Origin: a virus
Lineage: Duplodnaviria > Caudoviricetes
Reading direction: 5' to 3' (one strand)
Virus record (IMG/VR): IMGVR_UViG_3300011422_000012
Location: 1-36,182 of that record
DNA: 36,182 nt
A model generated the notes under the pieces. The model saw only the letters and a program-made list of their open reading frames with translations, was not told the DNA's origin and searched no databases. The translations under genes were made by a program, and so were the position numbers. Positions 1 through 36,182 of the stretch are shown here, in pieces (positions within the stretch are counted from its first letter, which is position 1; every line of letters starts with the position of its first letter).

Positions 1-69
1 ACAATCGGGGATGAGATCGAAGCTCGGCCGCTCCCCTGGGCCGAGGCGACGAAGGAGGGCGGGGAGTGA
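1..69 (+). CDS. 3' end of an upstream hypothetical protein (partial)
   Basis: Open frame from base 1 (TIGDEIEARPLPWAEATKEGGE) ending at TGA 67-69, overlapping the next GTG (GTGA coupling). Confidence 0.5.
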   Translation, partial: TIGDEIEARPLPWAEATKEGGE

Positions 70-269
70 ACTGGCCCACCGAGTGCCCGAAGTGCGGGAT
101 GGACCACAAAGGTGCTGGACAGTCCCACATGCAACCCCGCTATTGCGGCTGGTGCCTACGGGCCATGTTCCGGGGCGTGTTCAATGAACACATGCACATC
201 ATGTGCGGTTTCTGCCGTTACGAGGGCACTGACCCCTGCAAGGACGCGGGCGAGGAGCCGGCCAAGTGA
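66..269 (+). CDS. small Cys-rich (zinc-finger-like) protein
   Basis: Three CxxC pairs (CPKC, CGWC, CGFC); SD-like GGAGG/GGGGAG upstream; GTGA overlaps at both ends. Confidence 0.65.
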   Translation: MNWPTECPKCGMDHKGAGQSHMQPRYCGWCLRAMFRGVFNEHMHIMCGFCRYEGTDPCKDAGEEPAK

Positions 270-499
270 GCGCGCCCAAGGTGGACCGTGGACAATGCGC
301 CGGCAGCGTTCCTGAGAAGCCGGGCTATTACCGCTGGTATCGCTGCCCGTACCGTGCCAGTGGTGAGTGGACCAATATCCACGGCCGCACCTACGGCCTG
401 TGCGCGCATCATCGGCCTAAGCCTAATCGCCCCAACCCGCACATTCACGAGCAGGCCAAGCCGATCAAGATCGACGGGGAGCCGTACCGTGAGGGCTAG
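266..499 (+). CDS. hypothetical protein, Cys/His-containing
   Basis: 77 aa ORF coupled by GTGA overlap; C...C...CAHH residues. Confidence 0.55.
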   Translation: MSAPKVDRGQCAGSVPEKPGYYRWYRCPYRASGEWTNIHGRTYGLCAHHRPKPNRPNPHIHEQAKPIKIDGEPYREG

Positions 500-845
500 A
501 AGGGTAGACCAAAACTGCGCCGAGATCCGCGACGGGCTGCGCGCGCTCGGCTACTCCGTGATTGTGTGGAATGGAGTGTGCGATTTAGTTGTCGGACATG
601 CTGGCAGGACGTACTTGCTCGAAGTCAAGAACCCCGCGCGCACGCCTTCGGGGCTGCGCCAGGACGCCGCTAAGACAATAAGCCAACAGAAGATGCGGGC
701 CGAGTGGAAAGGACAGTGGGCCGTGGTCAAGACGCTCGACGAAGCGCTCGCCGTGATGGGGTATCAGGGATGTGATTGGCCGAGCGCTGGCACAAGTAGC
801 ACACGACCAAGCCCCAACCGCGAAGGAGGTGGTGCGATGACGTGA
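489..845 (+). CDS. VRR-NUC-like / PD-(D/E)XK nuclease (putative Holliday-junction resolvase type)
   Basis: RVDQNCAEIRDGLRALGYSV...CDLVVG...YLLEVKN...Q...W pattern typical of small phage PD-(D/E)XK nucleases; start re-assigned to GTG 489. Confidence 0.75.
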   Translation: MRARRVDQNCAEIRDGLRALGYSVIVWNGVCDLVVGHAGRTYLLEVKNPARTPSGLRQDAAKTISQQKMRAEWKGQWAVVKTLDEALAVMGYQGCDWPSAGTSSTRPSPNREGGGAMT

Positions 846-986
846 GCCGCCTTATCGAAGTACGGGAGAAATGCCCGGGGTGCCGCGCCTAGCGGACGTG
901 GTGCCCCGGGTAGCGCCACGGAAGGCCACCGATCCAGGTCTCGCCCATCGAGAGCGCCGGAATACAGCGCCCGGCCCGGAAGGTGC

Positions 987-1877
987 ATGGAGAGCACAGA
1001 GCCGCAAGCCAAGAAGCCACGCAACGCCCGCGCCGGCAAGGCCCCGGCGTTCCAGTTCTACGCCGCCGACTACTTGGCCGACGAGGCCACGATCGGGATG
1101 ACCCTTGCCCAGATCGGGGCGTATACCCTGCTGCTCGCGATTCATTTTCGCGAGGGCTCCATCCCCGCCAATCCCGACCGGATCGCCCGGCTGATCCGCT
1201 GCCAGGGTCAAAGCGTTGCCTTCCGTGAACTCTGGCGCTGGCCGCTCTCTGATTGCTTTCAGCCACACCCAGCGAAGCCGGATCGACTGGTTCAAGGTCG
1301 GATGTTCGCGGACCTCAAGGTAGCCCGCGAGCGGCACCTTGAGGCGGTCGAAACGGGGGTGCTTGGCGGCCGTAAGTCCGCAAAACTACGTGCAGAAAAG
1401 CAAGGCCCCCTTGAAACAAATCCAACCTCTGCATCTGCATCTGCATCTGCATCTGCAGAGATACAAGATAGCACCACCGTAGGTGGTAATTCGGACTCCG
1501 CAGTGGCGCCTCCGGCGCCGCCCGTCGCTCTCGCTCCCAGGACCAGGAAGCGACCCGACCCGCTCCCTCTGGACCTCCAGCGCCGGACCACCGACTTGAT
1601 CTCCGAGATCGAGGGGCACGAGGCCAACCAGAATGGCGACCGCTTCTCTCCCGGCCAGTGGTGGGGTAAGAGCCTTAACAAGCTCGGCCGACAACCTGCC
1701 GCCATGCTCGCCACACTCGAACGCCTGGGATCCAAGCTCCGCGCCAGGGATCGCCCGGAGAGCCCCTGGGCCTACTGCGATGGGACCTACGAGGAAATCG
1801 CTGCCGACACCAACGCCGCTCGAGCCGAGCGGGAAAACGAGGCACTGAAACATGCGCCAACGATCTTCGACGGCTGA
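987..1877 (+). CDS. DUF1376/YdaU-family phage replication (initiator-like) protein
   Basis: N-terminal APAFQFYAADYLAD...MTLAQIGAYTLLL...GSIP...RIARL signature; low-complexity linker; AAGGT upstream. Confidence 0.8.
   Translation: MESTEPQAKKPRNARAGKAPAFQFYAADYLADEATIGMTLAQIGAYTLLLAIHFREGSIPANPDRIARLIRCQGQSVAFRELWRWPLSDCFQPHPAKPDRLVQGRMFADLKVARERHLEAVETGVLGGRKSAKLRAEKQGPLETNPTSASASASASAEIQDSTTVGGNSDSAVAPPAPPVALAPRTRKRPDPLPLDLQRRTTDLISEIEGHEANQNGDRFSPGQWWGKSLNKLGRQPAAMLATLERLGSKLRARDRPESPWAYCDGTYEEIAADTNAARAERENEALKHAPTIFDG
1428..1457 (+). repeat. (TCTGCA)x5 tandem repeat encoding SASASASASA linker
   Basis: Directly visible perfect 6-bp tandem repeat. Confidence 0.95.
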
Positions 1878-2448
1878 AGCCGAGCCACCACGAGAGGCCA
1901 GGCGCCTCTCCGCCTGCCATTGCGGCGGACTCCTCCGCCTACCGCCCGAAGGACCCTCTGGGCTCCACGTGCCACGAGTCCCACTCCACGCGGCAGTAGC
2001 TGCCAGCGAGGAGGAGATGGCCAGGCACCGGATGGACCACGAGAACGCATGGACCGTGGTGCTCATCCGCACCTGCTCCACCTGCGGTAAGGGCTACTTC
2101 CTCGCCACCGAGGACTGCACCGTCCGCCGGCGGAACGGGTCCACGATCCAACTCGCCAAGGGCCAGCTACTCGAAGCTGGGGCGGCGTACGACTGCGAAC
2201 CAGCGTCATGGGAGCCGGAGTGCAGCTCCGAGTATGCGAAGTTACGCGCCTACGTGATCCGCAAGATGATCGGGCGATCGGCCCCCCGGAAGTCAATGCT
2301 CGCGCTCTTGCGCAAGGCGGTATCCGAAGCGGTCCAGATCGAGCGCCCCCGGGGCGATGGCTTCGAGACCGTGGGACCGTTCCCGGAGAAAGCAAAGGCG
2401 CTGGAAAGCGACGCCGAGATGCTTGAGGAGATGGCGACGAATGGGTAG
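1852..2448 (+). CDS. hypothetical protein with CxC/CxxC motifs
   Basis: 198 aa ORF filling the gap between coupled genes (CHCGG, CSTCGK); start uncertain. Confidence 0.55.
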   Translation: MRQRSSTAEAEPPREARRLSACHCGGLLRLPPEGPSGLHVPRVPLHAAVAASEEEMARHRMDHENAWTVVLIRTCSTCGKGYFLATEDCTVRRRNGSTIQLAKGQLLEAGAAYDCEPASWEPECSSEYAKLRAYVIRKMIGRSAPRKSMLALLRKAVSEAVQIERPRGDGFETVGPFPEKAKALESDAEMLEEMATNG

Positions 2449-3010
2449 GACCTGCCTCGTCTGCCGCCACCCAGAGCGGGAGGAGATCGAGCAGGCGCTC
2501 GCCCAACTCTCCCCATATCGCACCATAGCGCGACAGTGGCCGGAGGTGAGCAAGGACAGCGTTGGGCGCCATCGTGGGGCGCATCTCCCGCCTGCGCTAT
2601 CCAAGGCGCTCGCCCGGGAGGAGGAGCACGCTGCAAGCGATCTCTTGGCCGTGGTACGGCGTGCAATGGGGCGAGTGGAGCGGCTTGCACAACGACTCGA
2701 GGAGCACGGCCACGACGACAAGGCGCGCGCGCAGCTCGTGCAGTCGACGCTTGCAATCGGTCGCTTGGCCGAGACCATCGGCCGCATGCGCGGGGACGTG
2801 GAGCAGCCGGCCGTGGTGGTGGTGCAGGACGACCGCCCGATGATCTTGGCTTTTGTGCAGCAAGTCGTGCGCGACCCGAAGGCGTTCGAGGCGGCGCGGC
2901 AGTTGCAGCGGATCACCGACGGCGCGCTCGAGGTCGAGGCTGAGGTGGTGGACGAGCGGGCGAGCAGCAAGGGGACGAACGGAGGATCACCGAGCGAGGG
3001 TGGCGAGTGA
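2441..3010 (+). CDS. HTH protein, candidate terminase small subunit
   Basis: MGRTCLVCRHPEREEIEQALAQLSPYRTIARQW...SKDSVGRH: CxxC-H plus HTH, then helical region and V-rich beta tail; GAGGAG upstream of ATG 2441. Confidence 0.55.
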   Translation: MGRTCLVCRHPEREEIEQALAQLSPYRTIARQWPEVSKDSVGRHRGAHLPPALSKALAREEEHAASDLLAVVRRAMGRVERLAQRLEEHGHDDKARAQLVQSTLAIGRLAETIGRMRGDVEQPAVVVVQDDRPMILAFVQQVVRDPKAFEAARQLQRITDGALEVEAEVVDERASSKGTNGGSPSEGGE

Positions 3011-3225
3011 GGGCGAAGACGCATACGCAGTCGGCCGTGCTGGCCTTCGTGGAGCGCTTCTGCACCGGCAACGGATGCTCGCCGACGCTCCGCGAGATCT
3101 CGAAGCAGTTCGGGTGGGGCGGGACTCGGGCAACGGAGCGCCACTTGCTGGCGCTGGAAAAAAAGGGCTGGATCTCGCGTGCTCCGGGACGAGCGCGCGG
3201 GATTCGGGTTAACGGAGGAGGATAG
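3007..3225 (+). CDS. stand-alone LexA-type winged-helix DNA-binding domain protein
   Basis: Q..VLAFVERF...NGCSPTLREI...G......HLLALEKKGWISR.PG.ARGIRV matches the LexA N-terminal domain; no peptidase domain. Confidence 0.85.
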   Translation: MRAKTHTQSAVLAFVERFCTGNGCSPTLREISKQFGWGGTRATERHLLALEKKGWISRAPGRARGIRVNGGG

Positions 3226-3228
3226 GAC

Positions 3229-3561
3229 ATGAGTACCAATCACTTGGCAAGGCTCGAGGGTGAGCGGCCAATCTACAAGCCGAACAAGAAAGCACCTGGT
3301 GCCCTGGTCGGTCGCGCCAAGGATGCCGACGATGAGAACGCTGACCTGTACGGCGAGCTATGGGAAGTACACGATGAGTTTAAGGCGCTTAGGGCGCAGA
3401 TGATGGCGCAGGCGGTCGCGACGAAAGACTTTATGGCAAAGGCCAAGTTGATCGCGATCGCTGACCGCGCCGCGAACGTGCAACTAAGGTCGCTTCACTT
3501 CCTGGGGAAGATGCGCGGGGCGATTAAGCTCCAGGCGATCTTGCAGCCTTATGCCAGGTAA
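3229..3561 (+). CDS. hypothetical protein
   Basis: 110 aa helical ORF with GGAGGA upstream. Confidence 0.65.
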   Translation: MSTNHLARLEGERPIYKPNKKAPGALVGRAKDADDENADLYGELWEVHDEFKALRAQMMAQAVATKDFMAKAKLIAIADRAANVQLRSLHFLGKMRGAIKLQAILQPYAR

Positions 3562-4105
3562 GAGAACCTTTTCGGAAGAGTCGCGGCGGAAGATGAGTGA
3601 ATCGGGAAAAAGGAGGGTTACTAGTCCGGAGTCGGAAGCTAGCCGCCGCGAAAAATTACGGAAGGCTCATACTGGAAGGAAGTTCTCGGACGAGACACGA
3701 CGCAAGATGAGCGCTTCTGCGAAGGCGAGGGCTCGCAGGCAGTGGGACGACCCGGAGTGGAGGGCGCGCTTTGAAAAGAAGATGGCGAGCGATGAGACGC
3801 GCCGGAGAATGTCTATCGCTGGCACGATCAGGGGAAAGAAGCGAGGCGTCGGCGATTTGATCAAGTGGCAGCGGGAGAATGTTGATAAGCATCGCGAGAC
3901 GATGAAGCGCCTACACAACACGCCCGAGTGGAGGGCGCGCCAGTCGCTTCGGACTACGAAGCACGCAGAAGCAAAGGCGTTCCTGGCATCCATTAAGAAA
4001 GAGCGTGATGGAATCGCGCGATTGGCGGCCAGCGATAAAATGCCGCATTGGTACTACGACGTGAACCCGTTTCGCATGGGGCAGGAGAAGAAAGGGGGAC
4101 GCTGA
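3551..4105 (+). CDS. NUMOD3-repeat DNA-binding protein (no nuclease domain seen)
   Basis: Repeated FSEESRRKMSES, FSDETRRKMSAS, SDETRRRMSIA motifs; very basic. Confidence 0.7.
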   Translation: MPGKRTFSEESRRKMSESGKRRVTSPESEASRREKLRKAHTGRKFSDETRRKMSASAKARARRQWDDPEWRARFEKKMASDETRRRMSIAGTIRGKKRGVGDLIKWQRENVDKHRETMKRLHNTPEWRARQSLRTTKHAEAKAFLASIKKERDGIARLAASDKMPHWYYDVNPFRMGQEKKGGR

Positions 4106-4380
4106 TGGACTTCTGGGCAGCCTTACCCCGGTTCCTGCGCCGGTGGCTCAACCGCCCGCGCATCGCGCTGATCCTCCACGCGATCTCTCGGAGCAAGGAG
4201 GCGAAGGCGGCGGGGGTCTGGCCGATGACGTGGGGGCAGTCGTGGGCGAAGGCGGCGATCATCAACGCCTCGGACTACGCGCGGGCGTGGTATCCGCCGG
4301 ATGACCTATGGGAGCCAGCGCCCTACACCGAGGCGCTGCCGAAGATGTCGAGGGAGCAGTTTTGGGGGGCCGAGCCATGA
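4105..4380 (+). CDS. hypothetical protein
   Basis: ATG overlaps previous TGA (TGATG); AGGGGG SD-like sequence; ends in ATGA overlap. Confidence 0.6.
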   Translation: MDFWAALPRFLRRWLNRPRIALILHAISRSKEAKAAGVWPMTWGQSWAKAAIINASDYARAWYPPDDLWEPAPYTEALPKMSREQFWGAEP

Positions 4381-4613
4381 AGTCTACCCCGGAGCGAACT
4401 ATCCGCGTGATGCTCGGGCTACGGCAGGAGGACATTGCGAAACGTGCCGGAGTTAGCAGACAGCTTGTGAGCGCCCTTGAACGCGGAGAGCGTCGAGGTC
4501 TTGGGCCAGGTGCCGAGCAGGTGTACGAGGAGCTTGCTTGCCTTGCGAGTGGTGCCATGGACCAAATCAAGCGAGAGCTGATGGCTATCAAGGTTCTACA
4601 GGAGAAGCCATGA
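4377..4613 (+). CDS. XRE/Cro-family HTH transcriptional regulator
   Basis: RVMLGLRQEDIAKRAGVSRQLVSALERG is a canonical HTH_3 motif. Confidence 0.85.
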   Translation: MKSTPERTIRVMLGLRQEDIAKRAGVSRQLVSALERGERRGLGPGAEQVYEELACLASGAMDQIKRELMAIKVLQEKP

Positions 4614-4723
4614 TGACCGACCAAGAGAACGACGAGAACCGACTGCTCGCCGTAGCGCTCGGCGGTGCGCTGGGCGGGCTGCTGGCGGTGCTGGCGTACG
4701 GGCTCTGGCTGGTGTTCCGATGA
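4610..4723 (+). CDS. small single-TM membrane protein (37 aa)
   Basis: MMTDQENDENRLLAVALGGALGGLLAVLAYGLWLVFR; AGGAG SD; ATGA overlaps both sides. Confidence 0.6.
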   Translation: MMTDQENDENRLLAVALGGALGGLLAVLAYGLWLVFR

Positions 4724-4812
4724 GCCCGCGCGTGAGCGGCTTTCTCGGCGTGCTAGCCTTCGGGCTGTTCATCGCAGCGCTGCTCGTGCTCTGGGGGAGG
4801 ATCGCGCCTTGA
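4720..4812 (+). CDS. small single-TM membrane protein (30 aa), below ORF-track cutoff
   Basis: Own translation MSPRVSGFLGVLAFGLFIAALLVLWGRIAP; ATGA and TTGA overlaps tile it exactly between neighbours. Confidence 0.55.
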   Translation: MSPRVSGFLGVLAFGLFIAALLVLWGRIAP

Positions 4813-5120
4813 ACAAGCGCCAAGTCATTGAGAGACTAGCCGGGCTGATCCACGACTTGGCCGGGACCCCCGAGACTCTCGAGCCTTCGCCGTTTGACTG
4901 GTTGCCCAAGTGGGCGGCTCGCGACAAGGCCGAGCCGCTCGTGGTGCGCGCCAGGAATGAAGCGCTTGAGGAAGCTGCCATGATCGCGGACAAAGAGGTC
5001 GATTACTGCAAGCGAACCGCGACCCCGCCCGGATTGCACCACATAAAGCATGTTGCGGGTCAGATCCGGGAACGTAAGACGACCTGGCCGCCCATCACGG
5101 CGCAGGAAGGTGCACCGTGA
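4809..5120 (+). CDS. hypothetical protein
   Basis: TTG start with GGGGAGG SD; contains ARNEALEEAAMIAD..C motif common in phage small proteins. Confidence 0.6.
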   Translation: MNKRQVIERLAGLIHDLAGTPETLEPSPFDWLPKWAARDKAEPLVVRARNEALEEAAMIADKEVDYCKRTATPPGLHHIKHVAGQIRERKTTWPPITAQEGAP

Positions 5121-5290
5121 GCGCCCTCCGCCGCCTACGCCGCAACCTCGGCGACGGGCCGAAGAAGCCCGTGAGCGAGGAGCGGCGCCGGAAGCTCGAG
5201 GTGCTGCAAGCGTGGCGCGCCAAGGGCTTCTCCATGCGCGACGCCATGCTCCTCTCAGGGATCGGCACCGTGATCAGGAAGGAGAAGTAA
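5117..5290 (+). CDS. small basic hypothetical protein (57 aa)
   Basis: Own translation MSALRRLRRNLGDGPKKP...VIRKEK; GTGA and TAATG overlaps tile it. Confidence 0.55.
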   Translation: MSALRRLRRNLGDGPKKPVSEERRRKLEVLQAWRAKGFSMRDAMLLSGIGTVIRKEK

Positions 5291-5619
5291 TGGAGTGTTA
5301 TGGGCCGATCGTCAACCCCGAGATACAAGCCCTGGTTAAGAAGATGAACTTGTGTATGTGCGGGTGGGGTACTGAGTATGAAGTGGTGAAGGAAGGATTG
5401 GAGTATGCACGCCGAGTGCACGAGAGCAAGCCCGGCGACCCGTTTATCGGCCTCGATGACATGGGCGAGTTTCGGCAGAAGGTTCTTGATTCGTGGGGGC
5501 TACTAGAGCACGGAACTTCAGTCGGCGGATCGTGGCTGACCGATGACGGTAAGGTATTGCTGGCATGGTTCGACGAGCACGGCACAAACGCGGACGAGTG
5601 GCCGCGAGAGGAGGGCTAA
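5290..5619 (+). CDS. conserved phage hypothetical protein (winged-helix-like C-terminus)
   Basis: LCMCG...LDSWGLLEHGTSVGGSWLTDDGK motif; AAGGAG SD before ATG 5290. Confidence 0.7.
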   Translation: MECYGPIVNPEIQALVKKMNLCMCGWGTEYEVVKEGLEYARRVHESKPGDPFIGLDDMGEFRQKVLDSWGLLEHGTSVGGSWLTDDGKVLLAWFDEHGTNADEWPREEG

Positions 5620-6209
5620 TGGGCACAGGGATGGTGAAGCCGGAGCGCTTGGAACTCTACTGCGGGCGCGCAGCGAAAGCCGCATCCGGCGACTTCGCCG
5701 AGCTCGGGTGCTACGCGGGGCGCACGACCTCGGTGCTCTGCAAGCTCGGGAAACAGCACGCCCGCATGGTGCACGCCATAGACTCCTTCCGCGGCATGGC
5801 AGAGCCCGGTCCGAACGACGGCGAGAACTACCCCGCGGGCAAGTTCGACGTCGGCGGGCTCGACGGCTTCGCGAAGCTCATGTCAGCGAAGGGGCTCGTG
5901 CTCGGCCAGGACTACAAGGCGCATGCGGGTTACGTGCCGGAGGTGCTCTACTGGGCAGACCCTGAGCTGACGACGCTCCGGCTCTCGTTCGCGTATCTCG
6001 ACCTCGATCACTACGAGCCGACGCTGCATGCGCTCCGGTGGCTGTGGGAGCACGTGAACCCGGGCGGGGTGATTCTCTGCGACGACTACGACGCGCCGGA
6101 CGGGCCGCACGTGCTCGCGGCGCTGGCGCTCAGGGAATGGCTCGGCGCCAAGGGCGAGGCGTTGCACTGGGACGAGTTGAGCGATGATCAGGTGGTGATC
6201 TTCCGATGA
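5619..6209 (+). CDS. TylF/MycF-like SAM-dependent O-methyltransferase
   Basis: GDFAELGCYAGRT (motif I), IDSFRGM, AYLDLDHYEPT, PGGVILCDDY are hallmark TylF-family motifs; GAGGAGGG SD. Confidence 0.85.
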   Translation: MGTGMVKPERLELYCGRAAKAASGDFAELGCYAGRTTSVLCKLGKQHARMVHAIDSFRGMAEPGPNDGENYPAGKFDVGGLDGFAKLMSAKGLVLGQDYKAHAGYVPEVLYWADPELTTLRLSFAYLDLDHYEPTLHALRWLWEHVNPGGVILCDDYDAPDGPHVLAALALREWLGAKGEALHWDELSDDQVVIFR

Positions 6210-6616
6210 GCGACCACGAACGGGACATGAAGATCGCCAGGGCGGCAGCCATGCACGGCTTCAAGGCGGCAGTGCAGCGTGGCGTGGTCATCTGGTCGGA
6301 AGTGAGCGATGGGTGGGAGATTAGGCCGGGTGCTGCGATGCGTGGTGTATGGGAGCCGACCGAAAGCGATCTGTTCGCTATCGTGAACCACGCCGGCGAC
6401 CGTCGTTGCCTCGCTGAGGGCTGCTCATTCCCACAGTACAACGGCGAGCCGCTTTGCAAGATGCACATGCGGCAAGGTCCGTGCGTCTGGTGCGGCAAGA
6501 CATGGAACCAGCACGAAGTGGAATCGGGCTTGGAGTATCTACAGCGCACCCCATGTCTCGGGATGCGTGGCGGTTTCGTCAACGCTGAGCGGCTGAAGCT
6601 GGTGCAGCGCCGATGA
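6206..6616 (+). CDS. hypothetical Cys-rich protein
   Basis: 136 aa, ATGA-coupled; C..EGC...LCKMH...CVWCG. Confidence 0.55.
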   Translation: MSDHERDMKIARAAAMHGFKAAVQRGVVIWSEVSDGWEIRPGAAMRGVWEPTESDLFAIVNHAGDRRCLAEGCSFPQYNGEPLCKMHMRQGPCVWCGKTWNQHEVESGLEYLQRTPCLGMRGGFVNAERLKLVQRR

Positions 6617-6771
6617 AAACGTGCATAGATTGTGGTTCTACGAACATTTTACATTACCGCGTAAGCGGGTACTGCTGGACTTGTAATAGCCACGATGTGC
6701 ATATGCACCATCGCTGCCGCGAGTGTGGTTTGCTGGAAGTGGTGCATGAGTCTAGCGAGGGCAAACAGTGA
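6613..6771 (+). CDS. small zinc-ribbon protein (52 aa)
   Basis: Own translation MKTCIDCGSTNILHYRVSGYCWTCNSHDVHMHHRCRECGLLE...; three CxxC; overlaps tile it; lower GC than neighbours. Confidence 0.6.
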   Translation: MKTCIDCGSTNILHYRVSGYCWTCNSHDVHMHHRCRECGLLEVVHESSEGKQ

Positions 6772-7475
6772 CCACGATCGCCTGCGTGCTGAACCCGTCG
6801 CCGGACTTCGATCGCGACTACGTCGAGCGCTTGGCGAGGGGCGTCCAGCGACATCTCTCGCTGCCTTACGAGTTCGTGTGCCTATCGCCGTTCGATCCGC
6901 AGCTCGCTGGCGTGCGCTGGGTGAAGATCAACCCGCGCTTGCCCGGTTGGTGGGCGAAGATCGAGCTCCTCCGCATGACGGGGCCGATGCTCTATCTCGA
7001 CCTCGATACGGTGATCGTTGGCAACCTCGATCCGCTCGTGGCGCACGTTGCGGATTCAACGCAGGCGTGGATGCTGAGAGACTTGGGCGGTGGGCGCAAG
7101 CTCGAGTGCGGCGTCATGGGGTGGAGCTTCCCCGAGAGCGAGCGCTTTCAAAAGCTGCACTGGCGGTTTTTCAACGAGTTGCGTGAGTTCTTGCCCGGCG
7201 TGGGCTCGCGCGAGCAGGCGGCGATGCGTGACCACGAGATGCGTTTATGGCAGAACGACGAGGACTGGTTGCGCGCTCAAATCGGGAAGTACGGCATTCC
7301 GGTGGGTGTGCTACAGGAACACGTGGCGGGGATCTACTCCTACAAGCTCGATGTTGAGAAGCTCGGTGGAGTGCCCGCCGATGCGGTGCTGATTTGCTTC
7401 CACGGCGTTCCCCGTCCGCGAGATCTCGCGGGGGAGAAGAAGGCGCCACAGTGGCTGAAGGAGAATTGGAGATGA
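6768..7475 (+). CDS. GT-A fold glycosyltransferase-like protein
   Basis: DYVERL..GV.RHL..PYEFVCL, GWWAKIELL, LYLDLDTVIVGNLD (DxD), ICFHGVPRP are typical of phage GT8-like proteins. Confidence 0.8.
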   Translation: MTTIACVLNPSPDFDRDYVERLARGVQRHLSLPYEFVCLSPFDPQLAGVRWVKINPRLPGWWAKIELLRMTGPMLYLDLDTVIVGNLDPLVAHVADSTQAWMLRDLGGGRKLECGVMGWSFPESERFQKLHWRFFNELREFLPGVGSREQAAMRDHEMRLWQNDEDWLRAQIGKYGIPVGVLQEHVAGIYSYKLDVEKLGGVPADAVLICFHGVPRPRDLAGEKKAPQWLKENWR

Positions 7476-7597
7476 ACTTGTCCAAGGGATTGATTCTCGC
7501 ATCGGTGATCTGTTTCGCGGTCGCGGCGTTCGGCGTGACGTCGGTCCCGCTCGTGGCGATCGGCCTCGCGCTCTTTGCCGCGGGGCATCTCGTCTAG
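7472..7597 (+). CDS. small two-TM membrane protein (41 aa)
   Basis: MNLSKGLILASVICFAVAAFGVTSVPLVAIGLALFAAGHLV; AAGGAG upstream. Confidence 0.65.
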   Translation: MNLSKGLILASVICFAVAAFGVTSVPLVAIGLALFAAGHLV

Positions 7598-7598
7598 C

Positions 7599-9083
7599 GT
7601 GACCGTCCCGAAGTGGGCGACGACGTGGGCGGAGCACCACTGGAAGCTCGAGCCCGCCTCGCTCGCGCACCACCTCACCCGCGGGCGGTTCATGCGCCCG
7701 CCCCATATCGACCTCATCTCCGCCGAGCTCGCGCGCGCCGCGGTTGAACCACTCCGCCTAATCGTCGAGGTGCCGGTGCGCCACGGCAAGTCGGAGCTTA
7801 TCTCCCACTGGTTCCCCGTCTGGTACCTGACCATGTTCCCCGATCGGCGCGTGCTCTTCGGCTCCTACGAGGGCGACTTTGCCGCGAGCTGGGGGCGAAA
7901 GGTCCGCAACACGATCGAGGAGTTTTCCGCCCAGCTCGGGATCCAGGTCTCTGGCGACTCGAGCGCGGCGGATCGCTGGGACCTCGTCACCGGCGGCGGG
8001 ATGAATACGGCTGGGGTCAGCGGTGGATTCACCGGTAAGGGCGGGCACCTCCTCGACCTCGACGACATAGTCAAGAACCAGGAAGAGGCCGACTCCCGGG
8101 TGATCCAGGAGCGCAATTGGGAGTTCTTCGACTCCACGGCCATGACCAGGCTCGAGCCGATGGCGTCTGCCGTGCTCGTTATGTCGAGGTGGACCCTGGA
8201 CGACCTCTCGGGGCGTCTCCAGCGCGAGCAGCCTAACGTGTGGAAGGTGATTCGGCTCCCGGCCATAGCGGAGGAAGGGGACCCGCTCGGAAGGGCTCCT
8301 GGGGCCGCGCTGTGGCCTGAGCGCTATCCCGTCGAGGAGCTGCTCAAGGTCAAGGCCACCGCCCGCACGCGCACCTGGGCGGCGCTCTACCAGCAGCGCC
8401 CGTTGCCCGAGGAGGGGCAGCTCTTCCGCCGCTCCATGTTCCGGTACTACCGGGATGCCGGGGACCACTTCATCGCCAAGACCTCGGCCGGCGAGCGCCT
8501 GATCCCGAAGGACCAGGGATACACGTTCACCACGGCGGACCTCGCGATCTCCGAGAAGGAGACGGCCGACTACTGCGCCTTTGGGGCCTACTTCGTGTCG
8601 GCTCGGAACGAGCTCCTGAAGCTCGACCTGATCCGAGACCGAATCCCGGGGCCGGACCAGGAGCGGGTGATTCAGGACCTGCTCGAGCGTTGGCGCGGCG
8701 CCCGGGGCTGGGTCGAGAACACGCAATACCAGGCAAGCCTCGTGCAGCGGCTCGTGCGAATGGGGCTGCCCATCGTCGGGTTCAAGGCGGACCGGGACAA
8801 GACGTCGCGGGCGCAGACGCTCGCCTCCCGGATGGAGGCGGAGGCGTTCTTCCTGCCGGAGTCGGCGCCATGGCTCGGGGTGGCGGAGGCGGAGCTGCTC
8901 GAGTTCGGGCCGGGGTGCCCGCATGACGATATCGTCGACGAGATGTCGCAGGCGGCAATCGTGGTCGCTCAGTCCCCCGGCGCCCCGCGCATCCGCCGCG
9001 CCAACATCCCGATCCCGTCTCCGCGTATCCAGGGCTTGGCGCTCGCCACAAACACGCGCCGCCGGTCGCTGTTCGGAAAATAA
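7599..9083 (+). CDS. terL: terminase large subunit
   Basis: Walker A PVRHGKSEL, TGKGGHLLDLDDIVKN (Walker B), ALYQQRP, RNase H-like C-terminus TADLAISEKETADY...HDDIVD; directly precedes portal. Start GTG 7599 preferred over TTG 7575. Confidence 0.95.
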   Translation: MTVPKWATTWAEHHWKLEPASLAHHLTRGRFMRPPHIDLISAELARAAVEPLRLIVEVPVRHGKSELISHWFPVWYLTMFPDRRVLFGSYEGDFAASWGRKVRNTIEEFSAQLGIQVSGDSSAADRWDLVTGGGMNTAGVSGGFTGKGGHLLDLDDIVKNQEEADSRVIQERNWEFFDSTAMTRLEPMASAVLVMSRWTLDDLSGRLQREQPNVWKVIRLPAIAEEGDPLGRAPGAALWPERYPVEELLKVKATARTRTWAALYQQRPLPEEGQLFRRSMFRYYRDAGDHFIAKTSAGERLIPKDQGYTFTTADLAISEKETADYCAFGAYFVSARNELLKLDLIRDRIPGPDQERVIQDLLERWRGARGWVENTQYQASLVQRLVRMGLPIVGFKADRDKTSRAQTLASRMEAEAFFLPESAPWLGVAEAELLEFGPGCPHDDIVDEMSQAAIVVAQSPGAPRIRRANIPIPSPRIQGLALATNTRRRSLFGK

Positions 9084-9147
9084 TCCGATCGGAATACTTT
9101 CTATTAGCGCGCCAACGCATTGTAGCGACTAGCTTTAGCCTCAAAAC

Positions 9148-9173
9148 TAGTAGGCATTTGCCTACTATTGACA
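9148..9173 (+). promoter_or_regulatory. 9-bp inverted repeat (operator-like) abutting a TTGACA -35 hexamer
   Basis: TAGTAGGCA-TT-TGCCTACTA (9148-9167) then TTGACA (9168-9173) in an AT-richer gap before portal; no clear -10. Confidence 0.5.
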
Positions 9174-9211
9174 ACTTCCCACCCTTCCTGCGACAAGTCG
9201 TTCTAGGCCAA

Positions 9212-9224
9212 GTGGCAAACCGGG
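9212..9224 (+). promoter_or_regulatory. leader motif copy 1 (variant GTGGCAAACCGGG) upstream of portal
   Basis: One extra A versus the other copies; lies in the loop of CTAGGCC/GGCCTAG hairpin (9203-9229); T is 23 nt before GTG 9236. Confidence 0.65.
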
Positions 9225-9235
9225 CCTAGGGGAGA

Positions 9236-11407
9236 GTGGCAGGCCAAGAACAGCTTCCGCTAGTTACCGAGACCCGCGAGGTAGCGCGCATCGCGTCGAC
9301 CCCGACGCTTGTCCGCCGCGCCGCACGCCTCCCCATCGGCCCTTCCTCGCAGGGCTTCCTCACGTTCTCGAACTTCCAGCCCGCCGAGGAGTCCTTCGCC
9401 CTCTACGAGCGCTTGGGCTGGATCTACGCCGCCGTGCGGCGCGTCGCCCTCGACATCTCCGGGCTCCCGCGCAAGGTCTTCAGCGGGAAGGGCAAGCAGG
9501 AGCACCCGATCGAGTCGGGGCCGGTGGTGGAGCTCCTCGACAACCCGAACCCGCTGATGACGTTCTCGGACATCGTCGAGATCCAGGTTAGCTACCTCGA
9601 AACTCTCGGCGCCGCCTACCTGCTCTTTGACTCTCGGGTGCCCGCTATCTGGCCGCTCCGCCCCGACCGCGTCCAGCCGATCATTTCACCGCGCGCAGAG
9701 CTCGAAGGCTGGGAGTACCGGGCGAGCGAGAAGGTGCTCAAGCTCCCGCCCGAGGCGGTGATCCCGTCGACGTATTTGAACCTGCGCGAGCCGATCGGCG
9801 GAAGGATGTCGCCGCTCCAACCCGTCTCAATCCCCGCGCAGGCCATGATTGCCTCGATGCTCTGGAACGTGCGGTTCTTCGAGCGCGGCGCGGCTCCATC
9901 GGGCTTCCTGACGACCGACCAGGCGCTCACGGACGTCGAGTTCGAGCGCGTGATTGCGGACGTCGAGGAGAACTGGCAGGGCTCGCAGAACGCGCACGGC
10001 GTTCCGATCCTCGACAAGGGGATCAAGTTCGAGCAGCTCGAAGCGAACCACAAGGACATGGGATTCGAGGGGCTGCTCCGGCTCTCGCGCGAGGAAGTGC
10101 TCGGGGCGATGGGTGTACCGCCCGCAATCGTCGGCGACTTTAAGCAGGCGAACTACGCGCAAGTCGAGATGCAGTACAAGAGCTATTGGCGGCTCAAGGT
10201 CATGCCGATTGCTCGGCGCCTCGAAGAGACGTACTCGCGATTCATGCTCCGGCAATTGGCACCCCAGGAGCGCATGCGGTTCGCGTTCGTGTTCTCGGGT
10301 GTCGAGGCATTGCAGGAGGACCGGAACGCAAAGGCCGCGCGCGAAGAGATCATGATTCGGACGGGGCTGCGGAACCGTGCCGAGCTCCGCGAGGCGGATG
10401 GGCTCAAGCCCTACGAGGGCGCAGACGAGTTCCTGCTCGCGCAAGGGCTCGTACCCGCGCGCCCGAAGGCTGAATTGGATGCTCGCGAAAAGGAGCGGGC
10501 GGAGGCCGCTCGGCCCCCCGGCGGTGGTGCTCCGCCCGCTCCCGGCAAGAAGGCGGGCGATGAGATCGAGACTCGCGCGAGCGACGAGCGCCGGGCGGCG
10601 ATCATTCGCCGTTTCGATGCGAAGCTCCGCCGCGCCGAAGTCCGCATGGCCGACTACTGGCAAGATGTGCTTTTCAGGCTCGAGCGCGAGGTCATTAGTC
10701 GGGTTCGGCAGCGGCCGCCAGTTTTAACGGGTCGCACCCCCGATGAGGAACCTCCGCTTGGGCCTATCCCCCTGCCGTTCCCGCTCGAGACGTATCTCCC
10801 CGAGTCCGCCGAGTACATCGCCGCGGTACAGACGGGACACGCCGCAATCTTCCGCCGGCTCATTGCCGAGTTCGGTGGCGAAGCGCTCGACGAGATCGGC
10901 TCCGAGTTCGCATTCGACGTCGGCACCCCGCGCGTGATTGAGACGATCATCCATGACGAGGAGCAGATCGGACGCTCGACTGCGCGGTTGCTCGATGACG
11001 TGAAGGAGGAGCTCGAGGCGGGGCTGAACCAGGGCGAGAGCATAGGCGACATGGCGAAGCGCATTCGCCAGGCGGTGGCGGATTCGGCGGAGACCCCGGC
11101 GCGGGGCGGCTCCTACGTGCGCTCGGAACGGATCGCGCGCACGGAGGCTCACTCGGCGGCGGGCTTCGCACGGATGGAGGGGTACCGACAAACCGGCGTC
11201 GAGGAGCATCAATGGTCCTCCTCGCACGATCAGTTCGTGCGCGATAGCCACAAGGACATGGACGAGAACCAAGAGACGGTGCGCGTCGGCGAGCCCTTCT
11301 CGAACGGCTGCACGTACCCGGGTGATGACGCGGGCGGGGCGGGCGAGGTGATCAACTGCCGGTGCTTGACGCTGCCCGTGGCGCAGGCGATGCGGGTGGC
11401 AGCGTGA
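9236..11407 (+). CDS. HK97-type portal protein fused to C-terminal MuF (phage head morphogenesis) domain
   Basis: Portal: WIYAAVRRVA, LLDNPNPLMT, WPLRPDRV, FFERGAAPSG, GVPPAIVG...NYA. MuF: ERIARTE...W....D..VRDSH...GEPFSNG..YPGD...EVINCRC. GGGGAG SD. Confidence 0.9.
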   Translation: MAGQEQLPLVTETREVARIASTPTLVRRAARLPIGPSSQGFLTFSNFQPAEESFALYERLGWIYAAVRRVALDISGLPRKVFSGKGKQEHPIESGPVVELLDNPNPLMTFSDIVEIQVSYLETLGAAYLLFDSRVPAIWPLRPDRVQPIISPRAELEGWEYRASEKVLKLPPEAVIPSTYLNLREPIGGRMSPLQPVSIPAQAMIASMLWNVRFFERGAAPSGFLTTDQALTDVEFERVIADVEENWQGSQNAHGVPILDKGIKFEQLEANHKDMGFEGLLRLSREEVLGAMGVPPAIVGDFKQANYAQVEMQYKSYWRLKVMPIARRLEETYSRFMLRQLAPQERMRFAFVFSGVEALQEDRNAKAAREEIMIRTGLRNRAELREADGLKPYEGADEFLLAQGLVPARPKAELDAREKERAEAARPPGGGAPPAPGKKAGDEIETRASDERRAAIIRRFDAKLRRAEVRMADYWQDVLFRLEREVISRVRQRPPVLTGRTPDEEPPLGPIPLPFPLETYLPESAEYIAAVQTGHAAIFRRLIAEFGGEALDEIGSEFAFDVGTPRVIETIIHDEEQIGRSTARLLDDVKEELEAGLNQGESIGDMAKRIRQAVADSAETPARGGSYVRSERIARTEAHSAAGFARMEGYRQTGVEEHQWSSSHDQFVRDSHKDMDENQETVRVGEPFSNGCTYPGDDAGGAGEVINCRCLTLPVAQAMRVAA

Positions 11408-12903
11408 CGCTCATCGTCTCGCCGCCCAAGGCGAACCTTGAGGGCTGGTGGAAATGTGACGAGGCTCAGGGCCCGGGCGCTGGATCCACGCGCGATGACT
11501 CCTGGATTAACCAGCTCCACTTGAGCCCGCTGCCGAATGCCGTTGCGCAGTCGACCACGATCAAGCGGCTCACGATCGGGTCCGCGGGGCTTTTTGCCAC
11601 CGATGGCCTGGTGCGTACGGACTCGACGCTAACGTCCACCTTCCCCGGCAAGAATGGCGGCAGCACGTCAGCTTTCACGGCGGGATGCTTCGTGCATCCG
11701 GCAGCGGCCGGCGCGGGCTCTGATTACATCATGTGCAAGGATGGGAGTTTCCTTCTTTACTATGCCTATACCGGGACCAAGATATCGGCGCAGATCGGCG
11801 GGTTGACCGCGATTGCATCCAATGCCGTCAATCCGGTCTCGAGCTGGTATTGCGCGGCCATCCGCTGGGACGGCGCCGAGTTCTCGCTCTGGATTGCTGG
11901 CGTCAAGCAAACAGCCGTCACGGCTGTTGTCTCGATGGTGCATAACGCGAATCCATTCGTGATCGGCGCCCAGGATAGTGCGGGGACGAACTTCCTGAAC
12001 GGTTACGTGAACGATGCGTTCGTGTTCTCGCGGGCACTTTCCGACGCCGAGATGCGGAAAATCTCGATGGTGGGGCCAACCGCTTTCTTCACGCCGATCA
12101 TGGGGCTTGTCGGTTCGTGGCCGATGGATGAGGCGGCGGGATCGACGCGTTATGACATCAGCCCCGGATTTACGCATCTTGTGCAAAACGGCACCGTGCC
12201 GCAGCAAACGGGGATTTTCAAAGAGGGCACCGCGTCCGCCGGCAAGTTCTCGACGACGCCGAGTTGTCTTAAGTGTCTAGACGTTGACCTTCCTAGTCGA
12301 TTCCCCGCGAAGAACGGGGACGCGGCGATCGAGTGGACGATCGGTGCCTGGCTATACCAGGACACGACCACGACCACATGCGTGTTCAAGAAGGGCACGG
12401 CGATTGAGTTGCAATGGGGTAACCCGGCGCCGAATAAATACGGGCTGCTTTTCAACAATACGCTGTTTCTGGTTTCGGCGGACCAGGCGATTCAGACGTG
12501 GGTGCATGTGGTGGCGCGCTGGCGTGGCGAGGATGACAACCTCCTAGATTTCATTATCAACGGCGTCAAGCAGGTGGGCGGTACTGGGCAGACCACGAAC
12601 CCTGGCAATGTGTCTGACCTGTTCGTCGGCGCGCAGTCGGCAGCCAACGCGCTCCCGATGCAGGGCTATATTGACGAAGTATTCGTCTTCAACCGCGCGC
12701 TGGCTGACGAGGAAATCCTTGACGTCTATAACGGTGGATTGAGCAGTTTCGTGACGCCTTCGTTTGGGAGCGGAATGATCCAGGGCGCTCCGGCACATGG
12801 CAAAAAGATTCCCAAGCCCAACCTGAAATACCCCGCGCGCGGGCAGCGCACGGGCGGCGTCAGCGGTGGCGGGCGCAGAAAGGGATCAGGGGCGAGATGG
12901 TGA
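11404..12903 (+). CDS. virion-associated protein with two LamG/ConA-like jelly-roll domains
   Basis: Internal duplication: LEGWWKCDE...GYVNDAFVFSRALSDAEM and LVGSWPMDE...GYIDEVFVFNRALADEEI; GTGA-coupled to portal. Confidence 0.85.
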   Translation: MTLIVSPPKANLEGWWKCDEAQGPGAGSTRDDSWINQLHLSPLPNAVAQSTTIKRLTIGSAGLFATDGLVRTDSTLTSTFPGKNGGSTSAFTAGCFVHPAAAGAGSDYIMCKDGSFLLYYAYTGTKISAQIGGLTAIASNAVNPVSSWYCAAIRWDGAEFSLWIAGVKQTAVTAVVSMVHNANPFVIGAQDSAGTNFLNGYVNDAFVFSRALSDAEMRKISMVGPTAFFTPIMGLVGSWPMDEAAGSTRYDISPGFTHLVQNGTVPQQTGIFKEGTASAGKFSTTPSCLKCLDVDLPSRFPAKNGDAAIEWTIGAWLYQDTTTTTCVFKKGTAIELQWGNPAPNKYGLLFNNTLFLVSADQAIQTWVHVVARWRGEDDNLLDFIINGVKQVGGTGQTTNPGNVSDLFVGAQSAANALPMQGYIDEVFVFNRALADEEILDVYNGGLSSFVTPSFGSGMIQGAPAHGKKIPKPNLKYPARGQRTGGVSGGGRRKGSGARW

Positions 12904-13709
12904 CTAGCATTTACCGCGATTGGCAGGCCGGCATGCGCACCCCGCGCGGGCGCCTGGCCTATCTCGGCGAGAACGTGTTCCGCGCGTGCAACTCGGAGAT
13001 CACCGAGCGCGCACCCGAGGACAAGGATGACGCGCGCCTCGTCGTGTCGGGCTACTTCTCCACGTCCGATCCCGACATCGACAACTTCGTCATCAAGTCA
13101 AAGGGCTGGGAGGCGGGCCTGCCCGTCTACCTCGAACGCAATCCGATGTTCCTCTGGATGCACGATCCCATGTTCCCGATTGGGCGCGCCCTGTCGGCGG
13201 AGCCGCGGAAGCGTGGGCTGTTCGGTGCTACTGAGTTCGATCCCGACGACGAACTTGCGACGAAGCTCTACCGGAAGACCAAGGCCAAGTTTCTCGGTAC
13301 GTACTCGGTCGGATTCCGCGCGACCAAGGAGCCGCGCTTCGAGGAAGACACGATCTTCTTCGACGAGATGCAGCTTATGGAAGTCTCGCTCGTCTCGATC
13401 CCCGCGAACATCAACGCGGTGGTCACTGAGCGCGCGTTCGACGAGGAAGCCGTCGTGCAGCGCATGGTAACGGCAGCCGGGGACAAGTGGACGCTGGCCG
13501 CGGATAACGCGGTCGCCGAGGTCATGCGGCGCGCGAGCATCGAGATCCAGAGTGCCGTTGGCGACATCCGCAAGGGGCTCGTGCTGGATGCCGCGAAGGC
13601 GTTCGAGGAGCGGGTGGGGACGGTGGCGGACCTCGTCAACAAGGCGTGCACCAAGCGCGAGGTGCTCCAAGCCCTCGACAACTTCAAGCCCTTCGAGAAG
13701 CAGGGATAG
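12897..13709 (+). CDS. HK97-family prohead (maturation) protease
   Basis: VSGYFST...D, NPMFLWMHD...PIGR, YSVGFR, LMEVSLVSIPANINA; extra helical C-terminus. Confidence 0.92.
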   Translation: MVTSIYRDWQAGMRTPRGRLAYLGENVFRACNSEITERAPEDKDDARLVVSGYFSTSDPDIDNFVIKSKGWEAGLPVYLERNPMFLWMHDPMFPIGRALSAEPRKRGLFGATEFDPDDELATKLYRKTKAKFLGTYSVGFRATKEPRFEEDTIFFDEMQLMEVSLVSIPANINAVVTERAFDEEAVVQRMVTAAGDKWTLAADNAVAEVMRRASIEIQSAVGDIRKGLVLDAAKAFEERVGTVADLVNKACTKREVLQALDNFKPFEKQG

Positions 13710-14371
13710 TGCGCAAGCTCCTCGCCTCAGACTACGCGCGCGGGATGGAAGCGCTTCGCAATCGCGAGCACGGCAAGCATGCGCTCGTGATCGGGAACTC
13801 GCCCTGGCGGAAGCATTTCCCCGTAAGCGCGTGGTTCGGGCCGACGATCGCTTGTAACGCCTACTACCGCGACGCCGACCGCTTCCCGTCGTACATCGTG
13901 GCCTTCGACTCGAACATGATCCGCGAGCTGGTCGAGGCGCACGCCTACCGTGACGCCGCATGCGTATTCCGCGCGAACGAGTGCCGCCCGAAGGTGCTGG
14001 AAAGCGTGCCGGCCGAGGAGCGCGGCCAGTGGTTTCACCTGGACGATCCGAGTTTCGACCCGGAGCGCCGTGGGGCGTTCGGCTCGCAGGCGGGGACATT
14101 GGCCGTGGTGCTCGCCGGCTGGCTCGGGTGCGCGTCGCTCACCTTGGTCGGTTTTTCGCTCTCGCTCGCGAATATCTACGCGGGCAGCAAGGAGTACGGA
14201 AACGCGACACCCACGGAAGACAACCCCGGATCACGGGGCCAAGACTTCTCGCGCATGCGGAAGGCTTTGGAAGAGTTCGGCCGCCTTTCGCCGGGCGCTT
14301 CGATTCACTGGATAGCACCAGGGGAATGGATGCTGGCGAAGCTCGACCAAGGAGCGGTGGCAGTCCGATGA
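13709..14371 (+). CDS. DUF115/MptE-like (Maf/sialyltransferase-like Rossmann fold) protein
   Basis: ALVIGNSP, TIACNAYYRD..PSYIVAFD, AGTLAVVLAGWLG...TLVGF...NIYAG motif set. Confidence 0.65.
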   Translation: MRKLLASDYARGMEALRNREHGKHALVIGNSPWRKHFPVSAWFGPTIACNAYYRDADRFPSYIVAFDSNMIRELVEAHAYRDAACVFRANECRPKVLESVPAEERGQWFHLDDPSFDPERRGAFGSQAGTLAVVLAGWLGCASLTLVGFSLSLANIYAGSKEYGNATPTEDNPGSRGQDFSRMRKALEEFGRLSPGASIHWIAPGEWMLAKLDQGAVAVR

Positions 14372-14389
14372 AGTCAAGGGGACACAAGC

Positions 14390-14399
14390 TGGCAACCGG
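14390..14399 (+). promoter_or_regulatory. leader motif copy 2 (TGGCAACCGG) upstream of major capsid
   Basis: Exact 10-mer, 24 nt before GTG 14414. Confidence 0.75.
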
Positions 14400-14413
14400 A
14401 GACAGGCCAATGC

Positions 14414-15949
14414 GTGGAAACCCCGATCGAGGAGCGCCTGGTAAAGATCCAGCGCGACATTTCGGAACAATGGGACGCGGAGAAGAAGAAGATCGGCGCC
14501 GATCTCACTGAGCGATATACACGAGCGGAAGTCGACGAGCGACTCGGCCAGCTCAAATCCTCACTCGACGAGGATCTGAAGCGGAAGGTCGAGGAGCTAG
14601 TCAAGGCGTCGCACGAGGACCCGCGCTATCGCGTGGACCTGGTGCCGCGTCGTGAGTTCTCGTTCTACCGCTCGATGGCGAAGACGTCTACGACCCAGGA
14701 AGACTCGTGGGCGATCTATCGCGACTTCCTGACGTCGCACTCGGACCAGAAGGACGTCGAGCGCTTCCAGTACCTTTCCTCGCGCCTTGCGATTATCAGC
14801 CTGGGCGCGCGGCTATCCGGCAAGACCAACTACGTCGCCGCTGCGTCGAAGAACATCCAAGTCCGGAAGTGGTGGCACGAGTATCGCCAGCTCCAGATGG
14901 AGTTCTTCCCGGACGAGTTCTATCAGCGCGCCTTCGACACGCAAGCTATCAACGGGGCGCAGGGTGAATCGCTCTGGGTGCCCGACGTGCTCGGCGCCGA
15001 CCTCATGCGCTACTTGGAGATCCGCGGCGCGGTGCTTCCGAACATCCGCAGCTTCCAGCTTCCGGCGGCTCTCTGGCGCTGCCCGATCACCCTGGCTGCT
15101 GGCAAGGCGCACGGGTTCCGCGAAGTCGTGGCGGCTCCGACGTCTTACCCCGATCCTACCGGGGCGCAGATGTATGACGACGCGAGCGCGCCGTTCGGTC
15201 GTGTCACGTTCGACGTGGCCCGCTTCCGGTCGGTGATCATCTCGACTCGTGAGTTCATCGAAGAGTCAATCATCCCGATGATCGAGTGGACCATCGGCGA
15301 AGCAATGGACGGGATCCGGCGCGCCGCAGAAGACACGTTCTTCAACGGCGACAAGACCTCGCCCGGTATCGACTCCGAAACTTCCTACGCCGCGGCTTCG
15401 CCCACCGGCCGGGTCGACAACAAGATCCTGTGGAACGGCGTGCGCGCGAATGCTGCGGCTTCGGGTGTGACGCTCGTGCTGGGTGCTGGAAGTGGCGACT
15501 TCCCGGATTTCGTGCTCGCAAAGCAGCGGTGCGGCCGGTACGCAATCGAGCCGAGCGACTGGCTCTGGTGCTGCTCGCCGGCTTCGTACCTCGATCTGCT
15601 CGACGTGGGTGAGTTCGCGACTGTTGAGAAGATTGGCGAGCGGGCAACTGTCGTCACCGGGCAGGTTGGCGCGATCCTCGGCTCGCCGGTGGTCGTATCC
15701 GAGTACGTGCCCTCGAACGTCTCGGCGTCTGGCTACCAGACGACCTCGACCAACAACACCACGATGGTCATTGGATTCCACCGGCCGAGCTACTGGCTCG
15801 GGAACTGGCGCGGGATCACGACTGAGACGGATCGCCAGGCGATCGTCAACCAGGACTACGTCTACGCCTGGTACTCGGCGGACCTGCAAAAGATGCGGGC
15901 TGCTAGCGAGAAGACCGAGAACGTGATCATCAACATCGCAGTGGCCTAG
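14414..15949 (+). CDS. major capsid protein (HK97 fold) with N-terminal coiled-coil/delta region
   Basis: Position after protease; WVPDVLGADLM, ISTREFIEES, EDTFFNGD, GAILGSPVVVSEYVP; first in-frame start after stop at 14369. Confidence 0.9.
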   Translation: METPIEERLVKIQRDISEQWDAEKKKIGADLTERYTRAEVDERLGQLKSSLDEDLKRKVEELVKASHEDPRYRVDLVPRREFSFYRSMAKTSTTQEDSWAIYRDFLTSHSDQKDVERFQYLSSRLAIISLGARLSGKTNYVAAASKNIQVRKWWHEYRQLQMEFFPDEFYQRAFDTQAINGAQGESLWVPDVLGADLMRYLEIRGAVLPNIRSFQLPAALWRCPITLAAGKAHGFREVVAAPTSYPDPTGAQMYDDASAPFGRVTFDVARFRSVIISTREFIEESIIPMIEWTIGEAMDGIRRAAEDTFFNGDKTSPGIDSETSYAAASPTGRVDNKILWNGVRANAAASGVTLVLGAGSGDFPDFVLAKQRCGRYAIEPSDWLWCCSPASYLDLLDVGEFATVEKIGERATVVTGQVGAILGSPVVVSEYVPSNVSASGYQTTSTNNTTMVIGFHRPSYWLGNWRGITTETDRQAIVNQDYVYAWYSADLQKMRAASEKTENVIINIAVA

Positions 15950-15951
15950 TT

Positions 15952-16147
15952 AGCGGCGGAAAGTGAGGCGCATGAATGCATGGTCGTTTGGAGCAGGAGC
16001 GAAGGGGGGTTCTTTTCCGGTATGCCACACCCTCAGGTGTACCACCACACATCCAAGACAGCCGAATGACCTTTCATAAGGCTGGGAGGATAGGTGGCGC
16101 CTTTCGCTCTCTCTGCGGCCATGCTTCATGCGCCTCCTTCCATTGCT
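15952..16147 (+). ncRNA. putative ~195-nt structured non-coding RNA
   Basis: Nested pairing by eye: 15965-76/16125-36 (12 bp perfect), 15978-86/16116-24, 15996-16006/16100-10, inner 16059-63/16080-84; many G-U pairs favour the + strand; contains antisense copy of the leader motif at 16012-16028. Confidence 0.7.
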
Positions 16148-16169
16148 TGAAGAAAGGACAGGTTCAGCA

Positions 16170-16478
16170 ATGCCGCATCTGACAGTGAAGAAGAAGGTGC
16201 CCGGGCTCATGCTCAATCCCGGCGAGGTCATCGTCGTCGGGCCGGGAGCTGCCGCGCAACTTCTCAGGAAGTTCAAGCGCTACCTCGTGGAGTCGGTGCC
16301 GGGCGACGATGAGCTGGTCCCCGATTGGGGTCCGCAAATCACGAACGAGGAACGCGCGGCGATCAAGATGAAGACCTGGCCGCTCCCGCCGGAGGAGCGC
16401 CGCAAGTTCAAGAAGCCGGAGCCCGGTAAGGGGCCGACCGTCGAGAACCGTTCTGCGAGGCCGGATCACCACCGATAA
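16170..16478 (+). CDS. small hypothetical protein following capsid gene
   Basis: MPHLTVKKKVPGLMLNPGEVIVV...AAQLL; AAAGGA upstream. Confidence 0.65.
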   Translation: MPHLTVKKKVPGLMLNPGEVIVVGPGAAAQLLRKFKRYLVESVPGDDELVPDWGPQITNEERAAIKMKTWPLPPEERRKFKKPEPGKGPTVENRSARPDHHR

Positions 16479-16481
16479 ACC

Positions 16482-17144
16482 ATGGGCTCGATCATTACGC
16501 GCGACTAACTCAAGGCTAAGCTCGTGATCGACGCTTCCGACAACTCTCGGGACGCCGAACTCGATCTTGCCATCTCGCAGACCGAGGGCGAGTTCGAGGC
16601 GGGTATCGGTCAGAAGCTGCTCGAAGCCGACTACACCGAGCGCCGAGTGGGGAATGGGAAAACCTATCTCCAACTCCGGTTCTATCCGGTCATCGACCTG
16701 ATCTCGGTCGTGATCGAGGGCGAGGCGGCAGTCGACGTGGGCGACCCCGCCGTGATTCGCGTTGCGGATGGAACCGACGGCCTGCCCTGGCTCGCGCTGA
16801 CCGGTGGCCGCGTCTTCCCGTATCCGCGGTTCCTGCGCGTGCCTAACGTGACGATCGAGTACGGCGCGGGCTACGCGGACCAGCAGGAGGTCAAGGATGC
16901 GCTGCCCGACGTCTGGAGCGGGGTCCTCGAGCACGCGTACATCTTGCTGCTAGGGAACGACACGCGGAAGAAGGCCAAGGTGTCGGAGTCGTTCATGGGG
17001 CAGGGATATACGACGTTTATGGATCCGATCGACAAGGAACACGAGCGTGGATGGCGGCGCCTGATCGAGAAGCATCGCCGCCGGCCGATCACGCGCATGG
17101 CCGCGCGGGCGCTGACCGTAACCTCGCGCTATGGGGTCTGGTGA
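16482..17144 (+). CDS. head-tail connector/adaptor (gp6/gp15-like) with in-frame TAA at codon 9
   Basis: MGSIITRD*LKAKLVIDASDNSRDAELDLAI..., LRFYPVIDLISV, VTIEYGAGY, LPDV; continuous ORF only from GTG 16524. Confidence 0.75.
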
Positions 17145-17737
17145 TGTCGATCACGATCCGCCAAAAGCCCGACTTCGCGAAGCGCGCAGAGATGCTCCGC
17201 CGGCTGAAGCTCGAAACGGTGCGCGAGTCGGTGAACGACATCGAGCGCGAGATCCTCACGCGCTATGCAGCGGGTACGGGGCCGGCAACGCTAGGTGTGC
17301 GGTCGAGTCGTCTCCGTTCTTCGGTGCGTCGGGAGATCAAGGCGGTCGGTCCGTGGCTCTCGGGGCGCGTGTTCATCGCAGAGAGCGGCGGAAACACCAT
17401 CCCGGTATATGCGCGCATTCTTGAAAAGGGCGGGACGATCAAGCCCAAGAATGGGCGCTATCTCTCCATCCCTATTGGTCCGCTTGCAAGAAGGTCGGGG
17501 CTGAGCCCCATGAACTTCCCCTTCGGATCGTTCTTCTTCCGGTCTAAGAAGGGGAATCTGATCTTTGCCGTACGCGAGCAGGTGACGCGCGGGAAGATGA
17601 CTCCGCTTTTCGTCATGAAGGAATCGGTGACGATAAAGGCGCGGCCGGTCTGGGGTGTGACGCGCGCGAATCAACTGCCGCGGTTCAGGGAGCGCGTGCG
17701 AGCCATGACCCACGCCGTGGCGCAGGGGAGAGCGTAA
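17144..17737 (+). CDS. neck/tail-completion protein (HK97 gp10-like)
   Basis: LGVRSSRLRSSV...YARILEKGGTIKPKNGRYLSIPI...VTIKARP; basic; TGATG-coupled. Confidence 0.75.
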   Translation: MSITIRQKPDFAKRAEMLRRLKLETVRESVNDIEREILTRYAAGTGPATLGVRSSRLRSSVRREIKAVGPWLSGRVFIAESGGNTIPVYARILEKGGTIKPKNGRYLSIPIGPLARRSGLSPMNFPFGSFFFRSKKGNLIFAVREQVTRGKMTPLFVMKESVTIKARPVWGVTRANQLPRFRERVRAMTHAVAQGRA

Positions 17738-18810
17738 TGGCGAGCTCACGCAGGCGCACGCACTTCATCATGCGGCACTTCCAGTCGGAGAAGGAAGTGT
17801 TCCAATGGCGGAGTTATCCGCCATTCGATGGGTTCGTTGTCAACATCCAGTACGACCGTGCGAACTATATCGCAGAGATCGCGCGCATGGTTCAGGCCGG
17901 GAAAAAATACTTCCGTTATTACTCGTCCATAGATTACCAGTTCTCGGCGACGAACTTCGGGGGATTAGACCCGCCCGACGAGGCGACGTTCTTCAACTGG
18001 ATTCGTGACAACGTGCAGTTCAACGGCTCTACGAGCTTTAAGCGCCTGCGCGTGCCGCCTACGGGCACGGGTGCTGCCGTGGGACTTTTCAACTTCTACA
18101 ATGCATTTGGTGTCGAGCGCCGCGAGTTGATCCCTTGGAAGGACGTCACCGGCACGCTCATGCAGTCGCTGGCACAGAAGATGGTGGACTTGGCCGGTGC
18201 ACCGGGCGGAGTCACGATTCCGTGCTCTGGGATCTTCCTCGACCAGACGTGGCTTGATCACGATACCTGGATGTATGCGACGAACATGGCGAGCGGGCAT
18301 GGCAACGTGAAGGAGACGGACGACCCCTATTTCACGCCGCTCGACTACACGACGGCGGCGACAAACTACGGCACGCCTTCTTCCGGGTGGGGCGATCACC
18401 GGGCGGCATTCATCGCCTTCGTGAATTATCTCCAAGCGCGGATGGCGGTGCAGAATCCCGCCGCGATCGTGCTCTCGAACGGCCAGCACAAGACATCCGC
18501 CGGCAGCACGACTGTGCCGAAGCCGTGGTTCATCGAGAACGCATGGAACAACGTCGCGGATGTTGGGCCAGACCAGCAAGCGGCGAATTGGGCGCAGGCC
18601 CAAGTGCACCGGCTTTCGGACTCGCGGAACGTGCTCAGTCTGACGACTTTTGGGGCGGCGAACGGAGCGACCGGGTGCCCTGAGATTTTAGCGTTCTGGA
18701 AGGCTAACGGTGGATGGTTGTCGATCAATGGTGATGGTTCACTAGCCGGGGAGATCAACCGCGAGACCGCCAATATGGATGCGGCAATGATGCAGGGCGG
18801 GCACTACTAG
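17737..18810 (+). CDS. putative TIM-barrel glycoside-hydrolase-like protein
   Basis: GIFLDQ, IVLSNG, WFIEN motifs; paralogous to 31264-32064. Confidence 0.5.
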   Translation: MASSRRRTHFIMRHFQSEKEVFQWRSYPPFDGFVVNIQYDRANYIAEIARMVQAGKKYFRYYSSIDYQFSATNFGGLDPPDEATFFNWIRDNVQFNGSTSFKRLRVPPTGTGAAVGLFNFYNAFGVERRELIPWKDVTGTLMQSLAQKMVDLAGAPGGVTIPCSGIFLDQTWLDHDTWMYATNMASGHGNVKETDDPYFTPLDYTTAATNYGTPSSGWGDHRAAFIAFVNYLQARMAVQNPAAIVLSNGQHKTSAGSTTVPKPWFIENAWNNVADVGPDQQAANWAQAQVHRLSDSRNVLSLTTFGAANGATGCPEILAFWKANGGWLSINGDGSLAGEINRETANMDAAMMQGGHY

Positions 18811-18811
18811 C

Positions 18812-19660
18812 ATGGCGAAGTGGATGAAGCAATCAGGAGTGGCGTTCTACACGCCGCTGATAGCGCAGTACCTGCACGAGCGCACGCGGAAGTGGTACGT
18901 GCGGCTCGAGCGCGCGAACGCCGCCGCACCGCTCTCGGTTAAGGTGTACGCCATCCAGGCGGACGCCGTCGCCAACAACGCGAGCAACTCAGGCGCGGGC
19001 TCGGTGGCCGCGACAGGCGGGCGGCTGAAGCTCGTGCTCACGGCTGGCCCGCAAGCGCCCTCTCTCGCTGGGGCCGTGCTCTACGTGCAGTTGAATGGCG
19101 ACGTGGCGCTCGCGATCGGGACGGCGCTCTGGGAGGTGGATCTTGGGAAGCAGATCGAGCGCGCCCACCTGTGGCTGCTGCGCGCCTTCTCGAAGATATC
19201 GACGGCTAACGGCTACTTCACGAACTTCGCGCACATCGAGCGCGGGCTGCGCACATGGGAGGACGCGAAGGAGAAGGGGCTCCTCCCGTATCTCGGCGTT
19301 GCGCAGACACGAATCGAGTGCGTGGACCAGATCATCGGCGGCGCCCCCCATGGGAGCTTGACCACGACGCTCTCCATCACGTGTGCTGCCTACGACGACA
19401 ACGTGCTCGGGCCGGAGGAGACGCACGACACCGACTCGGCGTTCGTGTTCCACGATCTCCGGCGCGCGATCAACGCGGCATACTCGGCGGATGGCGCCTA
19501 CGGCGGCTTGCAGGACGACAAGCAGGCGGTCGTGGCGTACAAGTTCAACGCCGGAGAAGCGGAACTAGGAATGGAGTGGGCGCGCCATAAGGGGCTGCTC
19601 TACTTCGAAGTCAGCCTCACCCTTAACGAGATGGGGCCAAGCGAAGTCTCTACAGGATAA
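18812..19660 (+). CDS. putative tail terminator with N-terminal extension
   Basis: Directly before tail tube; C-terminal half ISTANGYFTN...ERG...LPYLGV...DLRRAI pattern. Confidence 0.6.
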   Translation: MAKWMKQSGVAFYTPLIAQYLHERTRKWYVRLERANAAAPLSVKVYAIQADAVANNASNSGAGSVAATGGRLKLVLTAGPQAPSLAGAVLYVQLNGDVALAIGTALWEVDLGKQIERAHLWLLRAFSKISTANGYFTNFAHIERGLRTWEDAKEKGLLPYLGVAQTRIECVDQIIGGAPHGSLTTTLSITCAAYDDNVLGPEETHDTDSAFVFHDLRRAINAAYSADGAYGGLQDDKQAVVAYKFNAGEAELGMEWARHKGLLYFEVSLTLNEMGPSEVSTG

Positions 19661-19673
19661 AGGGGAAAACTGC

Positions 19674-19689
19674 GTGGCAACCGGGAAAG
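19674..19689 (+). promoter_or_regulatory. leader motif copy 3 (GTGGCAACCGGGAAAG) upstream of tail tube
   Basis: Exact 10-mer core; T19675 is 24 nt before GTG 19699; longest complementarity to 16012-16028. Confidence 0.75.
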
Positions 19690-19698
19690 TGACATGCA

Positions 19699-20862
19699 GT
19701 GGGTTCGCCTTCAGGACAGTATTCGCGGCTGTATTTCCGCAAGGAAGCCGTGCCCGGCACCTTCGCGGCGTTTTCGACAACGGCGGGGCTCAAGCTCTAT
19801 CAAGAGGAGTTTCAGCCGCGGCCGACCAAGACGCCGATCCGCTACCAGGAGAACAAGGGCGGCGTGATCTTCGACAACACGGACTTTACCCCGGGGCCGC
19901 AGGGCGTTACCGGGACGCTCCGCTTTGCGCTCCGCTACTCCGGCGTTCACGCCGTGATGATGGGGCACGCGCTCGGGCAGTTAGGAACGACCGGGCCGTC
20001 GGGCTCGCCGGCTGCGTACACGCATACAGCAGACGGCTCGGCGGGCACCCCGCCGGTACCTGGTAGATACAACTCGCTTTCCTTCCTGCATCAGCGGCCA
20101 ATCAATGATGCGGGAACGGTCTTCCGGCAAACGGAACTGCTCGGGGCGAAAATCGGGAGGATGCGGCTGACTCAGAGCGTCTCGCAGCCGTTCATCATTT
20201 GCGAGATGGACATCGTTGCGCAGGAAGCTAAGCATAACACGACTGCGGCAACGTCCCTTCCGCCTGATACGGGTACCGGATTTGCGCCGCACGAGGCGCT
20301 AGTCCAGACGTCGCACATCGTTGGCGCGAGCAATAATTGCTTTAGTTTCCAGTCGCGGTTAGGCACAACGACATCGACGGCAGTCTTCTTGCAACTCGAA
20401 GAATGGACGGTTGAGCTCAACAACTTCCCGGAGCAGCTCGGCGTGATCTCGAACATCAATCGGCAGTCGAACCCGGCGCGTGGTCAGGTGCGTGAGGTGT
20501 CGGGTTCGTTCGTGGTTGAGCAGGACGCGACGATTGACGAGATCGAGAAGGCATTCGGGAACACGGCGGCCGATCCGAACTCTGAAATCGCGATGACGTG
20601 GGCCTACGAGAATCCGGCGCAGATTCAGGAAGACTTTTCGATCCAGGTTTCTTCGGCGTACATCACGCAGCCCGAGCGCGGGACGTCTGGGACTGGACCG
20701 CAGCGGCGGCGTTACAACTTCACCGCGCACGGTGCTGGACCGAACGGAAACTGGCCGGGACCAACCCCGTTGAGGGTGACTGTCAAGAGCCTGATTGAAT
20801 TACCACCTTCCTCGGTGGATGGCCCCAAGTACGGAGATCACGTCACGGGCAACGGCGGCTAG
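19699..20862 (+). CDS. major tail (tube) protein
   Basis: SG..SRLYFRKE..PGT start, VTGTLRF, GAKIGRMRLT, WTVELNN, REVSGSF; precedes chaperone and tape measure. Confidence 0.8.
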   Translation: MGSPSGQYSRLYFRKEAVPGTFAAFSTTAGLKLYQEEFQPRPTKTPIRYQENKGGVIFDNTDFTPGPQGVTGTLRFALRYSGVHAVMMGHALGQLGTTGPSGSPAAYTHTADGSAGTPPVPGRYNSLSFLHQRPINDAGTVFRQTELLGAKIGRMRLTQSVSQPFIICEMDIVAQEAKHNTTAATSLPPDTGTGFAPHEALVQTSHIVGASNNCFSFQSRLGTTTSTAVFLQLEEWTVELNNFPEQLGVISNINRQSNPARGQVREVSGSFVVEQDATIDEIEKAFGNTAADPNSEIAMTWAYENPAQIQEDFSIQVSSAYITQPERGTSGTGPQRRRYNFTAHGAGPNGNWPGPTPLRVTVKSLIELPPSSVDGPKYGDHVTGNGG

Positions 20863-20885
20863 TTACTGAACCTGGAGGAATCACC

Positions 20886-21407
20886 ATGTTTCGGACCAAG
20901 GAAGTGGACCTAGGAGGCGATCTCCGGGCGGTCATACGCCGCCCGGATTTCGCCGTCTGGGTGCTCTACGAAGACTTGCTGTTCGACCGCTACGAAGCGG
21001 ACGAGGCAGAAGCCAAGATCTCGAACGAGGAGAAGATCATTCGCGCGCAGATGGAGCGCGAGGGGCAGAAGATCGACAAGGGTCCGCACGTGAAGAAGTT
21101 CACGGCGGAGAAGTCTCGGCGCATCTCCAAGTACGTGCAGGATGAATTACTCGTCGACGCGCTCGTAGCCCTCAAGGAGGGGGACGATCTGCACGTGTTC
21201 ATTCGGGAGGACGGGTCGCGGGTGCTCCCGCCCCCGATTGACTTCCGGGACATCGGCCCGCATCGGTGCATGGACATCGCGCATGAAGTGACCTTCTTCG
21301 TCTACGAGACACGGTCGCTTTCCTTTCGTGCGCGCCGGGAGGATACGCCCGGCAACAGCGAGGCGCCTGCTCTCGCTCTCGCGAGCGACGGGCCGGCGGC
21401 TCACTGA
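20886..21407 (+). CDS. tail assembly chaperone (G-like)
   Basis: Between tail tube and tape measure; GGAGG SD; acidic helical. Confidence 0.7.
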   Translation: MFRTKEVDLGGDLRAVIRRPDFAVWVLYEDLLFDRYEADEAEAKISNEEKIIRAQMEREGQKIDKGPHVKKFTAEKSRRISKYVQDELLVDALVALKEGDDLHVFIREDGSRVLPPPIDFRDIGPHRCMDIAHEVTFFVYETRSLSFRARREDTPGNSEAPALALASDGPAAH

Positions 21408-21579
21408 GATTCTCAACATGGAGGCGGGGGAGGTCCTCGCCGAGTTTGAGCTTGAGCGGATCGCCCGGGAGGAAGTGCTGGGCGATCTCCACGAGCGGAT
21501 GATCACGGCGCCCGAGGGTAGCTACTCGACGCGCGCGCTCGTGGTCGAGTTGCTTTTGAACGACATCATGGAGCGATAG
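21325..21579 (+). CDS. tail assembly chaperone extension (GT-like), probably reached by +1 frameshift
   Basis: +1 frame open 21292-21579, protein-like (RRLLSLSRATGRRLTEILNMEAGEVLAEFELE...), its TAG overlaps the tape-measure GTG; TCC TTT CGT at 21321-21329. Confidence 0.6.
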   Translation, partial: FVRAGRIRPATARRLLSLSRATGRRLTEILNMEAGEVLAEFELERIAREEVLGDLHERMITAPEGSYSTRALVVELLLNDIMER

Positions 21580-24500
21580 TGGCGGAACTGCTCGACATCG
21601 AAGTAAGGGTCAACTCGTCCGAGGGCGAGGCGTCCTTCGATCGGATGCGCGCGTCGATTGCGCGCATGGAGGAGGCGCTCAGCACCGGGCGGTCGGACCA
21701 GTTAATCAGTGCGACGGGTCGGGCTGCGGCGAACCTGGGGCGCGAGTCGAGTTCCGCCGGGCGCGGTGTTGAGCAGCTTGCGCAGTCGCTGAACACGGCC
21801 GCCCGCGGGGCGTCGAGCTTCGAGCGTGAGGCGGAGAAGTCCGCGCGCGCAGCGACAAAGCTCGAGCAAGAGATCGCGAAGGCGGGGGCGCAGGCGCGCG
21901 GTATCGGCCAGGCCGTGCCCGCGGTTACTGCCCTTGGTAGCGCGATTACCGGGCTCGTCACGGCCGCCGCCGGCTTCGTCTCTATTCGCCAGCTATTCGC
22001 GGCATTCGGTGAAGCCGATCGTGCCTTCGAGATGGCGCGCGCCTTCGACCTCTCGACCTCGAAGCTGATTCTCTGGAACCAGACGGCGAAGCAGTTCGGG
22101 GCGGATGCGACCGATGTCCAACAGGCGATGCGTGGGGTCTCGCAGTCGGTAGCCGATGCGCTCCGAGACCCCGGCGGGCAAGCCGCTCAGCGCTTCCGCG
22201 AACTCAAGATCGACGTCGATGCGCTCCGGGGCGTGTCGATTGACGAGGTGCTGCTACGCATCTCGGACGGGCTCTCGCAGGTTGACGACGCGGCTTCACG
22301 TACTGGCATTGCCGTGGACCTGCTCCACGTTCGGAATGCGAATCTGTTCTCGCTCCTGCGAGGGGGACGGAAGGAGATCGAGGCCACGATCGCGGAGCTC
22401 GCGAAGCTCGGCGTGATCTCGGACGAGGATGCGGCGGCCGCGGATCGGTTCGGGGACTCGATCGGTCGGACGCAACTCGCGATTACGGCGATGGTGTTGC
22501 ATGCGGCTCCGGCCTTCGCGACGCTCGCCGAGGCTATCGAGGGGATGACCGTCAAGACGGCCAACTTCCTCAAGGAATTGAACGAGGCGCGGAATGCCAA
22601 CGCGCCCCGCCAGCAACTTGAGACCGCGGCCGGTAAGAAGATCGAGACCCAGGTTGAGGTGATCGGCGAGGAGCAGGTCGAGCAACTCAAGACCCTGCTC
22701 GCGAGCCTCCCGCAAGCGCTGGCCGTAAGGATCGAGGGGATGGAGGATGCGGAGGACCTGGTCGCGGTCCTCGAGCGCATCCAGAAGCAGGGGCTCGGGG
22801 TCCGGGACCTCTTCGGCGACCTCGATACCGAGTTTCGGGAGAACCGCCAGGCGGACGCGCAGCGCCAGCGGCGGCAGCGGATCGAGGCGCTCCCGCCCGA
22901 GGCGCAGGTGGACGTGCGCCAGGAGACGCAGCGGCGGACCCAGGAGTTTGCCCAGGGACTGCCGCCGGCCGAGCGCCGGCAGGCGGCAACTGCCGCATCT
23001 CTCGGGCTCGACAACAAGGTTGACCAACAGCGGGCACGGATCGAGGCCGAGGTGCTCGCCGAGAAGGAGAAGCAGCTCGAGATCGAGAAGGCCAAGAGCG
23101 CCAAGAGCCCGCGCGAGGCCGCGATCGCGGAGCGGATCATTCAGCTCCAAGCGGAGGAGGAGCGACTTCGGGTCGACCGGATCGCGAAGCTCCGCCTGCA
23201 CGGCCCGGAGACCAAGCCGCCACCGGTACCACCTCCGGTGCCGCGCGCGCCGATTGAGCAGTTGTTGCAGCTTCGCCCAGGGCGGGACGAGGAGACGCGG
23301 CGCCGGAACCAGGAGATCCTCGACGAGCGGGAACGACCGCAGAACCTCCCGATCGACACGCACCTCACCCGCGACCGTCGTGGCGAGGTCACGTCTACGC
23401 AAATCGGCGAGATCCAGACCGATCGCGAGCGCGAGGAAGCTCGCCGGAAGTCGGCCGCTGCCCTTCGCCCCCAGGAGGTCGAGGAGCAGGCGGGGGCGCT
23501 GACCAAGCTACGGGACGTGATCTCCGATCTCGGGACGATCGCCAGCGCGACCAAGACCCGGATTGATGACCTGATCGTTGGCATGGGCTCGCTCGTCACC
23601 TCCCTGCTCAAGCTCGTGCAAGACCTCTCCCGGGCGCGGCCTGGCGTGGGTGGCGGCGACGTCACCGGGGAGATCGTGGAGACCGTGGACCTCGCCCGGG
23701 CGATCGGGCGGGAGGTCGGGGATTCGGTGCTGCCGCTCGTCGAGGCGGGGCAGAACGTGGCCGGCGCCGGATTCCGGGAGGACCAGCCGACCGCGGAGGA
23801 ACTCCGGGGCGTTGATCAGCCGATCGACCTCTCCCGGCAGTCGATTTTCCAGCTCGCCGATGCGGTCCAGCCTGGCACCGAGGAGGCTTCCCCGCTGCCC
23901 CAGGCGCAGCGATTGGCGGAGCGGGTGGCCCCACTACCGCCGCCGGCCGCGCAAGCCCCGGTAGCTCTCACCACGCGCTCTGTGCGCGCCCTGGGGGAGG
24001 AGATTCGGACGGAGGCGGAGGTCGCCGCGGCGGTGCCCCGCCCCGAGGCCGAGACGAGAAAGCTGGCGGAGGCGCTACGACCCGCGGCCCAACCCGAGGC
24101 ACGCGCCGGTATCCCCGCGGTTGTCCAGCGCCCCGCCGGCCCAGCAGTTGGCCCCTTGCAGGAGCTCCGAGCCACGGCCGCGGGCCGTGAGCGTGAGACG
24201 GGGCGCGTGCGTGAGTCGTTCGGCCCGGCAGAGAGAGCGGAGCAGGCTGCGACGGCACGATCTGAGCAGCTTGGCCGTGAGCTTGAGCCGGTAGTCGAAC
24301 GGCTCCGCGCGCCGCTTGAGGGGCAAGTCAAGCCCGAAGCGGTGCAAGAACTCCCCGGCATTCTTGCACCGGAGCGGCCGGCTCTACCGGAGCTACCGGA
24401 TCTCCGCCTCAAGCCCCAGAAGGTGCAACTCGAGGCGCCGGAGGTCCAGCTACCGCCGGCCAGGCGCGTGCCGGTGGAGCCCGAGCGGATTCGCCCGGCC

Positions 24501-26198
24501 CTCCTGCGCGAGCCTCCCGCCCCGCGCGAGGCGCCGCCAGTCGTGGAGCGCCCGGTGGCGCGGCCCGTTGCACGCCCGGCCGAGCCCGCCCCGCCGGCGC
24601 TCGAGCGACTGCGCCCGGCCGCCCAGGCGCCCACTGTGCGGGATCTGCCCAAGCCCCCGGCAGCGCCCGCCCAGGTGGAGCGCCCCAGGCTTCTCCGGGA
24701 ACCGCCGGAGCCGCCGACACCGCCCGCCCGGCCTGAAGTGGCGGCGCGCGAGATCGTCAGCCAGCTCCGCCCAGTGTCCAGGGAATTGTCCGATGTCCCG
24801 CGCACGATCCAGCGCCTGGGCGCGCCGCGCCCGGCACCCGTGACCGAGCTCGGGGCGCTGCTTCGCCGGGAGGAGCCTACGGGCCGGCTTCGGCCGATCT
24901 CGGCGCGGCAGTTCCTCGAAACCCAACCGCAGCTTGCGCCCGCCCGCACGGCTCTCCCGACTGCTACGGCTTCGGCGGGGCCAGCGGCGGGCGCCTCCCT
25001 TCGCGACCGTGGCGCCGCCGACATCCTGACACTGCCGATCCGGGCCTTCCTTCGCCCCGTTCGGGAGGCGGTGGAAGCCGTCGCCGGGCCTGTAGGCCGG
25101 GCCGTCTCCCGCCCCGTACAGGCAGTGGCCCGCGTCATCCGCCCGGTGGCCGAGGCCGTGGGAGCAGCAGCGGAGCCGGTCTCTCGCGCCCTCACGGCGC
25201 CGATCCGCGCGCTCGCCACCGTCGCCCGGCCCGTTGTCTCGGCTGCCGCAACGGTGGCGCGTCCGGTGGCTGAGGCCGTGACCGCCGTCGCCCGACCGGT
25301 GGGTCGAGCGGTGGAGACCGTGGCTCGCCCATTCGTGAAGGACTTCGAGACGATCGGGAGAGGCGCGGCCGCCCCCTTCCGCGCGGTCGGGCGGCTCTTC
25401 CGGGATGAGGCGGCACCGATCGGGCGCGCCGCGGGCGTGCCGTTGCAGGGGCCACAGACCGCCGCCCAGGCGGCAGGCGGGTTCTTCGGGAGCACGATCG
25501 CCCCGGCCATCAAGATCATATCCACGGCGCTCCCGGTATTTAGCCTTATCACTTCGTTTTTGGGGTCGATCTCGTCGGGGAGGCAGGAGCGCCGCCAGCG
25601 CGAGGCGCAGGAGTTCCAGCGGCAGGTGCAGGAAGGCGGGCCGCAGCTCGTGGCCATCCGGGAGCGCGAGGCCGCCCAGCAGCGGCGCCGGGAGACGGAG
25701 CAGGCGGCCCCGCCCACGCCGCTTCTCCGTCCCCAGCGCGGGCCGGAGCTGGCGCCGCTCGTGGCGACCCTCCGCGGGGCCGCCACCATCCCCGCCCCGG
25801 AGCGTGAGCGCGAGTTCGCGACCGTCGCTCCGGGACGCGCCCCGGAGGAGCCGCTACGGCGCGCGGCTGCCATTACCAGCCCCGCCCCGGAGGAGCCATT
25901 GCGGCGCTCGGCTGCGATTGCCTCCCTCGCCCGGGAGGAGCAGCCACTCAAGGCAGCCGACCTCATCCGGCAGATCAGCAATGCCGCCAGGAGCGAGCCC
26001 GCCCCGACGAGCCAAGCGCAGCGCACTCAGGCCGCGGAGGAGATCCGGCGCCGCGACCAGTTCACCCAGCGCCAGGGCAACAAGATCGACCTCGCCATTA
26101 CGGCGCTCGATGCTAAGGGCGTGGTTGACCTGTTCTCCTCCGAGAAGGGCAGGGACGCGCGCAAGTACCTCGCCGAGTTCGTGGGGTTGGGGGACTGA
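21579..26198 (+). CDS. tape measure protein
   Basis: 1539 aa, Ala/Arg/Glu-rich helical; N-terminal LDIEVRVNS..G; 11-residue repeats; follows chaperones. Confidence 0.85.
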   Translation: MAELLDIEVRVNSSEGEASFDRMRASIARMEEALSTGRSDQLISATGRAAANLGRESSSAGRGVEQLAQSLNTAARGASSFEREAEKSARAATKLEQEIAKAGAQARGIGQAVPAVTALGSAITGLVTAAAGFVSIRQLFAAFGEADRAFEMARAFDLSTSKLILWNQTAKQFGADATDVQQAMRGVSQSVADALRDPGGQAAQRFRELKIDVDALRGVSIDEVLLRISDGLSQVDDAASRTGIAVDLLHVRNANLFSLLRGGRKEIEATIAELAKLGVISDEDAAAADRFGDSIGRTQLAITAMVLHAAPAFATLAEAIEGMTVKTANFLKELNEARNANAPRQQLETAAGKKIETQVEVIGEEQVEQLKTLLASLPQALAVRIEGMEDAEDLVAVLERIQKQGLGVRDLFGDLDTEFRENRQADAQRQRRQRIEALPPEAQVDVRQETQRRTQEFAQGLPPAERRQAATAASLGLDNKVDQQRARIEAEVLAEKEKQLEIEKAKSAKSPREAAIAERIIQLQAEEERLRVDRIAKLRLHGPETKPPPVPPPVPRAPIEQLLQLRPGRDEETRRRNQEILDERERPQNLPIDTHLTRDRRGEVTSTQIGEIQTDREREEARRKSAAALRPQEVEEQAGALTKLRDVISDLGTIASATKTRIDDLIVGMGSLVTSLLKLVQDLSRARPGVGGGDVTGEIVETVDLARAIGREVGDSVLPLVEAGQNVAGAGFREDQPTAEELRGVDQPIDLSRQSIFQLADAVQPGTEEASPLPQAQRLAERVAPLPPPAAQAPVALTTRSVRALGEEIRTEAEVAAAVPRPEAETRKLAEALRPAAQPEARAGIPAVVQRPAGPAVGPLQELRATAAGRERETGRVRESFGPAERAEQAATARSEQLGRELEPVVERLRAPLEGQVKPEAVQELPGILAPERPALPELPDLRLKPQKVQLEAPEVQLPPARRVPVEPERIRPALLREPPAPREAPPVVERPVARPVARPAEPAPPALERLRPAAQAPTVRDLPKPPAAPAQVERPRLLREPPEPPTPPARPEVAAREIVSQLRPVSRELSDVPRTIQRLGAPRPAPVTELGALLRREEPTGRLRPISARQFLETQPQLAPARTALPTATASAGPAAGASLRDRGAADILTLPIRAFLRPVREAVEAVAGPVGRAVSRPVQAVARVIRPVAEAVGAAAEPVSRALTAPIRALATVARPVVSAAATVARPVAEAVTAVARPVGRAVETVARPFVKDFETIGRGAAAPFRAVGRLFRDEAAPIGRAAGVPLQGPQTAAQAAGGFFGSTIAPAIKIISTALPVFSLITSFLGSISSGRQERRQREAQEFQRQVQEGGPQLVAIREREAAQQRRRETEQAAPPTPLLRPQRGPELAPLVATLRGAATIPAPEREREFATVAPGRAPEEPLRRAAAITSPAPEEPLRRSAAIASLAREEQPLKAADLIRQISNAARSEPAPTSQAQRTQAAEEIRRRDQFTQRQGNKIDLAITALDAKGVVDLFSSEKGRDARKYLAEFVGLGD
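25050..25400 (+). repeat. imperfect 33-bp (11-aa) repeats in tape measure
   Basis: RPVREAVEAVA, GPVGRAVSRPV, RPVAEAVGAAA, RPVAEAVTAVA, RPVGRAVETVA; boundaries approximate. Confidence 0.7.
25839..25950 (+). repeat. imperfect 45-bp (15-aa) repeat in tape measure
   Basis: GCCCCGGAGGAGCC at 25839 and 25884, degenerate copy at 25929 (APEEPLRRAAAITSP / APEEPLRRSAAIASL / AREEQPL). Confidence 0.8.
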
Positions 26199-29035
26199 TG
26201 TTCTCCACCACGCAGGCGCTCCTCTACGACAAGGGAATCATTGACGCGCGGACGGTGCTCCGCATCCGCATGTTCAACGATCTATACCTTACCTCGCACC
26301 AGGAGACGCAGGCGCCTTCCGATTTGATCGTGCAGGGCGGGATCAACATGCTACCGGCGGTGCCCTGCCTCTTGGAGTTCTCGGAGACGGCCTGCGGCTT
26401 CGAGCGCGGGCAATCGAGCGACGAGGTATCGAGCCTCACGGTGCGCGCGCTCAACGTCAAGCTGCCGATCTGGACACCGTTCCCGGCCGCATCCAATCCG
26501 CCAGGCTCACCCACAACGGGCGTCAAGAACGCGCGCCTATCGGACTACCTGATCGACTGCGATGCAACGTTCGCCTACAACTTCACGCCATTCGCGAATC
26601 TATTCCTGACCGTGCCGGCGCCCGCTGGGGCTTTCGAGGTCGAGTCGCTGCGGCACTATCTGTTCCGCGGGATCTTCTACGACTTCGACGTGATCGAGGA
26701 TGGGCGCGAAGGCGTGATGCGATTCTCGGAGGACCTACGTTGGGACCGTCCGTGCCCGCCCTACGCGATCACCGAGAAGAACTTCAAGCTGCCGCCAAAG
26801 GAGACCCAGGGCCTCCCGCTCCCGCTCGCCTACGGAGTCTTCGGCCTGTGGTCAGTCATCGGCATGGAAGATGTCGCCGCCACTTTCGGCCCGTTGCACA
26901 AGAATCGGCCGTTCTTCCCTGTGTGCATGAACGGCGCCGAACTCTACGAAGTGAAGCACGAGCCGGACGGCGTCTCCACCACGACCAAGCACTCGTGGCA
27001 CTCCTTCGGGGCGACCAACGATCCTGGATTCAACGTGCGCCCGCACACGGCCAACGGCGTATGGCAGGCGATGTGTCTCGGCGGGCAGGGGCGCGTTGGC
27101 CTCGTGACGCACGAGCAGAGCGCCTTCGGGAGCCACGTTGACCAGATAGACATCACCACCCCGGGCGGCGAGTTCGCGTCAACCGGCTTCCACGATCTCA
27201 AGCGGATAGGGCGCGTGCGGCTCCGCGAGAACTTCCGCGCGGCGACCGTGATCTTCCCCGTGAAGATGGCCGACGGCGTGACTCCGCTCCCGACGCGCGG
27301 GGTCACGTCACTCCCCAATTTCTCGGTTGAGCACGCCAAGGAAGCGGCGAAGACGATCGACGGCGATGCGATGAGCTGGCTCCGCGATGACGTAGTGCTC
27401 GGCGGGCTAACTGTGCGCAAGCTCACCTGGGAGATGGGAGTCGAGCCGAATCTCGGTGCGATCGGACTGCTTCGCCCCTTCGTTGCGTGGCGCAGGGTTT
27501 CCGGCTCGGCCAGCATCTCCTTCCGCTTGGAAATTGACTTCCAGTCGAACGCCGCGACCGCGAACGGCGCGCAAACCGTGACCGCCGCCAATTCGCCGGC
27601 GGGACGGATCATTACAACGATGTCTGACTCTACTGCGGTGCTATCCGCGGCGGTGCACGCCGAGCGGTGGGAGTTTGTGCAGCGCGCAGGATCACCGGCG
27701 CCTCCACTCGGCCGGGGGATGCGCTTCTCGGTCGAGTGGACGCATCTCGGCACCGGCAATGTGATCGACATCATCCAAGTCGGCTGGCTCATCGACTACA
27801 ACCCGACTCGATTCTTTTCCGAGAATCGAGTGCGGCCCTGGAACCGCGTAACACCCTATACGCTAACCCATGATCCACCAATCGACCGTATTCTCTCGCA
27901 GGCGCATAACCCGAACAAGGCGGGCTTCTATATCGGCATGGGCCAGGTGGCGGACTCCGCAAACGGCTTCCCCGGCTCCATCCCTTGGACGGGTGTTCCC
28001 GCCGCGATCCCGAACATCATCTGCAACCCGGCCGAGGTGATCCGCCATCTCATCTGGACGTATGGCGGCGGGAGTCTCGACAACCTGGGAGCGGCACCCA
28101 AGCCAATCGCGCTCGCCGAGCTCGCCTATCAGACTCCGATCTCGGGCGGGGATGCGCGCGACTTCGACAAGGCGATAGCGTCGCTCGATGCGCTCGTGAG
28201 CGAGGGCGCGGGTGCTACGGAGAAGTTCCGCATTGCTATGTCTATCGGTCAGCATACGACGGTCAAGACCCTAGTGCGCGCGATCGAGCGGTCAATCCCG
28301 GGCCTACATACGTTCCGCATCCCGACCCGATTCCCTTCGGACGTCGAGCCGCGAGGCACCATCGGATGCATCTTCCCGCGCGCAGGTGGCTCCGTGACCT
28401 ATCGCCGCCCGCTCTCGCTCCGTAATGACGTGGTGGACATGGTGCAGCGCTTCACACCGCTGCGCCATGTAGTCAACAACATCAAAATACAGTATGGGCA
28501 GTCCTCCCAGACCGGGACGCTCACGCGCAATCTCTGGTTCGCGCATGACGTGCAGGATCACGGCTGGCCGGCCAACGTGTCGCTGGCCGGCAATTCATCG
28601 GGCGCCGCTGATCCCACGGGTACTCCGCCGAACGGGCTTTTCTACCGCATGGCCGTCGAGTCCCACGGCGTTTACAACACCAAGGAGGCCGAACTCGTCT
28701 CGCCGTTTATTTATCGCGCGCAGGAAGCAATCGCGCTCCGTAACTCCATCTTGGAATGGCGTTGCTGCCGGAGGCTCCGCCTCTTCCTCACCTGCAAGAT
28801 GCAGGTTGCCGACTTGCTCCCGGGGGACGTCTTCCAGCTCAACGACGACTCCGACGCTTTCCTCGAGGGCGTGCGCTTCCCGATGGCGCACTTGCTTCTT
28901 ACCGAGGCTAGCTCGGCTTCGAGCTGGAACAACCGCACCTTCCTGGTCGAGCGCGTCGCCTTCAAGCCATCGGCCGGCGGCCAGGGCTCCGCGGTGCTCG
29001 TGCAAGCCATCTGGAACGGGAGGGCCTTCGTTTAA
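26198..29035 (+). CDS. large tail-tip/hub protein
   Basis: 945 aa after tape measure; LPLAYG, NPAEVIRHLI, VVNNIKIQY, ADLLPGDVFQL...FLVERV typical of tail hub proteins. Confidence 0.75.
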   Translation: MFSTTQALLYDKGIIDARTVLRIRMFNDLYLTSHQETQAPSDLIVQGGINMLPAVPCLLEFSETACGFERGQSSDEVSSLTVRALNVKLPIWTPFPAASNPPGSPTTGVKNARLSDYLIDCDATFAYNFTPFANLFLTVPAPAGAFEVESLRHYLFRGIFYDFDVIEDGREGVMRFSEDLRWDRPCPPYAITEKNFKLPPKETQGLPLPLAYGVFGLWSVIGMEDVAATFGPLHKNRPFFPVCMNGAELYEVKHEPDGVSTTTKHSWHSFGATNDPGFNVRPHTANGVWQAMCLGGQGRVGLVTHEQSAFGSHVDQIDITTPGGEFASTGFHDLKRIGRVRLRENFRAATVIFPVKMADGVTPLPTRGVTSLPNFSVEHAKEAAKTIDGDAMSWLRDDVVLGGLTVRKLTWEMGVEPNLGAIGLLRPFVAWRRVSGSASISFRLEIDFQSNAATANGAQTVTAANSPAGRIITTMSDSTAVLSAAVHAERWEFVQRAGSPAPPLGRGMRFSVEWTHLGTGNVIDIIQVGWLIDYNPTRFFSENRVRPWNRVTPYTLTHDPPIDRILSQAHNPNKAGFYIGMGQVADSANGFPGSIPWTGVPAAIPNIICNPAEVIRHLIWTYGGGSLDNLGAAPKPIALAELAYQTPISGGDARDFDKAIASLDALVSEGAGATEKFRIAMSIGQHTTVKTLVRAIERSIPGLHTFRIPTRFPSDVEPRGTIGCIFPRAGGSVTYRRPLSLRNDVVDMVQRFTPLRHVVNNIKIQYGQSSQTGTLTRNLWFAHDVQDHGWPANVSLAGNSSGAADPTGTPPNGLFYRMAVESHGVYNTKEAELVSPFIYRAQEAIALRNSILEWRCCRRLRLFLTCKMQVADLLPGDVFQLNDDSDAFLEGVRFPMAHLLLTEASSASSWNNRTFLVERVAFKPSAGGQGSAVLVQAIWNGRAFV

Positions 29036-29997
29036 TGGGCACATGGCAGGACGAACTCCAGGTCATCTATCAGAACTACCTGCACCCGCTCGATTCGTCG
29101 GTGGTCACCGCGGTCTCGTCGCCGAACTTCGGGCAGGGCTACGAGCTCGAAAACACCATGAACCTGATTCCATCACGCCCGGGCAGATTCGCGACGGCCG
29201 CGGATCCGCGCGGAGGGCCGACTACCAAGATCGTCCGCTATCAGTTTCCGCGCACGCTCACGGTCGATTGCATGGGTATCGTCAACGCGCACTCGAACTC
29301 AAGCAAGCCAGGGAGCACCGGCGCGATCGACACCGAGCGCGAAGTGATGGTGGAGCTCTTCCACGGTTCCGGCTCCGCAAACTACGGGCAGGGGTCCGGG
29401 AGCCCAGGCACTGCGATCGGCTCAGTCCATACGATGACCGAGTCCGACGTCGCCAAGTACGGGGCCAACCTCTTCTTCCGTTTTAGCCCGGTTAACGCCT
29501 CGCTGATGACGGTACGATTCTCGATCGTCGGCGCGAACATCGGATCGCTCTCGATCGGCAACATCCTGCTCGGCCGGTATTTCTCGTTCCCGGTGGACAT
29601 GTCTACCGACGGCTGGATGCTCCTCGCCCCGACGCGGAAGCAGATCCAGAACTCCACCGTACGGAGCGGGCGCGCCTTCGGAGCCGTGCAGATCGAGACG
29701 CGCTACCCGAGCGTGCGCTCGTGGGTGATCCCGACCGTCTGGAAGTCAGAGGACCAGCGCGAAAACTTCGAGCGCTATTGGGCGAACCGGGAGCAACCGC
29801 GCTTCGACGGGGTTCAGAATCAGCACTTGAGGAAGCGTCTCGATCTGCCGACGGTGATCGTCCCGCCCTGGCAGTGGGCCTCCTCGATCTCGTCCTACGG
29901 CTACCCCGTCTTCGGCACGCTCGGCCCTGATCTCGATGTCCAATACGACGAGATGGGCAACAGCGTTACCAGCATCCGACTTTCGGAGAGTGCATGA
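29035..29997 (+). CDS. tail protein, possibly distal-tail-like
   Basis: Beta-rich; LENTMN..PSR, SIGNILLGRYF, C-terminal IRLSE; TAATG-coupled. Confidence 0.55.
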   Translation: MGTWQDELQVIYQNYLHPLDSSVVTAVSSPNFGQGYELENTMNLIPSRPGRFATAADPRGGPTTKIVRYQFPRTLTVDCMGIVNAHSNSSKPGSTGAIDTEREVMVELFHGSGSANYGQGSGSPGTAIGSVHTMTESDVAKYGANLFFRFSPVNASLMTVRFSIVGANIGSLSIGNILLGRYFSFPVDMSTDGWMLLAPTRKQIQNSTVRSGRAFGAVQIETRYPSVRSWVIPTVWKSEDQRENFERYWANREQPRFDGVQNQHLRKRLDLPTVIVPPWQWASSISSYGYPVFGTLGPDLDVQYDEMGNSVTSIRLSESA

Positions 29998-30005
29998 ACA
30001 GCCTA

Positions 30006-30017
30006 GTGGCAACCGGG
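30006..30017 (+). promoter_or_regulatory. leader motif copy 4 (GTGGCAACCGGG)
   Basis: Exact 10-mer core in loop of CAGCCT/GGGCTG stem (29999-30020); T30007 is 24 nt before in-frame TTG 30031. Confidence 0.7.
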
Positions 30018-30021
30018 CTGG

Positions 30022-30981
30022 ATGGAGGAATTGCCCAGCCTAACTGACGCAAGCCGCGACCCCATAACTTCACAACCCTCGCGGGTTACATCGAGCGGTG
30101 CGAGCGCCATAGCGCCGCAGTCCATTCTTTTTGGTGACTCCTTCCATGGCGCGGTGCTCGACGAAGATGGGCGCTGGACGCAGAACGCCGGCACAAGCGG
30201 GGATGCGTCTGTTGCCGATGGCCAGCTCTTGCTCGCCACGGGCGCGACTGGCGGATTTATTACGCTCACTTCCAAACCGAAGTTCGCACTTTATTCGGGC
30301 GCCGAACTCCTCTTTACCGCCATCGTGCGACTGGCGAGCGCCCCCATCTCGGGAAGCGTGCGGAATATCGGCCTTCAGGGCGTGGGCGTCAACGATCAGC
30401 TCTACTTCAACATCACAGACACCGCTTGGCAGGTAAAGATTACTACCGGCCCTGGCACCGTCATTCCATGGAACATCGGCAGCCCGCGGGCCGACGCGCT
30501 CGCGTGGATGAAGCTACAGATCCGAGCGACCAAGAGCCGCGCGCAGTTCATCATCAACGATAGCCCGATCTATCTCTACAACTCGATCGGCCAGCAGGAA
30601 CCGCTGCACCACGCCTCGCTCTGCACTGCGTTCCTGGAATCCTCGGATGGTACATCGGCTGGCGATAATTGGATGTATGTCTCCGAGGTCTCCGTCGTGC
30701 GCTCGTTCGAGTCCTGGCCGGCGACGGTCATGCGGAAGCGCATCACCGCGGACGGCATCATCGCGCGCGGCCCGTGCTGGTATCTCGGCATGAAGAAGGG
30801 GAGCGGTACCGGCACCTGCTTCATCCACGACGACGTCACCGCAGGCGCCAGCACCAAGATCGACGAATGGACAGGAGTTGATTTTGACAAGCAACCCACC
30901 GGGCCGATTGAGTGCCAAACGGGCATTTACGCCGACGTCAGCAGCACCGAGCCCGTCTACATCGACTACGCCCTCGCCTAA
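30022..30981 (+). CDS. beta-sandwich virion protein (start ATG 30022 or TTG 30031)
   Basis: Lectin-like beta-rich region plus small C-terminal domain (ITADGIIARGP...IHDD...GIYADV). Confidence 0.6.
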   Translation: MEELPSLTDASRDPITSQPSRVTSSGASAIAPQSILFGDSFHGAVLDEDGRWTQNAGTSGDASVADGQLLLATGATGGFITLTSKPKFALYSGAELLFTAIVRLASAPISGSVRNIGLQGVGVNDQLYFNITDTAWQVKITTGPGTVIPWNIGSPRADALAWMKLQIRATKSRAQFIINDSPIYLYNSIGQQEPLHHASLCTAFLESSDGTSAGDNWMYVSEVSVVRSFESWPATVMRKRITADGIIARGPCWYLGMKKGSGTGTCFIHDDVTAGASTKIDEWTGVDFDKQPTGPIECQTGIYADVSSTEPVYIDYALA

Positions 30982-31048
30982 CGGTGGAGGGGGAACCATT
31001 AACCCATTCAAGGGGCTAACGCTCCCTTGTAAACACGGAGATGAAAAC

Positions 31049-31261
31049 ATGGCTAAGGTCTGTTCTCTCTGCAAGAGCTGGCAAGCGCCTGGTCCTACGG
31101 ATACCACGATGGACTGCCCGCACGATGGGGCAGATGTGGCCACCGAAACCCGGTGCGGGGTGTGTAGCACGACACCGCGTGCGTGGATTGCGCTGTCTGC
31201 TGAGGACATCGCGACCAACGAGTCACAACACAATACCGCCCCCGGGCACGTTTTCGAGTAG
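31049..31261 (+). CDS. small Cys-rich protein (70 aa)
   Basis: MAKVCSLC...CPHD...CGVC; GGAG upstream. Confidence 0.55.
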   Translation: MAKVCSLCKSWQAPGPTDTTMDCPHDGADVATETRCGVCSTTPRAWIALSAEDIATNESQHNTAPGHVFE

Positions 31262-31263
31262 CA

Positions 31264-32064
31264 GTGATGGACCTCATCCTCCGCCACTTCGAGAAGGTGC
31301 ACATGGAGGTTCCGCCTCCGCCCGAGACATACGACGGCTTTGTTTACGGTCACTTCGGTGACTACGAGACCGAGGTCCGATCGCTGGTCGCGGGCGGTAA
31401 GCGCTGTTACCGCTACTTCAACGTGCTCTCGATGCCGGCGACGGGATGGTCCGATCCCTGGTTCGATTACGTCAACTCGACGGTGGTGCCTCTCCAAGTC
31501 GGCGGCCGCTTCGCCTACCTCCCTTCAGCGTGGGAGGTAGGCGGGCGGAAGCTGTGGGATTGGGGGATGTTCTCGCCCCACCGGGTACGCGGACTCGCGA
31601 AGAAGGTGGCCGAACTCGCTGACGGCAACGGCATTTTTCTTGACCAGTTCTGGATGGAGCCGCGGGACTGGATGATGTCGGCGCGCACGCCATCGGGTGA
31701 TATGGCGGCGCTGTATATGGACTTCCCGCAGACGAAGTGGTTTCGTTATACGGCGAACATCACATACTTCGTCGACATGCTCCGCACGATGGTAGCGCCT
31801 CAGATAGTGCTCGTGAACGGAGACCGACTCGCCCCGGGGCCGATGCATCTCGAATGGCCGCACTGGTACGACCTGGCTGGCGAGTTGACTAGGTGGAACG
31901 AGTCGAATCATGCGGTACTCGCCCCGTTCACGGATGTGGACTGGTCAGTCGATTGGGCGCTCAACGCCTGGAAGCGTTCGCATAAGTGGATTGCGTTCAC
32001 CGGGCGCGCAGATCTCACGGAGCTGGCTTATGCGCGAGCACACGCGCAGCGGATTGCACCATGA
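31264..32064 (+). CDS. putative glycoside-hydrolase-like protein, paralog of 17737-18810
   Basis: ILRHF, YDGFV, GKRCYRYF, GIFLDQFW, IVLVNG co-linear with the earlier protein. Confidence 0.55.
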   Translation: MMDLILRHFEKVHMEVPPPPETYDGFVYGHFGDYETEVRSLVAGGKRCYRYFNVLSMPATGWSDPWFDYVNSTVVPLQVGGRFAYLPSAWEVGGRKLWDWGMFSPHRVRGLAKKVAELADGNGIFLDQFWMEPRDWMMSARTPSGDMAALYMDFPQTKWFRYTANITYFVDMLRTMVAPQIVLVNGDRLAPGPMHLEWPHWYDLAGELTRWNESNHAVLAPFTDVDWSVDWALNAWKRSHKWIAFTGRADLTELAYARAHAQRIAP

Positions 32065-32597
32065 GGTGCTTTGTCTCGGCCGGGCATGGACCCAAGGCGG
32101 GGGGACAGTACGACCCCGGCGCAGATCCACCAGGGCCGGGGGAGGAGCACGCGATAGCCGAGGAGATCGCGCGCGAGATGGCGCACGCGATGGTGCTGGT
32201 TGAGCCGCACGTGGTCCCGCGCGGGAACCTCAAGACGAGGATTGCCTACGTCAACCGCTGGTCCCGCCCCGGGGACGTGGCGGTGGAGGTGCATTTGAAC
32301 TCGGGGACGCCGGACGTCGCGGGGTGTGAAGTGTATTTCTTCTCGCTCGAGGCACGGCGATTCGCGGCGGAGATGCACGCCTCGCTCATGAAGATTGGTC
32401 GCGCACCGCGCGGGGTGAAGGTGGACGCATCGTCGCAGCATCCGGCCGGGCTCGCGTGGTGCCGTCAGACGAAGCCCTGGGCGGCGCTCGTGGAGGTTGC
32501 CTTCCTCACGAACGCCGAGGAGCTCAAGTGGCTGCTCGGCGGTGGAGCGTCACTCGCGGGGAAGGCTCTCGCGAAGGGAGTGGATTCCTGGCCATGA
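32061..32597 (+). CDS. endolysin, N-acetylmuramoyl-L-alanine amidase (Amidase_3)
   Basis: Zn ligands and catalytic Glu: SAGHG...DPGA...EEH, EVHLNS...GCEVY, ALVEVAFLTN; catalytic domain only. Confidence 0.92.
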   Translation: MRCFVSAGHGPKAGGQYDPGADPPGPGEEHAIAEEIAREMAHAMVLVEPHVVPRGNLKTRIAYVNRWSRPGDVAVEVHLNSGTPDVAGCEVYFFSLEARRFAAEMHASLMKIGRAPRGVKVDASSQHPAGLAWCRQTKPWAALVEVAFLTNAEELKWLLGGGASLAGKALAKGVDSWP

Positions 32598-32932
32598 ACG
32601 ACGGCGACGTTATCCGAATGCGCGATTACGTGGATCTGAGATTCAGCGACCTCAAGGAGGCGATAGCGCGTCGCGACGTAATGAACGAGGAGCGGATCAA
32701 GCTCGCGGCTGATGAAATCGCTCGGCGCCTGGACGTACTAAACCACGCTCACGAGGACGCGGTTGAGGCGCAGGCCGCCACCGTTCCGCGCGAAATCTTC
32801 GAGCGGGCGATGGCCGAGTTTAACAAGCGGATCGTCAACCTAGAGCGACTGGCCTGGGGCTTAACGGCGCTTGGCGCCGTCTTTGTTATCGCGATTCAGT
32901 TTGCCGTAAGGCTTGTCAACACTCACAGATAG
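32594..32932 (+). CDS. coiled-coil protein with C-terminal TM helix (lysis-cassette membrane protein)
   Basis: RIVNLERLAWGLTALGAVFVIAIQFAV; ATGA-coupled to amidase. Confidence 0.65.
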   Translation: MNDGDVIRMRDYVDLRFSDLKEAIARRDVMNEERIKLAADEIARRLDVLNHAHEDAVEAQAATVPREIFERAMAEFNKRIVNLERLAWGLTALGAVFVIAIQFAVRLVNTHR

Positions 32933-32944
32933 GGAGAACGAACG

Positions 32945-33907
32945 ATGAAGCGCTCTTGGTTCTTGTTGGGAGTGTTCATGCTCTTGGTCCCGCTCGCCGC
33001 ACGTGCCGACTTCAGGGACGTGACGCTCGGTACGATGAGCGAGTTTCAGCAGTGCCTGATGGCGTCGGAGGATTTTACGCCCGAGCAGTTGCTGGCAATC
33101 AGTCAGTGCTTCGAGGACACGTTCACGGAGCCAATCATAGATCCCCCGCCCCCGGACCCGGAGCCGGAGGAGCCGCCGCCGACTGGCTTTGCCCCATGCA
33201 GTGGGAACCAGAGCCAAGCAGGCGTGGACGGGTGGGACGACTGGTGTACGGACGAATCACGAAACTTCCGCACGCTAGCCGGCGGCGTTCTCGGCATGAA
33301 CTCCAACGCCGAGGCCGCGCGCAATCGCTTTCCGTGCGTCAACAAGGGTGTCGCTCCACCCACGACCGGAAGCAACCGTGTCGTGATGACCTGCGATCTC
33401 AAGTTTCCCGGGGACTGGCTTCAGGGCATCAGTCTCGGCGGGCAGCACCTATTCAAGATCGGCGAGGGGCCGATCGCGTGCCGGACTGGCGGGACGACCG
33501 AGCCCGATCACCTGCGCTTTGACTTCGGGTGCTTCAACGTGACGAACGCGGACGGCTCGACTGGCAACGGTTTCAAGGACGGATTTCGCGTGCTCGTCTA
33601 TTGGAAGGTGGCAGGGCAGACCCACAAGGAAACGTGGTTTTCATCCTCGACCAAAATGCCGGACGTGTTCAAGCCGGACGTGTGGACACCCTTCCGCGCC
33701 GACTGCAAGTACGACCCGTCGACCGGGCGTGCTGACCTGACCATGACAATCGGTGGGATTACGCGCACAACGTCTCAGATACTTGAAAAAGATGGAGTCG
33801 TTGGCAAGGGTATCACGAAGAAGATCGGCGACTCGATCGGCTTCGGTAACGTGGATCAGCGCGAGGGTGACCTAGAGATTCGCAACCTTCAATACAAGTC
33901 GAACTGA
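32945..33907 (+). CDS. secreted protein (signal peptide, Pro-rich linker, beta-jelly-roll-like domain)
   Basis: MKRSWFLLGVFMLLVPLAARA-DF signal with AxA site; DPPPPDPEPEEPPP linker; multiple Cys; GGAG SD. Confidence 0.7.
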   Translation: MKRSWFLLGVFMLLVPLAARADFRDVTLGTMSEFQQCLMASEDFTPEQLLAISQCFEDTFTEPIIDPPPPDPEPEEPPPTGFAPCSGNQSQAGVDGWDDWCTDESRNFRTLAGGVLGMNSNAEAARNRFPCVNKGVAPPTTGSNRVVMTCDLKFPGDWLQGISLGGQHLFKIGEGPIACRTGGTTEPDHLRFDFGCFNVTNADGSTGNGFKDGFRVLVYWKVAGQTHKETWFSSSTKMPDVFKPDVWTPFRADCKYDPSTGRADLTMTIGGITRTTSQILEKDGVVGKGITKKIGDSIGFGNVDQREGDLEIRNLQYKSN

Positions 33908-33918
33908 AAGGAATAACC

Positions 33919-34425
33919 ATGGACGACCTGCTGTACTTTCCGGCGTGGTTGCTCGGGGCGATCCCCATCGCCATCACGCTAATGAAAATCTGGGTGCCGA
34001 CGCTCTGGCGCGAGGTCCTGGCCGCGGTCATCGCGGCAGTGGCGACTGTGTACGTGGTCGTTACCACGCCGCTCACGTTGCAAGCCGGGCTCCACGAGGG
34101 CATGGCCCTGTTCGTCATCCTCACGGGTACGCGCGCGGCTATCGCCGGCGCGACGAACATCGCCAAGGCCAAGGCTGCTGGCGTGCCGATGATAACGACG
34201 GATGGAAAGACGATCCGGGACGCTCAGAAGCTGAGCATTCTGGCGCTGTTCCTCGTCGGTGCGGTATTCATTGGGCGCGCATGGGCTCAGGATCCTGACT
34301 CATCGCTCGTGATGGTGGCGGGGCCGGCCCACGAAGTCGCTAAGGAGACTGGCCGCGTATGGGTCATCGTGATTTCGCAGGTGATCTCGAAGTTCTTCGA
34401 CTTCGCGTTTAGGAAGTGGCTCTAA
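33919..34425 (+). CDS. multi-pass membrane protein, holin candidate
   Basis: Three to four hydrophobic segments; AAGGA SD; near amidase. Confidence 0.6.
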   Translation: MDDLLYFPAWLLGAIPIAITLMKIWVPTLWREVLAAVIAAVATVYVVVTTPLTLQAGLHEGMALFVILTGTRAAIAGATNIAKAKAAGVPMITTDGKTIRDAQKLSILALFLVGAVFIGRAWAQDPDSSLVMVAGPAHEVAKETGRVWVIVISQVISKFFDFAFRKWL

Positions 34426-34448
34426 CCTGCCACTAGAAAGGGGGTGCG

Positions 34449-34979
34449 ATGGAACAGGATCGGGGGCGCAGGGATAGAGACCATGAGTTCAAGGAAGCTC
34501 ATCTGCGCACCCTGAAAGGCATAGAGAAGCATTTTGCCGAGCTGGTTGAAATTTTCTCCTCGCCTTCGCATAGCAAGGCGGGGCTGGGGTTCTTTGTCCG
34601 AGAGATCCAAGGAAAGAGGTTTACGATGATTACTCGACCGCCGATCGTCATGCTCGATGTTGAGCGCGTGCTGGTGTCAGTGGCCCCCCGAAAGCCCAAC
34701 GGTGATCCCGATCCGACCGTACAGGTTGCCTGGGCGAGTTCGGACCCCGCGCAGGTGGGGGTCGAAGTCTTGCCCGAGCACGAGGGTCTCGATGCCGAGG
34801 GGCTCCCGATCACGATCCCTGGAACCCACGAGGCTTGGCTCTTGACGCCCCTCGATCGCGGGGCAGCGGATGTCACGATTTCTGCCCCGGGGTACGAGAC
34901 GACACTTCAGCCGTTGAGCTACGAGCCCGGGGTTCCGGGACAGCTCAACGTTTCGGTAGGTACTCCCGTACCTGACTAA
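34449..34979 (+). CDS. Ig-like (BIG2-type) domain protein
   Basis: VLVSVAP...VAWASSDPAQVGV...GAADVTISA; alternative start ATG 34626. Confidence 0.6.
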   Translation: MEQDRGRRDRDHEFKEAHLRTLKGIEKHFAELVEIFSSPSHSKAGLGFFVREIQGKRFTMITRPPIVMLDVERVLVSVAPRKPNGDPDPTVQVAWASSDPAQVGVEVLPEHEGLDAEGLPITIPGTHEAWLLTPLDRGAADVTISAPGYETTLQPLSYEPGVPGQLNVSVGTPVPD

Positions 34980-35076
34980 CTAAGAACCACCGTCTACCGC
35001 GGCGTGCGGTCCCCGGGATCTGGTGAACCCGGCCCGCCCGAGCGCCCCGACACGCTCGGCTCTGGATGACCTCCCC

Positions 35077-35101
35077 GGGGGCGCCGCGGCCCCTCTTTTT
35101 T
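35077..35101 (+). terminator. putative intrinsic terminator
   Basis: GGGGGC-gccgcg-GCCCCT stem followed by CTTTTTT. Confidence 0.55.
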
Positions 35102-35118
35102 CGCGGGATAGACACTTC

Positions 35119-35134
35119 GTGGCAACCGGAGAAA
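35119..35134 (+). promoter_or_regulatory. leader motif copy 5 (GTGGCAACCGGAGAAA)
   Basis: Exact 10-mer core in loop of CTTCG/CGGAG stem; T35120 is 24 nt before GTG 35144. Confidence 0.75.
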
Positions 35135-35143
35135 TGACATGAA

Positions 35144-35563
35144 GTGGCCTCGTTCAACAAGTTTGAATCGTTCGTCGAGAAGCTGGCGGAAGGTGAGCAC
35201 AACCTGGGCACCAATACGCTCAAAATCTACCTGACCGACGCGACGCCGAGCGCATCGCTGGATCTGCTGAAGGCGGACCTAGCCGAGATCACGCCGCAGA
35301 ACGGCTACCCGGCGGGCGGCACGGCGGTCACGGTGACGAGTTCGTCTCAGACGGCGGGCACCTACTCGCTGGCGCAGTCGGCGGACGTGGTGTTCACCGC
35401 CTCGGGCGGTAGCTTCGGCCCGTTCCGTTACGCGGTGCTCTACAACGATACCCACGCTTCCGACGCGCTGATCGGGTGGTGGGACTACGGCTCGAGCGTC
35501 TCGTGCAACACCGGCGAGACCTTTACCGTGGATCTGGCGGCGACGATTATCACGATAGTCTAG
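35144..35563 (+). CDS. conserved phage virion (tail-fibre-associated) protein
   Basis: MASFNKF..FVE.LAE..HNLG..TLKIYLT...NGYPAGG...GPFRYAVLYNDT...LIGWWDYG...GETFTVD family pattern. Confidence 0.75.
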   Translation: MASFNKFESFVEKLAEGEHNLGTNTLKIYLTDATPSASLDLLKADLAEITPQNGYPAGGTAVTVTSSSQTAGTYSLAQSADVVFTASGGSFGPFRYAVLYNDTHASDALIGWWDYGSSVSCNTGETFTVDLAATIITIV

Positions 35564-35567
35564 CGCC

Positions 35568-36182
35568 ATGGCGCTCACTCAATCTCATTACCGCTTCGGC
35601 GTTGACGAGCTAGCCGAGTCAACGCACGGCTGGCACGCTGCCGAAGATACGCCCGTGCTCATGGCGCCGGGCGTTACCTTTTTGCTGCGCTTCTGCGTGC
35701 AGGCGAACGCCACCGGTCTCTCCAACGTTGATAACGAGTTCCAATACTCGCTGAATGGCGGCGCCTGGACCAACATCACCACGACCTCGTCCGTGGTCAA
35801 GGCCATTGCCGCAACCGCCCTAACGAACGGCTCGAACTGCACACAGCGGCTATCCGGCACCGGGACCTTCGAGAGCTCGGCCGCGGGGCAGACCGAGGAC
35901 GGGATCAGCGGGGGAAACAGTAACGACATCGCGGCGAACGGCAACTCGGAAACCGAGTGCGGCTTGCAGCTCGTGGCCGCCGACGTGGTCAAAGACGATG
36001 CGATCTCGTTCCGCCTGACCCGCGACGGCGGGACGCTCCTCGATACCTATACGCAGATCGCCGCTCTACTGGTCAGCGAGAGCTTTAGCCTCGTTGCCGA
36101 TACCACGTCCTACGCCTACACGCCTGCGGCGGCGACGCTGAAGCAAGTCCGGCTGATCTCGCCGGCATCGGGCACGGTCATA
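35568..36182 (+). CDS. virion structural protein, partial (runs off window)
   Basis: Own translation MALTQSHYRFGVDE...FLLRFCVQ...FQYSLNGGAWTNI...; Thr/Ser/Gly-rich, open to window end. Confidence 0.7.
   Translation, partial: MALTQSHYRFGVDELAESTHGWHAAEDTPVLMAPGVTFLLRFCVQANATGLSNVDNEFQYSLNGGAWTNITTTSSVVKAIAATALTNGSNCTQRLSGTGTFESSAAGQTEDGISGGNSNDIAANGNSETECGLQLVAADVVKDDAISFRLTRDGGTLLDTYTQIAALLVSESFSLVADTTSYAYTPAAATLKQVRLISPASGTVI

What the first reader, a model, noticed from the sequence alone, without database searches (positions are those of the whole stretch)
9212..35134. A fixed-distance leader motif, TGGCAACCGG, marks five structural genes with non-ATG starts
Seen: exact TGGCAACCGG at 14390 (capsid), 19675 (tail tube), 30007 and 35120, each exactly 24 nt before an in-frame GTG/TTG (14414, 19699, 30031, 35144), plus variant TGGCAAACCGG at 9213, 23 nt before the portal GTG. 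All are intergenic, and I found no copy inside coding sequence by eye. A given 10-mer is expected about 0.03 times per 36 kb strand at uniform composition. In three copies the motif lies in a hairpin loop whose stem sequences differ (CTAGGCC/GGCCTAG, CAGCCT/GGGCTG, CTTCG/CGGAG). Inference: spacing tied to the start codon plus varying stems points to an RNA-level translational element for high-copy virion proteins. A phage-specific late promoter is the alternative. For copy 4 the 24-nt spacing depends on choosing TTG 30031 over ATG 30022.
Basis: partly seen in the sequence, partly recalled or inferred. Interest (0 to 1): 0.85.

Follow-up and report, generated by a model that had tools for sequence, protein, structure and literature searches.

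The report
Phage guide hairpin marks start sites
Five late genes of this uncultured phage carry a short tag about 14 bases before weak start codons, and the genome holds one complementary copy of that tag in a folded stretch behind the capsid gene; relatives change tag and complement together, so a phage RNA likely pairs with these leaders and would switch their translation on.

Summary
Observation confirmed: four exact copies (0.16 expected) plus one variant, all intergenic, 23-24 nt before GTG/TTG starts; orthologue alignments support the starts, including TTG 30031. Relatives use three unrelated tags before largely the same genes, and each has its own single complement in an intergenic hairpin; the own guide out-binds every other-class guide at 22 of 22 leaders. 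Tags end 12-16 nt before the start. Tagged starts mostly lack a usable Shine-Dalgarno (2 of 22 versus 19 of 30), are mostly non-ATG, and often follow an out-of-frame decoy ATG (14 of 22 versus 1 of 30). Best reading: a phage-encoded guide RNA that turns on in-frame initiation (0.55); repression, protein binding or a promoter remain open. Against: no RNA-level data, no wobble bias overall, guide partly masked in this genome's predicted fold, and one relative (G013) lacks the system against my prediction. No Rfam match. This scan noted anti-leader hairpins in other phages before; cluster K1 mycobacteriophages show a similar, testable layout.

The parts
9148..9174 (+). Candidate late promoter: palindrome (9148-9167) abutting a -35 hexamer TTGACA (9168-9173); -10 poor, so predicted activator-dependent; places copy 1 inside the 5' leader
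   Evidence: TATTGACAA with an upstream palindrome seen in window, G003, G004, G005; not listed by the sigma-70 scan; function inferred
9213..9223 (+). Leader tag 1 (variant with extra A), in a local hairpin 9203-9229
9236..11407 (+). Portal gene (fused Mu-F-like domain), GTG start
14390..14399 (+). Leader tag 2; out-of-frame decoy ATG at 14410
14414..15949 (+). Major capsid gene, GTG start
15958..16141 (+). Structured RNA after the capsid stop: long closing stem plus inner arms; carrier of the guide
   Evidence: z -8.0, 0 of 200 shuffles as stable; + strand more stable than -; 22 of 22 stem pairs kept in 5 sequences; no Rfam family
16011..16028 (+). Guide segment: reverse complement of the tag with one extra base, extending into the tags' purine-rich 3' flank
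19675..19684 (+). Leader tag 3; out-of-frame decoy ATG at 19694
19699..20862 (+). Probable tail tube gene, GTG start
   Evidence: position between tail terminator-like and chaperone/tape-measure genes (inferred); start from alignment; no family hit
30007..30016 (+). Leader tag 4 (in-frame ATG at 30022 lies in the spacer)
30031..30981 (+). Conserved tail-region gene of unknown function, TTG start; tagged in all three tag classes
35120..35129 (+). Leader tag 5; out-of-frame ATGs at 35134 and 35139
35144..35563 (+). Gene of PHROG 644 (unknown function), GTG start

Best explanation
The tag is likely the landing site of a phage-encoded guide RNA: the folded stretch behind the capsid gene holds the one complementary copy, is predicted to pair with positions about -25 to -10 of each tagged leader, and would thereby switch on translation from the true, weak start codon. 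Shown by sequence: tags, their 12-16 nt distance to the start, the single complement in an intergenic folded region, joint replacement of tag and complement in three sequence classes, lack of a well-spaced Shine-Dalgarno at tagged starts, and frequent out-of-frame ATGs that the tag's own purine-rich end would serve. Inferred: without guide, ribosomes are drawn to the decoy ATG or do not load (off state); with guide bound, the Shine-Dalgarno-like end is hidden and the bulky duplex sets the register so that the codon 12-16 nt downstream enters the P site. Whether the guide acts within the long late transcript or after release by a double-strand nuclease, and whether it actively recruits the ribosome, is not determined. 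Likely purpose (speculative): a threshold switch that keeps key virion proteins off until late RNA has built up.
For: Guide ranks all five window leaders among the top 10 of 7232 genome windows, one of which is its own complement, and top 5 of 36 listed starts. G008 and G009 have unrelated tags, each found first by an unguided k-mer count, each with one antisense copy of the long form in an intergenic hairpin loop; chance of such a copy in the spacers is about 0.001-0.008 per genome, with spacer lengths estimated by eye. Net binding after opening costs: 20 of 22 tagged leaders at or below -5 kcal/mol versus 4 of 29 untagged; own guide beats every other-class guide 22 of 22. Core-to-start spacer 12-16 nt, 14 in 12 of 22. 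Shine-Dalgarno at or below -3 kcal/mol: 2 of 22 tagged, 19 of 30 untagged; non-ATG 16 of 22 versus 2 of 30; out-of-frame ATG 14 of 22 versus 1 of 30, spacer shuffles mean 3.2, maximum 9 in 2000. Orthologues switch state together: capsid tagged with no Shine-Dalgarno (0 to -0.8) in window, G003, G005, untagged with one (-3.7 to -5.3) in G008, G009, G013; protease likewise (-1.7, -0.4 tagged; -3.3, -8.6, -5.4 untagged). Closing stem 22 of 22 pairs kept in five sequences. No consistent minus-strand gene start follows the reverse copies (4 of 6 none).
Against: No transcript ends, levels, pairing or protein N-termini were observed; one RNA run holds contigs across tag 2 and across the guide, but DNA carry-over is not excluded. 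Direction (on versus off) is inferred only from weak default starts; pairing at -25 to -10 overlaps the ribosome footprint, where most small RNAs repress (PMC13501541, passages). Wobble test shows no overall bias: G-U 13, A-C 12 (10:1 in this tag class, 3:3 in G008, 0:8 in G009, where the conserved 5' end of the tag is not matched by the guide). The guide core is predicted paired in the window (0.05 unpaired, 5.3 kcal/mol to open) and partly so in G002-G004 (0.24-0.47); window tags 1 and 4 bind weakly after opening costs (-0.7, -2.7). My written prediction failed for G013: no repeated tag. Only three independent tag classes; tagged orthologues are not independent; untagged starts were hand-picked, which favours ATG and Shine-Dalgarno. 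A classic unmasking mechanism is not supported: opening energies are not distinctive. Guide hairpins share no sequence that would point to a ribosome-binding part, and G008's fold is not better than shuffles (z -0.7).
Confidence: 0.55

Rival explanations
1. Same guide-tag pairing, opposite sign: the guide represses translation of these genes (late feedback brake or stoichiometry control) by covering the ribosome footprint.
For: All pairing evidence fits; the duplex covers the only Shine-Dalgarno-like bases; repression near the ribosome-binding site is the common mode for bacterial small RNAs (PMC13501541, passages); in cluster K1 phages the analogous loop is anti-Shine-Dalgarno-like.
Against: Unbound leaders look nearly untranslatable (weak start, no spaced Shine-Dalgarno, decoy ATG), yet include the capsid gene; orthologues without a tag regain an ordinary Shine-Dalgarno; a repressor would not need a 12-16 nt register.
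Confidence: 0.17
2. The tag is bound by a phage protein (RNA operator as in Mu Com-mom, or a DNA late-promoter element with leaderless transcripts), and the reverse copy is an inverted unit or decoy site.
For: Fixed distance to the start fits a leaderless promoter; tag 5 follows a terminator-like hairpin (35077-35094); G009's tag has a conserved 5' part that the guide does not match; G003, G004 have a minus-strand TTG 16 nt after the reverse copy; several small unannotated proteins exist.
Against: One protein family would have to switch among three unrelated sequences, each time with one reverse copy in a hairpin; no sigma factor or RNA polymerase family in 59 proteins scanned; no sigma-54 -12 GC or TANNNT at the needed places (sequence); the portal has a separate -35 element upstream of the tag; TTG starts, including G003/G004/G007 capsid, fit leaderless initiation poorly (recalled).
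Confidence: 0.13
3. The guide directs a ruler-type event other than ribosome loading: cleavage just before the start codon to give a leaderless message, or an R-loop that sets a transcription start (as in dCas12f-sigmaE).
For: Guide-defined fixed distance is the hallmark of such systems (PMC13472631, abstract); removal of the leader would also remove the decoy ATG.
Against: No TnpB/Cas12f, sigma or similar family found; pairing is only 8-17 bp; spacer varies by 4 nt; mostly GTG/TTG starts.
Confidence: 0.09
4. The pairing is structural or serves RNA stability, long-range folding or ribosome hand-over from the upstream stop codon (all guides begin within about 30 nt of a stop), not start selection as such.
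For: Guide hairpins start right after stop codons in window, G003, G005, G008, G009.
Against: Any intergenic hairpin in a compact genome follows a stop; the upstream gene differs among classes (capsid, adaptor, neck).
Confidence: 0.06

Closest known systems
Activating trans-encoded small RNAs (DsrA/RprA-rpoS, RyhB-shiA; PMC13501541, passages read)
   Same: Base-pairing of a separate RNA to a leader, upstream of the start, predicted to raise translation.
   Different: They free an existing Shine-Dalgarno from an inhibitory stem at no fixed distance; here tagged starts have no spaced Shine-Dalgarno to free, the register is fixed at 12-16 nt, several late genes share one tag, and tag and guide are replaced wholesale between relatives.
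Start-associated sequences (SAS) of cluster K mycobacteriophages (PMC3203893, PMC11373665, PMC12699233; passages read)
   Same: Phage-specific, one-orientation repeat tied to start codons, function unknown; K1 phages have one reverse copy, which I find in a hairpin loop.
   Different: SAS lies 3-7 nt from mostly ATG starts, contains the Shine-Dalgarno core and marks non-structural genes; sequence unrelated; Pixie and TM4 have no reverse copy.
C4 antisense RNA of P1/P7 and the c4/c4-a1b1 motifs (RF01695; table row seen in PMC2864571; mechanism recalled)
   Same: Phage RNA whose loops pair with target sites in the phage's own transcripts, with targets that vary along with the loops (recalled).
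   Different: C4 is a cloverleaf immunity repressor with two loops; no Rfam match here; targets here are late-gene starts.
Phage Mu Com-mom (PMC6483171, search listing and abstract start only; GUG start and hairpin recalled)
   Same: Phage-encoded activation of translation of a late gene with a weak start.
   Different: Activator is a zinc-finger protein with one target; no Com family hit here.
dCas12f-sigmaE RNA-guided transcription (PMC13472631, abstract)
   Same: A guide RNA fixes an initiation point at a set distance.
   Different: Needs dCas12f and a sigma factor and acts on DNA; neither found here.

Membership tests
Trans-encoded base-pairing regulatory RNA | Separate locus complementary to target leaders | tested here: met
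Trans-encoded base-pairing regulatory RNA | Guide and targets co-vary across relatives | tested here: met
   three tag classes, own guide best at 22 of 22 leaders; absent in G013
Trans-encoded base-pairing regulatory RNA | Seed accessible in the folded RNA | tested here: inconclusive
   unpaired 0.61-0.93 in G005, G008, G009; 0.05-0.47 in window, G002, G003, G004; opening cost 1.6-5.3 kcal/mol
Trans-encoded base-pairing regulatory RNA | Exists as a transcript and changes target output | not testable with these tools
   only assembled contigs of one RNA run
Anti-antisense activators (DsrA/RprA type) | Target ribosome-binding site hidden in a stem that pairing opens | tested here: not met
   opening energies and their relief not distinctive among 36 starts; no spaced Shine-Dalgarno at 20 of 22 tagged starts
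C4 antisense RNA (RF01695) or any Rfam family | Match to the covariance model | tested here: not met
   0 matches at gathering score in 4 sources; best E-value hit 16.9 bits against a cut-off of 100
Cluster K SAS | 13-bp consensus 3-7 nt before the start, containing AGGAG | tested here: not met
   different sequence, 12-16 nt spacer
Sigma-54 promoter | GG and GC ten bases apart | tested here: not met
   no GC at the required place in the five copies (sequence; consensus recalled)
Phage late promoter | Transcript starts at a fixed place after the motif | not testable with these tools
   no raw RNA reads
dCas12f-sigmaE / TnpB-derived RNA-guided regulators | Encoded effector protein | tested here: not met
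   no such Pfam family in 39 window proteins and 20 of the ORFs listed for the rest of the genome; ORFs under 80 aa in that part not scanned

The most novel reading that the evidence does not exclude
A natural orthogonal initiation code: the phage RNA replaces the Shine-Dalgarno/16S pairing, docks ribosomes at a fixed register on its own weak starts while a decoy ATG keeps them off by default, and the password (tag plus guide) is rewritten between lineages; cluster K SAS elements would be a second, culturable instance of guide-addressed phage starts.
Probability: 0.3. Interest if true: 0.95.

Novelty: new variant of a known kind. Interest (0 to 1): 0.83.

Why it matters
It supplies a partner and a mechanism for a class of unexplained start-associated repeats in phage genomes. 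If the guide activates, a 70-190 nt RNA selects start codon and reading frame for several genes at once, which is not how known bacterial small RNAs work, and three natural tag-guide pairs are ready-made orthogonal switches. The same layout in Adephagia and Anaya makes the SAS question, open since 2011 and still called unknown in 2024-2025 papers (passages read), directly testable in a laboratory host.

Tried and rejected
Motif as the start of a leader peptide (GTG-GCA-ACC): rejected, the preceding base and frame vary; the match in distant tube genes is simply their coding start Met-Ala-Thr. Programmed frameshift from the decoy ATG: rejected, decoys fall in both wrong frames even between capsid orthologues (-4, -5). 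ECF -35 with the GTG as -10: rejected, proteins begin at that codon. T4-type promoter-in-hairpin and anti-antisense unmasking: not supported. Shine-Dalgarno supplied in trans by the guide's 5' flank: plausible only in window and G005, weak in G008, G009. In-frame stops in spacers: 12 of 22 versus 7 of 30, within the shuffle maximum, not used. Collection scan with tag plus spacer pattern: 9 loci, 7 from this group, 2 chance coding matches. No relative among prokaryote genomes or cultured phages (only distant capsid matches); host not identified (one search gave only viral clusters). Nine distant capsid loci (L035-L043, 32% identity or less, 2-14 kb) show no repeated tag. G013 has a similar hairpin at G008's guide position, but its loop matches only one leader fully and one partly. 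Compensatory pairs in the closing stem: script count 10 of 22, but a one-step register shift read by eye gives 4 plus one position with three pair types; the lower figure is the one to trust. Two untagged starts were misplaced and corrected; one untagged start was dropped (too near the locus end). Sequencing runs under 0.2 share were not used for habitat. An earlier count gave a wrong variant for the window's reverse copy and wrongly says that relatives at 37% capsid identity lack such a system; supersede it.
Full report
Setting. The window is most of a tailed phage genome (64% G+C): replication and small genes, terminase, portal, protease, capsid, neck, tail, amidase. G001 is near-identical, circularly permuted, and adds about 10 kb of early region, so the genome is about 46 kb. 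No sigma factor, RNA polymerase or RNA-guided effector family was found in 39 window proteins or 20 early-region ORFs. Five DNA runs hold half or more of the sampled words, all labelled freshwater sediment, one possibly the source. The host is unknown.

Observation. Four exact copies against 0.16 expected, no one-mismatch sites, one insertion variant before the portal, all intergenic. Orthologue alignments place the starts at the GTG/TTG codons for capsid, tube and 30031; 35144 matches an ATG-started orthologue in G008.

Close relatives. Capsid relatives at 94-64% identity keep the tag before portal, capsid and tube, and add it before other genes: the protease in G005 and a non-structural-looking gene in G003. 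Exact nine-letter copies also occur inside coding sequence in some relatives (1 of 5 sense copies in G002, 2 of 6 in G005), so the motif alone is not diagnostic there.

The missing partner. G003, G004, G007 and G005 each have one minus-strand copy just after the capsid stop; the window, G002 and G006 have a version with one extra base. On the coding strand this is the complement of the tag, and it extends into the tags' purine-rich 3' flank. The region folds strongly (z -8.0), better on + than - in 6 of 7 genomes. Its closing stem keeps 22 of 22 pairs in five sequences, with at least 4 compensatory changes on a conservative reading. Used as a probe on both strands of the window, the guide places all five leaders in the top 10 of 7232 windows; in G003-G005, whose probes are more G+C-rich, only some leaders reach the top 12 and none does in G005. 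Rfam has no match.

Covariation. Two phages at 37% capsid identity carry different tags before largely the same genes: G008 a GGRCAGGGCA-type tag before six genes (one has only the seven-letter core), G009 a GAGGTACGG-type tag before three genes, plus a fourth copy used at ordinary Shine-Dalgarno spacing that I left out of the tagged set. Each has exactly one antisense copy of the long form, intergenic, in the apical loop of an irregular hairpin. An unguided k-mer count recovers the tag as top hit in window, G002, G003, G004, G005, G008, G009, not in the short G007 and not in nine distant loci. With opening costs included, 20 of 22 tagged leaders bind their own guide at -5 kcal/mol or better against 4 of 29 untagged, and the own guide beats all other-class guides at 22 of 22. 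The 22 are distinct leaders from five genomes; near-duplicates from G001, G002, G004, G006, G007 and G003's tube were left out. The G005 portal start (ATC, 13 nt after the core) is my assignment by homology; an in-frame GTG at the tag itself is the alternative.

Anatomy of tagged starts. The core ends 12-16 nt before the start, 14 nt in 12 of 22. A spaced Shine-Dalgarno of -3 kcal/mol or better is present at 2 of 22 tagged and 19 of 30 untagged starts; non-ATG starts 16 of 22 versus 2 of 30; an out-of-frame ATG within 16 nt 14 of 22 versus 1 of 30 (shuffled spacers mean 3.2, maximum 9). The decoy is usually served by the tag's own purine-rich end at 5-8 nt spacing. Orthologues flip together: tagged capsid and protease genes lack a Shine-Dalgarno, untagged ones have one. 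The canonical anti-Shine-Dalgarno used is recalled, and untagged starts were hand-picked, which inflates the contrast. The portal leader has a conserved -35 hexamer with an adjoining palindrome 40 nt upstream of tag 1 in four genomes, which would put the tag inside the transcript.

Results against the reading. My prediction for a newly found complete genome, G013 (31-44% identity in the compared late proteins), failed: no repeated tag in 53 ORFs, ATG starts with ordinary Shine-Dalgarno sites; it has a similar hairpin at G008's guide position whose loop matches one leader fully and one partly. The wobble test is neutral overall (13 G-U, 12 A-C). The guide is predicted masked in the window's own fold, and window tags 1 and 4 bind weakly. 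Local leader stems are not unusually strong. RNA evidence is limited to contigs of one metatranscriptome across tag 2 and across the guide, with DNA carry-over not excluded.

Mechanism. Pairing of guide and tag is strongly indicated (about 0.85 across rivals). The sign is inferred: leaders that are nearly untranslatable by default, including the capsid's, and a fixed register point to activation by masking the decoy route and positioning the ribosome (0.55). Repression (0.17), a protein-bound or promoter element (0.13), guided cleavage or transcription (0.09) and hand-over or stability roles (0.06) remain. A purpose of delaying proteins that host sensors detect (portal, capsid, tube; recalled) is speculation.

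Comparison with what is known. It works like a trans-acting base-pairing RNA but fails the anti-antisense test and matches no Rfam family. Pope et al. 2011 (PMC3203893, passages; supplements not read, Fig. S3 lists the reverse sites) noted one opposite-orientation SAS in four cluster K1 phages without assigning a role. I find 16 sense and 1 antisense copy in Adephagia and in Anaya, none antisense in Pixie (19) or TM4 (11), and the antisense copy lies in a 10-nt apical loop between genes 92 and 93 (in Anaya the longest window folds differently). Passages of PMC11373665 and PMC12699233 still call the SAS role unknown or unverified. Other papers: PMC13501541 passages, PMC2864571 table row, PMC13472631 abstract and outline, PMC6483171 listing only; T4 hairpins, C4 mechanism and leaderless preferences are recalled. 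Ten full-text searches showed no description of this system; subscription journals are largely missing and two relevant papers were not held. Earlier notes of this scan describe anti-leader hairpins in crAss-like, T4-like and other phages, unchecked AI notes, mostly read as brakes at the ribosome-binding site; none covers this DNA.

Verdict. New variant of base-pairing phage RNA regulation, categorically new if the positioning model holds. Interest 0.83.

Noticed in passing
window 34997-35089 (also L018 about 12533-12625, L045 about 6813-6913): Second conserved structured RNA, a multi-arm fold closed by an 8-bp stem, present in window, G002 and G008; one arm's loop shows an anti-Shine-Dalgarno-like ACCUCC; U-run follows in the window, just before tag 5. 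No Rfam or tRNA match.
   Followed up: partly
JF704105 58682-58694 and JF704106 59870-59882 (loci L056, L057): The single reverse SAS copy of cluster K1 mycobacteriophages Adephagia and Anaya lies in the apical loop of a long hairpin; absent in Pixie and TM4.
   Followed up: partly
window 9148-9174: Palindrome abutting a -35 hexamer before the portal gene in four genomes; candidate activator-dependent late promoter; a LexA-like HTH gene (3007-3225) is shared with G005 and is a candidate binder.
   Followed up: partly
L014 15174-15190 (G005): The tube tag overlaps the last codons of the upstream gene (ending EVATG), whose window orthologue ends EVSTG; hints that a tag can arise from a gene end.
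   Followed up: no
L021 857 region (G005 portal): Probable ATC start 13 nt after the tag core, or else a GTG start at the tag itself.
   Followed up: partly
L073 reverse strand 5254-5277 (G013): Hairpin of the same build at G008's guide position in a genome without tags; loop complementary to one leader over 10 nt; possible relic or precursor.
   Followed up: partly
window 21579-26198: Tape-measure-like ORF of 1539 aa with a long proline/alanine-rich, high-G+C second half, much longer than orthologues of 854-1296 aa.
   Followed up: no
L034 11123-13329 (G009): Two tandem tail-tube paralogues; only the first is tagged, the second overlaps its stop codon.
   Followed up: no
window 5619-7475: Methyltransferase and glycosyltransferase genes just before the terminase, a possible virion or DNA modification module.
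   Followed up: no

Follow-up and report, generated by a model that had tools for sequence, protein, structure and literature searches.

This locus raises the question of why a strongly folded intergenic element, lying directly behind a phage capsid gene, carries the complement of a short motif that stands ahead of several virion genes of the same phage. The stretch of DNA analyzed (hereafter the window) is a 36.2-kb phage record whose plus strand carries terminase, portal, protease, HK97-type capsid, connector, tail and lysis genes; with an overlapping record, G001, it forms a span of 46.4 kb, on which the site rankings given below were run. The sequencing runs that contain the phage are freshwater sediment and groundwater metagenomes. 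No prophage form was found in genome scans, cultured phages yielded either capsids of less than 60% identity (23-27% among the best 20 listed) or no match, and Acidobacteriota appeared as a sub-threshold lead for the host. Methyltransferase, glycosyltransferase, radical SAM and epimerase genes located within the late region or close to it (window 5565-7475; L005:538-1623; L223:15357-16932) possibly serve virion or DNA glycosylation. Small Cys-rich ORFs at window 31050-31261 (70 aa) and 6613-6771 have no PHROG or Pfam match; the former is conserved in record G005, and no copy was found behind the tail gene of either G006 or G007. The features around the element are the following.

14414-15949, plus strand: HK97-type major capsid protein gene, preceding the rod and also one of its targets
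15952-16147, plus strand: RNA rod predicted from folding, in the gap that separates the capsid stop from the Shine-Dalgarno (SD) sequence of the next gene
16004-16034, plus strand: guide hairpin, in which the G-run 16004-16009 closes on CCCTC at 16030-16034, from sequence reading and constrained folds
16010-16029, plus strand: guide loop, with 16012-16028 as the segment complementary to the leader motif (the tag); the most conserved inner part among clade relatives
16033-16114, plus strand: strain-variable insert holding GGGAGGA (16084-16090), from comparison of relatives
16170-16478, plus strand: small gene behind the rod, starting at an ATG with an ordinary SD

The small gene at 16170-16478 received no family assignment. 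In the head-tail adaptor gene (true ATG at 16482) an in-frame TAA occupies codon 9 (16506-16508); because three near-identical records read GAA at this position, the TAA is probably an assembly error or a private variant.

The element had been described in a first-pass annotation, made from the letters of the window, as a structured RNA of no recognized family, and both points hold. The rod folds at -107.7 kcal/mol (z = -7.92; 0 of 200 shuffles equal it), and a search of Rfam 15 at the gathering threshold gave no match in the window or in six related loci, the best sub-threshold hit in the rod search being a weak snoRNA match of 16.9 bits against a cut-off of 100. The minus strand folds at -90.1 kcal/mol with 3 G-U pairs, against 10 on the plus strand; among nine rods compared, the plus strand folds better in eight and G-U pairs are commoner on it in seven. 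That the copy of the motif in the rod might be merely a reversed promoter was looked into as well: a scan covering the sigma-70 type found no promoter around the rod, including on the minus strand at the tag copy, and the bases downstream of that copy are not conserved among four types of clade A, the close relatives described below. No intrinsic terminator (GC stem plus U-tract) was found within 15700-16500. In RNA run X13, a contig from 15770 to 16350 spans the element and continues into both flanking genes; contigs from this run occur elsewhere in the phage too and could include DNA, and the assembled contigs of RNA runs carry no strand, ends or level. The element is not covered in RNA run X24.

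The lack of promoter-like or terminator-like sites around the rod and the contig running through it would suit a long-range contact in cis, from capsid leader to post-capsid rod within one late transcript and with no free RNA, as would two lineages introduced below (L245 and L246) that show just the adjacent capsid leader as target. The targets in the window, however, are spread from 6.8 kb before the rod to 19 kb beyond it, a U-tailed hairpin near 35090 preceding one of them, and across lineages the rod occupies three different positions (after the capsid, adaptor or neck gene); we consider a contact of this kind improbable.

Inside the rod, both the antisense segment 16012-16028 and GGGAGGA are present as annotated. 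L003, L004 and runs X10 and X13 have 42 other letters in place of the insert that holds GGGAGGA, and L005, L051 and L052 lack the insert; because GGGAGGA is not conserved, the early suggestion that it supplies an SD in trans finds no support. In the predicted minimum-energy fold of the window, most of the guide is paired with this insert, and the cost of opening the guide is 5.5 kcal/mol in the window, 3.1 in L003/L004 and 1.0-1.3 in L005, L007, L051 and L052.

The tag, (G/C)TGGCA(A)ACCGG, has five plus-strand copies in the window (9212, 14389, 19674, 30006 and 35119) and one minus-strand copy, which is the guide segment itself; block shuffles gave a mean of 0.125 copies and a maximum of 1 in 40 shuffles. 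Looser patterns are by themselves not above chance (8 against 5.7 and 13 against 15.3). The five tags lie 24-25 nt 5' of GTG or TTG starts, in the following leaders.

9202-9238, plus strand: portal leader, tag 9212-9223 in the loop of a hairpin at 9202-9230, GTG start at 9236
14389-14416, plus strand: capsid leader, tag 14389-14399, out-of-frame ATG 14410-14412, GTG start at 14414, from homologue N-termini
19669-19701, plus strand: tail-tube leader, tag 19674-19684, GTG start at 19699
30006-30033, plus strand: leader of a tail-region gene, tag 30006-30016, probable TTG start at 30031
35113-35146, plus strand: leader of a phrog_644 gene, tag 35119-35129, GTG start at 35144

The capsid and tube GTG starts are confirmed by homologue N-termini, which also support the other tagged starts; the tail-region gene has an in-frame ATG at 30022 as an alternative, and the tube label derives from PF18906 on homologues and from gene position. 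A predicted hairpin at 19669-19700 covers an out-of-frame ATG (19694) and part of the tube GTG, and a predicted 9-bp hairpin at 35113-35146 covers both the out-of-frame ATG at 35139 and the GTG of the phrog_644 gene. Complementarity of the guide segment to all five leaders, as first claimed, was put to the genome-wide ranking that had been advised: when only the loop was used as query, the five leaders took ranks 1, 2, 3, 5 and 6 among the plus-strand sites of the 46 kb, and are thus five of the loop's six best partners. The tail-tube duplex of 16 bp with a bulged A was reproduced, at -24.9 kcal/mol. The extra A of the portal tag does face the extra A of the guide, as had been noticed, and forms an A.A mismatch rather than a pair. 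The window guide is the weakest of the guides, being bulged against four of five tags and giving a run of at least 9 in just two of seven leaders, and in a cofold with the portal leader the tag is not used.

Several other readings of the leaders were tried and rejected. Frameshifting or editing from the upstream ATG is contradicted by offsets that vary (-2, -4, -5, -7, -13, -14) and by homologue N-termini that begin at the GTG or TTG; use of the tag's own GTG as a start gives inconsistent frames, some of which run into stops; and pairing of a leader CATG with the 5' arm of the rod fails in that the arm is locked in a stem and absent in L051/L052, the CATG pairing with the leader's own stem. 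A 26-nt guide query that included the G-rich stem gave matches swamped by GC-rich sites.

The close relatives that form clade A have capsid identities to the window of 94% (L003/L004), 77% (L005-L007), 64% (L008/L051) and 56% (L052), and rods of 77 to 196 nt. Their tag is GGCAACCGG; the loop core CCGGU(A)UGCC is kept, and the closing G-rich/C-rich stems differ in sequence (GCGGG/CCCGC, CGAGG/CCTCG and GAGGG/CCCTC among relatives). The tags stay at the same register and the set of tagged genes shifts: the protease gene is tagged in L051 and L052 and untagged in the window, and the capsid gene of L052 is untagged and has an SD of its own. A tag is also carried by the radical SAM gene of L005. 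Clade-A guides show no preference for their own leaders, so that co-variation is unreadable inside this clade. Clade-A leaders are predicted to fold with the tag at the loop, on stems that differ and are each self-matching, as exemplified by CACUUCGUG/CAUGAAGUG at 35113-35146; in 14 such leaders, in which orthologues are not independent, the cognate 5' and 3' halves pair better than in any of 200,000 permutations, two of the 14 being without a cognate stem. When viral contigs were scanned with the clade-A guide or tag pattern, the matches were either to relatives already known or unrelated; other lineages have guides of different sequence, which clade-A patterns therefore cannot find. An unrelated repeat of ~45-50 nt ending in GTGGCAACCGGATAAGCATG lies between genes in ~20 viral loci (L058:4934, L060:10001, L067, L074, L078, L107, L112, L113, L122, L133, L135, L156, L172, L174, L175 and others), sometimes twice per contig and in either orientation; it looks like a gene-cassette boundary, and probably has the clade-A tag core by chance.

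The case for pairing comes from more distant relatives. At about one-third capsid identity, unrelated tags precede the same genes, and each is mirrored in the loop of that phage's own intergenic rod. In G006/L038 (37% capsid identity) the tag GAGGTRCGGC stands before the protease, tube, tail and phrog_644 genes, and the best plus-strand complement of the tag in the 22.1 kb of this record is AACCGCCGUACCUC, a 14-nt loop in a rod that follows the neck gene. In G007/L037 (37%) the tag GGRCAGGGCAR stands before the tube, tape-measure, tail and phrog_644 genes and one more gene, with the loop AGAACUGCCCUGUCCC in a rod after the adaptor gene. Three further lineages at 32-34%, G015/L248 (CGGAAGGCA with UGCCUUCCG), L246 (TGGCTTGGCA with UGCCAAGCCA) and L245 (GCCAGACTGGG with CCCAGUCUGGC), each carry, behind the capsid gene, a rod that complements the lineage's own capsid leader; the G015 rod complements the portal leader also. 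Across six lineages, the cognate assignment of leaders to intergenic regions is the best of 720 permutations by both scores (longest run, 70 against a mean of 47; leaders with at least 9 pairs, 16 against 3.0), the lineages and intergenic regions having been picked after the matches were seen, L054 having been left out, and L245 and L246 contributing one target each. This comparison took seven gene types by orthology, leader windows from -32 to -11 and whole intergenic regions. It is the co-variation test that the first-pass annotation had set itself, and the core idea of that annotation, namely that a phage RNA targets the leaders of virion genes through base pairing, is supported by it.

A blind scan ranked the loop first in four of six long records (G005, with 3 genes; L005, 4; G006, 4; G007, 5) and missed it in the window and in G002, where the guide is bulged; in the window a different site, with 3 genes, came out on top. 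Of 95 unrelated strand-loci, none had as many as three genes, 28 further loci gave at most 2 genes (gene calls being missing or thin in L245, L047, L255 and L265), and at the level of 8-mers just poly-U runs reached 3. More distant capsid or adaptor relatives gave no tag/loop signal. In L054, tags of the form GGCGRCCGGGT at 2977, 4557 and ~8447 lie 15-16 nt (counted from CCGG) before the protease, capsid and tube starts, and no complement to these three tags was found in its 8.9-kb fragment; L054 is a seventh lineage whose guide lies outside that fragment.

Since loop and tag change together in six lineages, the RNA likely pairs with virion messages. Together with the excess of G-U pairs on the plus strand and tag variants that place A or G opposite a guide U, this co-variation makes it very probable, on comparative grounds, that loop and tag meet as RNA. 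The spacing of clade-A tags and NGTG resembles that of ECF-sigma promoters, a point for reading the tags instead as DNA or RNA sites for a protein (a late promoter element or a Com-like activator) and the loop as a reversed copy or decoy. The architecture also recalls Com/mom of phage Mu, as outlined in the available part of PMC6483171. An ECF-type -10 box would, however, overlap a start codon fixed by homologues; each of six unrelated tags is matched by a complement of its own in a loop; in eight of nine rods it is the plus strand that folds better; and the Com zinc-ribbon (PF10122) was found in 0 of 6 records (G000-G005, all incomplete) at E <= 1. A protein site is thus highly improbable.

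Some further rods and repeats were seen in these lineages. The post-capsid rod of G006 (L038:7425-7515) has a small loop that could pair over 8 bp (-12.4 kcal/mol) with its own capsid leader, 13 nt before the capsid GTG and just 5' of an out-of-frame ATG; it is a possible second guide, with a match length not above chance. L245 (3655-3725) and L246 (10618-10690) share a near-identical rod between the adaptor and neck genes, while their capsids and post-capsid guides differ, and this rod has no clear target in the fragments. Partial second copies of the tag occur 15-45 nt upstream of the main tag (L245 ~1030, L246 ~7785, L038 ~11060, L037 ~8730).

The consequence of pairing is suggested by the anatomy of the leaders. 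For all 28 tagged leaders that have a real guide, the duplex is predicted to begin at -22 to -26 and to end between -7 and -16; it never covers the true start and does cover the SD of a decoy, an out-of-frame ATG that usually lies 2-14 nt upstream with a better SD overlapping the tag. Such an ATG occurs within 16 nt in 19/28 tagged leaders, against 3/22 untagged structural genes and 21/150 background genes; when one leader is counted per lineage and gene, it is present in 14/23 (p = 4e-6). Its SD is stronger than that of the true start in 16 of 19 cases. The tagged genes themselves are handicapped by GTG or TTG starts and weak SDs. Non-ATG starts number 19/28 among tagged and 4/22 among untagged genes, and are GTG, TTG or, probably, ATC in the G005 portal, where (L223 ~855-880, minus strand) an apparent ATC start lies 13 nt after the tag and the tag's own GTG is the sole other nearby in-frame start. 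Median SD energy is -3.3 kcal/mol for tagged and -5.9 for untagged genes (p = 0.01; 31 tagged leaders, including 3 of L054), scored with an anti-SD motif that is not taken from a host and may differ from that of the phage's host; untagged capsid orthologues (L052, G006, G007) have SDs of -6.4 to -7.3 kcal/mol. Predicted burial of the start is 12.7 kcal/mol for tagged genes against 8.0 for untagged structural genes (p = 7e-4), and is not greater than the 11.8 of all other called genes (p = 0.19). Predicted opening on guide binding has a median of 2.3 against 1.3-1.4 (p about 0.02).

Because the tagged starts are handicapped, and because the duplex masks the decoy's SD and spares the true start, we infer activation. 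The most likely function of the rod RNA is to activate virion-gene translation, and the specific reading that it is a trans-acting antisense RNA which masks the decoy start and loosens the leader hairpin has, in our estimate, a probability of roughly 0.6. The leader is predicted to form a hairpin with the tag in or atop its loop and the start region in its stem. Without the RNA, this hairpin would bar ribosomes, or their loading at the decoy ATG would occlude the true start. The rod would be made with the late transcript, perhaps excised by a double-strand-specific RNase, and would bind the tag loop to loop, masking the decoy's SD and loosening the stem; since the duplex ends short of the true start, a ribosome could load there. 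Virion proteins would then be made once late transcription has passed the capsid gene, as a threshold switch private to the lineage. Among the modes offered in the first pass, the hairpin opener fits best, with the addition of decoy masking, which had gone unseen. Against activation stand the weakness of the window guide, the strong SD of the L246 capsid gene, the absence of a decoy from 9/28 tagged leaders and the modest predicted opening. A tag-like sequence also lies over the in-frame ribosome-binding site (RBS) of a tail-chaperone gene in G005 (L051:16416-16426) and G006 (L038 ~13325-13340), where pairing would repress.

The last observation is among those that favor the repressor mode of the first pass, in which the same pairing would block a standby or enhancer site or recruit a nuclease, giving negative feedback as late RNA accumulates. 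In 13/31 leaders the duplex extends on its 3' side as far as -7 to -11; in L052 and in the protease gene of G006 the decoy ORF ends on the true start, and could feed it by coupling; and the phage antisense RNAs described in the accessible portion of PMC12197685 (c4, sar, OOP and aQ) repress. Repression is nevertheless rather unlikely: the duplex is never over the true start, untagged orthologues tend to have a proper SD, and most tagged genes are without a usable SD and have a better out-of-frame start, which ill fits high default expression of a capsid.

The tight 5' register exceeds the needs of de-repression alone, and motivates a more tentative reading, in which the guide-tag duplex would replace the SD interaction and position the ribosome on a weak codon ~24 nt further downstream, which may be GUG, UUG or even AUC. 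The weak codon would be chosen over the adjacent decoy AUG, and virion genes would stay locked until the guide RNA is present; if true, the system would amount to RNA-guided initiation of translation in nature, its key exchangeable, and would be categorically new. The constant register of 22-26 nt, the missing SD and the upstream decoys would equally be explained if the RNA guided a cut or processing near the true start, removing the decoy and leaving a leaderless or short-leader message. No nuclease common to the lineages was found, however, in the available fragments, which share virion-module genes alone, and guided processing appears quite improbable.

Judged from sequence, the rod and its tags are a real and undescribed base-pairing phage RNA system with exchangeable specificity. 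No paper describing it was found in the literature, as judged from titles and the beginnings of abstracts, with subscription papers mostly outside this scope. A 2025 review of phage sRNAs (PMC12197685) names, in the part accessible, no RNA that addresses virion-gene leaders, and a catalogue of 10,006 viral candidate RNAs (PMC10690425) gave no sequence match in three of its nine supplementary files, the rest of which may hold the rod RNA.

If activation is true, a phage late-gene switch would be thrown by an RNA key and not by a protein, and one loop would coordinate the genes for head, portal and tail; its key sequence would have been exchanged at least 6 times under an unchanged geometry. Such a switch would bear on the timing and balance of virion protein synthesis in phages and on the bacterial choice between neighboring start codons. 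The six natural tag/guide pairs form a ready orthogonal set that could serve as riboregulators.

The sRNAs DsrA and RprA of the rpoS message free a start region when they pair with the 5' strand of the leader structure that inhibits translation. These RNAs are host-encoded, Hfq-dependent and directed to idiosyncratic sites, in contrast to the repeated, exchangeable tag at fixed register in a phage late module seen here. The c4 RNA of phages P1 and P7, as described in the available part of PMC12197685, is, like the predicted rod, a structured phage RNA that displays a complement in loops and pairs near the RBS of its message, with a specificity that differs between related phages. As in c4, predicted folds display the complement to target leaders in a loop, and guide and target co-vary (six lineages); pairing does not lie over the RBS of the regulated frame, the duplex running from about -25 to -7/-16. 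According to the same source, c4 represses an antirepressor message for immunity, whereas here one loop addresses up to five virion-gene leaders, by a dedicated tag, with a duplex short of the true start and probably to activating effect. Mu Com/mom, in the portion of PMC6483171 available, shares late expression and a GUG start sequestered by an inhibitory hairpin directly downstream of an activator site, an arrangement predicted here for the tube and phrog_644 genes, the L005 capsid and the L052 protease; Com is a zinc-finger protein acting on one gene, whereas the partner here is apparently an RNA loop that co-varies with the tag. In Sinorhizobium meliloti a close upstream RBS has been shown experimentally to lower translation from the main start (PMC13285730, available in part), and the corresponding layout, an SD and ATG within one ribosome footprint, is found in 19/28 tagged leaders, with the decoy SD stronger in 16 of the 19. 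The available text on that occlusion mentions no relief by a trans-acting RNA, whereas here the decoy's SD lies in the target of the guide. In the LIRA design, from what is given in the accessible part of PMC8940621, a trigger RNA binds the loop and stem top of a hairpin that hides RBS and start, and frees both; LIRA is synthetic; it uses 21-nt loops together with a strong SD-AUG and lacks a decoy start, in contrast to the natural, predicted duplexes of 9-16 bp here. Activation therefore has partial precedents, as far as these sources are available, in upstream-RBS occlusion (PMC13285730), the release of a GUG start in Com/mom (PMC6483171) and loop-initiated opening (PMC8940621).
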